NCBI GenBank assembly: GCA_040754495.1
Contig: JBFMCO010000009.1
Location: forward strand, 1 to 35,702
Direction: 5' to 3'
From: Candidatus Micrarchaeota archaeon
Lineage (GTDB): Archaea; Micrarchaeota; Micrarchaeia; Anstonellales; Bilamarchaeaceae
DNA length: 35,702 nucleotides
The translations under genes were made by a program, and so were the position numbers. This document shows positions 1 to 35,702 of this stretch, piece after piece. How positions within the stretch are numbered: position 1 is the stretch's first letter; each line of letters starts with the position of its first letter. The notes under the pieces were generated by a model, which was given only the letters and a program-made list of their open reading frames with translations, made no database searches and was not told the DNA's origin.

Positions 1-299
1 TTCTTCGAAACGTCAAGAAGCAGCCCCTCGCCCAGCACCATGTCCGAGTCTATCGAGAGAAAAATGCCGCCCCGCGCCCTGGAGAAGCCGAGGTTGCGCG
101 ACGCGGGGACCGAGCCCGGGCAGGTCATGACCTCGTCTGCGTAGCGGCGCGCTATGTCCGCCGTGCCGTCCCTGCTCATGCCGTCCACCACGATGAGCTC
201 GTAATCCCGGAACGACTGCGCCCGGATGGATTCGAGGCAGGATTGCAGGGTGGCGGCAGAGTTTCTCGCAGGGACCACTATGCTGATTGCCGGTTTCAT
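1..299 (-). CDS. Glycosyltransferase family 2 (N-terminal part; runs off the window start)
   Basis: Not in the ORF track. Manual translation from ATG at 299 gives MKPAISIVVPARNSAATLQSCLESIRAQSFRDYELIVVDGMSRDGT...SRNLG...FLSIDSD, the GT-A nucleotide-binding N-terminus with a DxD motif. GGAG lies upstream. An alternative in-frame ATG is at 314. Confidence 0.9.
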   Translation of the reverse strand, partial: MKPAISIVVPARNSAATLQSCLESIRAQSFRDYELIVVDGMSRDGTADIARRYADEVMTCPGSVPASRNLGFSRARGGIFLSIDSDMVLGEGLLLDVSK

Positions 300-390
300 C
301 GTTCTCCATTGCATATCCGGAGCCGCCAATAAAAAACGTATCGCCTGGGGGCCTGCCCGCGCTCCGGGTCCCTGGAGGCATGGAGCGAGA

Positions 391-396
391 TTAAAA
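391..396 (+). promoter_or_regulatory. TATA box, leaderless promoter of the 817-aa membrane protein
   Basis: TTAAAA ends 24 nt before the GTG at 420, the same spacing seen for many genes in this window. Confidence 0.5.
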
Positions 397-419
397 GTCT
401 GCGTTCAGAAACCCGCATT

Positions 420-2873
420 GTGAAGAAACAGAGCGGCTGGACGCACCAGCGCATAATGACCATCGCAGCGCTCCTGCTGGCCGTGGGCTACGTCCTCTAC
501 GAATACTGGCCGGTCCTTGCGCCCCTCGGCGATGGCAGGCTCGTGTTCAACTACGGGGATTTCAACACCAACATAGGCCCGGAGTCCGCGGACGCGCGCA
601 AGGAAGCGACCATGTACACGTTCTACTCGGGCGGACCCGGCTTCTTCAACAACAGGTTCCTCATGCTCGGCGGGCTGAGCATCCTGTCGGATTTCGCCCC
701 CTTTTCGGATGCGCAGTTCCACAGCGCGCTAATCCTCGTGTCGCTCCTGCTCGGGAGCTGGGGCATCTACAGGCTGGTGAGGATGTTCCACGGGCCCGGG
801 TTGCAGGCTGCGCTCCTCATGCTCGCCGTCCTGCCCTTCTATTTCATGAACCTCTGGGCGGTCGAGCGCATTGTGCATACGTGGATATGGTTCACGTACG
901 CAATCCTGCCCCTTTTCCTTTCGCTCGGGCTTTCATACGCGAAGGAGAGGAAGGGAGAAACGCTCGTGGCGTATTCCCTCCTGCTCGGCTTCTACGGCAT
1001 CATCCCGCATTCGCTCTTTTACATGCTCCTTACGCACGCAGTGGCAGTAGCATTCCTCGCATTCACCGGCAGGAAGATTGGCCCCGTCGCCCTGTTCGCG
1101 CTCACCCCCATCGCGCTCTATGCAATCCTCAACGCGCCCATCCTCGCCCTCGGGGAATTCATGGACAACCCGTATCCGATAGCGGTGGACAGGGTGAGCC
1201 CGGAGCTGCTCTCGCGCTTCGGGGAGATGACGAACCTCCTTTCCTTCTCGAACAACTGGTGGCCCCAGTTCGCGGCGGAGAAGCTGTACGTGAATCCGGT
1301 TTTCAGGCTCTCCGGGCTCGCGTTCTTCATCATGGTTTTTTCCGTCTTCCCTCTTGCTTACGGGCGCCTGGAGCGGGAGCGGAAAGCGCTCGCGCTGCTC
1401 TGCCTCCTTGCCGTCCTCGGCGCGATGTTCCTCGCCCTCGGCACCAACAACACGATTGTCGCATGGGGCGTGGAAAAACTCTCGAAGGCCGGCTTCGGGA
1501 GCATCCTGGGAATCCTCAGGGAATGGGCGCGCATGAGCCTCATGATTCCGGTTTTCGCGTCAACGGCCCTTATCCTCGGCGCAGGCGGGCTGGATGGGAG
1601 GGCGCGGCTGATTTTCCCGGCCCTGCTGCTGGCTGTCGCCGCGCTCAACATCGCCCCCTCCCCGGCCCAGGAGTACCTGGAAGACAAGTACGCCGCTCAC
1701 CTGCTTCCGGACGCATACTACGCGCTCGCCGCGGAGGCCGAGGGCGGCGGCAAGGCGATGTTCATGAACACCGGCATCGAGGTCGTGAGGCACCAGGGGA
1801 TAGACAGGTACAGCACGCGCGACCGGGTGTTGATGGACATCTTCGCCTCAGGCTTCCTGCCAGAGCCCCTTCTCGACGCGCTCGATGCAAGGAATATAAT
1901 CCTGAGCAAAGCCAGCGGCTACGGCACGCTGCCCTGCGAGCGGTTCGCGGATTACACGCTCTGCCGGAACGAGGGGAGGGGCAGGTTCTTCGCGTACGCA
2001 GGGACGATAGCTGACCTCACTGAAGGCAGGAAGCTCGCTTCGGCCATGTTCCCTGCGCAGGATACGCTCGCGCTCGCCTCCGGCCCGGACCCGGCGGCAA
2101 GGCTCTTCCTTGCGGATGGTGAGAGCTTCAGGAACGGCACTGCGCAGGCAACCGGGACGCAGATGTACATACTCGAAGCTGAAACGGACTCCCGCACCAA
2201 CGGAAGCGCGAAGAAGCTTGGCGGCATTCCCGGCCAGAGCGGGGGAGGCATCATAGCGTTCACCGAAAACGGGACCGCGTCTTTCGCGCCGCGCATCGCA
2301 AGGGACGGGCAGTTCATGCTCGCGCTCAGAGGGAGCGGGGAACTGGAAGCGCATGCAGGCGGCAGGCCGGTGCAGCTCTCGGACGGGCCGTGGGGATTCC
2401 GCTACGGGGGGCCGTTCAATCTCAGCGGCGGGGAAAGGACGCTCGAAGTCAATGGCAGCGACGGGGCGGGCTTGGACGTGGTCTGGCTTTATGAGGGAAA
2501 TGAAAGCCCTGATGCGCTTTTTTCCGGGAACGCCCCTGCCCGCGTCCTTGACTATCGTAGCATAGACCCCACCAGATGGAGCGTTTCCGTGGAGGCGTCC
2601 GGCCCGTTCCTGCTCGCCTTCGCAGAAACCCACGCGCCCAGGTATGAGGCGAGGATATACAGGGACGGCAAGCGCATCGGGACCGCATACCCGGAGAAAA
2701 TCTTCGGCCTGATGAACGGCTACTGGATAAACGAGACCGGGAAGCTTGATATAGAAGTCGTTTACGCGCCGCAGGAAACCTACGAGGCCTGGCTTGCAGT
2801 GACTCAGGCTGTGCTCGCGCTCTGCGTGGCATACATAGCATTCTGCACGGCACGGAGATGGAAGCATGGATGA
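420..2873 (+). CDS. Polytopic membrane protein, GT-C-like (YfhO/AftD-like) with extracellular carbohydrate-binding-like domain
   Basis: About 11-13 hydrophobic segments in the N-terminal half. A beta-sandwich-like segment (YILEAE...SGG...LSGGERTLEV...LDVVWLY) resembles CBM6/35. The C-terminus is YfhO-like (SVSVEASGPFLLAFAET...GLMNGYWI...YAPQ plus a final TM). It has many N-x-S/T sequons. Confidence 0.65.
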   Translation: MKKQSGWTHQRIMTIAALLLAVGYVLYEYWPVLAPLGDGRLVFNYGDFNTNIGPESADARKEATMYTFYSGGPGFFNNRFLMLGGLSILSDFAPFSDAQFHSALILVSLLLGSWGIYRLVRMFHGPGLQAALLMLAVLPFYFMNLWAVERIVHTWIWFTYAILPLFLSLGLSYAKERKGETLVAYSLLLGFYGIIPHSLFYMLLTHAVAVAFLAFTGRKIGPVALFALTPIALYAILNAPILALGEFMDNPYPIAVDRVSPELLSRFGEMTNLLSFSNNWWPQFAAEKLYVNPVFRLSGLAFFIMVFSVFPLAYGRLERERKALALLCLLAVLGAMFLALGTNNTIVAWGVEKLSKAGFGSILGILREWARMSLMIPVFASTALILGAGGLDGRARLIFPALLLAVAALNIAPSPAQEYLEDKYAAHLLPDAYYALAAEAEGGGKAMFMNTGIEVVRHQGIDRYSTRDRVLMDIFASGFLPEPLLDALDARNIILSKASGYGTLPCERFADYTLCRNEGRGRFFAYAGTIADLTEGRKLASAMFPAQDTLALASGPDPAARLFLADGESFRNGTAQATGTQMYILEAETDSRTNGSAKKLGGIPGQSGGGIIAFTENGTASFAPRIARDGQFMLALRGSGELEAHAGGRPVQLSDGPWGFRYGGPFNLSGGERTLEVNGSDGAGLDVVWLYEGNESPDALFSGNAPARVLDYRSIDPTRWSVSVEASGPFLLAFAETHAPRYEARIYRDGKRIGTAYPEKIFGLMNGYWINETGKLDIEVVYAPQETYEAWLAVTQAVLALCVAYIAFCTARRWKHG

Positions 2874-3216
2874 GAACAAGGTCTCGGAATTCATCTTCGC
2901 CAACGCGCCGCTCATCTGGCCGGCTGCGGCCATAGCGGCATCGCTCCTGCTTGCAGGAGGCAGCACGTGGCTGGCCGCGGCAGCATACCTAAGCCTGGCC
3001 GCCCTGTTCATCCATGGGAAGTGGGACGCGAGGCCGCTGTTCTCATACGGCCTGCTCATGCTGCTTGCGAGCGCCATAACCGGATTCAACGGCGACACGT
3101 CCGACAGGATTGCCGAAAACGCGTACTGGCTGTTCGTTGCCGGGCTGGCGAGGCTGGCCCATGGATACATTTCTGAAAAGAAGGCGGAACAGCCGAAGGC
3201 GCCCCGGCGGAAATGA
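2866..3216 (+). CDS. Small membrane protein (3-4 TM), coupled to the GT-C-like gene
   Basis: Overlaps the upstream gene by 8 nt. Hydrophobic helices, motif DRIAENAYWLFVAG, basic C-terminal tail. Confidence 0.7.
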   Translation: MDENKVSEFIFANAPLIWPAAAIAASLLLAGGSTWLAAAAYLSLAALFIHGKWDARPLFSYGLLMLLASAITGFNGDTSDRIAENAYWLFVAGLARLAHGYISEKKAEQPKAPRRK

Positions 3217-3221
3217 GCGCC

Positions 3222-4313
3222 TCATTTTTCGCGCAGGGCTTCTTCGAGGATGGACTCTGCCTCCTCAGCTGCATTCTCCCAGCTGAATCCGCCCGCGAAT
3301 GCGGCTGAAGACGCCGAGAGCCCCCTGAGCCGCCCCCTGTCATCGAGGAGGGCCACTGCCGCCTCCGCCATGCGCGCGTAATCGCCATCCGGGACAAGAG
3401 CGCCGTTGATTCCGTCCCGGATGCTGTCCCGCAGGCCGGGCACGTCGTATCCTATCACGGGAGTAGAGCAGGCGTTGCATTCAAGGACGACAAGGCCCCA
3501 CCCCTCGCGCACTGCCGGGAACAGCATCAGGTGCGCCTTCGACATGAGCTCTGCTTTCTTCTGCTGGCTTACCTTCCCGAAAAACTCGACCGAGCCTTCA
3601 AGCCCGTCTTCGCGCGCGGACTTCCTGAGCCTTTCCTCCTCAGGCCCGCTTCCTGCGACCCACAGCCGCGCACCCGGAACCCGCTCCCGAATGAGCCTGA
3701 GCGCTGAAAGCGCATGGTCGACCCGCTTGGAGCGCGTGAGCCTCCCTATATACAGGAGCGTCGGCGCCGTTTCCTTCGGCCCGGCCGCCGGCTCCACATC
3801 CGGCGCACCGTGCACCACGCGGACATCCCTGAACCCCAGCCGGAGCAGGTCGCTCCTGGTGGAAGGCGAGGGCGCAATCGCCGTGCGGCCGCGGTAGAGC
3901 CGCAGCATCGGGTCCTCGAGATGGTATCCTGCGAATGCCAGCGGAAGCGATATGCCGGAATACCAGTTCTCCCTCGTGAGCTGGTGGATGAGCGGGAATA
4001 CCGGCTCTTTGGCGAAAAGCGCGGTGAAGAACGGCGGGCCGTTGATGCTCTCGATGATTGCGTCGAACCTGCCCTGTACGTACTTCCTGTAGCACAGGAG
4101 CGCCTTCGGGTAGATGAGGAAGCGGCCGCCATACCTTACATGCCTGATGCCGTCTATGCTCTCCTGCGCCTTCGCCCCGGGGTAGGAGGACGTGAAAAGC
4201 GCGACTGAATGCCCGCGGGCGGCGAGGCGCTTCATGATCTGGTGCACGTAGACCTCGGCCCCGCCCGCGGCAGGGTTCCTTATGTCCCGCCAGTTGAAGA
4301 AAGCGATGCGCAT
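3222..4313 (-). CDS. Glycosyltransferase family 4 (GT-B)
   Basis: N-terminal NWRDIRNPAAGGAE, central YIGRL...KRVD, and the EGWGLVVLECNACSTPVI (Ex7E) motif. Confidence 0.93.
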   Translation of the reverse strand: MRIAFFNWRDIRNPAAGGAEVYVHQIMKRLAARGHSVALFTSSYPGAKAQESIDGIRHVRYGGRFLIYPKALLCYRKYVQGRFDAIIESINGPPFFTALFAKEPVFPLIHQLTRENWYSGISLPLAFAGYHLEDPMLRLYRGRTAIAPSPSTRSDLLRLGFRDVRVVHGAPDVEPAAGPKETAPTLLYIGRLTRSKRVDHALSALRLIRERVPGARLWVAGSGPEEERLRKSAREDGLEGSVEFFGKVSQQKKAELMSKAHLMLFPAVREGWGLVVLECNACSTPVIGYDVPGLRDSIRDGINGALVPDGDYARMAEAAVALLDDRGRLRGLSASSAAFAGGFSWENAAEEAESILEEALREK

Positions 4314-4335
4314 CGGAGGGATATCGCGATGAAGA

Positions 4336-4343
4336 TATTAAAA
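4336..4343 (-). promoter_or_regulatory. TATA box of the GT4 gene
   Basis: Minus-strand TTTTAATA lies 23 nt before the ATG at 4313. Confidence 0.5.
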
Positions 4344-4416
4344 GCGGTCAGGGGAGGGCGCCGGGAGTTCCGGACTTCTTCTGACACCCGGGCATCTCAC
4401 AGGTGGTTTTCAGCAT

Positions 4417-4458
4417 CCGGCAGCCAGTTGCCGGAAACCGGATACCGGCAACCACGGG
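4417..4458. repeat. Degenerate heptamer tandem array with hairpin potential
   Basis: CCGGCAG CCAGTTG CCGGAAA CCGGATA CCGGCAA CCACGGG. Contains the inverted repeat GTTGCCGG...CCGGCAAC. Confidence 0.55.
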
Positions 4459-4481
4459 GCAAAGGATAATTGCTTGCGGCT

Positions 4482-5957
4482 TTACCGGCTCCCTGCCATG
4501 CGCCTCAGCGCGGCCCTTGTAGAGGCACCGAGCAGTTTTTTTCCGGGGATGCGCCTGCCTGGCCAAATGGCCGTGCCGTCCATGTATCCGGGCACATCCG
4601 TTGAGAAGTAGGACAGGATTGTCGGCGCTACGTCCATCACCGAGCGCTCCTGGATTTCGCCCTGCGCCCTGAATCCGTCCCCCCATGCGATGAAAACGCC
4701 GCTCTTGCGGTGGGTGCCGTCCTTCTCCTTCCCGGGCTTGATGGGGCTGGAGATGCCGCTTGCGAGGGTGGTCGAGAGAAGGACGTCGTCCTCGGGTATC
4801 ACGAGCAGCGCCGGAGCCTTCCCGGTTTCAGGGCCGAAATAGATGTCCTCCCTCCGATAAACCTCCCTGACCATGGGCCTGCCTTCCCAGTCCTTCGCGC
4901 AAAGAATCGCCTGCCGGACTTCTTCCGCGCGGGCCGCGTCTTCGAGGGCAACCCCGCCGTCGTTGGAAAAAAGGAACGCGGCACTCCCCTTGAGGTCTAT
5001 GCGCTCGCAGACGTCAGCCCCGGGGAGAAGCATGATGCCGGCGTTGACCGCCTTCCCGACCTTTTTCAGGAGCGGCATGGCAGGGGCTAGCGGCGACAGG
5101 AGGGATGCGGCGCGCCTGCCAAGCAGGTGTGGCCGCTCCCTCAGGAGCCCGCGCCCGCGCAGCAGCGAATTCAGGTAAAGCTTGCGCCGCGCGGGAGCGA
5201 ATCCGTGGTCCGACACGACCATGACGTCGCAGCCCATGGCCAGCGCCTCCCCGAGGAAGCGGTCCGCGGCGGCGTACGCCTTGGCGATTTCAGTGCCTTC
5301 CTTCCGCGCCGCGGCCATGAACTCGTGCATGAAGAAATGCTGCAGCCAGTCGGTTGCCGAGAATACGACGACCGCAAGCTCCCAGTCCCTGCCCTTCATC
5401 AGGTGCAGGGCCGCCTTCGCCTTCATGTCCATGTTCCGGAGAAGCGCGGCCGAAAGCGCGGCGCGGTCTTTTATGTCCGCGCCCTTGAGCAGCTTCCCGA
5501 GCCCGGCCGGCCATGCCTCGAAATCCGGCACCGCCCTCCGGATATCCGCTTCGGCCCCGGCAGGGCTGCAGAAGCCTTTTCCGGGGGACGGGAAGCCGGA
5601 GACGACGACCGCGTTCGGGCATGGGCGCGGGGGATAGGAGCATGGGACGTTGAATGCGATTGCCTTATGGCTGCGGAGGAGCTCCCAGACGTATGGCATC
5701 CGGTTGCCCCCGCTAAGGGCAGTGCGGCCGCCCGAGTATTTCACGAAATCGAAAACGCCGTGCTTGCCCGGGTTCACGCCGGTGAACATGCTCGTCCAGG
5801 CCGGGGGCGTGAGCGCAGGCAGGGTGGAGCGCAGGGCCGCCACGGTCCCTGAGCCGCTGATGCGCCGGAAATTGGGAAGCGCCCCGGATTCGATGAGAGG
5901 GCGGAGGATGCTCCAGTCGGCGCCGTCGAGCCCGAGCACCACCAGTCTGGCTGCCAT
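4482..5957 (-). CDS. AlkP-superfamily protein (nucleotide pyrophosphatase/phosphodiesterase-like, COG3379 type), paralog 1
   Basis: VLGLDGADW, STLPALTPPAWTSMFTG (Thr nucleophile), TDWLQH, SDHG and THRKSG motifs. Start placed at ATG 5957, 24 nt from the TATA box. Confidence 0.88.
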   Translation of the reverse strand: MAARLVVLGLDGADWSILRPLIESGALPNFRRISGSGTVAALRSTLPALTPPAWTSMFTGVNPGKHGVFDFVKYSGGRTALSGGNRMPYVWELLRSHKAIAFNVPCSYPPRPCPNAVVVSGFPSPGKGFCSPAGAEADIRRAVPDFEAWPAGLGKLLKGADIKDRAALSAALLRNMDMKAKAALHLMKGRDWELAVVVFSATDWLQHFFMHEFMAAARKEGTEIAKAYAAADRFLGEALAMGCDVMVVSDHGFAPARRKLYLNSLLRGRGLLRERPHLLGRRAASLLSPLAPAMPLLKKVGKAVNAGIMLLPGADVCERIDLKGSAAFLFSNDGGVALEDAARAEEVRQAILCAKDWEGRPMVREVYRREDIYFGPETGKAPALLVIPEDDVLLSTTLASGISSPIKPGKEKDGTHRKSGVFIAWGDGFRAQGEIQERSVMDVAPTILSYFSTDVPGYMDGTAIWPGRRIPGKKLLGASTRAALRRMAGSR

Positions 5958-5980
5958 AGGCCTGTTCCATCCAAGAAACA

Positions 5981-5987
5981 TTTTAAA
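5981..5987. promoter_or_regulatory. Near-palindromic TATA box shared by divergent genes
   Basis: TTTTAAA lies 24 nt from ATG 5957 (-) and 23 nt from ATG 6010 (+). Confidence 0.6.
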
Positions 5988-6009
5988 CCAGCCCTCCTCA
6001 GGTTATGTG

Positions 6010-7236
6010 ATGAGGGACGGCTGGAAAACGGAGGGGCCCGCGCTGGACGAGCTGGTCCTCGGGACGAAAGACGGGCGGAAGGGGAAGAGGGCGCTCGCAA
6101 TCGTCATCACTTCGTTCCAGGCGCGCGAGAGCCTCGCGGAGCACCTTAGGCGCCTTTCCCGCCAGAGCAGGAAGGATTTCGACATAATCGCGGTTTACGG
6201 CGAAAAGGACGAGTTCCTGGAAACGCCGGGATGGGCCGGGGTTCTCCATGTGCGCGAGAAAGGCAGGATGGGCTGCGCAGGGGCGAATTACATCGGGCAG
6301 AAGATAGCCCTGCAGGAGGGGTATGAAAGCGTAATCCTCGCGGACGACGACTGCATGCCGGTTTCGGACGACCTCGTGGAGAAGCTCGCAGGCTCGCCTG
6401 GCGACTGCGCGATGCCCAACGCCGGATACGGGAGGCAGGAGGCGGTTCCCGGATTCATCATCCACCACTACGGCATCCTGCGGCGCGGGGTGCTTGAGAA
6501 GGCCGGCCTCACGTACCTCCCTTTCGGAAACGGCGGGGAGGACCTTGAGCTAATCGACCGCATCAGGAAGGCAGGGATGAATTTCTCGCAGGCCGATGCC
6601 CGGGTTTCGCATCCTGCGCCCGCGCCGATGATGCTCGAGGGCGGGGGGCGTCTTTTCCATTATCAGCGGGGCCTCCTGCTGTACCGGCTCATATGCCGGA
6701 TGCGCGTTTCCGCGCTGAGGTACATCGCCTACAGCCTTCTTTCAGGCCTGCTCATGGCATGCGCCGGGGACCGCGGACGCGGGGTGCTGGTTTTCCGCGC
6801 GCTCTGGGCCGGAAGCGGGATGAGGATGTTCAGGGAGGAGGTCAGCGGCCCGGAGAAGGCTTCGCCCCTGCCGGCAGAGGATGGATATGAGAGGGTGGAG
6901 CCGGAAGGAGGGGATGCGGTTGCAGCCATCCGGATGCTGCCTTCGCTGCCAGGGCTTTTCGGAAAGCGGATTCTCCTTTGCAGGACTTCCAGGCCGCACG
7001 CGGTGCGGGACCTGGCGCCCCTTCTCATGGCCCGGGGCTCCGCAATCGAGCATGACGGGAAGGCATACGCTTTCGGAAAGGAGCGTGGCCTGGCGCACAT
7101 TGCGGCCGGCATCATCCTCGCGCTCTTTCTGGTGCCCCTCATCCTGCCTGCCGCGCTCATGCTGTGGGCCCGCGGAATCGTCTGCAGGGAGCTTTCCGGG
7201 ATAGACACGGCAGGATATGGCGTCCGCGGCCGCTAG
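6010..7236 (+). CDS. GT2-family glycosyltransferase with C-terminal membrane segments, paralog A
   Basis: AIVITSF, GCAGANYIG, ILADDDC and GGEDLE motifs. The true start is at 6010; the ORF-track extension to 5650 overlaps the opposite-strand gene. Confidence 0.8.
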   Translation: MRDGWKTEGPALDELVLGTKDGRKGKRALAIVITSFQARESLAEHLRRLSRQSRKDFDIIAVYGEKDEFLETPGWAGVLHVREKGRMGCAGANYIGQKIALQEGYESVILADDDCMPVSDDLVEKLAGSPGDCAMPNAGYGRQEAVPGFIIHHYGILRRGVLEKAGLTYLPFGNGGEDLELIDRIRKAGMNFSQADARVSHPAPAPMMLEGGGRLFHYQRGLLLYRLICRMRVSALRYIAYSLLSGLLMACAGDRGRGVLVFRALWAGSGMRMFREEVSGPEKASPLPAEDGYERVEPEGGDAVAAIRMLPSLPGLFGKRILLCRTSRPHAVRDLAPLLMARGSAIEHDGKAYAFGKERGLAHIAAGIILALFLVPLILPAALMLWARGIVCRELSGIDTAGYGVRGR

Positions 7237-8498
7237 CCGGGTTTTGCGACCTTGGACACCACGGTCCTGAGCTTGCCTTCAGTCTTCTGCAGGCGCGGGG
7301 GCTCCTCGAACTCGACGCTCACGCGCTCGCCGAGGCAGGCGCCGAGTATGCGCTTCCTCACCTCGCGGCGCGATTCCTCAGGGAACCCTGAAGGCGCCGG
7401 GACGAGCCTGAAGACGAAATGGTCCGGGCGCTCCTGGACGAGCTGGTAGGCGAGCAGGCCCGGGATGCCGTCCATTATGTCGAAAGAGACAGGGGAGCGC
7501 TCCCGCCCGGAAGGAAGGACTATGAAATCGTTGTCGCGCCCCTCGAGGGATTTCAGGACCGGCAGGCTCCGCCCGCAAGGGCAGTCATTGCCCCAGCTCC
7601 CGCGGTCGCCGATGCGGTATCTCAGCAGGGGCATGGCCTGGTTGGATAGCGAGGTGACGAGGATGTCGCCGCTGCCGCTTTTTTTCGGCCTCCCCCGTGC
7701 ATCCGCAATCTCAAGCAGGCACGATGGCGCGCACACGTGCAGCCTCTTCTCTTCAGGGCACTCGAAAGCCAGCGTGCCGAATTCCACGCACCCGTATTGC
7801 TGGAACACCCTGCCGGAAAACGACTCCTCAAGAAGCCTCCTGCGGCCCGCGCTAAGCGTTTCGGCCCCGCAGAAGACGGATTTGAGGCGCAGGCGCGGCC
7901 CGGAGGCCAGATTGAGGCGGGCGAGCACTGCGAGCGTGGAAGGGTACCATCCGAGGATATCGGGCCTCCCGCGCCGAAGCAGCTCCAGGTTGCGTGACTC
8001 GTCCTCGAAAACCGAGAGCGGGAGCTTCCTGAAAAGCCCGAAGGCAGGAAGGAGAGGGAGCGTGTGGCACGGCCTGACCGAAATCTCCGCGAAAAGGTCG
8101 AAGGGCGTGCGCCCGAACTCGGTCTGCACAAGCCCGAGCGTTGCGGTCCTCTGGTCCGCAGCGTCCTGGTCGAGGCAGAGGCGCAGGGGCGTGCCCGTCG
8201 AGCCGGACGTGCTTATTGGATAAAGTTTCCTCCCGGAATCCGGTGCCATGAACGACTGCATGCCGCCCTGCACCTGCCCCTTCAGGGTGGGCGGCAGAAG
8301 CGAGATGTCGGATTCCAGCTCCTCCGGCGTGATGGAGAGCCCGTCCATGAGCCGGCCGTAGTACGGAGTCGAGAGAGCGCGGCGCACGATTGCCCCGAGG
8401 CGCCGGCGCTGGAGGCGCACGAGCGAGTCCCGGCCCGCCCACTGCGCGTTGCGCAACTCAAGGAAGCGCCCGAGGACGCCGAGCATTCGGGCATGCAT
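7233..8498 (-). CDS. CapK/PaaK-like adenylate-forming (ANL superfamily) ligase, paralog 1
   Basis: STSGSTGTP P-loop, QYGCVEFG, PLLRYRIGD, GRDND and C-terminal KLRTVVS. Confidence 0.88.
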   Translation of the reverse strand: MHARMLGVLGRFLELRNAQWAGRDSLVRLQRRRLGAIVRRALSTPYYGRLMDGLSITPEELESDISLLPPTLKGQVQGGMQSFMAPDSGRKLYPISTSGSTGTPLRLCLDQDAADQRTATLGLVQTEFGRTPFDLFAEISVRPCHTLPLLPAFGLFRKLPLSVFEDESRNLELLRRGRPDILGWYPSTLAVLARLNLASGPRLRLKSVFCGAETLSAGRRRLLEESFSGRVFQQYGCVEFGTLAFECPEEKRLHVCAPSCLLEIADARGRPKKSGSGDILVTSLSNQAMPLLRYRIGDRGSWGNDCPCGRSLPVLKSLEGRDNDFIVLPSGRERSPVSFDIMDGIPGLLAYQLVQERPDHFVFRLVPAPSGFPEESRREVRKRILGACLGERVSVEFEEPPRLQKTEGKLRTVVSKVAKPG

Positions 8499-8517
8499 GA
8501 ATTGATTTCGATGCATG

Positions 8518-8525
8518 TTTTAAAA
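8518..8525. promoter_or_regulatory. Palindromic TATA box shared by divergent genes
   Basis: TTTTAAAA lies 20 nt from ATG 8498 (-) and 25 nt from ATG 8550 (+). Confidence 0.6.
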
Positions 8526-8549
8526 AAACGGAAGCAAAGAGTGGATGTG

Positions 8550-9851
8550 ATGAAAAAACGGCCCGATGCCGCGCCAGCGCTGGATGCGCTCGTTGCAGAG
8601 CGCAAGGACATGAGGAGGGCACCCCGCGCAAAGGCCGCGCTGGTGATAACCACGTACGGCAACGCCCCCATGCTGAAGGGGCATATCGAGAGGCTCGGCC
8701 TCCAGAAATGGAAGGGCTTCGACATCATCATCGTCTATGGGGAGAAGGACGGCTTCATCGAGGCGCCTGCGTGGGCGGGCATCCTGCACCTGCGCGAGAA
8801 GGGAAGGAATGGCTGCTCGGGGGCGTATTACATCGGGGAGCGGGCCGCCCTTGAGGAAGGCTACGGGATAATCATCCTCGCGGACGACGACTGCATGCCC
8901 GTGTCAGTTGACCTCGTCGAATCGCTGGTGAAGGAGGTGGAGGGCGGCTCGCAAATCGCCATCCCGCGCCTCGGCTCCCCGCAGGCGTCATGGAAGCCCC
9001 GCGTGCCCCATTATTACGGGGCTCTGAGCGCCAAAGCGCTGAGGTCGGCAGGGCTTACGTTCCTGCCGCTCTTCTTCGGGGGGGACGACGTGGAGTTCAT
9101 GAGCAGGATGAGGAATTCCGGGTTTTCCCCGAAGCACATAGAAGCGTACGCGTGGCATCCGCCGGCAAAGCCATTCCTCATCGACGCGTCGTGGAAAAGG
9201 TACTACTATTCCCGGGGGGAGCTGGAGGCGCTCGTCCTGAACCGCGGATTCCCGGAGGCATTTGCCTTCGCCGCGATGGGCCTGTTCATGGCTGCCTCCC
9301 TTGCGGCTTTCGGAAGGATGGGCCAGGCCGGAAGGACGCTGCATGGCCTGTGGGACGGCTCGCGGCTCGTGTTTTTCGAAGCGAAGAATGCGGGCGGCAA
9401 CGGCCCGCAGGCCCTTGCTAAGGAGCCGGAGGCGGACCTCGTGTTCGATTCCAGGGAGGCAGCCGGCAGGCGGGTGCAGGGCCCGAACATGATGCTTTAT
9501 TCTGACGATGCCGGGCAGGGCCTGCTGTGGTATGCCGGAAGGTGCGCGTCCATCCTCGCGTCGTTTCCGAAATACCTTGGCAAGCGCATCCTGTTCCGCG
9601 GAGGAAACAGCGCGCTCAGCCTTCCTGCCATCGCGATGGCCCGCAGCGCTTACATGGTGCACGAAGGGAAGGCGTACGAGGTTTTCAGCGGGCGGGGCAT
9701 GATACGGATAGTCGCGGGGCTCGCCCTGCTCGCGTTCGCCGCTCCTTTCGTGCTTCCGCTTGCGCTCTGCCTCTCCCTGGGGGGATTCGCCGTGCGTGCC
9801 TGGAAAGGGGTAACGAGCTCGGGCTACGGCCTTGAGACTCGGAAGGATTAA
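8550..9851 (+). CDS. GT2-family glycosyltransferase with C-terminal membrane segments, paralog B
   Basis: ALVITTY, GCSGAYYIG, ILADDDC and GGDDVE motifs. Colinear with 6010..7236. Confidence 0.8.
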   Translation: MKKRPDAAPALDALVAERKDMRRAPRAKAALVITTYGNAPMLKGHIERLGLQKWKGFDIIIVYGEKDGFIEAPAWAGILHLREKGRNGCSGAYYIGERAALEEGYGIIILADDDCMPVSVDLVESLVKEVEGGSQIAIPRLGSPQASWKPRVPHYYGALSAKALRSAGLTFLPLFFGGDDVEFMSRMRNSGFSPKHIEAYAWHPPAKPFLIDASWKRYYYSRGELEALVLNRGFPEAFAFAAMGLFMAASLAAFGRMGQAGRTLHGLWDGSRLVFFEAKNAGGNGPQALAKEPEADLVFDSREAAGRRVQGPNMMLYSDDAGQGLLWYAGRCASILASFPKYLGKRILFRGGNSALSLPAIAMARSAYMVHEGKAYEVFSGRGMIRIVAGLALLAFAAPFVLPLALCLSLGGFAVRAWKGVTSSGYGLETRKD

Positions 9852-9876
9852 AAGAGCGGAAAGGGAAGCATAAGCG

Positions 9877-10578
9877 ATGGCGGAAGGAAAAGTGTCCGTG
9901 ATTCTCCCGGTGCACAACGAGGGCAGGACCCTCGAGGGCAACGTGAAGCGGCTGATAGGCACGCTGGACGGATGCCTCGGCGACTACGAGATACTCATCA
10001 GCGAGGACGGCAGCACGGACGGGAGCACCGGGGTCGCGAAATCGCTCCGCTCGGCGCGCGTGAGGACGTTCCACAACGACAATCGGGTGGGCAAGGGCGC
10101 CGCGATAAAGAGCGCCGCAGCCCGCGCGCGCGGCAACATCATAATTTTCATGGACGCTGACCTCGCCTCGGAGCCGGCCCACGTGAAGGAGCTTGTCGGC
10201 TTCATACGCGACGGCGCGGCAATCGTCATAGGCTCGCGCTACCTGCCCGGAGCGAAGGCGAGCAGGAGCATGGTGCGGTATGTCGCGAGCAGGGCTTTCA
10301 ACATGCTTGTCAGCCTTCTTCTGGGCTCAAGGCTCAGCGACCACCAGTGCGGGTTCAAGGCTTTCAGGAAGGACCTCGTGCTCCCGGTCGTGAACGAGGT
10401 CGAGGACGAATGGTGGTTCTGGGACACCGAGCTTCTCGTGCGCGCCCAGCGCAGGGGCCTGCGCATAAGCGAAATCCCGATTCATTGGAAAGAGGTCTCA
10501 GGCTCCAGGTTCAGGCTCTTCCATGACAGCCTCAAGATGGCGTCCTGCCTCCTGAAGTTCAAGCTGAGGCACGGCTAG
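9877..10578 (+). CDS. Dolichyl/polyprenyl-phosphate glycosyltransferase (DPM1/ALG5-like GT2)
   Basis: VILPVHNE, EDGSTDGS, GKGAAI, FMDAD, SDHQCGFKAF and WFWDTELL motifs. Confidence 0.9.
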   Translation: MAEGKVSVILPVHNEGRTLEGNVKRLIGTLDGCLGDYEILISEDGSTDGSTGVAKSLRSARVRTFHNDNRVGKGAAIKSAAARARGNIIIFMDADLASEPAHVKELVGFIRDGAAIVIGSRYLPGAKASRSMVRYVASRAFNMLVSLLLGSRLSDHQCGFKAFRKDLVLPVVNEVEDEWWFWDTELLVRAQRRGLRISEIPIHWKEVSGSRFRLFHDSLKMASCLLKFKLRHG

Positions 10579-12215
10579 CGGCTTTCACGGCCGACGCCGT
10601 ACGATGCCATCCTGCAGAGGGCCTCCGCGGCAGGATTGGGGACGCGGGCCTTCTTCAGCACTTTCGCGAGCATGGCGACATCCTCGCGCCCGATGCATTT
10701 GAGGAGCAGGCAGAAGCAGGCGAAAAACGCGATTGCGGCTGCGCTCATGAGGCCGATGAAAGCGGCATAGAGGATTTTCGGCACGTAGAAGGGCGCGTCC
10801 GGTCCGGCTGCGCCCTGGATGCCTGCCGAGAGCGAGCTGATGATGGGGCCTGATAAGAACATTATGGCGAGCGTCGCCAGGCCGGCAAGCGCCAGCTTGA
10901 AGACTTCCGCCGGAAGGCGGTATCCGAAATGCTTCCTGGCGTAGTATGCGAGAAGCGTTGCGTTGGCCGCGAATCCCATGAGCGAGGAGATTGCCGAGCC
11001 CGCGATGCCGAGCACCGGGATGAGGAGGATATTCAGCACGATGTTGAGCAGGCCCGCGGCGACCGTGATTTCTATCTGGAGCCGGACGAGGCGCATGGCC
11101 GAGAGCGTGAGCGACAGGACGTATGAGACCGCCTTGAGCAGGATGCCGAGCGCGAGAATCGACATGACGATGCCGCCCGCCCGGTACTGCTCGCCATAAA
11201 GCGCGGCGAGTATGTCGCCCGAAAAGGCCATCATGACAAGGCCGAATGGCACGGTCATGAGGAGGGACCAGCGCTGTGCGGTCTCGGTCGCCGCGCCTAT
11301 CTGCAGCGTGTCGTTCTTCCCGTAAAGCCGGGATATCATCGGCAGGAATATGCCCCCTATGGAGTTCGGAATCGTCAGCAGGACGCCTGCCAATGACGCA
11401 GCGACCGCATAGACCGCGACGGCTTCGGTCGCCTCTGATGGGTCGAGGAGGAAGCCGAGCAGCACCCTGCTTGTCGAGAAGAAAAGCGCGCCGAGCGACG
11501 AGAGGAAGCCGAACATGAGGCCGAACGGGATGATTTCCCCGGTCAGCTGGGCCGCGCTTATGCCGCTGCCCGCAGGGAGCCCTTCCGCTCTTTTCCGCAC
11601 GAATACGAGCGAGAGCAGGATGGCCGGGACGAAGGAGAGCAGGAGGGCCGCGCCGACCGCGTTCGCGGATGGGCCGAACGTCATTATGAGCAGGGGGGCA
11701 AGGACGAGCTTCAGGAGGTTCTGGAGGTTCTGCGAAAGCTGCATGGAGCGTATGTCGGCCCTGGCCCGTATGAACGAAGTCGTAACGGCGAATATGTTCG
11801 TGAGCAGGAGGGAGAGGGACAGCATGCGGACCATGTCCGGAAGGCGCGGGTTCTGGTAGAGCGCCCCGATATTGTCCGCCTGCCACCAGAGAAGCAGGAC
11901 GAGCACCGCGGCGGAGGCGATTGTAAGGATGACGCTTACCCGCAGGAGCTCGCGGATTTTCCCTTTTTCGTTGCGGCCCTCGAAGAACGGGACGTAGCGC
12001 ACGAGCGCGCTCGCCATGCCGAGGTTGTCTATGACGGAGGGGAGCGAGACGATGCCCATCGCGAGGAAGAAAAGGCCGAGCTCGTCCTGCGGGACAAGGC
12101 GCGCGACGATGATGGTGTAGAAGAACGAGAACGAGTAGAAGAACGCGCTGCCGAGGAGGCCCCACATGCTCCCTTTCGCGACCTCCTTGGAGGATTCAGC
12201 TGGCTCGTCCTGCAT
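10575..12215 (-). CDS. Oligosaccharide/polysaccharide flippase (Wzx/MOP family)
   Basis: About 14 TM. Motifs include ELGLFFLA, NLGMASALVRYV, VAVYAVA, IFLPMISRLY and LNILLIPVLGIAGSAIS. SD GGTGA lies 4 nt before the ATG. Confidence 0.92.
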   Translation of the reverse strand: MQDEPAESSKEVAKGSMWGLLGSAFFYSFSFFYTIIVARLVPQDELGLFFLAMGIVSLPSVIDNLGMASALVRYVPFFEGRNEKGKIRELLRVSVILTIASAAVLVLLLWWQADNIGALYQNPRLPDMVRMLSLSLLLTNIFAVTTSFIRARADIRSMQLSQNLQNLLKLVLAPLLIMTFGPSANAVGAALLLSFVPAILLSLVFVRKRAEGLPAGSGISAAQLTGEIIPFGLMFGFLSSLGALFFSTSRVLLGFLLDPSEATEAVAVYAVAASLAGVLLTIPNSIGGIFLPMISRLYGKNDTLQIGAATETAQRWSLLMTVPFGLVMMAFSGDILAALYGEQYRAGGIVMSILALGILLKAVSYVLSLTLSAMRLVRLQIEITVAAGLLNIVLNILLIPVLGIAGSAISSLMGFAANATLLAYYARKHFGYRLPAEVFKLALAGLATLAIMFLSGPIISSLSAGIQGAAGPDAPFYVPKILYAAFIGLMSAAAIAFFACFCLLLKCIGREDVAMLAKVLKKARVPNPAAEALCRMASYGVGRESR

Positions 12216-12219
12216 CCCC

Positions 12220-13737
12220 TCACCTGCCCTTGCGCGCGAGGCGCCCGATGGAGAGCAGCGTCCTGTATCTCAGGTCCGAGCCTTTTGCGGATTTGCCTGA
12301 AATGACAGGAACTGGCTTGCCGTCCAGCGCCTCGGGGACAGCATAGCCGAAATAGGAGAGCACTGTCGGAGCGATATCAAGGAGGTGGAGGGTGTCGAGC
12401 CTGCCCAGCGCCCTGAGGTTCGGGCCGCACGAGACGAAGACGCCAAGCTCCCTGTGCGCCCCGTTCATCTCCCTTGCAGAGTCCACTTTCTTGCCGAGCG
12501 TCCTTGCGCCCGAGCAGCTGAAATGCACGTCATGCTCGGGAACTGCAGTGAGGGGCGGCGCTTTCTCCACGTGCGGGCCGGAATACAGCGACTCGCGCGC
12601 ATAAACGTCCCGCACGACTGCCGAGCCTTCCTCGTCCGAAGCGGCCTTGACAAGCTGCGCGACATGCTTCCGGTCATGGCCCGCAGGCACCATTATGCCG
12701 CCGTTGCGAGAGCTCAGGAACACCGAGCCCGGGTAATCTATGGCTCCGCCGCCGACGACGTCGCTCGGGAACACGGAGCGCCCGAGATTCGCAAGCAGCC
12801 TCGAGCGGCGGATGAAATCGTACAGCTGGAGCGGGATGAACGAGAGGACGCGCTCGCGCGTGAGGCCGGCCGCGTGCATCGCGCCCCTGCGCGTGGCCTT
12901 TTTCAGCTTCAGCACGCCGTTTTTCACGAAATAGGTGTTCATGAAGAATATGCGCCGGATTTCCCGGAACCCGTGGTCGGACGCTATGAGCACGTCGCAG
13001 CCGGAATCGAGCAGCTCGCCGAGAAGCGGGTCCAGCATTTTGTAGATTTCAGCGATTTCCGTGCCGGACTTTTTGTCCGCATTCAGGAACTCGCTCATGA
13101 AATAGTGCTGCACCCAGTCCGTCTCGGAGAAGACCATGAAGGCCGCGTCCCATTCCTTGCTTTTCAAAAGATGCCTCGCGACCTTCATGCGGGAATCCAG
13201 GCCTTTCTTGAGCGTGCGCACGATGCCTGACTTGTCGGCGGAGGCGCCCATCTTGACGAGCTGGCCCTCGGGCCCCATGTCGAAATCGTAATCCGGGACG
13301 ATGCCGAGGATTTCCGTCCGGAGCCCTGCCGGCGCTGTGAATGCGCTGTCCCGGTCCGGAGTCCCGAAGCCCGTGATGAGCATCGCGTTCGCGCTCGTTC
13401 TTGGCGGGAATGACATCGGTATGTTGAACGCGAGCACCTTCTCCCTGTGCATCAGCTCCCAGAAATACGGCGCCTGCCTGTCCGCGCCCGAGGTGTATCT
13501 CGGCTTCCCGTTGACGACCGTCCCGAAATCGAATATGCCGTGCTTCCCGGGATTAACGCCGGTGAATATGCTCGTCCAGGCCGGGGCTGTGAGAGGCGGG
13601 ATTGTGGAGCGCAGGTGCGCCCGCGTGCCCTTATCCATTGCCCGCTTGAAATTCGGCAGGCAGCCTTCCTTGATTAGGGGGTCGAGGACCTCCCAGTCGG
13701 CGCCGTCTACGCCGAACAGGACTAGTTTCCGGCTCAT
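12220..13737 (-). CDS. AlkP-superfamily protein (COG3379 type), paralog 2
   Basis: LFGVDGADW, STIPPLTAPAWTSIFTG, TDWVQH, SDHG and AHRELG motifs. Confidence 0.88.
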   Translation of the reverse strand: MSRKLVLFGVDGADWEVLDPLIKEGCLPNFKRAMDKGTRAHLRSTIPPLTAPAWTSIFTGVNPGKHGIFDFGTVVNGKPRYTSGADRQAPYFWELMHREKVLAFNIPMSFPPRTSANAMLITGFGTPDRDSAFTAPAGLRTEILGIVPDYDFDMGPEGQLVKMGASADKSGIVRTLKKGLDSRMKVARHLLKSKEWDAAFMVFSETDWVQHYFMSEFLNADKKSGTEIAEIYKMLDPLLGELLDSGCDVLIASDHGFREIRRIFFMNTYFVKNGVLKLKKATRRGAMHAAGLTRERVLSFIPLQLYDFIRRSRLLANLGRSVFPSDVVGGGAIDYPGSVFLSSRNGGIMVPAGHDRKHVAQLVKAASDEEGSAVVRDVYARESLYSGPHVEKAPPLTAVPEHDVHFSCSGARTLGKKVDSAREMNGAHRELGVFVSCGPNLRALGRLDTLHLLDIAPTVLSYFGYAVPEALDGKPVPVISGKSAKGSDLRYRTLLSIGRLARKGR

Positions 13738-13763
13738 ATCGGCAACAAATGGGGTTCATTCTA

Positions 13764-13770
13764 TTTTTAA
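13764..13770. promoter_or_regulatory. TATA-like box between divergent AlkP paralog 2 and cysD
   Basis: TTTTTAA is the main AT tract in the 66-nt divergent spacer. Confidence 0.45.
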
Positions 13771-13803
13771 GTGTATCCGGGGTAAATCCTTCCAGGTGGT
13801 TGA

Positions 13804-14592
13804 TTGGCGGAGCTTCAGGACCTTGACAGGCTCGAGGAGGGCAGCGTGTTCATACTGCGCGAGGCCAAGGCCAAATTCAGGAGGCTTGCCGCGCTCTGGA
13901 GCATGGGCAAGGACTCGACGGCCATGCTCGCCCTTGCCCGCAAGGCGTTCTTCGGCAGGGTGCCCTTCCCTGTCATACACATAGACAACGGCATTGATTT
14001 CCAGGAGACATACGAGTTCAGGAAAAGGCTGGCCGACGAATGGGGGCTGGAGCTGATTGTAGCGAAAAGCGAAATCAAGGACGACATCTCCGGCATCCGC
14101 TGCTGTGGCGCGAACAAGACCGACGCGCTCAAGAAGGTCCTGGACGAGAGGGGGTTCGACGGCCTCATCGTTTCCATCCGCAGGGACGAGCACGGCATCC
14201 GCGCGAAGGAGCGGCACTTTTCCCCGCGCGACAGGGAGTTCAGGTGGAACTACAAGGACCAGCCGCCCGAGGTCTGGGGATATACCAGCAGATTCGAGGG
14301 CAGCTCGCACGTCCGCATCCACCCGCTCCTGCAGTGGAACGAGGTGGACATCTGGAGGTACGTGAAAAGGGAGAGCGTCCCGGTCAATCCGCTCTATTTC
14401 TCGAAAGCAGGGAAGAGATACCGGAGCCTCGGCTGCACGCAGTGCACCGTGGCAATAGAGTCAGGGGCATCTTCCGTGGACGACATCATCGCGGAACTCG
14501 GGAAGACGTCCATCGCCGAGCGCTCAGGGAGGATGCAGGACAAGGAGCAGGAAAACGTGATGCAGAGGCTGCGCGCTCTTGGCTACATGTGA
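13804..14592 (+). CDS. cysD: Sulfate adenylyltransferase subunit 2
   Basis: PP-loop WSMGKDS, FPVIHID, RRDE..RAKERHFSPR, RIHPLLQWNE, YRSLGC and RSGRMQD motifs. TTG start with SD GGTGG at 4-nt spacing. Confidence 0.93.
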   Translation: MAELQDLDRLEEGSVFILREAKAKFRRLAALWSMGKDSTAMLALARKAFFGRVPFPVIHIDNGIDFQETYEFRKRLADEWGLELIVAKSEIKDDISGIRCCGANKTDALKKVLDERGFDGLIVSIRRDEHGIRAKERHFSPRDREFRWNYKDQPPEVWGYTSRFEGSSHVRIHPLLQWNEVDIWRYVKRESVPVNPLYFSKAGKRYRSLGCTQCTVAIESGASSVDDIIAELGKTSIAERSGRMQDKEQENVMQRLRALGYM

Positions 14593-14596
14593 ATCT

Positions 14597-15841
14597 ATGG
14601 CAAAGGAAATCCGCATCTCGCTTCTTGGCCACAAGGACCATGGGAAATCCACCCTTGTCGGCAGGCTCCTCCACGACACGGGCTCCATGACCAAGGACCG
14701 AATAGAGGAGGCCAAAGCCATCTGCGCGGCTTCGGGGAAGGAGTTCGAGCTGGCATTCCTGCTGGACAGCTTCGTGGAGGAGAGGGAAGGCGGCTTCACG
14801 CTCGACACGACGACCGCGCAGGCCCGCCACCGTGATGTGATATATAACCTGATTGACGTGCCCGGCCATCGGGAACTTGTCAAGAACATGCTGAGCGGGG
14901 CCTCGCAGGCCGATGCCGCCATACTGATTGTCTCGGCAAAGGAGGACGAGGGGCTTCAGGACGAGACGAGGCTCCACCTTTACATGGCCTCCATGCTCGG
15001 CATACGAAGGCTTGTCGTCGCTGTGAACAAGATGGACGCCGTGGGGTATGGGCGTGAGAGATTCGAGTCGCTGAAAAGCAGCGTTTCCGCTGTGCTGTCC
15101 TCTTTCGGCTTCGGGGATTTCTCATTCGTGCCGGTTTCAGCGAGGAACGGGGACAATGTCATGGAGCGCTCAGGCTCCATGGAATGGTATGACGGCAGGC
15201 CGCTGATTTCGCTCATGGAGGAGTTCGCCGACGGCCATGAGGAGACGCGTCTCCGTTCCCTTGCTCCGCGGCTCTTCGTGCAGGACGCTTACGACGTGGA
15301 CGGCGGGAAGATGCTCGTCGGGAGGCTGGAAACCGGGATGCTGGGGACCGGCCAGGTGGTTGCCATCGAGCCTCTCGGCCTCAGGACCACGATAAAAGCC
15401 ATCCACTCCCCGGGCGGGGCTGAGAGGAAGGAAGCCGAAGCCGGGCAGAACATCGGCCTCAGGCTTGCTTATTCCGGCGATATCGGGAGGGGATGCGTCA
15501 TAGCCGGGGAGGAAAGCGCGCCCCGGGCCGGCAGGGAATTCGAGGCGCTCATATTCTGCTTCCCGGAGTGCTCGCTCGAGCCTGGCGAGGAGCTTACTGT
15601 GACGTGCTCCTCGCAGGAGGCTTCGGCAATGATAAAGAGGGTGAGGAGCAGGATGAACCCTATAAAAGACCTCCATCCGCACCCTGCCCAGCTCGGCGGC
15701 GTCGGTTCCTGCGAGGCTGCTGAAGTGTCGCTCGAGACCGGCTCGCCGCTCGTGTTCGAAAGGTTCTCTGAGATGCCGCCAACCGGAAGGTTCATAATCT
15801 CTAAAGCCGGGAAAATCGCCGGCGTGGGCGTGATACTCTGA
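14597..15841 (+). CDS. cysN: Sulfate adenylyltransferase subunit 1 (GTPase), no fused APS kinase
   Basis: GHKDHGKSTL, EERE.GFTLD, DVPGH, NKMD and VSARNGDN motifs. Lies directly downstream of cysD. Confidence 0.85.
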   Translation: MAKEIRISLLGHKDHGKSTLVGRLLHDTGSMTKDRIEEAKAICAASGKEFELAFLLDSFVEEREGGFTLDTTTAQARHRDVIYNLIDVPGHRELVKNMLSGASQADAAILIVSAKEDEGLQDETRLHLYMASMLGIRRLVVAVNKMDAVGYGRERFESLKSSVSAVLSSFGFGDFSFVPVSARNGDNVMERSGSMEWYDGRPLISLMEEFADGHEETRLRSLAPRLFVQDAYDVDGGKMLVGRLETGMLGTGQVVAIEPLGLRTTIKAIHSPGGAERKEAEAGQNIGLRLAYSGDIGRGCVIAGEESAPRAGREFEALIFCFPECSLEPGEELTVTCSSQEASAMIKRVRSRMNPIKDLHPHPAQLGGVGSCEAAEVSLETGSPLVFERFSEMPPTGRFIISKAGKIAGVGVIL

Positions 15842-16602
15842 TAGTCATAGGGCTGGACGGGGCGACGTGGAGGGTGATAAAGCCCAACCTGGAGCGCCTG
15901 CCCTCCTTCAAAACGCTTCTTGGGAAGCACTTGCACTCCACGCTCGTCTGCGACGTGCGGCCCGTGCATTCCGCCCCTTCATGGACTACGATTTTCAGCG
16001 GCCTCATGCCTTCCGAGCATGGAATCATGCATTTCGTGATGGATGGAAAGGCAAGGGAGGAGCTTCTTGCCAGGAAGATATTCGTCTGGGACAGGGTGAA
16101 GCGCGCCATAGTGATGGGCGTGCCTGTTGCCCTGCCCCCGCTCAACAGGAATTACCAGCTCCGCGACTGGGAGAAGCACGTGCTTTCCGTGAAAGGCGAG
16201 GAGATGCTCGAGAGCACGCGCAAGCTCTGCTCGGATGTGGCCGGGGCGATAGAGTTCGGCGAGGCGGACCTCGTGGCCGCGGTCTTCTCAGAGCCGGACC
16301 GGGCCCAGCACATGTTCTGGAACGAGCCCGAGACCGTGCTCAGGCACTACAAAAGCGTTGATGACGCGCTCGCGAGGCTGCTCCCGCTACTTGAAGGCAG
16401 GGATTTCCTGATTCTCAGCGACCACGGCTTCACCGATGCCGCTGAGACGAAGAGAAACAACTGGGACACAGTGCGCGACAACCAGAGCGGCGGACACCAC
16501 CCCGAGGGCATCGCCATTTCTAACCTCGAGCCTCCGGCGAAGGTGAGCCAGGTCTGCTCCTTCATAGAGGCTTCCCTTTCGCGCCGCGGCCTGCTTCTTT
16601 AA
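15838..16602 (+). CDS. Short AlkP-superfamily protein, paralog 3 (probable CTG start)
   Basis: The conserved IVIGLDGATW lies in frame upstream of the first GTG (15874). Other motifs: HSAPSWTTIFSG, PDRAQH, SDHG and HHPEG. CTG at 15838 overlaps the cysN stop. Confidence 0.8.
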   Translation: MIVIGLDGATWRVIKPNLERLPSFKTLLGKHLHSTLVCDVRPVHSAPSWTTIFSGLMPSEHGIMHFVMDGKAREELLARKIFVWDRVKRAIVMGVPVALPPLNRNYQLRDWEKHVLSVKGEEMLESTRKLCSDVAGAIEFGEADLVAAVFSEPDRAQHMFWNEPETVLRHYKSVDDALARLLPLLEGRDFLILSDHGFTDAAETKRNNWDTVRDNQSGGHHPEGIAISNLEPPAKVSQVCSFIEASLSRRGLLL

Positions 16603-16627
16603 ACGTTACGCAGCACTGTTTATTCAC

Positions 16628-17812
16628 ATGACCAAGCCGTCGTTCCTGATTACGCATTCGTGGAGCCACAACATGGGCGACACGGCGATTCTTCTCGCGA
16701 CCGTTGACATGCTCCATTCCATCGCTCCGGGGTGCAGCGTCAGCGCCCTGGCGTCGCATCCTTCATTTACGAAAGAGAGATGCCCCCGCTTCAGGGGGCA
16801 TATAGACGCCTGGCCCTGGCCGGTTCCAGCCGGCAGGCCGGGCTTGCTCGACCTTGCGTATTACCCTGTGCTATTCATGGGCAATCTGCTCTCCGCTGCC
16901 GCCTACAGGCTTTTTGGGGCCAGGCTGTTCGTGCTCAATGGGGGGTTCTCCGGCCCGCTGACGAGGTTCTTCGAGAGCGACGTGGTGATAAGCCCGGGCG
17001 GGGACTTCATCGGCCCGCATTACTTCTTCATGACCGCCTTCGGCGAGATGCTGATGGCCAAAATCCTCGGCAAGCGCCTTGTCGTTTGCGCCCAGACCAT
17101 AGGCCCGTTCCGGGGCCTCCTGCACAGGAGGCTCGCATCTGCCGTGCTTGGCATGGCAGACCTGATTATCGTGAGGGAGGAGCGCACCGCGCAAAGGCTC
17201 AGGGAGGCAGGCCTGAAGGACGTTCACGTTACATCGGACATCGCCTTCACGTTCCCCCAGCCGAAAAAAAGGCAGCGGAAGGCCGGGCGGGTGATACTCT
17301 GCCCTAAGAAGCTCCGGGAGGGCAGGGAGGATTATGCGCAGGCGATGGTGGCTTTAGGCCGGAAAATCGCCGCTGAAGGCTGCGAGGTTGTGCTCGTAGC
17401 GAGCGACGCGTACGATGCAGGGCTTCACGCAGAAATCGCCCGCGGGATAGGGCCGCAGGCGAAGCTGGTTGGCGCCATCCACCCACCGGACAGGCTGGCC
17501 GGATACATCGCAGGCTCGGACTTCATAGTTTCCAGCAGGATGCACGCAATAATCCTCGGCTCGCTTTCGCACACGCCCTTCTTCGCCATCGGCGACAGCC
17601 ACAAGTTCCAGGACGTCCTCGGGGACTTGTGCCAGGGGTGCTCCATGGATGCCGGGGAGCTTGACGAGAAGGGGATTGAACGGGTGCTTGATTCCTTTGG
17701 GAGAAGGGAGGAGCTGAGGGCTTCAATCTCCGAATCCTTCCCTTCAGTAAAGGAGAAGGCGTCGCGGAGCGGGCTCATACTCAGGGAAAAGCTTACGGAG
17801 TGGGGATTATGA
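16628..17812 (+). CDS. Polysaccharide pyruvyl transferase family (WcaK/CsaB-like)
   Basis: N-terminal NMGDTAIL, SPGGDFIG, AQTIGPF, VREE and SRMHAIILG motifs. Confidence 0.88.
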   Translation: MTKPSFLITHSWSHNMGDTAILLATVDMLHSIAPGCSVSALASHPSFTKERCPRFRGHIDAWPWPVPAGRPGLLDLAYYPVLFMGNLLSAAAYRLFGARLFVLNGGFSGPLTRFFESDVVISPGGDFIGPHYFFMTAFGEMLMAKILGKRLVVCAQTIGPFRGLLHRRLASAVLGMADLIIVREERTAQRLREAGLKDVHVTSDIAFTFPQPKKRQRKAGRVILCPKKLREGREDYAQAMVALGRKIAAEGCEVVLVASDAYDAGLHAEIARGIGPQAKLVGAIHPPDRLAGYIAGSDFIVSSRMHAIILGSLSHTPFFAIGDSHKFQDVLGDLCQGCSMDAGELDEKGIERVLDSFGRREELRASISESFPSVKEKASRSGLILREKLTEWGL

Positions 17813-18003
17813 ACGTGGATATTCCGGCAGGATTGTACAAGAAACTAGAGGAGAGGATAAAGGGCAGCGAGTTTTCCAGTGTCTCGGACTACGTTGCATT
17901 CGTGCTCACCGAGCTGCTTGCGGCCGAGGAGGCTTCAGGCGGGAGTTCCGAGGACGAGGGCAAGGTCAAGGAAAGGCTCAGGTCTTTGGGCTACCTCGAC
18001 TGA
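17809..18003 (+). CDS. Small ribbon-helix-helix (CopG-like) protein with C-terminal ERLRSLGYLD tail
   Basis: ATGA overlap with the upstream stop. VDIPAGLYKKLEERI...FSSVSDYVAFVL fits an RHH pattern. Confidence 0.8.
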   Translation: MNVDIPAGLYKKLEERIKGSEFSSVSDYVAFVLTELLAAEEASGGSSEDEGKVKERLRSLGYLD

Positions 18004-19253
18004 AGGTCGATTGAGGGCTTCAGGGAGGAGACTACGGATTGCAGCTTGCCGCTCCTGCCCCTCGGAATTGATTCGACCAGCTCCACCTTGATGTCCAGTT
18101 TTTCCGGGAAGAAGGCGTTCAGGTCGTCGGAGAGCTTCTTGCGGTCCTTTCCGTCTATTTTCCCGTCCTCGGTGACTATGAGGATTTTCAGCTCGCCCTC
18201 GTTGTCCTGCCTCGCCTGGAAGAGCACGGCGCCCGGGATGTCGCGGATGAAGACACCCACGAACCGCCCGGAGATGGGCCTTCCGCTCGGAAGCACGATG
18301 AAATCGTCGTCTCTTCCCTCTATGGGCTTGAGCGTCTGCAGGCCTCTTTTGCACGCGCACTTTTCACCTATTGCCGTGCGGTCGCCGAGCGAGTAGCGGA
18401 GCAGCGGCATCGCCCTCTGCCAGAGCGGGGTTACGACAATGTTGCCGTATTCGCCGTCTTTCACGGGCCTGCCCTGCTCATCCACGATTTCCGCAATCAC
18501 ATGGTCCGAATGCAGGTGCATCGAGCCTTTTTCGCACTGCCACGCGAGCCAGGACGTCTCCATCGAGCCGTACATGTCATAGACCTTCGCCCCGAACGAC
18601 GCTTCGAGGAACGCCCTTGCCTTCGGCGTGAGAAGCTCCGCATACGAGAAGAGCTTTTCTATCTTCAATGCGCCGTCCCCCTGGTTCGCGTGCGCCATCG
18701 GGAGCGCGTACGAGGGATGGCAGATGAGCGCCTTCGGCTTCATCTCCTTCAGCTTCTTGAGGTTGGCTTTTTCATCGTCATGCATGGAAAGGTAATGCCT
18801 CCTGAAGATACCGAGGTTTTGCAGGAGGCGCGGCTTTCCGTTATGGTAGATGATGTGCACTACCTTGTCGAAAGGCCCGATGCCCGCTTCCGTGAGCTGG
18901 CGCATCTCGAATGCCGGGCCGTAGGCCGATTCCCCTGCGCTGTGATAGATGTCGAGCGGAGTGCCTGTGGAGCCGGATGTGGACATCTTCTTGAGCGAGC
19001 TTTCCCTGTATGCGCTGCTGATGAGGGAAAGGGTGTTCGAGCGGATGTCCTGCTTGCGGAGGATTGGTAGAGCAGGGAGGTCGTCGAGGGAACGGACCGT
19101 TCTCCCCTCGAATTTCTTCCTGTAATACGGGACCTTGTTTTTCGCGTACTCGAAAAGCTCCCTGAGCTTCTTTTCCTGGGTTGCCCTCAGCTCTTCCGGG
19201 CTTTTCCACTGGTCGGAGCGCATCTGCGCGAGCAAAGAGGCTATGTGCATCAT
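17991..19253 (-). CDS. CapK/PaaK-like adenylate-forming ligase, paralog 2
   Basis: STSGSTGTP, MYGSMET, PLLRYSLGD, GRDDD and KLQSVVS motifs. The start at 19253 forms an ATGA overlap with the upstream stop. Confidence 0.88.
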   Translation of the reverse strand: MMHIASLLAQMRSDQWKSPEELRATQEKKLRELFEYAKNKVPYYRKKFEGRTVRSLDDLPALPILRKQDIRSNTLSLISSAYRESSLKKMSTSGSTGTPLDIYHSAGESAYGPAFEMRQLTEAGIGPFDKVVHIIYHNGKPRLLQNLGIFRRHYLSMHDDEKANLKKLKEMKPKALICHPSYALPMAHANQGDGALKIEKLFSYAELLTPKARAFLEASFGAKVYDMYGSMETSWLAWQCEKGSMHLHSDHVIAEIVDEQGRPVKDGEYGNIVVTPLWQRAMPLLRYSLGDRTAIGEKCACKRGLQTLKPIEGRDDDFIVLPSGRPISGRFVGVFIRDIPGAVLFQARQDNEGELKILIVTEDGKIDGKDRKKLSDDLNAFFPEKLDIKVELVESIPRGRSGKLQSVVSSLKPSIDLQSR

Positions 19254-20500
19254 TTTCGCACCTTCGAGACGACCGTGCTGATTTTTCCGGTCCTTCCCTT
19301 TTCTATGGAATTTGCCTCCTCGAACTCCACCGTAATTCTCTCCCCGAGGCAGCCCCTTTTGATTCTTTTTGCGATTTCCTTCCTGGCTTTTTCGTCGAAG
19401 CCCTTTGCAGGCACGTACCTGAACACGAAAATGCCTTCCTTTTCCTGCACAATCTGGTAGCTTTTTACCTCCCGGATGTCGTCCAGAAGGTTGATGGAGC
19501 GCGCGGAGCGCTTTTTCCCGCTCGGCAATGTGATTAGGTCGTCCTCCCTGCCTTCCAGCCTGCCCAGGACGGGCAATCCCCGGCCGCAGCCGCATTTTCC
19601 CCATTCCGCCAGGTCGCCGACGGCATAGCGCAGGAGCGGCATCGCCGAATTGAACAGGCCGGTGATTACCAGGCGGCCGAGGCCATTTGTCGGCCTGCCC
19701 TGGCTATCCACGATTTCGGCAAGGCAGTTCGGGTGGACGTGCAAGGAGTGGTTTTTGCATTCGAACGCAATCGTGCCGAATTCAACAGAGCCGTACTGGT
19801 TGAAGACCGGGCAATCGAATGATTCGCCAATGAGCCTGCGCCTTTCCTTTGTAAGCATCTCGGCCCCGCAGAAGACGGATTTCAGATTTACAGGGTTTCC
19901 GGCCTCTTCGTTCAGCCTTGCCATCATGCCGACGATTGAGGGGTACCAGCCGAGGATGTCCGGCTTCGCCTTTTGGAGGAGCGCGAAGTTCTTTTCCTCG
20001 TCCTCGAAAACAGAGAGGTGCATTTTTCGGAAGATGCCAAGCGAGGCAAGATGGGGCAGTGAGCTGTATTCAGCGTCGGATATTTCAGCAAACAAGTCGA
20101 AGGGCGAGCGGCCGAACTCCGTCTGCGCGAAGGCCAGGCCCGCGGCCCTAGCGGAGAGCGCGTTTTTGTCGAAATAGACGTCGATTGGCACCCCGGAGGA
20201 GCCGGACGTGCTGGCCTTGTGGAGAGAGGCGGTTTTCGTGAGAAAATCCTGGGGAGCGGAGCGGATGTCGTCCTTGGTAGTTATGGGTATTTCGGAGAGG
20301 ATTGGGGAGGGGGATGATATGGAATGGGGTTTTGAGGTCGCAAGGGTTATGCGTTTTGAGTAGAATTTAGTTTTCTTCGCGGCCTCGATGATTCTGGCCA
20401 GCTTTTTCCCCTGAAGCTCCTGGAGCCCCGCAGGGCTCAGCCACTGCTCCCTCCTGAAAGTGAGGACGTCGCTGAGCATCTTCAGGAAAGAGGGACGCAT
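19250..20500 (-). CDS. CapK/PaaK-like adenylate-forming ligase, paralog 3
   Basis: STSGSSGVP, QYGSVEFG, PLLRYAVGD, GREDD and KISTVVS motifs. TATA-like TTAAAAAA lies about 22 nt upstream of ATG 20500. Confidence 0.88.
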   Translation of the reverse strand: MRPSFLKMLSDVLTFRREQWLSPAGLQELQGKKLARIIEAAKKTKFYSKRITLATSKPHSISSPSPILSEIPITTKDDIRSAPQDFLTKTASLHKASTSGSSGVPIDVYFDKNALSARAAGLAFAQTEFGRSPFDLFAEISDAEYSSLPHLASLGIFRKMHLSVFEDEEKNFALLQKAKPDILGWYPSIVGMMARLNEEAGNPVNLKSVFCGAEMLTKERRRLIGESFDCPVFNQYGSVEFGTIAFECKNHSLHVHPNCLAEIVDSQGRPTNGLGRLVITGLFNSAMPLLRYAVGDLAEWGKCGCGRGLPVLGRLEGREDDLITLPSGKKRSARSINLLDDIREVKSYQIVQEKEGIFVFRYVPAKGFDEKARKEIAKRIKRGCLGERITVEFEEANSIEKGRTGKISTVVSKVRK

Positions 20501-20558
20501 GGGGAAGAATTGGGTTTTATCTTTTTTAATGGGGATGGATGACGGGCCTGGCCGGGCA

Positions 20559-21848
20559 TCATAAGAGGGTGCCGTCTCCGAAGCCCGTCCCGGCACGGCC
20601 TCTCACCTTGGATATCACCGAGGTAAGCTTGCCGGTTCCGGTGCGGGGGATGCGCTGCATCTTCTCGAACTCGAGCTTCACCTCTTCGCCGAGGCACCCG
20701 CGCCTTACCATCGACACGACTTCGCCGGCATCGCGCTTCCCGATTTCTTTTTCCGAAGGAACGTACCTGAAAACGAAGAGGTCTTCCTTTTCCTGGACGA
20801 GCTGGTAGGATATCAGGCTTTCGGGGTTTTTGAGGAAGTCGAAAGAGAATGAGGAGCGCACCCTGCCGCTCGGCAGGACGATGAAATCCTCCGTCCTGCC
20901 CTTGAGCGACTTCAGGACAGGCAGGCCCCGCCCGCAGGGGCAGTCGGCGCCCCAGCTTCCCAGGTCCCCGAGGGGATAGCGCAGCAGCGGCATGGCGGCG
21001 TTCTGGAGGCCGGTCACGACAATCATGCCTTGCCCGCTTTTTTTCGCCCTTCCCCGCGAATCCAGGATTTCCACGATGGAGCCCGGGTTGACATGCAGCC
21101 TGTGCTCCTCGGGGCATTCCCTCGCAATCACGCCGAATTCGGTCGAGGCATAGAGCTCGAAGACGGATGAGCCGAAGGATTCCTCAATCAGGCTCCGGCA
21201 GCGGCGCGTGAGCATCTCGGCGCCGCAGAACAGCGCCTTAGGCCGGAGCGGCCTGCCCTGCGATGAATTCATCCTCGCCAGGATGGCCAGGACCGAAGGC
21301 ATCCATCCTATGATGTCCGGCCTCGCGCGGCGCAGGATGGAGAACACCTTCTTCTCATCTTCGAAGACAGATATGTGGAGCTTCCTGAAAATCCCGAGCG
21401 GGGATAGGACGAACGGCGGCGGGGTCATGTGCGAGATTTCTGCATAGAGGTCGAAGGGGCCCCTTCCGAATTCCAGCTGCGCGAGCAGGAACGAGGCAGC
21501 CCAGCAGTCCATGGCCTTTTCGTCGAAAAAAATGCTTGCCGGCACGCCCGTGGAGCCGGATGTTTCCTGCCTGATGAGGCGGGCATGGTCGGTCCCTTCC
21601 GCGATGAACGAGGCCGGATTGCCGCGCACGGCCTCTTTTCCGGTCAGGGGGAGCAGGGCGAGGTCGCGGCCGACTTCTTCTGCGGTAAGGCCGAGTTTCG
21701 CCAAAAGGCTCCTGTAATACGGGGCCTTCGACGCCGCGGCAACGGCCGGCTCCAGGCGTTTCGCCAGGATATCGTTGAGGCTTTCCCGGTCAAGCCACTG
21801 CTCCCTTCTGCATCGCAGGGAAAGCTCCAGCCTCCTCAGCATCCCCAT
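20559..21848 (-). CDS. CapK/PaaK-like adenylate-forming ligase, paralog 4
   Basis: ETSGSTGVP, LYASTEFG, PLLRYPLGD, GRTED and KLTSVIS motifs. TTATAAA lies 24 nt upstream of ATG 21848. Confidence 0.88.
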   Translation of the reverse strand: MGMLRRLELSLRCRREQWLDRESLNDILAKRLEPAVAAASKAPYYRSLLAKLGLTAEEVGRDLALLPLTGKEAVRGNPASFIAEGTDHARLIRQETSGSTGVPASIFFDEKAMDCWAASFLLAQLEFGRGPFDLYAEISHMTPPPFVLSPLGIFRKLHISVFEDEKKVFSILRRARPDIIGWMPSVLAILARMNSSQGRPLRPKALFCGAEMLTRRCRSLIEESFGSSVFELYASTEFGVIARECPEEHRLHVNPGSIVEILDSRGRAKKSGQGMIVVTGLQNAAMPLLRYPLGDLGSWGADCPCGRGLPVLKSLKGRTEDFIVLPSGRVRSSFSFDFLKNPESLISYQLVQEKEDLFVFRYVPSEKEIGKRDAGEVVSMVRRGCLGEEVKLEFEKMQRIPRTGTGKLTSVISKVRGRAGTGFGDGTLL

Positions 21849-21892
21849 GAAGCGGGTTAGGGCGGGCAATGTTTATAATCCGGGCCGCTCCT

Positions 21893-23239
21893 TCAAAGCT
21901 GCCCTGCAGCCTCGTATGCGACCGAGTCGAACCTTCCGTCGCCGGTAAGCAGGAAAACGACGTTTCTCCTCATTTTCTGATGCTCGGCCGCGGCCGCCTC
22001 CTCCATAGCCGCGAGGATGGCATGCGCGGACTCCGGCGCCGGCAGGAATCCCTCGGACTTCTGGAATTCGAGGCCGGCCTCCAGGACTTCTTTTTGGGCA
22101 AACGCCACCGCCTTCACATGACCGAGCTGATGGAGCATCGAAAGGACCGGGTTCTTTCCGTGGTACCTCAGCCCGCCTGCATGGAGCTTTGGCGGCACGT
22201 TTTCATGTCCCAGGCTGTTCATCAGCAGGAGGGGCATGAGCTCTCCATGGTCCTGGTAGTCCCATTCGTACCTACCCTGCGTCAGGACTGGAATGTTCGC
22301 CGATTCGGCGGCCACGAACACCGGGCCTTTCCTGCCTGCGAGCTTGTCGTCTATGTACGGGGCCACCAGGCCGCAGAAATTGCTCCCGCCCCCGATGCAG
22401 GCGACCAGCACGTCGGGCTCGACCTTCAGCGCGGCAAGCTGCGCAACGACCTCCTGCCCGATTATCGACTGGTGGAGGGCCGCGTAATAGGACATGCACC
22501 CAAGGAGCAGGGCGGTCTCGCCATCGACGGTCGAAACCGCCTCGGACATGCCTATGCCGAGGCTTCCCGGATGGTCCTTGTCCTTGCGCAGCTCGGCCCT
22601 GCCGACCCCGGTTTTTTCGCTGGGCGAGGATACGACTTCCGCCCCGTACTCCTCCATCATCGCGACCCTGCCCTTCTTGTCGCGGTAGCTCTGGGCGGTC
22701 ATGAATATCGTGGAGCGGAGGCCCATCCTCCTTGCGGCTATCGCGACCGCTATGCCCCATTGGCCCGCCCCGGTATCGGTCACGACTTTTTTCCTGCCGT
22801 CCCACTTCGCATAAAGCGCCTGCGCAAGCGACGTGTTGAGCTTGTGGCTGCCGCTAGGGGTGCATGACTCGTCCTTGACATATATGGCGGCGTATTCGAG
22901 GGAGGCCTTTCCAAGCCGCGCCGCGACCGCCTTCTCAAGCCCGGAAGCGCGGTAAAGTGGGGTGGGCCTGTACTTCAGGTACTCGTCGTAGACCTCCCGG
23001 GGAATCTCTATTTCCCTTTCGGTCCGGTAAGGCCCGCTCAGGGTTTCGATTCTTGCCGCTTCCGTGGAGGTCATTTTCGCAAGCGCCTGCTCCGGAAACG
23101 GCTCCACGGCGTTCCCGCTTTCCCTGCCCGGCACGGGAAGCTCGAGCCCGTTCCTGAAGAAATCTGAAAGGAAGTTCCTCCACGTCCTTGGCACGGGCAC
23201 AAGAGGGCCCTTCCGTTCCTCCATCGGATTTTCCACCAC
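21893..23239 (-). CDS. trpB2: TrpB2-like PLP-dependent enzyme (divergent active site)
   Basis: RPTPLYRA, GSHKLNT (PLP Lys codon 22841-22843), TDTGAGQWG, PGSLGI, GGGSNF, HAGGLRYHG and PAPESAHA motifs. Start is GTG 23239 or ATG 23224. Confidence 0.9.
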   Translation of the reverse strand: MVENPMEERKGPLVPVPRTWRNFLSDFFRNGLELPVPGRESGNAVEPFPEQALAKMTSTEAARIETLSGPYRTEREIEIPREVYDEYLKYRPTPLYRASGLEKAVAARLGKASLEYAAIYVKDESCTPSGSHKLNTSLAQALYAKWDGRKKVVTDTGAGQWGIAVAIAARRMGLRSTIFMTAQSYRDKKGRVAMMEEYGAEVVSSPSEKTGVGRAELRKDKDHPGSLGIGMSEAVSTVDGETALLLGCMSYYAALHQSIIGQEVVAQLAALKVEPDVLVACIGGGSNFCGLVAPYIDDKLAGRKGPVFVAAESANIPVLTQGRYEWDYQDHGELMPLLLMNSLGHENVPPKLHAGGLRYHGKNPVLSMLHQLGHVKAVAFAQKEVLEAGLEFQKSEGFLPAPESAHAILAAMEEAAAAEHQKMRRNVVFLLTGDGRFDSVAYEAAGQL

Positions 23240-23268
23240 GTCGAATTTGCCGGAATGGCATTATAAAT

Positions 23269-24492
23269 TCAGCGGACTTTCGATACGACCCTCTCGATTT
23301 TTCCCGTCCTGCCCCTGGGAATCCTCTCTACATGCTCGAACTCCAGCCGTATCTCTTCCCCGAGGCATGCCTTTCTCATGTCGGCCGTTATCTCATCCTT
23401 CGTCCTTTCGGTCAGCTCCGACCCGCAATAGCGCAGCACGAACAGGTCCTCGCGCTCCTGGATAATCTGGTACTGGGTGATTTCGCTGACCGCGGCGTCG
23501 ATATCGAGAATCCCGAGGCTGATCGCCGGGTGCGTTTTTCCGCTCGGCAGCCTGATGAGCACCGGGTTCCTGCCTTCAAAGGAACCGAGAACCGGGTATC
23601 CCCGGCCGCACGGGCAATCCTTCCCCCATGAACCCGTGTCGCCGAGCCCGTACCTGATGAGGGGCATCGTCCGGTTATACAGGGACGTGACCACGATGTT
23701 CCCTTTCCCGTGCTTTTTCGGCCTTCCCTTATGGTCGACGATTTCCACCTTGAGGGTGCTGGAATTCACGTGCATCCTCCCCTCCTCCGGGCATTCCCAT
23801 GCGACCGAGCGGAATTCCCATGCCCCGTAATAATCCAGGACCGGGCAGGAGAACGAGTCCCCGATGAGCTTCCTCGCGCCCGGAGTCAGTGTCTCCCCGC
23901 AGGCGATAATCGACTTCGGCCTGATTTTTTTGTTCATCCTGGCAAGCATGGCCAGGATGGACGGGTATCCCTTTATCATCTCCGGCCTGTTCCTGGCGAT
24001 TTTTTCATATATCGCTTCTTCCGGCTCGCGGGAGTCTATCTTGAGCTTCCTGAAAAGGACGAACGAATGTGGGGCGTAGCTTTCCCTGGAGATATCTGCG
24101 AACAGCCCGAACGGCGACCTTCCCTGGGAGATTTCGTGGAAATGGACTATGGCGATCCGCTGCAAGGATTCGGCCCTGTCCGTGTATATCGTGATGGGGA
24201 TTCCGGTGGTGCCGGATGTCCTGTGGGCGTCCAGGGAGCGCATGTCCGCACCCCTCCGGATGAAAAGGAGCGGGTCGGAGCGAATCCTGTCCTTTTCCAG
24301 CACCGGAAGGAGGGAAAGGTCCCGGGCTGCATCCGCCGCGGGAACAATCCCCAGATGCCTGGAATAGTAACCGGTATCCCCGGCGCAGCGCAGTATGCCT
24401 TCCAGCTTGTTTTTTTGCGCCTCCTCGAGGGAATCCCTGTCCATCCATTCCTCCCTCCGCATGGAGAGAACATGCATGAGGATGGACATCAT
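23269..24492 (-). CDS. CapK/PaaK-like adenylate-forming ligase, paralog 5
   Basis: RTSGTTGIP, YYGAWEFR, PLIRYGLGD, GRNPV (atypical) and KIERVVS motifs. Confidence 0.85.
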   Translation of the reverse strand: MMSILMHVLSMRREEWMDRDSLEEAQKNKLEGILRCAGDTGYYSRHLGIVPAADAARDLSLLPVLEKDRIRSDPLLFIRRGADMRSLDAHRTSGTTGIPITIYTDRAESLQRIAIVHFHEISQGRSPFGLFADISRESYAPHSFVLFRKLKIDSREPEEAIYEKIARNRPEMIKGYPSILAMLARMNKKIRPKSIIACGETLTPGARKLIGDSFSCPVLDYYGAWEFRSVAWECPEEGRMHVNSSTLKVEIVDHKGRPKKHGKGNIVVTSLYNRTMPLIRYGLGDTGSWGKDCPCGRGYPVLGSFEGRNPVLIRLPSGKTHPAISLGILDIDAAVSEITQYQIIQEREDLFVLRYCGSELTERTKDEITADMRKACLGEEIRLEFEHVERIPRGRTGKIERVVSKVR

Positions 24493-24514
24493 GGCAATGC
24501 ATTAGCCGGCAATC

Positions 24515-25132
24515 TTATTTAACCCGCATGAGCCGCTTCGAAAGGCCATGGCGGAAGGAGGACCAGTGGACGAACAGGCCGAACAGCAGCGCTTCGACAG
24601 GAATCCGGTTGAGGGCGCTCGGGCGGAGCTCGACCTCGTAGTATTTGTAGGTCGTGCCGTCGAACGGGAAATACCTGTCATGGGCCGGATAGTACCGCGC
24701 CCCGAATTTCGACTCGAAACCCACGGACTCGGGCGAGGCGTATCCGTAGACCTTGCGGAAGCCCATCTCCTTCACGGTGCGGAGCCTGCTCTCGTTGAGC
24801 AGCCTGCCCACGCTCACCCCGCCCTTTCCGCCCTGGAAGCTGGCCTTGACGTAGATGAGATTGAAATAGCTGCTTTGGAGGAGCCTGTCGAACCTGCCGG
24901 ATGTGAAGCTGGAGAAGCCTGCGAGCTCCCCATCCACCTCCGCGATTATCATTTTCCCGTGAGAAAGGTAAATCTCGAACAGCTCCTCGTCCGGAAGCGA
25001 GAGGACGCGGTCGACGGCTTCGTCGGGGTGGGCGCCGCCGAGGCTTTTCCTCAGCGTGCCGTACGAATCCCTGAACAGCCGGACCACCTGCGTCTCGTCC
25101 CCGGCCCTGGCGTCCCTCAGAAGTATGTTCAT
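24515..25132 (-). CDS. GNAT-family N-acetyltransferase
   Basis: ILLRDARAGD, IIAEVDGELAGF, IYVKASFQGGKG..VGRLL (acetyl-CoA motif A) and GFESKFG. An alternative start is at 25180. Confidence 0.8.
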   Translation of the reverse strand: MNILLRDARAGDETQVVRLFRDSYGTLRKSLGGAHPDEAVDRVLSLPDEELFEIYLSHGKMIIAEVDGELAGFSSFTSGRFDRLLQSSYFNLIYVKASFQGGKGGVSVGRLLNESRLRTVKEMGFRKVYGYASPESVGFESKFGARYYPAHDRYFPFDGTTYKYYEVELRPSALNRIPVEALLFGLFVHWSSFRHGLSKRLMRVK

Positions 25133-25249
25133 GCCCGTTCCCTTTTCCAGGCTTTGGTTATTGAGTTGGATTTGAATCATTAAAAAGACCTCGGCCAGGG
25201 ATTGGAAATTGTTTTAAAAAGAAAGGTAACATAAGATTTCACGCTTTTT

Positions 25250-25464
25250 GGGCCCGTAGCTCAGCCTGGTTGGAGCGTTCGACTGATAGAAACTTTTTTG
25301 GAAAAAGTTTCATCAAAAACTGACTGTTGCAAAACCCTCTCGGGTTTTGGGTGAAAACCATTTTGCCGCAAGGGCAAAATCAGCGAGTCCGTTTTTGATC
25401 AAAACTTTTTTCTAAAAAGTTTTGGGAAATCGAAAGGTCGTGAGTTCAAATCTCGCCGGGCCCA
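25250..25464 (+). tRNA. tRNA-Ile(GAT) with 140-nt intron at 37/38
   Basis: Acceptor GGGCCCG/CGGGCCC, D stem GCTC/GAGC, anticodon stem TTCGA/TCGAA, anticodon GAT at 25285-25287, T loop TTCAAAT. No encoded CCA. Confidence 0.92.
25289..25428 (+). other. Structured tRNA intron with about 33-nt terminal inverted repeats and an internal four-way junction
   Basis: Manual base pairing (see findings). Forms a BHB-like motif with the exons. Confidence 0.85.
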
Positions 25465-25598
25465 AATTCTCTTTTTTGTCTCCAGCATCGGGTCTCCCGT
25501 CGCTTATTGCGCTTTAGCCCGTATTTTCCCCACTTATTACGCCAACTTCCCGCAAACAGCAACAATTTTAATAACAAGCGCCCATATGATTTCCGAGG

Positions 25599-26186
25599 GT
25601 GGATATGAAATTTACCACTAGGGAAGCAACGAGGGAAGCGGAAGGGAAGAAGGACGATTCAAAATTATCGAGGTTCAAGGCAGCCTCAGAGCGCCTTATG
25701 AGGCCTGCGGTGGTGGCGGCTTTCGCGGTCGGCTTCACCGTGGCCTGCGGGGAGGACCCCGGGCCGGCTGACAGCGGGCATGGCGGCGACGGCGGCACCG
25801 TTACCGACGGAGGCACAACCGACGGCGGAGGAGGCGACGGAGGAGGACCGGCAGAGCTCTGCACGCAGTATGGCCCCGGCGACGCGCACAGGGCGCTCTT
25901 CAACCTGGGCGACTCCAAGAGCCCGGGCGGAACCGGCACGTACTTCATGCGCTTCAGGCAGATAGTAGGAACCGGCACCGGCAGGGTTGGCGGCTTCCTG
26001 TATTATCCTGCAGACCTCTCGACTTCCGAGGGAATCGGCTTCAACGAAGGGGAAACGAAGACGAAGGACATCCCCGGCGTGGGAACCGTGACCTTCCAGC
26101 TCTGCGAGATGACTGCAAACCCGTGCACGGCCTCCACAGGGGACCCGGCCTGCACTGCAACGCTGGCAAGCAGCCATGGATGGTAA
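25599..26186 (+). CDS. Putative secreted lipoprotein-like protein with Asp-Gly-Gly linker
   Basis: Charged N-terminus, then a hydrophobic stretch ending TVAC-G (Cys50). DGG repeats follow, then a domain with four more Cys. Confidence 0.65.
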   Translation: MDMKFTTREATREAEGKKDDSKLSRFKAASERLMRPAVVAAFAVGFTVACGEDPGPADSGHGGDGGTVTDGGTTDGGGGDGGGPAELCTQYGPGDAHRALFNLGDSKSPGGTGTYFMRFRQIVGTGTGRVGGFLYYPADLSTSEGIGFNEGETKTKDIPGVGTVTFQLCEMTANPCTASTGDPACTATLASSHGW

Positions 26187-26214
26187 TTTATTCGTTTTTC
26201 TCCTTATCTAATCC

Positions 26215-27324
26215 GTGAAAGTCGCCATATTCTCAGACCCTCACCTGGGCTATGCCCGGTTCGAGGAGGATTCTTACATCCAGGCAGAACGTGCCATCCT
26301 CAGCGCTTCTGAAAAAGCCGACCTCATCCTCTGCGCAGGGGACATCTTCGACATAAAGATTCCCAAGCTCGAAACCCTGAAGAAGGGAATCGAGATTTTC
26401 AAGAAGGCGAAGGTGCCTGTTTTCTCCATCCACGGGAACCACGAAAGAAGGGCAAGAGACATGGTGAATCCTGCCCAGCTTCTTGCTGAAAGCACGGAAA
26501 TGGAGCTTCTTCACGCAAAAGACAGGGTTTTCGAGAAAAACAACGAAAAGGTGCAGGTTTTCGGAATTGGGAGCGTTCCCGAAGAATACGCAGAGCAGGC
26601 GGTCAAAAAGGCCATGGAGCGCTTCAAAAAGGAGGATGGCGCCTTCACCATCCTGATGCTCCATCAGTCCATAAAAGAGCTGATTCCGGGCGGCAAGGAC
26701 GAATTGTCCCTGGAATACCTGGAGGCCCTGCCCTTCGATTTAATCATAAACGGCCATATCCATGAAACCATCGTGAAGCTGGGGGGCAGGTTCATCATCC
26801 CGGGAAGCACGGTCATAACGCAGCTGAAGAAGGACGAGATGAACCCCAAGGGCTATTTCCTCTATGACACGAAAGCGAAAAAGGCCGAATTCGTGCAAAT
26901 AGAGTCCAGGAAGTTCTTCTACGAAGTGCTCGAATTTCAGGACGCAGGGGAAGCCGACGTCAGGGAGCGCGTCCGGGAAAGGATTGCGGAGCTGAAGAAG
27001 GCGCATCCCGAGGCCGTGATAGCCGTGAAAATAGACGGCACGCTGAAGCAGGGGCTTTCCACGGCCGATATCAAGCTTGACGGCTACGAGAACGTTTTCA
27101 TCGAAAACAGGCTGAACGCCGAGAACCTGGGCGCCAAGCTCGAAAAAATCAGGGTCAGCCGCGAGGCCAGCCTTTCCATGAGGGACATGGCCATAAAGGA
27201 GCTGAAGGCAAAGACGGAAGGGAAGGTGTCTTTCGACAGCTCGGAGCTGTTCGACAAGCTTCTTCTGGGCGTTGACGAGGCTTTGGAGTATTTGGAGAAG
27301 AATAAAAAGGATAGCAAGCAGTAA
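26215..27324 (+). CDS. mre11: Mre11/SbcD-family DNA repair nuclease
   Basis: Metallophosphoesterase motifs SDPHLG, AGDIFD, HGNHE, LHQ, GHIH and PGS. No rad50 is adjacent. Confidence 0.82.
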   Translation: MKVAIFSDPHLGYARFEEDSYIQAERAILSASEKADLILCAGDIFDIKIPKLETLKKGIEIFKKAKVPVFSIHGNHERRARDMVNPAQLLAESTEMELLHAKDRVFEKNNEKVQVFGIGSVPEEYAEQAVKKAMERFKKEDGAFTILMLHQSIKELIPGGKDELSLEYLEALPFDLIINGHIHETIVKLGGRFIIPGSTVITQLKKDEMNPKGYFLYDTKAKKAEFVQIESRKFFYEVLEFQDAGEADVRERVRERIAELKKAHPEAVIAVKIDGTLKQGLSTADIKLDGYENVFIENRLNAENLGAKLEKIRVSREASLSMRDMAIKELKAKTEGKVSFDSSELFDKLLLGVDEALEYLEKNKKDSKQ

Positions 27325-27395
27325 GTTTCAGGGCAAGTTTTTCTGAGGAAGTTTGATGGAAAATTTACCCTTAGCCAGACTGTAGGAAATTTTCC

Positions 27396-27523
27396 GCAGG
27401 GATGACAGAGCCAGGTCAAATGTGCGGCGCTTAGGACGCCGTGGCTTAACGCATGACGGCGCCGATTTATGGCGACGGAATGCGGGCCAAGTGCCTGCGC
27501 AGGTTCAAATCCTGCTCCCTGCA
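27396..27523 (+). tRNA. tRNA-Leu(TAG) with about 42-nt intron in the variable arm
   Basis: Acceptor GCAGGGA/TCCCTGC, anticodon stem CGGCG/CGCCG, anticodon TAG at 27432-27434, T arm GCAGG-TTCAAAT-CCTGC. The oversized variable region has a bulge-helix-bulge core; predicted intron 27449-27490. Confidence 0.88.
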
Positions 27524-27663
27524 TTTTGTCCTTTCCTCCGATAAGTCTCCGGATAAAGGACATCGAAACTTCAGCCGTATAAACTCCGTCCTTGGTATGG
27601 GAGTTAGAAATGGGCACCTCTGATTCGGGGTAAAACTCCTCCTTCAAAAGATGCTCCCGCATA

Positions 27664-28569
27664 TCACAAATCAACCTTGAGCCCAAGCTCCTTTTTCAGT
27701 TCCCGGTAGCGGTTCCTGATTGTTACCTCGGTGACCCCGGCGACGTCAGCCACTTCTTTCTGCGTCTTCTTCTCGCCGCGCATCGCCCCGGCGATGTATA
27801 GCGCAGCCGCGGCAACCCCGGTCGGCCCGCGCCCGGATATCAAGCCCTTGCGCAGGGCCTTGCCAACAAGCTTCACCGCGTCCTCCTGCACTGCGCCGCC
27901 AAGCCTCAATGCAGAGGCGAATTTCGAGATGTACTGGGCCGGGTCGGTGAGGGGAACGTCGACCTTGAGCTCGATTTTGATGAAGCGGTAGGCGCGCCCT
28001 ATTTCTTTCTTCGGGATGCCGGATGCCCTGGAAATCTCGTCAAGGGTCCTTGGGATGTCGTGAATCCTGCAGATGGCATAGATTACCGCGGCCACCACGC
28101 TCTCTATCAGCCGCCCTCTTATGAGTTCCGCCTTTACGGCCTTGCGGTAAAGGAGAGCGGCGCTTTCCTTTATGTTGTCAGGAAGGCCGACCGCTGAGCC
28201 GACGCGGTCGAGCTCGGAAAGCGCGATGACGAGGTTCCTTTCCATCGAGCTGGCTATGGAAACCCTCTTGTGCCATCTCCTCATGCGGTAAAGCTGGGCC
28301 TGCTTCTTCGGGCTTATCTTGCCGCCGCGGATGTCGCGGTTGTACTGGTCGATTTCGGTCACAAGGCCCTTGTTCGGCCTCATGAACTTTATCGGGGCGC
28401 CGCCCCTTGCTTTCTTTTCCTTCTGCTCGGTGTCAAAGGCCCTCCACTCCGGGCCCATGTCGTGTATGTTCTCCGAAAGTATGAGGCCGCAGCTGGAGCA
28501 GAGTATTTCGCCCTTCTCGTAATCACGGACCAAACGCTTGCTTTTGCATTCAGGACAACTGGTCGACAT
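27664..28569 (-). CDS. tfb: Transcription initiation factor IIB
   Basis: Zn ribbon CPECKS...CSSCG, B-reader GPEWRAFD, two cyclin repeats and GVTEVTIRNRY. Confidence 0.97.
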   Translation of the reverse strand: MSTSCPECKSKRLVRDYEKGEILCSSCGLILSENIHDMGPEWRAFDTEQKEKKARGGAPIKFMRPNKGLVTEIDQYNRDIRGGKISPKKQAQLYRMRRWHKRVSIASSMERNLVIALSELDRVGSAVGLPDNIKESAALLYRKAVKAELIRGRLIESVVAAVIYAICRIHDIPRTLDEISRASGIPKKEIGRAYRFIKIELKVDVPLTDPAQYISKFASALRLGGAVQEDAVKLVGKALRKGLISGRGPTGVAAAALYIAGAMRGEKKTQKEVADVAGVTEVTIRNRYRELKKELGLKVDL

Positions 28570-28678
28570 TGGCGGTATTGAAGCAGTTTGCATTAGGATG
28601 TTACACAGTGCCAATGTATATGGTTACCGGTTTTAGCCGGAGAGCCCATTTTGGCCTTGTTTGGCATTTTTGGCCCTG

Positions 28679-29149
28679 TCAGGACCTTCCTTCCTGCGCA
28701 AGGCCGATGCCAAGCTGTGAAACGTAAGCGCCTTTTTCGTCCCGGTAGAAAACGTCCATGACGCGCTTTTCCCGTCCTTCGTTCTCGGCATCGAATAGCT
28801 CAGTCGCGCCGTAAAGCATGTTCAGGACGTCGCCGAGGTCCCTTGCCGCGATGCCGTTGGACGCCATGGGCAGCGTCGAGCGTATCATGAAGTTTGCGCC
28901 CTGTTTTTCAAGAGGTTCCGCTTTTTCGGCAAGGCCGTGCGCGCCTTCGGCAAGAAGGGAGAACGCGATGCCTGAGCGGAGGTCGAAGACGGAGAATTCG
29001 GTTTCCGGGGGTATGCCGGTCTCGTCGTGCGCAGCCTTGATGTTCTCGAGCGCTTCCTTGAAGCGCGCCGCGAGGGCCGGGAACGGCCGCGGGTCGCTGC
29101 ATTTGAGCACGCCGTATGCAACCCCGGCACGGGCGGTAGTTTGAACCAT
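28679..29149 (-). CDS. Hypothetical protein
   Basis: Clean ORF between tfb and the helicase. TTTATTAA lies 23 nt upstream of ATG 29149. No family recognised. Confidence 0.6.
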   Translation of the reverse strand: MVQTTARAGVAYGVLKCSDPRPFPALAARFKEALENIKAAHDETGIPPETEFSVFDLRSGIAFSLLAEGAHGLAEKAEPLEKQGANFMIRSTLPMASNGIAARDLGDVLNMLYGATELFDAENEGREKRVMDVFYRDEKGAYVSQLGIGLAQEGRS

Positions 29150-29203
29150 AATAATCTTTGTATTGCAACACTTAATAAAGCTTGCATTCCAGTCCAAAAA
29201 ATG

Positions 29204-30319
<1,116 letters not shown>

Positions 30320-30515
30320 TCGTTCACCTTTTTTTGAAAAATCGATTTCGATTATCTTGTTGGAGGATAATAAAAATCAGGATTTCTCAGATTTTATAAC
30401 ATAATTATGCACAAGCCGGTTATTAATCATATGCATTTTTGGCTCTGTTTGCTTATTGCAGGCAATTGCTTTTCTCTCTTAAGGCTTCTTAGAATCTGGG
30501 ATTCAAAGCCCGAAT

Positions 30516-31088
<573 letters not shown>

Positions 31089-31138
31089 AATCATAGCATT
31101 CATCCCGAGTTTATAAAATCATCCATGCAGGGTGAACT

Positions 31139-32698
31139 TTACAGCTCAGCATTTTTCATCTTCTTGCCGCGCCTCAGCCTCTGGAATGTGACCGCGAACC
31201 TGTGCGCCTCGTCCCTGCACCGCTGCAGCAGCATGAGCGCAGGGTTCGAGCGGGAAAGCCTCAAAGTGTCCATCCGGTTCGGCAAATACAGCTCCTCCTC
31301 TTTTTTCGCTATCGCCACGACCGGAAGCCGGATGCCGGCTGCATCCATCCCGTCCATGGCCGCGTGCAATTGCCCGGCACCGCCGTCTATGAGAACGAGG
31401 TCGGGCAGCGGCTCGCCCTCGCCAAGCAGCCTGGAATAGCGCCGGAAAACGACCTCCTTCATCATGGAGAAATCGTCCTGCCCCGACACCGTTTTTATCT
31501 TGAATTTCCGGTAGCCGGATTTGTCAGGCTTCCCATTGACAAAGCGCACCATGGAGCCGACCGACTCCTCGCCGAACAGGGTAGAAATGTCGAACGCCTC
31601 AATGACGAGCGGGTTCTCCGCAAGAGCCAGCTCCTCCCTCAGCTTCAGCACGGAGCCGTCAATCTCCCCATAAACAAGGGATTTTGCGGCTATGTCCAGC
31701 ACCTTGAGCTTCTCCTTCCCGGGGACGTGGAAAACCGCTGTGGAGAGAGCCTGATTTACTATCCCTGTCTCCGCATGGGGGAGGTTCGAATAGACCGCAT
31801 CAGGCAGCTCGGAATAATACTGCAGGCAGAAGGACAATTCAGGGTCCTCCTGCTCTTTTATGGCCATCACGTGCTTCTCCGTCTTGCCGATGACGCCGTT
31901 CCTGCTGCGCAGGACCTGCACGTGGAGCGCTCCCCCGATGCGCTGGAACCACAGGAAGTCCTCGTCGCTTTTGCGCACGCGCTCCACCCTCTGCCTGTCG
32001 AAGAAGATTTTGAGCGACTCCGCCTGGTCGCGAATGGAAGCCGCTTTCTCGTAATCCAGCGCATCCGACGCCTCTTTCATCCTTGAGCCGAGCTCCCCGA
32101 TGATTCTCCTCGCGCCTTCTTTCCCTTCAAGGACGGACTGCAGCGCCTCCACGTTGCGCGAATAGTCCTCTTCGCTTATCCCTCCGGTGCACGGCGCGTC
32201 GCAGTTGCCGATATGATACTGCAGGCACTCCTTTCTGGGCAGCTTCGTGCATATCCGTATCTTGAACAGCTTGCGGAGATACCTGGCTGAAACCGCCCTT
32301 TTCGAGCCTTCGACAAATGGGCCGTAGAACTTCCCCTTTACGCGGAACTTCCCGGAAGGGCTTTTCCGCGCGACAAGGAGACGCGGGAATTTCTCTTCGG
32401 TAACCGCAAGATAGGAGAAATGCTTGGCGTCTTTGAGGACCATGTTGTATTTCGGCTGGTAGTTCTTGATGAGATTGGATTCGAGGATGAGCGCCTCCTT
32501 CGCGTCTTTCGTCACGACGAAGTCGATGGCCTTGAGCCGGGAAACGAGGAGCGAGGTCTTCGAATCGCGCTTCCCGGTGAAATACTGGGACAGCCTGGCG
32601 CGCAGGGAAGCCGCCTTCCCCACGTAGATGACGGCCCCTGAGCTGTCCTTCATCAGGTAGACGCCGGGCAGCTCCGGATACTTCGACCTATCGAACAT
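31139..32698 (-). CDS. uvrC: Excinuclease ABC subunit C (no C-terminal HhH domain)
   Basis: GIY-YIG domain (PGVYLMKD, YVGKA.SLRARL), UVR coil, FDIS, DDF, LIDGG.GQL and RDEAHRFA motifs. Confidence 0.95.
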   Translation of the reverse strand: MFDRSKYPELPGVYLMKDSSGAVIYVGKAASLRARLSQYFTGKRDSKTSLLVSRLKAIDFVVTKDAKEALILESNLIKNYQPKYNMVLKDAKHFSYLAVTEEKFPRLLVARKSPSGKFRVKGKFYGPFVEGSKRAVSARYLRKLFKIRICTKLPRKECLQYHIGNCDAPCTGGISEEDYSRNVEALQSVLEGKEGARRIIGELGSRMKEASDALDYEKAASIRDQAESLKIFFDRQRVERVRKSDEDFLWFQRIGGALHVQVLRSRNGVIGKTEKHVMAIKEQEDPELSFCLQYYSELPDAVYSNLPHAETGIVNQALSTAVFHVPGKEKLKVLDIAAKSLVYGEIDGSVLKLREELALAENPLVIEAFDISTLFGEESVGSMVRFVNGKPDKSGYRKFKIKTVSGQDDFSMMKEVVFRRYSRLLGEGEPLPDLVLIDGGAGQLHAAMDGMDAAGIRLPVVAIAKKEEELYLPNRMDTLRLSRSNPALMLLQRCRDEAHRFAVTFQRLRRGKKMKNAEL

Positions 32699-35510
32699 CA
32701 AGGACCTTCCTCAGGTAAGAGCCGGTGTGGGTGTTGCTTTTCGCGACCTGCTCCGGGGTTCCGTGGGCGACGATTCGCCCGCCTTCCTCCCCGCCTTCAG
32801 GGCCGAGGTCGATTACCCAGTCCGCGCTCTTGATGACGTCGAGGTTGTGCTCTATGACGATGACGGTGTTCCCCTTGTCGACAAGCCTCTGCAGGACCTG
32901 CAGGAGCTTGCTCACGTCGTCGAAATGAAGGCCTGTCGTAGGCTCGTCGAGAAGGTACATCGTCCGGCCTGTCGAGCGCCTTGAAAGCTCGTGCGCGAGC
33001 TTCACCCTCTGAGCCTCCCCTCCGGATAACGTCGTAGCCGGCTGGCCGAGCTTTACATATCCCAGGCCGACGTCGCAGATTGTCTCCAGCTTGTGCTTTA
33101 TCGCGGGTATGTTCTGGAAGAACTCCAGCGCCTCTTCCACGCTCATGTCCAGCACGTCCGCGATGTTCTTCCCCTTGTATGCTATCTCAAGCGTCTGCGA
33201 GTCGTATCTTTTTCCCTTGCAGACTTCGCACGGCACGTAGACATCGGCCAGGAAATGCATGGCGATTTTGATGAGGCCGTCGCCCTCGCAGTTCTCGCAG
33301 CGCCCTTCCGCGACGTTGAACGAGAAACGGCCCGGAGTATATCCGCGGGCCCGCGCCTCGGGCGTCTTCGAGAAAAGCTCCCTTATGGGCGTGAACGCCC
33401 CGACGTATGTGGCGGGATTCGAGCGCGGCGTCCTGCCTATCGGAGACTGGTCCACTGTGATTATCTTGTCCAGCTCGTGCGCGCCGCGTATCTCCCTGTG
33501 CCTGCCGGCTTTCAGCTTCGAGCCCATGAGCATGTTGGAGAGCGTCGGGTAGAGCGTTTCGGTTATGAGCGACGACTTGCCGGAGCCCGAGACGCCGGTG
33601 ATGCAGGTGAGCACCCCGAGCGGGAAGCCGGCATAGACGTCCTTGAGGTTGTTCTCGGACGCGCCCACAAGCTCGATGACTCCTTTCTTCTTCCTCCTCT
33701 CGGAAGGAAGAGGTATCGCCTTCCTTCCCGCAAGGTAATCCCCGGTTATGGAGCGCTTCTCCCGCACGATGTCCTCCACGCCGCCAAAAGCGACGATTTC
33801 GCCGCCGAGCCGCCCTGCGCCAGGCCCCATGTCTATCAGGTGGTCGCATTCGCGCATGGTCTCCTCGTCGTGCTCGACGACCACGAGCGTGTTGCCGAGG
33901 TCGCGCAGGCGCTTGAGCGTTGCAAGCAGCTTCGAGTTGTCCCTCTGGTGCAGGCCGATGGACGGCTCATCCAGGACATAAACTATTCCGGTGAGGTTCG
34001 AGCCGATTTGCGTGGCCAGCCGGATGCGCTGGGATTCCCCTCCTGAAAGGGTTGCGCTCTCCCTTGCCAGGTTCAGGTATGAGAGGCCGACGTTCTCGAG
34101 GAACTCCAGCCTGGAGCCGATTTCCTTCAGGATGGGCGCGGAGATTTTCCTTCCGCCCTCGCCGAGCTCGAGCCCCGAGAGGTAGCTCCTTGCGCCGCTT
34201 ATCGGAAGCTCGCAGACCTCCATGATGTTCCTGCCGCCGACAAGCACGCCGAGAATCTCGTCCTTGAGCCGCCTGCCCTTGCATTTAGGGCAGGTCTTTT
34301 CCAGCATGAACTTGGCGATTTCTTCCTTCCTGCTCTCGGACTGCGTCTGGTGGAAGAGGCGCCCGAGCTGGGGTATTATGCCCTCGAAATCGCTCGTGTA
34401 TTCGTAGGAGCTGCCGCTCTTGCTCTTGTATTTGAACTTAAGCTGGTCCTTCGTCCCGTAAAGCAGGATGTCGAGCTTCTCCTTCGGGATTTTGGAGACC
34501 GGCACGTCTATTTCTATGTCGTAGTTGAGGGCCACTTCCCTTATCTGGTGCATGCGCCAGCCCCCTTCCATCAGGCTCTTGTAGCAGGTGACGGCACCGT
34601 CTATTATGGAGAGCGAGCGGTCCGGGATGATGAGGTCCGGGTCGAACTCCATCTTGAACCCGAGGCCGTGGCATTCGGGACACGCGCCGAAAGGCGAGTT
34701 GAAGGAGAAATCGCGCGGCTGTATGTCGCCGAGCGAGATTCCGTGCTCGGGGCAGGCGTTTTTCCTTGAGTATAGCGTTTCGTGTTTTCCGTTTCGGGCT
34801 ATGAGCGTGCCGTTGCCCTGCTTGAGCGCGGCTTCGATGGCCTCATGCAGCCTTTCCCTGTTCTCTTCCGTGAGCGCCACCTTGTCCATGAGAGCGCTGA
34901 TTGCGTGCTTCTTGTTCTTGTCAAGCTTCGGCGTCTCCCCGCTTATGTCGAGCAGCTCGCCATTGACGTAGGCCTTGTAGATGCCGGCTTTCCGAAGCCT
35001 CTCGAACTCTTTTTCGAACCTGCCCTTCTCGCCCCGCGCGATTGGAGCAAGCATCTCGATTTTCTGCCCGCCCCGGGAAGAGAACAGGCTGGCCGCGATT
35101 TCGTCAGGCCCCTGCCGGGATATGGGCTTCTTGCATATGGGGCAGTGGGGGAGTCCGACGCGCGCATAGAGGAGCCTGAGATAATCGTAAATCTCCGTGA
35201 CCGTCCCCACGGTTGAGCGGGGATTCCTGGATGTCGTCTTCTGGTCTATGGAGATGGCAGGCGAGAGCCCTTCGATGGAATCCACGTCCGGCTTGTTCAT
35301 GATGCCGAGGAACTGCCGGGCGTAGGCCGAGAGGGATTCCACGTACCTCCTCTGGCCCTCGGCATAAAGCGTGTCGAAGGCGAGCGTGGATTTTCCGGAG
35401 CCGGAAAGCCCGGTCACGACCGTGATTTTTCCCCTGGGTATCTCTACGCTTATGTTCTTGAGATTGTGCTCTCTGGCGCCTCGAATCATTATGCTGCCTA
35501 TCCCGACCAC
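32688..35510 (-). CDS. uvrA: Excinuclease ABC subunit A
   Basis: GAREHNLK, two Walker A motifs ([18 protein letters not shown]), LSGGE signatures and Zn fingers. Confidence 0.98.
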
Positions 35511-35576
35511 CCTGAGAACTGGACGAAAAGAATATTGGTAAAGGAGTATTTATGGATTTCGGAGGCTGGTTTCCGC

Positions 35577-35702
35577 TGTATTATCCCGAAATAATGTAAC
35601 CTCGATAGAAAAACAAGGCTCAGACGAAATGCCTGAGCTTATGAAAAAGCTCAATCAGCGGAAAATCCGCTGGATTGTAAGGGAGTTCGAAAAGGGCGAG
35701 CT
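35577..35702 (+). mobile_element. Probable left end and transposase N-terminus of an IS481-family (ISA0963-like) element, truncated by the window
   Basis: Begins TGT (the IS481-type end) with an internal ATTAT/ATAAT inverted repeat. An ORF from 35629/35641 encodes MKKLNQRKIRWIVREFEKGEL, resembling HTH N-termini of archaeal IS481 transposases. Confidence 0.55.

Follow-up and report, generated by a model that had tools for sequence, protein, structure and literature searches.

Vibrio cholerae encodes in its VPS locus a PaaK/CapK-like protein, VpsH, that is needed to attach glycine by an amide bond to lipid-linked GulNAcA (PMC13463779, 2026). VpsH is soluble and is genetically required for the amide-linked glycine on the uronic acid; an acetyltransferase stands alongside it, and a mechanism has been proposed (PMC13463779). 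The Methanococcus N-glycan carries threonine amide-linked to C6 of mannuronic acid, its only amino acid (PMC11407970); the gene for this amidation was not found in the literature searched. As for sulfation, genetic evidence shows that N-glycans of Halobacterium salinarum are sulfated only with the AlkP-superfamily proteins VNG1056C and VNG1057C (PMC11980604), and in Haloferax volcanii a dolichol-phosphate-linked hexose needs Agl7 to be sulfated (PMC3892788).

We analysed a 35,702-nucleotide stretch of DNA (the window) from a DPANN archaeon of the Micrarchaeota, genus Bilamarchaeum, which has a small genome. A sequence-only reading had proposed that it decorates a surface glycan with sulfate, pyruvate, acetyl groups and amino-acid-like substituents, an interpretation that our results partly support. 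The locus probably serves to decorate a lipid-linked glycan with sulfate, pyruvate and amino acids; by analogy, its closest studied relatives would be VpsH for glycine addition and VNG1056C/VNG1057C for N-glycan sulfation. Its parts resemble recently studied enzymes; what is unusual is how many ligases there are and that they are linked to genes of amino-acid synthesis.

Gene content and synteny of the locus

Pfam and NCBIfam scans of the window assigned the gene classes (Table 1) and recovered, in place, all those named before: three PF01663 AlkP paralogs, cysDN, the glycosyltransferases, a lipid-carrier glycosyltransferase, a flippase, a pyruvyl transferase, a TrpB-like gene and five CapK/PaaK-like ANL genes on one strand. 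The GNAT, also named before, lies at its stated position but is recognised by fold.

Table 1. Features of the locus, by position in the window
Feature	Coordinates	Strand	Basis or remark
817-aa polytopic membrane protein	420..2873	+	Candidate GT-C-type glycosyltransferase or polymerase; locus edge
GT4 glycosyltransferase	3222..4313	-	PF00534 at 4.7e-37
AlkP1, long 499-aa cytoplasmic NPP type, candidate glycan sulfotransferase	4482..5981	-	PF01663 at 4.6e-29
GT2-like glycosyltransferase with C-terminal TM segment	5998..7236	+	Weak GlfT1 match
ANL1, PaaK-like adenylate-forming ligase between GT genes	7233..8516	-	NCBIfam PaaK/DVU1553/F390-type matches, all below cut-offs
Second GT2-like glycosyltransferase	~8520..9851	+	PF00535; tblastn
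Polyprenyl-phosphate sugar synthase-type GT2 (lipid-carrier GT)	9877..10578	+	PF00535 at 8e-29
Wzx/MOP-family flippase	10575..12215	-	PF13440, PF01943, MatE, MurJ
AlkP2, long 505-aa NPP type, candidate glycan sulfotransferase	12220..13737	-	PF01663 at 2.3e-34
CysD, small subunit of sulfate adenylyltransferase	13804..14592	+	PF01507 at 1.8e-37
CysN, GTPase subunit	14579..15841	+	GTP_EFTU plus D2 and C domains, 420 aa
AlkP3, 254-aa mini NPP-fold enzyme	15838..16602	+	PF01663; AF2; orthologs
Polysaccharide pyruvyl transferase (CsaB/WcaK type)	16628..17812	+	PF04230 at 9.4e-37
ANL2, clade-A ligase, paralog adjoining pyruvyl transferase	17991..19256	-	NCBIfam, tree, motif alignment
ANL3	19250..20596	-	NCBIfam, tblastn, motifs; likely start Met33 near 20500
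ANL4	20559..21869	-	Pfam, NCBIfam, motifs
TrpB-like PLP enzyme, Asp-variant subfamily	21893..23239	-	NF009057, 456 bits vs 366-bit cut-off
ANL5	23269..24492	-	NCBIfam, synteny, tree
Divergent GNAT-fold protein, 205 aa, C-terminal amphipathic helix	24515..25132	-	AF2, Foldseek

Related species carry this set of genes too, so its clustering is not a product of chance. Six or more species of the genus have, at one syntenic site, CysD-CysN-miniAlkP, long AlkPs, the Wzx flippase, the pyruvyl transferase, one to six PaaK-like ligases and the GNAT, and the shared set adjoins the g20 and metallophos genes in genomes G021, G054, G022, G006 and G052. Do these genes form one pathway, as had been proposed? 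They do co-occur in other genomes, but they are not an indivisible unit, since the sulfation and ligase/GNAT modules each occur alone. Across these incomplete MAGs, the former stands without the latter in G013 and G024, and the ligase/GNAT module stands without the CysDN and AlkP genes in G044, G014 and G002; in G044 and G014 the ANLs accompany a pyruvyl transferase and a flippase, with CysDN absent. The locus is a set of separable modules. Because these occur independently, they may lie together in part through recombination at a hot spot for surface genes.

We think it somewhat probable that this is a variable surface-glycan locus, for an N-glycan or an envelope polysaccharide, in which three separable modules, for the backbone, for sulfation and for carboxylate tailoring, act on a polyprenyl-linked oligosaccharide. 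We infer all substrates and the order of steps. The GT4 and GT2 enzymes would assemble the oligosaccharide, tailoring would precede Wzx flipping and take place at the cytoplasmic side, and the DPMS/ArnC-like GT2, with the 817-aa membrane protein, could add sugar extracellularly.

Orthologs of the GT4 enzyme in syntenic loci are 53-64% identical. The two GT2-like genes are paralogs (37% identical by tblastn); the start of the second is uncertain, similarity beginning near 8574. ArnC, Pyrococcus DPMS and GtrB are the best solved relatives of the lipid-carrier GT2, and the flippase has 13 TM-like segments. By its hydropathy profile, the 817-aa protein begins with about nine TM segments, continues in a large extracytoplasmic domain and ends in an anchor. 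A Pfam scan gave no match for it; in G006, G021, G054, G022 and G024 a homolog occupies this edge of the locus.

The pyruvyl transferase is, like CsaB and WcaK, a clear PF04230 member (TIGR03609 score below cut-off) that probably makes a pyruvate ketal from PEP, here on the glycan. Unlike those enzymes it is a constant neighbour of the ligase block, which it adjoins in seven genomes; this placement raised the idea that the ketal carboxylate might itself be amidated. The ORF list also has a small acidic peptide of 67 aa (17800..18003, + strand). It ends RLRSLGYLD, resembling the invariant tail in the CysD alignment, and from its sequence could be a regulator or docking peptide.

The CysDN and AlkP genes

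CysDN would supply APS. CysD is 80-86% identical within the genus and 55-57% to loci of CPR bacteria, and a domain scan of the 420-aa CysN found no fused APS-kinase domain. AlkP3, translationally coupled to cysN, is not a fragment but a complete mini enzyme: orthologs begin MIVIGLDG with ATG or GTG, and a CTG (15838) occupies that start position here. The metal ligands are all invariant in its alignment, as is the Ser nucleophile. Its AF2 model (pLDDT 93.7) best matches Xac NPP and ENPP enzymes, an NPP-like, nucleotide-binding fold. AlkP1 and AlkP2 are 40% identical; hydropathy shows no TM segment in AlkP1, and AlkP2 aligned to PhnA has the Asp, the Thr nucleophile and the D..H and DH ligands. 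The host genome's PF01663 genes are these three, all within the locus.

Dedicated sulfate activation within a glycan-modification locus is shared with the CysDN(C)/NodPQ systems, which work with PAPS-dependent sulfotransferases of the NodH type, and with the Sat-CysC-Sulfotransfer_1 set of the sister species G014. Unlike those sets, this locus has no APS kinase or P-loop sulfotransferase; NPP-fold proteins stand in their place. Mini AlkP3 and the long AlkP1 and AlkP2 would replace the missing enzymes and carry sulfate to sugars, with APS as the putative direct donor. As in Halobacterium, AlkP-superfamily proteins sit in an archaeal glycosylation cluster with no P-loop sulfotransferase. The relation holds at superfamily level only: VNG1056C/VNG1057C are described as sulfatase-like, whereas the AlkPs here are NPP/PhnA-like members of PF01663. 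Also unlike the halobacterial system, one AlkP is a mini form fixed to CysDN, and this context points to APS as the donor.

Could the AlkP paralogs instead be phosphodiesterases or phosphotransferases that, for instance, put phospho-head groups on the glycan, take them off, or hydrolyse PPi or APS, with CysDN serving another sulfur need? Their family and the nucleotide pyrophosphatase-like fold of AlkP3 would fit. NPP-type chemistry normally attacks phosphorus and, given APS, would simply hydrolyse it, which counts against sulfuryl transfer. We nevertheless regard this alternative as improbable. The coupled CysD-CysN-miniAlkP trio is kept within glycan loci from Micrarchaeota to CPR bacteria, where it appears as miniAlkP-CysD-CysN-flippase-longAlkP. 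Genes of reductive sulfate assimilation, including sulfite reductase, were not found in the host genome (80% complete), nor were those for APS kinase and P-loop sulfotransferase. Finally, within the genus the CysDN and AlkP module alternates with Sat-CysC-P-loop sulfotransferase: among these incomplete MAGs, a bona fide APS kinase was found in 0 of 11 CysD-positive genomes and a CysD match in 0 of the 4 with a real APS kinase. G014, one with APS kinase, carries Sulfotransfer_1 and Sat-CysC-ANL-GT2, and PF01663 genes were not found in it or in G001 and G017.

Ligases, amino-acid synthesis genes and the GNAT protein

Like VpsH, the ANL proteins are PaaK-like, predicted adenylate-forming enzymes of a Wzx-dependent glycan locus that also encodes a putative acetyltransferase. 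Unlike the VPS locus with its one copy, there are five in the locus and nine in the genome (eight intact, one truncated), falling into two deep clades in the tree; also unlike VPS, they are accompanied by a lineage-specific GNAT as well as by proBAC and TrpB-like genes. All eight full-length paralogs have the P-loop, the A5, A7 and A8 motifs and the A10 Lys. ANL1, with intact adenylation motifs, belongs to clade B. The best solved relatives of ANL4 are PaaK-like ligases, including the NatL2/AjiA1 type. ANL2 is about 421 aa long, not 537 as first read, the first 116 codons of the 537-aa ORF being an alternative-frame shadow of the ANL3 C-terminus. Orthologous subgroups keep their own neighbours; those of ANL5 adjoin the TrpB-like gene in G021 and the GNAT in G002.

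The ligases may adenylate sugar carboxylates (of a uronic acid or the pyruvate ketal) and then form an amide bond to amino acids, as proposed for VpsH. Methanococcus offers an archaeal precedent, an N-glycan whose uronic acid bears an amino acid in amide linkage (PMC11407970), and a gene for a uronic-acid-forming dehydrogenase lies on host contig C53. Amino acids could be supplied by the proBAC module copy and possibly by the TrpB-like enzyme: a second ligase and GNAT module in the host genome is interleaved with proBAC, an arrangement of ligases seen in at least seven genomes (G000, G022, G050, G051, G006, G017, G021).

We wondered whether the ligase, GNAT and amino-acid synthesis genes might form a separate soluble or lipid-bound small-molecule pathway that happens to lie beside the glycan locus. 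In such a pathway the GNAT would place an acetyl group on an amino acid, for instance proline or the product of the TrpB-like enzyme; the PaaK-like ligases would then activate the resulting N-acyl amino acids as adenylates and condense them. The end product would be an N-acetylated amino acid, an acyl-amino acid or a short peptide made by the ligases. The contig C5 module, GNAT-ProB-ProA-ANL-ProC-ANL, has housekeeping flanks and no GT or flippase neighbours, and its ligases could therefore make a soluble product. GNAT and ANL pairs stand alone in G002, and G052 has eight tandem ANLs with no glycan genes found by the query set used. NatL2 and AjiA1 reportedly condense small molecules without CoA, and the nearest GNAT structures include free-amino-acid N-acetyltransferases of the phosphinothricin, ArsN and YncA types. 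Moreover, four to nine ligases per genome exceed the need for simple decoration of one repeat unit, which counts against the glycan reading. Against a separate pathway, the ANL block of seven genomes lies directly beside the pyruvyl transferase and flippase or GT genes, ANL1 sits between two GT genes, and the G014 ANL lies between CysC and a GT2; the ligase/GNAT module has no accompanying transporter or carrier protein, and the VpsH precedent is glycan-directed. On balance we find a separate pathway unlikely.

The GNAT assignment stood at fold level and not at family level: the AF2 model (pLDDT 84.6) matched many GNATs in Foldseek with probability 1.0, but a Pfam scan gave no match. Of 1.84 billion representatives, only about 27 clusters match it with E up to 1e-30. 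The ligase/GNAT module is lineage-restricted. In the glycan reading, the protein would acetylate the amine of a substituent or of a sugar; the acetyl groups proposed earlier are a prediction from this fold. Its consistent place beside ANL genes, the invariant A10 Lys and a length of about 205 aa, similar to that of AcuA, could also suit an AcuA/Pat-like protein acetyltransferase that silences the ANLs at that lysine, the ANLs being ordinary acyl-CoA ligases. This seems very improbable to us: no deacetylase partner lies near the GNAT, the Pfam scan gave no AcuA-family match, the ANLs score far below cut-off for NCBIfam PaaK equivalogs, and the surrounding genes belong to glycan and amino-acid synthesis rather than to catabolism.

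The TrpB-like enzyme

The TrpB-like protein has the same fold as Sulfolobus TrpB2a/2i (PDB 6hul, 6hte; 40-50% identity) and keeps the PLP lysine and phosphate loop. Unlike them it has Asp in place of the indole-activating catalytic Glu (TDTGAGQWG), differs in two further active-site segments and belongs to a large uncharacterised subfamily often beside AsnB-like genes. The Glu-to-Asp change noted in the sequence-only reading is real, but it is not a local rewiring, since Asp marks a widespread subfamily (at least 52 of 56 inspected homologs, drawn from many phyla).

The proposal that the enzyme makes a substituent locally is weakened: it adjoins ligases in only two species (G000 and G021), and elsewhere its usual neighbour is an AsnB-like gene (4 of 7 contexts). 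Its role in the locus is weakly supported. It is close to an even call, tilting slightly towards no, whether this is a general amino-acid-metabolism gene placed by inherited gene order and not a supplier of glycan substituents. The spread of the Asp signature, the AsnB-like pairing and the two-species restriction all favour such a gene. In two contexts of 71%-identical relatives a TrmB regulator is adjacent, and one of these has uvrA, uvrB and uvrC nearby; uvrA and uvrC also flank this window. On the other side, the gene is sandwiched by ANL genes in both species and the ANL5 ortholog travels along with it. AsnB-like enzymes and ANLs are, moreover, both ATP-dependent amide formers, which suggests recurring amidation of the TrpB-like product.

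Gene content of the contig and its counterparts in the genus

The MAG that supplies the window measures 1.63 Mb, is 80% complete and has ~62% GC; the window is its entire 35.7-kb contig C9. The metabolism of its DPANN lineage, Candidatus Micrarchaeota/Bilamarchaeum, has been described as richer than most (PMC8561730). Genes were mapped by GC3-guided ORF picking combined with Pfam and NCBIfam scans. Every gene class that an earlier sequence-only reading had listed was recovered in this way, and that inventory is correct.

Features of the 35.7-kb contig in map order
Feature	Coordinates	Strand	Remarks
817-aa polytopic membrane protein	420-2873	+	no Pfam family; ~9 N-terminal TM segments; large outer domain
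GT4	3222-4313
AlkP1	4482-5981
GT2-like	5998-7236
ANL1	7233-8516
GT2-like, second	about 8520-9851
Polyprenyl-phosphate-type GT2	9877-10578		nearest solved relatives ArnC, DPMS, GtrB
Wzx flippase	10575-12215		Polysacc_synt/MurJ/MatE profile; at least 12 TM segments
AlkP2	12220-13737
CysD	13804-14592		PAPS_reduct-type ATP pyrophosphatase domain
CysN	14579-15841		EF-Tu-like GTPase, encoded beside CysD; alignments of both subunits are conserved
AlkP3	15838-16602
Pyruvyl transferase (PF04230)	16628-17812		127.9 bits (cut-off, 25.3); full domain
67-aa acidic ORF	17800-18003	+	between pyruvyl transferase and ANL2
ANL2 to ANL4	17991-21869
TrpB-like	21893-23239
ANL5	23269-24492
GNAT	24515-25132
Right flank			unrelated genes: metallophosphoesterase, TFB, DEAD helicase, DUF4256, UvrC, UvrA

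The 817-aa membrane protein, which is kept at the edge of syntenic loci, may be a GT-C-type transferase partnering the DPMS-like GT2. The 67-aa ORF ends in RLRSLGYLD, similar to RLRALGYM, the invariant C-terminus of CysD, and its product may serve in docking or regulation. An ARAGORN search of the window returned no tRNA, including at the sites proposed for two intron-bearing genes, a tRNA-Ile (25289-25428) and a tRNA-Leu (27442-27498). Long or non-canonical introns may account for this result, or the sites may not be tRNAs.

Does the gene set act as one unit, as the sequence-only reading of a single glycan-tailoring pathway supposed? We compared 40 genomes of the genus. A syntenic site adjoining the flanking g20 and metallophos genes was found in five of them (G021, G054, G022, G006 and G052), and all five carried GT4, GT2, one or two long AlkPs, a flippase, CysD-CysN-miniAlkP (the last being the AlkP3 family) and one to six ANLs, the PaaK-like adenylate-forming ligases. 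The pyruvyl transferase was present at four of these sites (not in G052), and three (G021, G054 and G052) had the GNAT within the block or close to it. The gene set does recur syntenically, and the earlier reading is supported in part. However, its modules are separable: the sulfation set of G013 and G024 is not accompanied by ANLs; the ANLs, pyruvyl transferase and flippase of G044 and G014 are not accompanied by CysDN; and in G002 GNAT+ANL pairs stand on their own. Our preferred reading is that the locus is a mosaic, made up of a backbone module, a sulfation module of CysDN and NPP-fold proteins, a pyruvyl transferase, and a lineage-specific ligase and GNAT module that would be supplied by amino-acid genes. 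We infer all substrates and products of the locus. Each enzymatic idea in it already has recent genetic precedent; of the new points, the alternation of sulfation toolkits within the genus and the expansion of ligases tied to proBAC tell us most.

Sulfate activation and the AlkP proteins

AlkP1-3 matched PF01663 with scores of 85-120 bits (cut-off, 23), and Pfam scans reported this family only, with no sulfatase family on any of the three. They are also the only PF01663 genes in the genome. AlkP3, the short member, had been suspected of being truncated. This was wrong: its size and all metal and nucleophile positions match those of its orthologs, which are 249-255 aa long, start with MIVIGLDG and have a start codon that overlaps the cysN stop. 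Alignment of the family showed invariant D7, S45 (the Ser nucleophile), D154, H158, D195, H196, H220 and H221. An AF2 model (pLDDT 93.7) gave nucleotide pyrophosphatases/phosphodiesterases, Xac NPP and the ENPPs, as the best fold matches. The AlkP3 start codon (15838-15841) is CTG, while six orthologs have ATG and one (G021) has GTG; the choices are a non-canonical start, a start codon that mutated recently, or an assembly variant.

There is genetic precedent for glycan sulfation by the AlkP superfamily in VNG1056C and VNG1057C of Halobacterium (PMC11980604), and further genetic precedent for glycan sulfation in Haloferax Agl7 (PMC3892788). The Halobacterium proteins are described as sulfatase-like (PMC11980604), whereas those of the window are NPP-like; we therefore claim kinship at the superfamily level only. 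In the passages of the Halobacterium paper (PMC11980604) covered by a term search, the sulfate donor was not mentioned.

In the window's own genome (G000, 80% complete), neither APS kinase, nor a P-loop sulfotransferase, nor sulfite reductase was found. CysD is present in 11 of the 40 genus genomes, and none of these 11 has a bona fide APS kinase; conversely, none of the four genus genomes with a bona fide APS kinase has a CysD match. One of these four, the sister species G014 (locus L099, C19:1-6347), carries Sulfotransfer_1 beside Sat-CysC-ANL-GT2, which is the canonical PAPS toolkit, and PF01663 genes are absent from it and from G001 and G017. Together, the mutual exclusion of CysD and APS kinase, the G014 gene set and the absence of PF01663 suggest that CysDN plus AlkP and Sat plus CysC plus P-loop sulfotransferase act as alternatives. 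Judged from gene content, this alternation is the best evidence in hand that AlkP proteins may sulfate without PAPS. Such a swap of toolkits at glycan loci within one genus is good comparative evidence for AlkP-fold sulfotransferases, and these enzymes may use APS directly as the donor.

Similar sets occur in bacteria. Patescibacteria encode mini-AlkPs that are 31-32% identical, in the order miniAlkP-CysD-CysN-flippase-long AlkP within GT-rich loci, and a third Patescibacteria locus has an added TauE-type permease. A complex prediction from CysD, CysN and AlkP3 alignments scored 0.08, below the 0.32 mark for any verdict either way.

Adenylate-forming ligases, proline genes and the GNAT

The A10 Lys, the P-loop (T/S)SG(S/T)(T/S)GxP, the A5 YGxxE, the A7 Asp and the A8 GRxxD are kept in all eight full-length ANL paralogs, which belong to the PaaK-like branch (COG1541) of the ANL superfamily. 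Among solved structures, PaaK-like ligases are the closest relatives, including NatL2/AjiA1. The PaaK equivalogs TIGR02155 and NF041878 gave 29-112 bits, far below their cut-offs of 646 and 700. Directly N-terminal of the A8 hinge, all eight have an invariant CxCGR motif (in ANL1, 7233-8516, for example), which may be a metal- or redox-sensitive site.

ANL2 had been read as a 537-aa protein. That length did not hold up: the 116 N-terminal codons (19256-19604, minus strand) are the coding region of the C-terminal domain of ANL3 read out of frame. This R/G/K/P-rich extension overlaps ANL3 by 354 nt, and its tblastn matches elsewhere contain stops and fall on any ANL C-terminal coding region. Its apparent conservation is thus spurious and arises from the overlap, in another frame, with a conserved domain.

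Searching the whole MAG by tblastn revealed four ANL paralogs beyond the window and a second GNAT. Contig C5 has the order GNAT-ProB-ProA-ANL-ProC-ANL-ANL, the final ANL being truncated, with a squalene/phytoene synthase gene on one side of the module and an eRF1 gene on the other; contig C31 has one solitary ANL. The truncated C5 gene (L006, 10441-11436) ends after ~290 N-domain residues, with a TAG flagged in the match, and is a pseudogene or an assembly error.

Is this association with proline genes general? ANLs occur in 15 of the 40 genus genomes, mostly in 4-9 copies each, and in none of the other 25. The proBAC-ANL-GNAT arrangement was found again in G022, G050, G051, G006, G017 and G021. 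Eight genomes have both ProB and ANLs; the genes are adjacent in seven of them and ~6 kb apart in G054, and five further genus genomes have ProB without ANLs. The subfamily is small: there were 64 hits at E <= 1e-40, and every one with a named source came from Micrarchaeota or Bilamarchaeum. A quick maximum-likelihood tree placed the ANLs in two deep clades, within which subgroups keep their context (pyruvyl-transferase-adjacent, ProA/ProC-intercalated or TrpB-like-adjacent). One genome, G052 (L077, C2:456000-475999), has eight tandem ANL paralogs, with two gaps of 1.0-1.4 kb between them.

The GNAT is similarly private to the lineage. It had been called from sequence, and the assignment stands on fold, though no Pfam family matched: the 205-aa protein was predicted by AF2 to have a confident GNAT fold that carries an additional helix at its C-terminus, and Foldseek matched it to many GNATs at probability 1.0. 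Profile hits to PDB GNATs were weak, and its loop, Q-x-G-K-x-G, is near the canonical Q/RxxGxG/A acyl-CoA-binding motif, not identical to it. The family occurs in ~16 genus genomes across three draws, and a phylum-wide sample of 401 genomes gave only three weak same-family matches beyond the genus. It comprises ~27 clusters at E <= 1e-30 among 1.84 billion representative proteins, and a related-locus search with a four-sequence GNAT alignment returned six loci, all from Micrarchaeota. One 515-aa homolog (P0242) has the GNAT domain at residues 1-192 followed by a 320-aa extension; we rejected it as a GNAT-ligase fusion, as the extension was matched by no family.

What might the ligases do? The window ANLs lie in a Wzx-dependent locus with glycosyltransferases and an acetyltransferase, and they are like VpsH/CapK-type ligases by this genomic context only (PMC13463779). 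VpsH offers the nearest parallel among studied proteins: when this PaaK/CapK-like protein is deleted, the lipid-linked VPS disaccharide lacks its glycine amide (PMC13463779). In archaea, N-glycans are known in which an amide bond joins threonine to a uronic acid (PMC11407970). The genome has a UDP-sugar dehydrogenase gene on contig C53, beside a second flippase locus, and so could make uronic acids; it also encodes AglB. The threonine-adding gene of Methanococcus is presumably AglU/MMP1084, possibly PaaK/F390-like. Adjacency to GT, flippase and pyruvyl transferase genes (seven genomes) and to proBAC (seven genomes) fits ligases that join amino acids to sugar carboxylates and draw on a local amino-acid supply. 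The ligase paralogs form a natural set for dissecting substrate specificity in the VpsH/CapK enzyme class.

The copy number of 4-9 and the stand-alone C5 module leave room for two further readings, a soluble product and serial peptide building. The latter can be joined with sulfation, in a combination that we consider unlikely. Working in series, the ligases would assemble a short peptide non-ribosomally on a carboxylate of a sugar, for which the pyruvate-ketal carboxylate made by the adjacent pyruvyl transferase could serve as acceptor; proline and TrpB-like-derived building blocks would feed the process and the GNAT would add an acetyl cap. Functionally, the product would be analogous to the lactyl-peptide stem made by MurC-F. 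In parallel, the glycan would receive sulfate straight from APS through the NPP-fold AlkP enzymes, giving a sulfated glycopeptide envelope polymer. If true, a DPANN archaeon would build such a polymer wholly with enzyme families new to these jobs.

The private GNAT, the proline and TrpB-like genes and the burst of PaaK-like ligases suggest a decoration of glycans with amino acids that is heavier than in any studied case. DPANN archaea live attached to hosts, and surface chemistry is therefore probably central to their lifestyle.

The TrpB-like gene

The TrpB-like protein keeps the catalytic Lys (GSHK) and the GGGSN phosphate loop and passes the cut-off of NF009057 ("TrpB-like PLP enzyme"). The sequence-only reading had proposed a rewired TrpB2, in which Asp replaces the indole-activating Glu (TDTGAGQWG for TETGAGQWG). 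Alignment showed that the Asp is real, but it is no local change: of the 56 homologs inspected, at least 52 have it, and most also have LGCMSYYA. Their sources include Acidobacteria, Patescibacteria and Elusimicrobia. A literature search found no paper on this subfamily.

Within the genus, only G021 has an ortholog (83% identity) in a matching arrangement; the remaining TrpB2 genes are 44-46% identical and located elsewhere. Outside the genus, four of seven contexts have an AsnB-like neighbor. Asp-variant genes beside members of this asparagine-synthetase family were seen repeatedly, in bacteria and archaea (L088, L092 and L091), and the pair appears to be uncharacterized. That the TrpB-like protein is repeatedly paired with an enzyme that forms amides at the expense of ATP (AsnB-like or ANL) is at most suggestive.

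The two relatives with 71% identity both adjoin a TrmB regulator and an AsnB gene, and one has uvrA, uvrB and uvrC close by. In the window, uvrA and uvrC lie 8 kb from the TrpB-like gene. Given uvr genes in both contexts, the TrpB-like gene may be an old resident of the neighborhood.

Follow-up and report, generated by a model that had tools for sequence, protein, structure and literature searches.

The window, that is, the whole stretch of 35,702 nucleotides that was analysed, from a contig of a tiny, symbiotic Candidatus Micrarchaeota archaeon, carries an island of glycan genes, and Pfam and NCBIfam gene calls place five genes of interest inside it: cysD, a cysN-like gene and three PF01663 genes of the AlkP superfamily. 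The preliminary description had cysD and cysN directly followed by one AlkP gene, a second AlkP gene divergent from them and a third at 4482, and profile matches confirm this arrangement. On the forward strand, the gene for a short form of CysD (13804..14592, 262 amino acids) is followed by that of a CysN-like GTPase of the EF-Tu/EF-1alpha type without an APS-kinase domain (14579..15841, 420 amino acids) and by AlkP2 (15838..16602, 254 amino acids), a minimal NPP core. The reverse strand carries two long NPP-type PF01663 paralogues, AlkP1 (12220..13737, 505 amino acids, E 2e-34), which is divergent from cysD, and AlkP3 (4482..5981, 499 amino acids, E 5e-29). The 66-bp region between AlkP1 and cysD (13738..13803) contains an A+T-rich TATA-like box (TATTTTTAAG, at about 13761-13770) and is, judging from its sequence, probably a bidirectional archaeal promoter.

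The glycosylation-cluster setting of the AlkP genes is confirmed by their neighbors. A Wzx/MurJ-type flippase with 13 transmembrane segments (10575..12215, reverse strand) is encoded in the same orientation as AlkP1, 4 nt downstream of it, and this AlkP-flippase pair is also kept in two related loci (L087 and L089). Two glycosyltransferases are present, a GT2 (9877..10578, forward; PF00535, E 8e-29) and a GT4 (3222..4313, reverse; PF00534, E 5e-37), the latter with homologues at 20 related cysD loci. Downstream of AlkP2, a polysaccharide pyruvyl transferase (CsaB/WcaK-like by its Pfam/NCBIfam match; 16628..17812, forward), which is conserved behind the short AlkP gene in 7 loci, suggests that the product of the island is an acidic glycan. 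Finally, an 817-residue membrane protein (420..2873, forward) has about 9 transmembrane segments in its N-terminal part, a large soluble C-terminal region and homologues at 6 related cysD loci; a Pfam search gave no match and similarity to the AglB-like protein of locus L079 was not detectable, and it possibly serves the island as a polymerase or oligosaccharyltransferase of GT-C type.

The two subunits of the sulfate-activating pair differ in how firmly the profiles place them. CysD scores 300.7 bits against NF003587 (cut-off 195) and matches 1ZUN chain A (E 2e-55), which assigns it by family to the PP-loop catalytic subunit of ATP sulfurylase. Compared with that chain it lacks some 33 residues; it is 80-88% identical to orthologues of other lineages and ends in ...RLRALGYM. 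The CysN-like GTPase, a three-domain protein of EF-Tu type encoded directly after cysD, matches 1ZUN chain B (E 3e-52), but its TIGR02034 score of 248.7 bits lies below the cut-off of 336.1 and EF-1alpha models score slightly higher. Its likely start is the ATG at 14597 rather than 14579, and cysN encodes some 390-445 amino acids across 67 related loci, with the exception of one split gene.

Active site and fold of the AlkP proteins

The three AlkP genes reach 119.9, 102.5 and 85.3 bits against PF01663, for which the cut-off is 23. We moved the start of AlkP2 from the called position 15874 to 15838, where the metal-binding GLDG motif is found, and read from there AlkP2 scores 99.8 bits. In 8 orthologues an ATG or GTG start overlaps the cysN stop (ATGA or GTGA), and this overlap suggests that their short AlkP is translationally coupled to cysN; the window reads CTGA at the same place, so that the start codon is CTG, either non-canonical or lost.

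The paralogues are 33-42% identical and differ in their insert domains; AlkP3 and AlkP1, at 42%, share all catalytic residues. In AlkP1 numbering, D11, D207, D254, H255 and H428 are invariant in 70 homologues, and T50 and H211 are each kept in 90% or more of them. The set of two-metal ligands (the strand-1 Asp, D..H, DH and a C-terminal His) is kept in all three window proteins, and the D..H and DH motifs of AlkP1 align with those of PhnA. T50 aligns with the catalytic residue of PhnA (Thr in entry 3SZY, Ala in 3T02, which is a variant), while AlkP2 and its 7 orthologues have Ser as nucleophile. The family also has a conserved NPGKHG motif and inserts of its own.

Structural models agree with this picture. 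That of AlkP1 (pLDDT 92.9) has PhnA, ENPP6 and Xac NPP as its nearest folds, and that of AlkP2 (pLDDT 90.4) has Xac NPP 2GSN; the top PDB matches of the two models (1EI6, 3SZY, 5EGH, 7MW8 and 2GSN) all have a probability of 1.00, and no sulfatase stands among the top 50 ranks of the matches listed. Similarly, PF00884 has no match in the window AlkP proteins or in the 80%-complete genome. Prediction found no signal peptide or transmembrane segment in any of the AlkP proteins, which are thus predicted to be cytoplasmic.

Sulfur genes and the linkage of AlkP to sulfate activation

A Pfam scan of the large open reading frames bears out the earlier observation that the window is without cysC, cysH, sulfite reductase or a classical sulfotransferase. 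The same holds for the genome as available (1.63 Mb, 80% complete), in which searches with PF01583, PF01077, PF00685, PF13469 and PF00884 gave nothing and PF01507 gave no second true match; genes for APS kinase, APS/PAPS reductase, sulfite reductase, classical sulfotransferases and sulfatases were thus not detected. The PF03567 profile matched nothing, control genomes included, and its negative result carries no weight. A sulfate transporter of TauE or SulP type was likewise not found in this 80% of the genome. Neither an assimilatory nor a classical sulfotransferase pathway was found in two genus-mates with the same cassette; in a genus-mate without it (G045), the classical arrangement is present, with an APS kinase adjoining classical sulfotransferases.

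This pattern extends to two families of Micrarchaeota, sampled as 64 and 47 genomes of 0.6-1.3 Mb. CysD is present in 53/64 and 44/47 of them (cysDN in 97 of the 111 altogether) and PF01663 in 60/64 and 46/47, with a true APS kinase in 0/111 and Sulfotransfer_1 or _3 in 0/111. Because cysDN is kept where neither APS kinase nor classical sulfotransferase was found, these families would need another consumer of APS.

The only PF01663 genes of the genome are the three in the window, all within 10 kb of cysDN, which in 1.63 Mb is far above chance. We compared 67 related cysD loci from archaea and five bacterial phyla, and an AlkP-superfamily gene lies within 10 kb in 39 of them, usually straight after cysN. 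The gene is of PF01663 type and no more than 300 bp from the cysDN block in 22 loci, of the same type and farther off, but inside 10 kb, in another 9, and of sulfatase type (PF00884), adjoining cysDN after cysN, in a further 8. Adjacent cases include 8 of the 9 bacterial loci, in five phyla, and close homologues of AlkP1 (P0012 and P0024) lie in the same cassette. Against this, no AlkP gene lies closer than 10 kb at about 22 of the 55 cysDN loci from Micrarchaeota. The co-occurrence that the preliminary description proposed to look for is strong, and reaches gene fusions and the non-homologous sulfurylase Sat: one protein (P0056) is a natural fusion of AlkP with a full CysD-type domain, and the Atlas database lists, as a lead, a 61-member Chloroflexota cluster of Sat-PF01663 fusions. 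Elsewhere in the Micrarchaeota, genes of this AlkP family accompany those for Sat, APS kinase and TauE, which links the partner family to sulfate as such. In two Micrarchaeota genomes (G211 and G224) a PF01663 gene adjoins both Sat and APS kinase, lying between them in G224, and PAPS may therefore be the donor in some lineages.

A candidate sulfation route and its alternatives

Based on these comparisons, we consider the three AlkP proteins to be the best candidates for an unconventional sulfation of surface glycans. More precisely, they may be APS-dependent glycan sulfotransferases of NPP fold, a candidate function to which we give a probability of roughly 0.55, and which builds on gene content, genome absences, conserved linkage, fusions, an intact active site, the fold and the cytoplasmic location. 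To our knowledge, sulfate transfer has been demonstrated for no PF01663-type protein so far. The idea that these AlkP proteins are sulfotransferases had been put forward from the window, with APS or PAPS as donor. It gains from the absences, the linkage and the precedent of Agl30/Agl31 (see below), and loses some ground in that the precedent belongs to another branch of the superfamily and distant members are without sulfate genes; as to the donor, APS is favored over PAPS in the window, since the search for an APS kinase found none.

In such a route, CysD and the CysN-like GTPase would convert sulfate and ATP to APS, and the three cytoplasmic NPP-type proteins would use APS directly, without a PAPS step, while the island makes what may be an acidic surface glycan. 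The chemistry would likely parallel the phosphoryl transfer of the superfamily: the two-metal site would activate the Thr (Ser in AlkP2) for attack on the sulfuryl group of APS, AMP would leave, and the sulfo-enzyme would pass sulfate on to a sugar hydroxyl. Sulfation would take place on lipid-linked sugars, before export by the neighboring Wzx-type flippase, and the three diverged paralogues could serve different acceptor positions. We infer the sulfuryl transfer, APS as its donor, the covalent intermediate and the acceptor from the observations above.

The strongest competing explanation, which we nevertheless regard as unlikely, is that the AlkP proteins add a phosphate-containing group (phosphoglycerol, phosphoethanolamine, phosphocholine or similar) to the glycan in the manner of LtaS, EptA and further transferases of the superfamily, with a nucleotide-diphospho-alcohol or lipid as donor; CysDN would then feed another, unrecognised sulfotransferase and its proximity would reflect a shared glycan island. 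The nearest folds, ENPP6, NPP and PhnA, are indeed phosphodiesterases whose substrates are phospho-alcohol esters and nucleotides, and the locus of the AlkP-CysD fusion (L006) also holds CDP-OH_P_transf and NTP_transf_3 genes. Moreover, four distant family members in glycan clusters, three of them with an LGY tail, adjoin NTP_transferase genes and have no sulfate-activation gene within 8 kb, so the AlkP family need not be uniformly sulfate-specific. What this explanation leaves unaccounted for are the AlkP-CysD and Atlas-listed AlkP-Sat fusions, the ATGA-coupled cysN-AlkP junction and the Sat-AlkP-APS kinase operon, and in 97 small genomes nothing would be left to consume APS.

A little less probable still are helper hydrolases, which would remove PPi to pull the ATP sulfurylase, or clear PAP, AMP or excess APS, with some other protein as the actual sulfotransferase. 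NPP-type enzymes cut nucleotide pyrophosphate bonds, the PDB matches include structures bound to AMP, and ATP sulfurylase is fused to a pyrophosphatase in some eukaryotes. There are also fusions of AlkP, TPR and Sulfotransfer_3 domains (P0260 and P0274), in which the AlkP domain could assist a classical sulfotransferase rather than replace it. However, three paralogues as diverged as these, with varied inserts, suit acceptor specificity better than housekeeping, GTP hydrolysis by CysN already drives the reaction, no PAP would need clearing where there is no APS kinase, and the consumer of APS would still be missing.

It seems improbable to a much greater degree that the CysD/CysN-like pair adenylates some other anion or group (e.g. 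selenate or phosphonate) for transfer by AlkP: the sub-threshold CysN-like score, the shortened CysD and the lack of a detected sulfate transporter would fit, but CysD clears its own NCBIfam cut-off and in other Micrarchaeota the AlkP family keeps company with Sat, APS kinase and TauE. We give least credit to the AlkP proteins being removing or trimming hydrolases (sulfatases, phosphodiesterases or scavengers of host nucleotides) unrelated to biosynthesis, as their database name of phosphohydrolase and the mostly hydrolytic character of the superfamily could suggest, since they are without export signal and operonic with flippase, glycosyltransferases and cysDN, and an APS hydrolase next to an APS synthase would make a futile cycle.

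If APS-dependent sulfation by the AlkP proteins holds for the window, it could be one case of a widespread PAPS-independent route, in which ATP sulfurylase (CysDN or Sat, sometimes fused to its partner) would pass APS to NPP-fold PF01663 sulfotransferases acting via sulfo-Thr. Such a route would be a near-core function in two genome-reduced families of Micrarchaeota and would often be found in the glycan islands of bacteria from many phyla, and the C-terminal ...RLRxLGY peptide, which CysD has in common with many proteins of the AlkP family, would act as a docking signal for assembly of the complex. Taken jointly, these points are a tentative proposal that we would bet slightly against.

Known systems and significance

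The closest functional precedent is in Halobacterium salinarum, where Agl30 (VNG1056C) and Agl31 (VNG1057C), of the AlkP superfamily, were genetically shown to be N-glycan sulfotransferases (Zaretsky et al., 2025, mBio, PMC11980604). As in the window, AlkP-superfamily proteins in an archaeal glycosylation cluster take the place of P-loop enzymes, with paralogues for different sugar positions, and one of the two is soluble and cytoplasmic. That study names no donor or mechanism, and APS, PAPS and cysDN are unmentioned in it. Compared by description, Agl30/Agl31 are sulfatase-like (nearest structures 5G2U and 6HHM; PMC11980604), whereas the window proteins are NPP/PhnA-like and without PF00884, and thus represent, from another branch of the superfamily, a variant on the published precedent.

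With the NPP/PhnA branch itself (Xac NPP 2GSN, ENPP1-7, 1EI6/3SZY), the window proteins share the fold, the two-metal ligands and the Thr nucleophile. However, the known members are hydrolases, mostly secreted or ectoenzymes, and only 12-16% identical to the predicted cytoplasmic window proteins, which have their own inserts, the NPGKHG motif and gene linkage to ATP sulfurylase. EptA/MCR-1 and LtaS are AlkP-superfamily transferases that work via a covalent Thr onto envelope glycoconjugates; they differ in being membrane-anchored, with periplasmic or extracellular catalytic domains, in using lipid donors to transfer phospho-alcohols, and in belonging to a sulfatase-like Pfam family, not PF01663. 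NodP/NodQ and NodH of Sinorhizobium, and similar glycan sulfation clusters that combine CysDN with APS kinase and a P-loop sulfotransferase, resemble the window in a dedicated CysDN within a glycoconjugate locus, serving sulfation and not assimilation, but make PAPS (with the kinase on NodQ) for a classical sulfotransferase, and neither of these was found in the window genome. In Haloferax volcanii, Agl7 (HVO_2046) is needed to sulfate a dolichol-phosphate-linked hexose of the low-salt N-glycan, and it was suggested that sulfation is possibly required for translocation (Kaminski et al., 2013, PMC3892788). Here too, as we propose for the window, a lipid-linked sugar is sulfated before flipping, and the protein needed for it acts in an archaeal glycan cluster.

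In the textbook view, sulfation uses PAPS and P-loop sulfotransferases. If our reading is true, there would be a second, mechanistically different route taking sulfate straight from APS, a new use of a fold whose roles known to date are hydrolysis and the transfer of phospho-groups, and a function for a family named only 'AlkP superfamily phosphohydrolase', with about 2,800 cluster representatives at E<=1e-30. It would also explain cysDN and sat genes that are read as pieces of the sulfur cycle in environmental genome surveys. For enzyme assays, the window supplies direct candidates. Finally, it would give a reason for the retention of a sulfate activation costly in ATP and GTP by ultra-small DPANN archaea that have hardly any biosynthesis: presumably these cells carry sulfate on their surface, and such a surface may be important for contact with the host.

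The glycan island and its genes

The window is the complete 35.7-kb contig of an archaeal metagenome-assembled genome (1.63 Mb, 72 contigs, 80% complete), with a glycan-biosynthesis island in its first 25 kb and housekeeping genes (TFB, DEAD helicase, UvrC, UvrA) beyond it. The best matches of its proteins carry the Micrarchaeota label. A haloarchaeal origin, which the G+C content and the archaeal character of the genes had suggested, was dropped on account of these matches and of the proteins, which are not acidic and so argue that the source is not a halophile.

The five genes on which the preliminary description was built proved real by profile search. On the plus strand, cysD (13804-14592), the cysN-like GTPase gene (14579-15841), the short AlkP2 (15838-16602) and a pyruvyl transferase gene (16628-17812) follow one another. 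A divergent 66-bp spacer with a TATA-like box separates cysD from AlkP1 (12220-13737, minus strand), which lies 4 nt upstream of a Wzx/MurJ-type flippase with 13 transmembrane (TM) segments (10575-12215, minus). The island further encodes a GT2 (9877-10578), the third paralogue AlkP3 (4482-5981, minus), a GT4 (3222-4313), and, all on the minus strand, a TrpB-like PLP enzyme (21893-23239) and four diverged PaaK/CapK/F390-synthetase-like adenylating enzymes (7233-8516, 17991-19604, 20559-21869 and 23269-24492); the adenylating and PLP enzymes may decorate the glycan with amino acids or organic acids. Finally, an 817-aa membrane protein without Pfam match (420-2873, plus), with about nine to 10 TM segments at the N-terminus and a large soluble C-terminal part, is conserved in six related islands. 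It may represent a GT-C-type polymerase or oligosaccharyltransferase not yet recognised as such; we rejected it as an AglB homologue, as BLASTP against the AglB-like protein of a related locus (L079) gave no match.

The window CysD clears the cut-off of the NCBIfam CysD subfamily model, and its alignment with 1ZUN chain A shows a single internal deletion. Its partner has no APS-kinase domain and matches archaeal EF-1alpha (243 bits against PDB entries, 305 bits against NF008969) better than bacterial CysN (181 bits against PDB entries, 249 bits against the family model). As it falls under the cut-offs of both families, we assign it, on sequence grounds, to a distinct clade of CysD partners.

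The sequence identity of AlkP1 is 42% with AlkP3 and 33% with the short AlkP2; the family to which they belong comprises 2,801 cluster representatives at E<=1e-30. Across an alignment of 70 homologues, D11, D207, D254, H255 and H428 of AlkP1 are invariant and T50 and H211 are kept in at least 90%; together they make up the full two-metal site and the nucleophile that characterise the NPP/PhnA branch. In phosphonoacetate hydrolase, the position aligned with T50 is Thr in 3SZY and Ala in 3T02. The closest folds to the AlkP1 model (pLDDT 92.9) are PhnA (1EI6, 3SZY), ENPP6 and Xanthomonas NPP, at 12-16% identity, and no sulfatase occurs among the listed top 50 ranks. The short AlkP2, whose closest fold is Xac NPP, is devoid of both insert domains while retaining every ligand, with Ser as nucleophile. 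None of the three proteins has a signal peptide or TM segment.

The short AlkP2 is a conserved gene type: we considered that it could be a truncated remnant and rejected this, given an orthologue of ~250 aa after cysN in eight further loci and a complete core fold. The first canonical start codon is located downstream of the segment for its metal-binding GLDG motif. In eight orthologues an ATG or GTG start overlaps the stop codon of cysN (ATGA/GTGA), where the window (15835-15876) has CTGA, and the next in-frame start, a GTG at 15874, would delete the motif. The 254-codon frame is otherwise intact and its model is a complete minimal core (pLDDT 90.4); the window copy may be poorly translated.

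Linkage of AlkP genes to sulfate activation

We annotated, with our own profile and clustering, 67 species-level loci encoding close relatives of the short CysD; kinship inflates all locus and genome counts given here and below. In 22 of them, namely 14 from Micrarchaeota and eight of the nine bacterial loci (Phycisphaerae, Omnitrophota, Armatimonadota, Nitrospirae), the cysDN block has a PF01663-type gene no more than 300 bp away; in nine more the distance is up to 10 kb. Eight further loci, including all three from Thermoplasmata, have a sulfatase-type (PF00884) AlkP gene directly after cysN. Neither AlkP type was found in 22 Micrarchaeota loci, and five of the 67 have a flank too short for a call. 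Throughout the set cysN encodes ~390-445 aa, one split gene excepted, so that none carries a fused kinase. Around close AlkP1 homologues (P0012, P0024) the cassette is the same as in the window: flippase, long AlkP, divergent cysD-cysN and short AlkP. Separately, cysD is directly preceded in 46 of the 67 loci by a conserved ORF for a soluble basic protein of ~100 aa without Pfam match (e.g. L064:9681-9980); it is the most constant cysDN companion in the small-genome Micrarchaeota families, and the window is without it.

The association extends to gene fusions and to a second ATP sulfurylase. One 758-aa protein (P0056) joins an AlkP of the window's type to a CysD-type domain that aligns end to end with the window CysD, including the C-terminal ...LGYM. 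As a lead from the protein Atlas only, a 61-member Chloroflexota cluster of 881-aa proteins combines a PF01747 ATP-sulfurylase, PUA_2 and PF01663. In two other Micrarchaeota genomes a PF01663 gene neighbours both a Sat-type ATP sulfurylase and an APS kinase: G224 has the gene order Sat-AlkP-APS kinase, and G211 has genes for an AglB-like protein, TauE, AlkP, APS kinase, Sat, GT2 and a sulfatase-like protein. Because Sat yields the product of CysDN although the two enzymes are unrelated, a common PF01663 partner points to APS or sulfate itself. The co-occurrence of AlkP with cysDN or sat that the preliminary description would lead one to expect is thus borne out by adjacency in the 67-locus set, by the CysD and (Atlas lead) Sat fusions, and by Sat-AlkP neighbours. 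A third kind of PAPS_reduct-AlkP association is seen where a divergent CysH-like protein (L090:4495-5280, genome G055; 116 bits against a reductase cut-off of 154) adjoins a PF01663 gene, as it does by coordinates in G076, G179 and G181, in glycan clusters.

A short C-terminal peptide is also common to these partners. Nearly every CysD of the short subfamily ends in [KR]LRxLGYM (14550-14589 in the window), and an acidic stretch followed by ...LGY and a hydrophobic residue, mostly as RL[RK]xLGY, forms the C-terminus of 66 of the 88 more distant PF01663 homologues (P0033-P0120). Three sulfatase-type cysDN neighbours end in L[KR][ST]LGY[LI]Q (L059:14300-15676, L063:14635-16059, L073:17215-19212). 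The window's long AlkPs have a basic amphipathic tail in its place. Common to non-homologous proteins, the LGY peptide may act as a docking signal, with the EF-1alpha-like CysN as one conceivable binding site.

Sulfate-using enzymes in the genome and the phylum

The preliminary description had noted sulfate activation without APS kinase, assimilatory enzymes or classical sulfotransferases. A profile search of the whole genome, at 80% completeness, extends this beyond the contig: it found no APS kinase, second true PAPS_reduct protein, sulfite reductase domain, Sulfotransfer_1 or Sulfotransfer_3, nor any sulfatase or TauE or SulP transporter. The Sulfotransfer_2 profile matched neither this genome nor any of the control genomes. 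The only PF01663 genes are the three of this island.

In a sample of 251 genomes of the phylum (including the unpublished G029 and G198, on which no conclusion depends and without which each family count shifts by one), CysD occurs in 53/64 and 44/47 genomes of two families with genomes of 0.6-1.3 Mb (together 97/111), and in only 3/46 of the window's own family; for PF01663 the figures are 60/64, 46/47 and 11/46. A Mancarchaeum MAG carries cysDN as well (L045). True APS kinase, defined as a full-length match at E<1e-20, is present in seven of the 251 genomes. The two cysDN-rich families have none among their 111 genomes, and Sulfotransfer_1 and _3 are likewise missing from all 111. In most genomes of these families CysD is the sole PAPS_reduct match. 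A strict absence of APS consumers there is ruled out by a true APS/PAPS reductase in G125 and a divergent CysH-like gene in a few genomes.

In the window's genus, only three genomes (G000, G244, G247) have CysD, and only these three have strong PF01663 matches; their common gene order suggests that the cassette was probably acquired once, together with the island. In a genus-mate without the cassette (G045), APS kinase adjoins classical sulfotransferases, so that the classical and AlkP-linked arrangements look like alternatives. The cassette of G247, which GTDB places in the window's archaeal genus, also stands under a 'Patescibacteria group bacterium' record (P0028, P0157), a label that is probably a misclassification.

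Proposed function and alternatives

The retention of a costly sulfate-activating enzyme in very small genomes implies the need for an APS consumer, and the only conserved partners of cysDN are AlkP-superfamily proteins. As these proteins are cytoplasmic and catalytically intact, occur as diverged paralogues in operons with flippase and glycosyltransferase genes, and in some cases form one chain with a sulfurylase, we infer, for chemistry, donor and acceptor alike, that they would be APS-dependent glycan sulfotransferases, with a probability of about 0.55. APS, as a nucleotide-phospho-sulfate anhydride, closely resembles the nucleotide pyrophosphates on which NPPs act. Crossover between phosphoryl and sulfuryl transfer is a recognised trait of the AlkP superfamily, which also contains transferases that work through a covalent Thr, among them EptA and LtaS. 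The Thr or Ser alkoxide would attack the sulfur of APS, with AMP leaving, and the resulting sulfo-enzyme would pass sulfate to a sugar hydroxyl. The AlkP-type sulfotransferases suggested by the preliminary description are thereby supported in part: the genomic predictions hold, and the interpretation as a whole is only partly supported.

We weighed four alternatives, taken here in order of weight. That the AlkPs are phospho-group transferases unrelated to sulfate is unlikely: distant relatives belong to glycan clusters in which the nearest 8 kb contain no sulfate genes, and two bacterial proteins joining AlkP(PF01663), TPR and Sulfotransfer_3 in one chain (P0260, P0274), that is, an AlkP and a classical sulfotransferase, lend some support; against it stand the sulfurylase fusions and the Sat displacement, which together with cross-phylum adjacency form the independent evidence for an AlkP-sulfate link. 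The Sulfotransfer_3 fusions and the distant relatives also lend some support to helper hydrolases for PPi, PAP or APS, a role we consider improbable beside the need for an APS consumer. Our search for longer AlkP-sulfur enzyme fusions otherwise yielded mainly AlkP-TPR proteins, and the long matches of the representative search included tandem AlkPs (P0280, P0282) and a DUF2304-AlkP fusion, all devoid of a sulfur domain. We hold it very doubtful that the CysDN-like pair activates something other than sulfate, in view of the partner common to Sat. Least credible of all are plain hydrolases.

For Agl30 and Agl31 of Halobacterium salinarum, members of the AlkP-core superfamily, a function as N-glycan sulfotransferases has been shown through deletion and through expression in Haloferax; both are of the sulfatase-like type, with 5G2U and 6HHM as nearest structures (Zaretsky et al. 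2025, PMC11980604). The donor is not addressed in that work, and APS, PAPS and ATP sulfurylase are nowhere mentioned. The window AlkPs have no sulfatase-domain (PF00884) match and are thus not members of the Agl30/Agl31 family; they may nevertheless work in the same way, and the sulfatase-type genes after cysN in eight other loci may be true Agl30/Agl31 relatives. Our literature search returned no paper that assigns a sulfotransferase role to PF01663 or COG3379 proteins, or that reads Micrarchaeota cysDN as a sulfation system. What is new here is the near-universal, kinase-free cysDN of two Micrarchaeota families, the Sat displacement seen in other Micrarchaeota, the two kinds of AlkP fusion (to CysD and, as an Atlas lead, to Sat), the conserved minimal AlkP form of 250 aa, and the C-terminal peptide common to CysD and many AlkP proteins.

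Follow-up and report, generated by a model that had tools for sequence, protein, structure and literature searches.

A TrpB2-like enzyme with a rebuilt nucleophile pocket, encoded among PaaK/CapK-like ligases in a Micrarchaeota archaeon: a probable synthase of an amino acid that is not tryptophan

Which amino acid is made by a TrpB2-like enzyme that carries aspartate in place of the catalytic glutamate, and whose gene lies among genes for CapK-like ligases? TrpB is the main scaffold on which non-canonical amino acids are made enzymatically; what its TrpB2 paralogues do in the cell has been a matter of debate for twenty years. The gene considered here lies in a stretch of 35,702 nucleotides (the window) from contig JBFMCO010000009.1 of a Candidatus Micrarchaeota archaeon. 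An earlier sequence-only reading had taken its product for a natural non-canonical amino-acid synthase, acting on serine or O-phosphoserine with a nucleophile other than indole and feeding the neighbouring ligases. Judging from sequence comparison and gene context, the product of the window enzyme is probably not tryptophan but another amino acid, destined for a sugar polymer of the cell surface.

The features of the window are collected in Table 1. Since the database record of the protein is 443 residues long, the ATG at 23224 is likely to be the true start of the gene (443 aa). Against TrpB2-family profiles the outcome was split: the protein scored above the cut-off of NF009057 (456 bits, cut-off 366) and below the trusted cut-off of TIGR01415 (429 bits against 519). 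It did not reach the thresholds of the canonical TrpB1 profile TIGR00263 (152 bits against 392), nor those of cysK (39 against 351), cysM (29 against 394) or SbnA (24 against 350). The AF2 model (pLDDT 91) displayed, in a Foldseek comparison, a fold-type-II PLP fold with the N-terminal extension of TrpB2. Its best structural matches were three TrpB2 entries (TM 0.82-0.93; 36-42% sequence identity), headed by SsTrpB2 6hul_B (TM 0.86/0.93), whereas TrpB1 structures gave 0.62-0.78. The gene thus encodes a fold-type-II PLP enzyme of the TrpB2 lineage, and it is a member of a conserved subfamily that we call D1. As the sequence-only reading had noted, the PLP lysine (Lys133 in GSHK) and the GGGSN loop (G283-N287) are intact; together with T156-G162 of TGAGQWG they are invariant in our alignment of homologues (A1). 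Arg358, in GGLRYHGK, is also invariant across homologues and substitutes for Asp300/305 of TrpB1. All these elements are common to D1 and known TrpB2. The TrpB2 arginine contacts the phosphate of O-phosphoserine (bioRxiv 10.64898/2026.03.11.711232), and TrpB2 is described as O-phosphoserine dependent in Busch 2014, as cited in PMC11917138. The window protein keeps every residue required for PLP binding, amino-acid substrate binding and aminoacrylate formation.

Table 1. Features of the window that bear on the D1 gene and its surroundings
Feature	Position	Strand	Basis or remark
Glycoconjugate biosynthesis genes around the ligases	3222..17812	.	Pfam and NCBIfam hits
Fifth PaaK/CapK-like ligase paralogue	7233..8516	(-)	profile hits
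PaaK/CapK-like ligase paralogue, downstream of D1	17991-19604	(-)	start over-extended by ORF caller
PaaK/CapK-like ligase paralogue, downstream of D1	19250-20596	(-)	profile hits
PaaK/CapK-like ligase paralogue, downstream of D1	20559-21869	(-)	profile hits
D1-type TrpB2-like PLP enzyme gene	21893..23239	(-)	translation; 448 aa from GTG start, stop-free
G-C-M-S-Y-Y codons (residues 247-252), pocket loop	22484..22501	(-)	exact pattern match
GAT codon, Asp155 replacing catalytic Glu	22775..22777	(-)	direct sequence read; motif VVTDTGAGQWG
PaaK/CapK-like adenylate-forming ligase, directly upstream of D1, same operon	23269..24492	(-)	NCBIfam DVU_1553-family, PaaK, BagE/FevW
Conserved protein of ~200 aa, no known family	24515..25180	(-)	no Pfam/NCBIfam hit

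The pocket that receives the second substrate is, in contrast, rebuilt. Direct reading of the GAT codon bore out the claim that TDTGAGQWG stands where ordinary TrpB2 has TETGAGQWG; in the solved Sulfolobus TrpB2 chains the aligned residue is Glu, the equivalent of Glu109 of the Salmonella and Glu104 of the Pyrococcus enzyme and the catalytic residue that binds the indole N-H. In addition, Ile is replaced by Met231 and Ser-Val-Leu-Asn-His by Cys-Met-Ser-Tyr-Tyr at 248-252, so that G-C-M-S-Y-Y occupies the place of G-S-V-L-N-H. The earlier remark on unusual LGCMSYY and TGDG segments was likewise correct, as 20 ordinary (E-type) TrpB2 proteins show [AS]LGSVLNH and mostly SGHG. TGDG is limited to a narrow clade around the window protein, the remaining D1 members having SG[TH]G. 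The residues of this loop are specificity positions, 94-100% conserved in 48 D1 proteins and different from those in the 20 E-type proteins, all of which (20/20) have Glu at the catalytic position and depart from D1 at all five positions changed in the LGCMSYY loop. At least ten pocket positions were altered jointly in D1 and are invariant thereafter; they concentrate in two loops which presumably align with Leu161-Ile165 and Ile183-Pro189 of PfTrpB. D1 has LGIGM, LGCMSYY and an invariant Lys362, where known TrpB2 has LGIA[IM] and LGSVLNH. The D1 motifs were invariant in the 25 homologues of alignment A1, down to 44% identity; of the 120 top-scoring database hits, 118 had Asp. At the sequence level, every residue lining the indole pocket was replaced and afterwards frozen. 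In the Salmonella beta-E109D enzyme, and in TrpB engineered at Glu104/105, nucleophile specificity moves away from indole C3. The same Glu is changed in E109D and in the tyrosine synthase TmTyrS (8EGY), which was among the PDB hits of the window protein. However, these are laboratory changes at one or a few sites of TrpB1, whereas D1 is a natural and ancient lineage with a concerted rebuild in a TrpB2 background. The exchange of Glu for Asp is conservative, and D1 may retain some residual activity with indole.

D1 was defined by TDT (in TDTGAGQWG), LGIGM, LGCMS[Y/N]Y and GGLRYHGK together with placement in the D1 clade. The window protein has all these motifs and sits in a narrow clade within D1 with 100% support. 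D1 itself was monophyletic (support 0.999; FastTree, TrpB1-rooted) in trees that are quick searches with a root depending on a long outgroup branch. Its carriers are DPANN archaea, CPR bacteria, Acidobacteria, Elusimicrobia and Gammaproteobacteria, and include one cultivated organism, whose record is named Steroidobacter cummioxidans. No description of D1 was found in a full-text literature search, and the subfamily is old, widespread and apparently undescribed. None of the D1 records contained an informative fusion, the longer ones resembling mis-called starts. In the class to which the host belongs, D1 was present in one of 121 sampled genomes and ordinary TrpB2 in about 24, which indicates that D1 is an accessory gene and not a core supply enzyme. 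Matches to a D1-pocket DNA pattern in two other genomes of the class were due to chance: the genes hit were not TrpB-like, and four matches arose with the reversed pattern as control. A scan of genome contigs with alignment A1 used two patterns, one of which E-type TrpB2 shares, so that most of the loci listed were of this type (D1 at one of 80); the loci so recovered served as the E-type control set.

The surroundings of the D1 gene in the window are rich in ligases, in agreement with the earlier reading: five PaaK/CapK-like paralogues were found. Between the stop of the upstream one and the start of D1 there are about 45 nt, and this ligase is 62% identical to the one preceding D1 in a Bilamarchaeum locus (L004). 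PDB relatives of the three downstream paralogues include PaaK and the ester/amide-forming AjiA1. Homologues of the ~200-aa protein adjoin CapK-like ligases in L004 and on another contig of the same genome (C5); its glycine-rich motif looked GNAT-like by eye, but a PDB profile search was not significant (E = 0.58) and this identity was rejected. The glycoconjugate genes comprise a GT4, three AlkP-family proteins, GT2s, a Wzx/MurJ-like flippase, CysD, CysN and a CsaB-like pyruvyl transferase, and the same set surrounds D1 in L004. Four D1 lineages lie in glycoconjugate clusters (the window with L004, L113, L009 and L103).

We compared the neighbours of D1 and E-type genes at loci that are not phylogenetically independent, with crude gene calls and a metagenome scan that is soil-biased; among the loci listed, an ATP-dependent carboxylate-activating enzyme was directly adjacent on the same strand at 26 of 50 D1 loci against 0 of 78 E-type loci. 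These neighbours were of AsnB type (11), classical ANL (13) or PaaK/CapK-like (2). The idea that the enzyme feeds neighbouring ligases therefore found support in the linkage itself but not in the ligase type, since CapK-like neighbours occur only in the window and in one close relative, AsnB-type or classical ANL enzymes being found elsewhere. To explain the AsnB adjacency, the tree needs a minimum of 7-8 changes; this arrangement is thus recurrent, in distinct archaeal and bacterial lineages. No obvious partner gene was seen at two loci from CPR bacteria (L010 and L011) and one from an archaeon (L212). The AsnB partners carry the active-site glutaminase Cys, indicating that they use ammonia, and not the D1 product, as amine. 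A scheme in which the D1 product is the amine donor consequently does not suit every context.

On balance, we lean towards a reading in which D1 is an O-phosphoserine-dependent synthase of a beta-substituted alanine that uses a nucleophile other than indole and feeds co-transcribed amide ligases for a surface glycoconjugate. D1 would convert O-phospho-L-serine (serine being less likely) to the aminoacrylate, to which a specific non-indole nucleophile would be added; the resulting beta-substituted alanine would then serve as substrate for the ATP-dependent ligases of the same transcript, which would join it by an amide bond to the glycoconjugate. A second cluster of the host genome, on contig C5, in which CapK-like ligase genes alternate with proB, proA and proC, also counts in favour of this reading. 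A nitrogen nucleophile (ammonia or an amine, giving a product of the 2,3-diaminopropionate type) fits best with the Asp and Tyr of the pocket and with the ligase partners, followed by sulfur nucleophiles. A bolder extension, which we regard as doubtful, is that D1 would be a natural family of non-canonical amino-acid synthases, in archaea and bacteria, making 2,3-diaminopropionate-type amino acids from O-phosphoserine and ammonia or an amine by a route unrelated to SbnA/SbnB, with the glutaminase-active AsnB partner of the recurrent D1-AsnB operons as a two-enzyme unit and with products amide-linked to surface glycans or glycolipids, including those of DPANN archaea.

Could D1 instead supply an ordinary amino acid to the ligases or the cell, either cysteine, from O-phosphoserine and sulfide, or serine, with water as nucleophile? 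In the first case it would be an O-phosphoserine sulfhydrylase on a TrpB2 scaffold, and in both it would serve organisms poor in biosynthetic genes. TrpB enzymes take thiols, and the E109D mutant retains such reactions. The gene content of the archaeal carriers is compatible with such a role: neither Micrarchaeota genome with D1 has a CysK/CysM-like gene, one of them (Bilamarchaeum, G003) has no PALP-fold enzyme besides D1, and a clear SerB was not found in G000 or G003. Furthermore, the second ligase cluster of the host genome, on contig C5, has its CapK-like ligases interleaved with proB, proA and proC, which make a proteinogenic amino acid. We nevertheless consider a supply role rather unlikely. 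Bacterial D1 carriers already hold two or three CysK/CysM-like genes each, and one has a true SerB. D1 is rare in the class, as expected for an accessory gene. The conserved Cys-Met-Ser-Tyr-Tyr-Asp-Lys pocket exceeds the needs of sulfide or water, and the ligase linkage would be left unexplained. The narrower idea that D1 is the sole cysteine synthase throughout the family was set aside given the CysK/CysM-like genes of the bacterial carriers and the rarity of D1 in the class.

It is less probable still, and in our view improbable, that D1 is an O-phosphoserine-dependent tryptophan synthase that scavenges indole, the Asp and the loop changes being mere tuning. The NF009057 score and the retention of all chemistry-bearing residues but Glu would agree with this, and Asp is tolerable in ordinary E-type TrpB2, since sporadic changes of Glu to Asp were found at eight such loci. 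In D1, however, at least ten pocket positions changed together and were then fixed, and the score is below the TIGR01415 trusted cut-off. Gene context is a further objection. An earlier neighbourhood analysis found trp operons, and no other, as conserved trpB2 context (PMC1854888). In our comparison, with the sampling limits given above, trp genes were near 8 of 79 E-type loci and near none of the 133 Asp-type loci listed. The reported absence of trp genes from the window held for the ORFs scanned against Pfam (many short or overlapping ORFs were outside the scan). The host has a second, canonical TrpB in a trpEGDC-trpB1-trpA cluster on contig C15, which contains the only trpA match of the genome. 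Conversely, the Bilamarchaeum carrier, without another PALP-fold enzyme, lacks TrpB1, and relatives in the same class retain the E-type form. The proposal of a non-canonical synthase was therefore strengthened by context, by the conserved rebuilt pocket and by the O-phosphoserine arginine, while its subject proved to be a member of a family rather than a singular mutant. A lyase or deaminase forming pyruvate from serine or O-phosphoserine by beta-elimination, or a dead scaffold in a ligase assembly, is very improbable: a serine-deaminase role was once suggested for TrpB2, but its deaminase activity is reported to be poor (PMC1854888), the PLP- and substrate-binding residues are all conserved, and a conserved second-substrate pocket favours replacement over elimination.

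The exchange of Glu for Asp arose independently at least twice beyond D1, in the sporadic cases and in a second subfamily, D2. D2 resembles D1 in having Asp and a rebuilt pocket loop, but its loop ([VM]GAF[AS]N[HY] with HG[AC]) is its own and of separate origin. Its partners, at 30 of 39 loci, are a translationally coupled aldehyde dehydrogenase and a DHA2 exporter, without ligase linkage. The proposed D1 pathway can also be compared with SbnA/DdaA-type enzymes of the CysK fold, which provide 2,3-diaminopropionate precursors for the amide-linked staphyloferrin B and dapdiamides; the dapdiamide pathway uses an AsnB-like amidotransferase plus ATP-dependent amide ligases. The likeness, O-phosphoserine and a nitrogen nucleophile followed by ATP-dependent amide ligation, would be one of functional analogy, as SbnA and DdaA belong to another PALP-fold subfamily (with the CysK and SbnA models D1 reaches no more than 24-39 bits) and no SbnB-like partner was seen beside D1.

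In the TrpB2 family, two natural lineages at least, D1 and D2, have thus had their catalytic Glu exchanged and their indole pocket rebuilt, with both changes then fixed, and each lineage has conserved partners of its own. D1 has members in Archaea and in Bacteria, with CPR and DPANN organisms among them. Identification of the D1 product would add a natural beta-replacement reaction to those known on this well-understood scaffold, account for the recurrent AsnB/ANL/CapK partnership and reveal an amino acid that decorates surface polymers of poorly known archaea.

A ParB/Srx-like free-serine kinase was considered as evidence for O-phosphoserine and discarded, as it is not a recurrent neighbour of D1. 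A short piece of a ParB/Srx-like domain survives at the N-terminus of one D1 record, and at one E-type locus (L022) a ParB/Srx-like gene adjoins TrpB2.

The sequence-only reading had described a TrpB2 with Asp in place of the indole-binding Glu, and translation, codon and alignment bore this out in every detail: TDTGAGQWG with a GAT codon, LGCMSYY, TGDG, GSHK (Lys133) and GGGSN were all found. The start used in the protein-collection record is the ATG at 23224, five codons downstream of the start of the open reading frame, giving a protein of 443 aa. Among curated models, NF009057 ('TrpB-like PLP enzyme') scored 456 bits (cut-off 366), TIGR01415 429 bits, under its cut-off of 519, and canonical trpB (TIGR00263) 152 bits (cut-off 392); models of the CysK and threonine synthase types gave just 24-62 bits. 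By these models the window protein is of the TrpB2 type. Its closest solved structures are three Sulfolobus TrpB2 entries, all with Glu at the position of its Asp, and the AlphaFold model (pLDDT 91, 25 homologues as input) superposed best on SsTrpB2i (6HUL_B, TM 0.86/0.93). The NCBI name for such proteins, 'TrpB-like PLP-dependent enzyme', already steers clear of TrpB.

In a collection of 5.8 billion proteins, the 120 best matches showed a sharp identity step: 14 clusters at 61-100% identity to the window protein (the narrow clade), then many more at 44-51%. Asp was present in 118 of the 120, and in an alignment of 25 of the best matches Asp, LGCMSYY and GGLRYHGK occurred without exception down to 44% identity. 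Named sources of aligned homologues include Acidobacteria, Uhrbacteria, Paceibacteria, Steroidobacter, Ca. Endobugula and Methylotetracoccus. Scanning metagenomes for codons of TDTGAGQWG yielded at least 120 loci, which were pooled with other loci for classification. Subfamily D1, to which the window protein belongs, comprises at least 62 loci (TDT, LGCMS[Y/N]Y, GGLRYHGK) and subfamily D2 at least 47 (TDT, [VM]GAF[AS]N[HY], HG[AC]). At least 8 loci carry a sporadic Glu-to-Asp change in an otherwise ordinary TrpB2 with LGSVLNH retained, and at least 16 further Asp-type loci fit none of these groups. With three TrpB1 sequences as the outgroup, a quick-search tree recovered each of D1 and D2 as monophyletic (support 0.999 and 1.0), and unrooted IQ-TREE runs, also quick searches, agreed. 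By this tree the ordinary Glu-containing (E-type) state is ancestral, with the root on a long, weakly supported branch. Within the narrow clade, which is long-branched, the window protein and a Ca. Bilamarchaeum protein form a pair (83% identity, support 100). Judged from these sequences, the window gene is not a lone variant but one member of an old subfamily; the proposal that it encodes a non-canonical amino-acid synthase stands as the leading hypothesis.

We compared 48 D1 with 20 E-type sequences and retained positions at least 90% conserved in D1 that differ from a conserved E-type residue. The nucleophile pocket has been rebuilt in a concerted and conserved manner (E-type to D1: Gln to Gly at 69, Glu to Asp at 155, Ala to Gly at 230, Ile to Met at 231, Tyr to Leu at 244, Ser to Cys at 248, Val to Met at 249, Leu to Ser at 250, Asn to Tyr at 251, His to Tyr at 252 and Val to Ala at 253). 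Glu60 is invariant in D1 and falls in a gap in E-type and D2 proteins; Lys362 is invariant in D1 and variable in E-type proteins. We take these changes to map to Leu161-Ile165 and Ile183-Pro189 of Pyrococcus TrpB, segments lining the indole pocket. The family, fold and catalytic apparatus are conserved: the PLP lysine, phosphate loop, carboxylate loop and Arg358 are all kept. In TrpB2 enzymes an Arg at the position of TrpB1 Asp300 binds the O-phosphoserine phosphate (bioRxiv 10.64898/2026.03.11.711232), and their O-phosphoserine dependence is credited to Busch 2014 in PMC11917138. Because the PLP and carboxylate residues and Arg358 are kept, the first half-reaction of D1, aminoacrylate formation from O-phosphoserine, looks intact. 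As far as alignments tell, the second-substrate site has been remodelled, and its new form has stayed constant in bacteria and archaea alike.

D1 has no trp context. Among the loci listed, a trp gene lay nearby in 0 of 133 Asp-type loci versus 8 of 79 E-type loci. A trpB2 neighbourhood study reported only trp operons as conserved context (PMC1854888), and no account of an Asp-type subfamily came up in the literature that could be searched. D1 is instead recurrently linked to ATP-dependent amide-forming enzymes and glycoconjugate clusters. Genes in the fetched loci were called as simple ORFs, and a small set of reference proteins served as tblastn queries for assigning partner families. In 26 of the 50 D1 loci whose flanks spanned 1.2 kb or more, an ATP-dependent carboxylate-activating enzyme directly adjoined D1 on the same strand (AsnB-type 11, classical ANL 13, CapK-like 2). 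The same adjacency was found in 1 of 39 D2 loci and in 0 of 78 E-type loci despite their much longer flanks (the control being 79 E-type loci within the best 80 of a genome-contig scan); the Fisher p of ~1e-13 overstates the case because the loci, skewed to soils and peat with many close relatives, are not independent.

AsnB is the most widely spread partner, its label needing 7-8 changes on the tree. It occurs in archaeal TrmB-D1-AsnB operons of the narrow clade and beside D1 in Vicinamibacterales, Pyrinomonadaceae and other acidobacterial lineages, with a Bmp-type ABC importer also close by. The D1-paired AsnBs start with MCGI, which marks an active glutaminase; the glutaminase Cys is absent from three AsnB-like paralogues that surround a narrow-clade D1 in an Elusimicrobia MAG, together with a HemN-like radical SAM enzyme and an ABC exporter (L005:5013-13128). 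Several amide ligases with D1 there recall the five ligases of the window. In three acidobacterial lineages (L008:1181-9314, L012:4184-11287, L134:2440-8620) the AsnB-D1 pair lies beside a Bmp/BPD_transp_2/ABC_tran importer, a type usually assigned to nucleoside uptake, which may hint at an imported co-substrate. Glycoconjugate-type settings include a soil bacterial operon (L113: MATE, radical SAM, three GT2s, LpxL-like acyltransferase, ANL, D1, transporter), a CPR-like lineage with GT2 and GT4 adjoining D1 (L103), and Steroidobacter cummioxidans (L009:8001-13065), with glycolipid-type genes upstream of D1 and, downstream, a beta-RFAP-synthase-like protein, a cytidylyltransferase-like protein, an STM4012-family/HemN-like radical SAM enzyme and a HAD hydrolase. 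A neighbour of the beta-ribofuranosylaminobenzene-5'-phosphate-synthase family recurs in 4-5 D1 loci.

The D1 gene and associated genes in the window
Feature	Position	Strand	Remark
~200-aa protein of no known family	24515-25180	minus	heads the run
PaaK/CapK-like ligase	23269-24492	minus	between ~200-aa protein and D1
D1-type TrpB2-like PLP enzyme, 448 aa	21893-23239	minus	stop-free; translation
Asp155 codon GAT, within VVTDTGAGQWG	22777-22775	minus	sequence read
PaaK/CapK-like ligase	20559-21869	minus	after D1
PaaK/CapK-like ligase	19250-20596	minus	after D1
PaaK/CapK-like ligase	17991-19604	minus	after D1
Fifth PaaK/CapK-like ligase	7233-8516	minus

In the window, D1 sits within a tight run of ligase genes. 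Between and around the ligases lie GT4, GT2s, a Wzx/MurJ-like flippase, three AlkP-family proteins, CysD/CysN and a CsaB-like pyruvyl transferase; the cluster is one for glycoconjugate biosynthesis. The same gene set surrounds the Bilamarchaeum D1 (L004). Solved relatives of the ligases include PaaK and AjiA1, the latter a direct ester/amide-forming member. The listed 537-aa frame of the last ligase of the run overlaps the upstream ligase gene by ~350 nt and its homology begins near residue 130; translation probably begins near 19250, which would yield a protein the size of its paralogues (~410-420 aa). Contig C5 of the same genome (L215:2939-11436) carries a second such arrangement: a divergent ELFV-type amino-acid dehydrogenase, the same ~200-aa protein that heads the window operon, proB, proA, a CapK-like ligase, proC and two CapK-like ligases. 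CapK-like ligases are thus twice interleaved with genes making an amino acid.

We propose, from sequence comparisons, that D1 catalyses PLP-dependent beta-replacement on the TrpB2 scaffold and has a new specificity. It would take O-phosphoserine as donor and accept one particular nucleophile other than indole, and the neighbouring ligases would use the product. Ammonia or an amine would go well with an acidic residue shorter than Glu and with the two tyrosines. By analogy, it would also match the scheme of diaminopropionate pathways, where a beta-replacement enzyme works alongside AMP-forming ligases and an amidotransferase of the AsnB type. O-phosphoserine supply is plausible in both archaeal carriers, since each genome has a short SerA-like dehydrogenase and a class-V aminotransferase. 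Two phosphoglycerate dehydrogenase model matches in the window's genome (G000:C50:1626-2510, G000:C26:5459-6001) each contain one in-frame TGA.

A search for a second, canonical TrpB in that genome (1.63 Mb, ~80% complete) found TrpB1 on contig C15 with trpE, G, D, C and A; TrpB1 and D1 are its only two PALP-fold enzymes. D1 is the sole PALP enzyme of the Bilamarchaeum genome, and bacterial carriers have 4-9, of which 2-3 are CysK/CysM-like. About two dozen of 121 sampled genomes of the window's class have TrpB2-type genes; the best three checked were ordinary E-type, the D1 pocket pattern was absent from the others, and D1 occurred in the window's genome only. This rarity points to an accessory, patchy gene travelling with an accessory surface-polymer cluster. 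D1 could alternatively be a provisioning enzyme, making cysteine from sulfide or serine from water, much as proBAC on contig C5 appears to serve its ligases. For the archaeal D1 alone this is possible; for the family, the accessory distribution and the co-occurrence of CysK in bacterial carriers make it less likely. Residual tryptophan synthesis is possible, and no comparative data favour it.

Sampled genomes of the same genus or family are smaller (0.8-1.2 Mb at 91-95% completeness, versus 1.63 Mb at 80%). The window's genome, which also encodes proBAC and the complete trp operon, may represent a lineage member with exceptionally many genes, or else a bin that includes some foreign contigs. 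D2 is translationally coupled to a downstream aldehyde dehydrogenase gene in 30 of 39 loci, and a DHA2-type MFS exporter comes next, frequently accompanied by a divergent GGDEF-EAL gene (L142:469-4918, also L144, L121, L109 and ~30 other metagenome loci); the arrangement resembles a unit of three genes serving an exported product derived from an amino acid. In a Pyrodictiaceae MAG (L022:9917-11970), the gene directly after an ordinary E-type TrpB2 encodes a ParB/Srx-like protein of 208 aa that contains a DGHHR motif. We take this protein to resemble archaeal free serine kinase, a role that would agree with TrpB2 depending on O-phosphoserine. At the N-terminus of one D1 record (P0090) there is a 45-aa remnant of a ParB/Srx-like domain.

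Follow-up and report, generated by a model that had tools for sequence, protein, structure and literature searches.

The window, which is the whole stretch of DNA that was analysed, is an entire 35.7-kb contig from the MAG of a Bilamarchaeum-like member of the Micrarchaeota (1.63 Mb in 72 contigs, 59.5% GC, 80% complete). It carries a tRNA-Ile(GAU) gene that is interrupted by an intron (Table 1) and adjoined by a TFB gene, the closest relatives of which are found in Candidatus Bilamarchaeum / Bilamarchaeaceae and in other Micrarchaeota records. When the exons are joined without the intron, ARAGORN folds the spliced sequence into a regular tRNA-Ile(gat) cloverleaf. The tRNA-Ile(GAU) exon has a single match within the assembly, so that one gene copy was found. 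The intron is AT-rich, with 37% GC against 59.5% for the genome. It carries no C box (RTGATGA), the longest reading frame starting with ATG encodes 24 aa, and searches of Rfam at the gathering and E-value thresholds returned nothing credible for the intron. Most tRNA genes of the host genome bear such introns. We conclude that positions 25289-25428 are a real and almost certainly functional intron, the splicing of which is itself predicted.

Table 1. Features of the interrupted tRNA-Ile(GAU) locus, in positions of the window
Feature	Position	Strand	Basis and remarks
tRNA-Ile(GAU) gene	25250-25464	+	anticodon loop C-U-GAU-A
TATA-like box TTTTAAAAAG, putative promoter	25212..25221	+	~30 nt upstream of tRNA start; sequence only, suggested by archaeal promoter spacing
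5' exon, tRNA positions 1-37	25250..25288	+	identical or near-identical in 33 congeners
Intron, 140 nt, canonical 37/38 site	25289..25428	+	sequence, ARAGORN, folding, in-silico splicing
5' unit: hairpin GAAAC-UUUUUUGGAAAAA-GUUUC (25289-25311), linker AUCAAAAAC, UGACUG	25289..25327	+	unit-model (R2) match 42.7 bits; perfect 10-bp hairpin
Core: long stem and four-way junction	25313..25399	+	core-model (R1) match 95.7 bits; covariation across ~30 copies
Junction hairpin 1, CAAAACCC-UCUC-GGGUUUUG	25330..25349	+	100% of cells paired; compensatory change in 7/8 pairs
Junction hairpin 2, GGU-GAAA-ACC	25350..25359	+	100% of cells paired
Junction hairpin 3, AUUUUGCC-GCAAG-GGCAAAAU (GCAAG/GCAA loop)	25360..25380	+	compensatory change in 9/9 pairs
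3' unit, inverted: GUUUUUGAU, then hairpin CAAAAC-UUUUUUCUAAAAA-GUUUUG (25400-25424)	25384..25424	-	unit-model match 34.1 bits, minus strand; perfect 11-bp hairpin
GGAA tail: predicted BHB strand and 3' bulge	25425..25428	+	register analysis; hBHBh' rule (PMC3239211)
3' exon, tRNA positions 38-73, CCA not encoded	25429..25464	+	sequence and in-silico splicing
T6 run past the tRNA, likely terminator	25472..25477	+	suggested by the sequence alone

The gene is not found by standard tools, since ARAGORN on default settings reports zero tRNA in the window and Rfam likewise misses the tRNA-Ile gene. With the option -i, ARAGORN calls the gene 'Ser gga'; we rejected this call, in which the anticodon is misplaced, and fixed the identity by hand and by in-silico splicing. 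We also dropped two other readings of the intron, one as a C/D box intron, as a C box is lacking and Rfam gives no snoRNA match that rises above noise, and the other as a group I or group II intron, as no Rfam ribozyme model matches and 140 nt is too short. This intron of an essential tRNA also contains two T6 runs (25294-25299 and 25406-25411), which are similar to archaeal terminators and would need read-through. A second tRNA gene, at 27396-27523 on the plus strand of the window (Rfam tRNA, 47.9 bits), was parsed as tRNA-Leu(UAG) and is miscalled as Pro by ARAGORN -i; the ~35-40 extra nt in its variable arm fall outside the hairpin-unit family described below.

The minimum free energy (MFE) of the intron is -57.7 kcal/mol (z -7.34, with none of 200 shuffles folding equally well), and in the corresponding fold a long stem leads to a four-way junction that has no gaps and bears three inner hairpins. 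The terminal inverted repeats are 74% complementary over 38 nt (I1) and 83% complementary over 24 nt (I2), and each end also forms a perfect local hairpin of its own (I5 at the 5' end and I3 at the 3' end). A cruciform fold with these two end hairpins has an energy of -55.2 kcal/mol, merely 2.5 above that of the rod fold, in which the ends pair with each other. For the family as a whole we rejected an obligatory pairing between both end hairpins: their stems differ in most paralogous introns, indicating that the conserved fold is the cruciform and not the end-to-end duplex.

At the splice sites, the canonical register gives a putative bulge-helix-bulge (BHB) motif with a central helix of C32-G, U33.G, G34xG and A35-U, followed by a 9-bp h'; a strict hBHBh' motif has a helix of 4 bp between two bulges of 3 nt. 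By register analysis, the intron strand of this helix, facing C32 U33 G34 A35, would be made of the GG of the GGAA tail together with G 25424 and U 25423, and the AA of the tail and A38 of the 3' exon would constitute the 3' bulge. The unconstrained MFE fold of the pre-tRNA keeps the cloverleaf and the rod and replaces the clean BHB by a 6x6 internal loop, which implies that the BHB is relaxed at best. The sequence-only reading of this locus had described a 140-nt intron in tRNA-Ile(GAT) without an ORF or a box C, with inverted-repeat ends that each also fold alone, a long stem and a four-way junction carrying three hairpins, and a BHB with one G:G mismatch. We recovered the intron at the same coordinates and with the same sequence, together with the canonical spliced cloverleaf, the lack of RTGATGA and of ATG reading frames above 24 aa, both sets of terminal pairings and the same three junction hairpins in the MFE fold; the mismatch is the G34xG pair of the canonical register.

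The host genome encodes an EndA of 391 aa (G000:C14) that matches 4FZ2, the epsilon2 enzyme of ARMAN-2, end to end (E 1e-132), a second EndA-like protein of 168 aa, and RtcB (E 9e-166).

A BLAST search of the intron against its own genome found six or more further tRNA introns with related stretches, and one solo hairpin. These share a directional unit that consists of a variable stem of 4-7 bp, a UUUU-NGG-AAAA tip, the stem partner, (C)CCAAAAC and NGNCUG, and the genome contains 36 such units by rule and ~39 by covariance model. The stems vary (gaaac, ccgcc, gcgcc, cccgc, ccaac, cgcacc and others) yet stay paired; as units were selected by requiring a stem, the percentage of pairing is no evidence, and it is the variety of the stems that counts. 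The introns have a common layout: a unit stands at the 5' splice site, and an inverted second unit immediately precedes the 3' splice site. The rod that separates them carries either a single hairpin, in introns of ~100 nt such as those on contigs 26, 51, 58 and 66, or three that are grouped at a four-way junction, which is the arrangement of the tRNA-Ile intron and of those on contigs 4, 50, 56 and 59. In two of the long-form introns (G000:C4:14000-14030 and G000:C59:11950-12010), extra CCCATGGAAC..GTTCCATAGGG hairpins are nested in the end hairpins, and the G011 orthologue has the same nesting.

About 26 of the 36 units lie within tRNA genes (18 recognised by ARAGORN and 8 by eye), as inverted pairs flanking introns, and the other 10 are found elsewhere: immediately 3' to the RNase P RNA and to two tRNAs, ~60 nt past a tRNA-Gly, at five sites between genes, in the spacer of rpl23 and rpl2, and, read in frame, within a PyrF-like ORF. 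The spacer unit is a solo copy of the GAAAC type that overlaps the rpl23 stop codon (G000:C19:11760-11798, plus strand). It is shared by this genome and G041 and looks decayed in G006, and ~20 congeners have a bare spacer of 10-15 nt. The unit in the PyrF-like (OMP decarboxylase-like) ORF (G000:C14:17184-17220, minus strand) is read in frame as ..LRLLGKGAPKRG..; the resulting insert of 7-8 residues is absent in five of the seven congeners aligned, the other two having a similar insert. Introns in tRNA-Glu, in tRNA-Ala and in T-loops share a 40-nt module of the GAAAC type that is 95-98% identical between species, the flanking genes of which are only ~70-85% identical. Together with the insertions in the spacer and in the ORF, this near-identity speaks for movement or copying of at least the unit at the DNA level. 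We saw no target-site duplication at either boundary of the intron or around the rpl23-rpl2 insertion, and neither a Y1/RAYT-type transposase nor a reverse transcriptase was detected in the host genome, which is 80% complete. Three to four TnpB-like (Cas12f1-like_TNB) ORFs are present (C66:1722-1919 on the minus strand, C5:28975-29172, C46:48913-49107 and C53:7361-7546), and in no case did we see units at their ends. On contig 66 the TnpB-like ORF is an immediate neighbour of an intron-bearing tRNA (C66:800-979).

Several of the units outside introns have particular surroundings. At G000:C61:200-643 (minus strand) the RNase P RNA (Rfam 71.4 bits, E 1e-18) is followed immediately on its 3' side by the unit. 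A 16-nt direct repeat, GACTATGCCCCTCACT, stands right in front of the unit and recurs ~130 nt beyond it; it may be the scar of an insertion, or the 3' end of the RNase P RNA may have been duplicated in part. At G000:C23:10320-10490 (minus strand) a tRNA-Gly(GCC) is followed by a AAAATTTT-TCT-AAAATTTT hairpin, a degenerate second tRNA 3' end and then the unit, an arrangement that resembles an integration scar. Two similar units with CCCC-U6-AGN-A6-GGGG hairpins (G000:C22:18774-18812, plus strand, and G000:C14:44056-44094, minus strand) abut the 3' ends of different tRNAs; the start of a rod of the family type comes next, and the T6 runs could double as terminators. We rejected the notion that the hairpin generally serves to terminate transcription, given its location within essential pre-tRNAs. 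Run over all genome contigs, a loose pattern for the unit gave mostly chance bacterial matches and looked real only with a flanking stem; the matches with a stem are mainly from Micrarchaeota, with a few from Woesearchaeota, one from Aenigmatarchaeota and some from unclassified archaea, and they support no claim of a wide distribution.

To follow the four-way-junction core across the genus we used a covariance model of 88 positions. It has matches in 16 of the 40 congeneric genomes, with up to 19 copies per genome, and in none of 84 other Micrarchaeota genera that were sampled (151 genomes of the phylum). In an alignment of 32 matches, 96.3% of the cells are paired, compared with at most 58% when the partners are slid, and both sides have changed in a compensatory manner in 20 of 33 pairs; this alignment is fitted to the model, two of its rows represent loci that are read a second time in antisense, and the copies are related by descent and not independent. 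The core scores ~37 bits in antisense versus 103 bits in sense, which, together with the conserved U.G and G.U pairs, indicates that its structure is strand-specific. All of the core copies examined are inside a tRNA or 23S rRNA gene and in sense orientation. They are found in tRNAs for Ile, Ala, Val, Asp, Pro and other amino acids, at position 37/38, in the D-loop (C56:40547; G015:C85) and in the T-loop or T-arm (G045:C23; G044:C25), and some tRNA genes have two or three introns. The 23S rRNA copy is a long-form core in sense orientation (L147 1501-1629, from G045:C81; Rfam LSU_rRNA_archaea covers 1-1793).

The 37/38 site of tRNA-Ile was compared among 30 congeners and has five states. The gene is intron-less in five genomes, and in 14 it carries a short intron of type A (41-56 nt), which keeps the 5' hairpin and AUCAAAAAC. 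Nine genomes have type B (51-56 nt, and including one of 109 nt with a nested insert), in which part of the 5' tip is left as a remnant, along with the long stem's 3' strand and the 3' hairpin; it retains UAGCA..CCC.GUUUUGGGG, that is, the long-stem 3' strand without its partner. One congener has an unrelated intron of 50 nt, and the 140-nt long form occurs at this site only in the genome studied here. The type A introns of 51-53 nt have both hairpins and no remnants of the core, and the 3' part of the window intron aligns with them; the window intron equals this short form plus 86 nt between the direct repeats TTTCATCAAAA and TTTGATCAAAA (ATCAAAA(A)C). The repeat is internal to the element and is absent from other long copies. 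The copy most similar to the window core (86%) lies in a T-arm intron from a different species; the core is 83% identical to the copy on contig 59 of its own genome and resembles no tRNA-Ile intron. This suggests that a pre-existing short intron probably gained the core through recombination between paralogous introns that share CAAAAC and GUUUUG flanks. The type B remnants look like deletions from a long ancestor and speak for the opposite direction of change.

Taken together, we think it probable that the segment is a BHB-type, protein-spliced intron in the sole tRNA-Ile(GAU) gene found, that it is a copy of a lineage-specific modular repeat, and that its core was gained in this genome. A member of the family is composed of a 5' hairpin unit, a self-folding rod with one hairpin or with three around a four-way junction, and an inverted 3' unit, and in the computed fold the ends and the rod juxtapose both splice sites beside the anticodon stem. 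The broad-specificity epsilon2 EndA may then cut the transcript at a relaxed BHB, in which three of the four central positions would pair, including one G.U wobble, next to the 9-bp h'. RtcB would join the exons, and the intron would leave as a probable circle; both the splicing and the formation of the circle are predictions drawn from the sequence and the gene content. The covarying RNA structure would be kept because every copy must stay spliceable in an essential gene. As for the history of the site, it may first have held a short family intron of ~50 nt with both end hairpins and no core, after which, in this genome alone, the core of 86 nt would have been added between the ATCAAAA(A)C repeats. 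A DNA-level event may have brought this about, such as an insertion, or an exchange with a paralogous intron through gene conversion or ectopic recombination.

The history could also have run in the other direction, with a long four-way-junction intron ancestral at the Ile site, the short and intron-less alleles being its deletion derivatives, and no gain in this genome. The deletion scars of type B, which keeps one strand of the long stem without its partner, are clear and keep this alternative live. The 41-nt introns of type A look like trimmed versions of the 51-53-nt forms, and the ATCAAAA(A)C direct repeats would favour deletion by slippage. However, the long form is present in just one of the 30 congeners, its core is closest to copies in other tRNAs and not to any tRNA-Ile intron, and the 51-53-nt forms, with which the 3' part of the window intron aligns, have both hairpins and not a trace of the core. 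We give this course of events roughly a one-in-four standing, below that of a gain. That the locus is a pseudogene or an assembly artefact, with an insert that is never removed, is very improbable. The MAG is fragmented into 72 contigs and is 80% complete, and the gene escapes both ARAGORN on default settings and Rfam; against this, the exons are intact and agree with those of 33 congeners, the gene is the sole tRNA-Ile(GAU) gene found, a promoter-like box and a T-run flank it, and most tRNA genes of this genome have introns of the same kind.

The remaining alternatives concern the reason for the spread and conservation of the family. The sequence-only reading had proposed a mobile palindromic element removed as an intron. 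Dispersed copies are present in the own and in related genomes, intron-less alleles exist in five of the 30 congeners at the same Ile site, and a covariance model retrieves many covarying copies in 16 of 40 congeneric genomes; the description as a palindrome-ended repeat that is spliced out as an intron is therefore fair, and this part of the proposal stands. In a stronger version, a selfish MITE- or REP-like DNA element would insert anywhere, survive in tRNA and rRNA genes by being spliced out through the host endonuclease, and be mobilised in trans. A strict MITE is not supported, although architecture and copy number suit that label: no target-site duplication was seen at the intron or the spacer insertion, no Y1/RAYT-type transposase partner was detected in the 80% complete genome, the TnpB-like ORFs are not seen bounded by units, and full copies with both units and the core are found only in spliced RNA genes, all in sense orientation, with conserved G.U wobbles that make the core structure strand-specific. 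In favour of the stronger version are the inverted terminal units, the AT-richness of the intron (37% GC) within a 59.5% GC genome, the 40-nt module that is 95-98% identical across tRNAs and species, and the solo units outside introns, in the rpl23-rpl2 spacer, in the PyrF-like ORF and next to the 3' ends of tRNAs and the RNase P RNA. We regard such an element as a tentative possibility. With the same reserve, the unit and the rod or junction core might be seen as an undescribed class of small mobile DNA in Archaea that enters RNA genes, spacers and coding sequence and makes itself harmless by being spliced out through the host endonuclease. Another purpose of the conservation would be a function of the excised, probably circular intron as a trans-acting ncRNA, protein-binding or regulatory, for which the family is kept. 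Archaeal introns are circularised and some carry guide RNAs, such as the C/D box intron of Haloferax tRNA-Trp; RtcB is encoded here, and the strict sense orientation and the strong covariation and conservation of the core over ~30 copies would agree with such a role. Yet the intron has no C/D box and no Rfam match, the number of copies ranges from 0 to 19 per genome, as in selfish repeats, and the core is absent from 24 of the 40 congeners and from every other tRNA-Ile, indicating that it is dispensable. We consider this role doubtful, well behind the mobile-element reading.

Our preferred reading, a spliced intron that belongs to a modular repeat family, can be placed next to several known systems. 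MITEs and the bacterial REP/REPIN elements, which are moved by RAYT transposases, are short, non-coding, AT-rich, palindromic and multi-copy. The unit family is likewise palindromic, with inverted ends, many copies and insertion polymorphism in an intergenic spacer; unlike these elements, it has no target-site duplication or cognate transposase that we could find, its full copies are restricted to the sense strand of spliced RNA genes, and its internal structure covaries with strand-specific G.U pairs. The tRNA-Trp intron of Haloferax volcanii is long and structured, lies at 37/38, contains a C/D box guide RNA and is released by EndA. The present family differs from it in having neither C/D boxes nor an Rfam match and in being multi-copy, whereas the Haloferax intron is a single conserved locus. 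The archaeal group I introns that have been reported in Micrarchaeota are all in rRNA genes. In full-text literature searches we found no account of structured introns with hairpin ends that form a family in Micrarchaeota.

The closest parallel for the splicing comes from the same phylum. The epsilon2 EndA of Candidatus Micrarchaeum acidiphilum ARMAN-2 is described as cutting strict and relaxed BHB motifs in vitro (PMC3239211), and ARMAN-2 is described as having many interrupted tRNA genes, including ones with T-loop introns, multiple introns and relaxed BHB motifs (PMC3239211; 4FZ2, PMC3488258). The host EndA studied here is a full-length match to 4FZ2. In contrast to the introns of the present family, those assayed in ARMAN-2 had 13 and 25 nt according to PMC3239211, and the accessible part of that report makes no mention of a repeat family, terminal hairpin units or a conserved core.

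The closest parallel for the spread is found in the transposed tRNA introns of the Thermoproteales (Fujishima, Sugahara, Tomita & Kanai 2010, Mol Biol Evol 27:2233; via PMC4090602). As summarised in PMC4090602, their presence varies between related species, their removal needs a broad-specificity endonuclease, and their spread is thought to occur at the DNA level by an unknown mechanism. Similar to these introns, the Micrarchaeota family is present in different tRNAs, at sites both canonical and non-canonical, and shows gain or loss at one site; it is a variant of this known phenomenon and not a new kind of element. It differs in its host, a member of the DPANN with an epsilon2 EndA in place of the alpha-beta enzyme, in the length of the introns (~100-250 nt), in their strongly folded, modular construction from hairpin units, inverted at the two ends, and a rod or junction that covaries, and in that the terminal unit also occurs solo outside introns. 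A practical consequence for annotation is that standard tRNA finders (ARAGORN on default settings, Rfam) miss such genes. With its terminal units, its covarying core, its many positions, its solo units and the five states of the Ile site, the family makes the gain and loss of introns, and a link between introns and selfish repeats, testable. If the reading as a mobile element hidden by splicing were true, this would be a living example of protein-spliced introns born from selfish repeats. For the gain of tRNA introns in Archaea, and by extension of nuclear tRNA introns in eukaryotes, the Thermoproteales have been the sole well-known case of 'transposition', and the Micrarchaeota family constitutes a second, feature-richer system of intron transposition.
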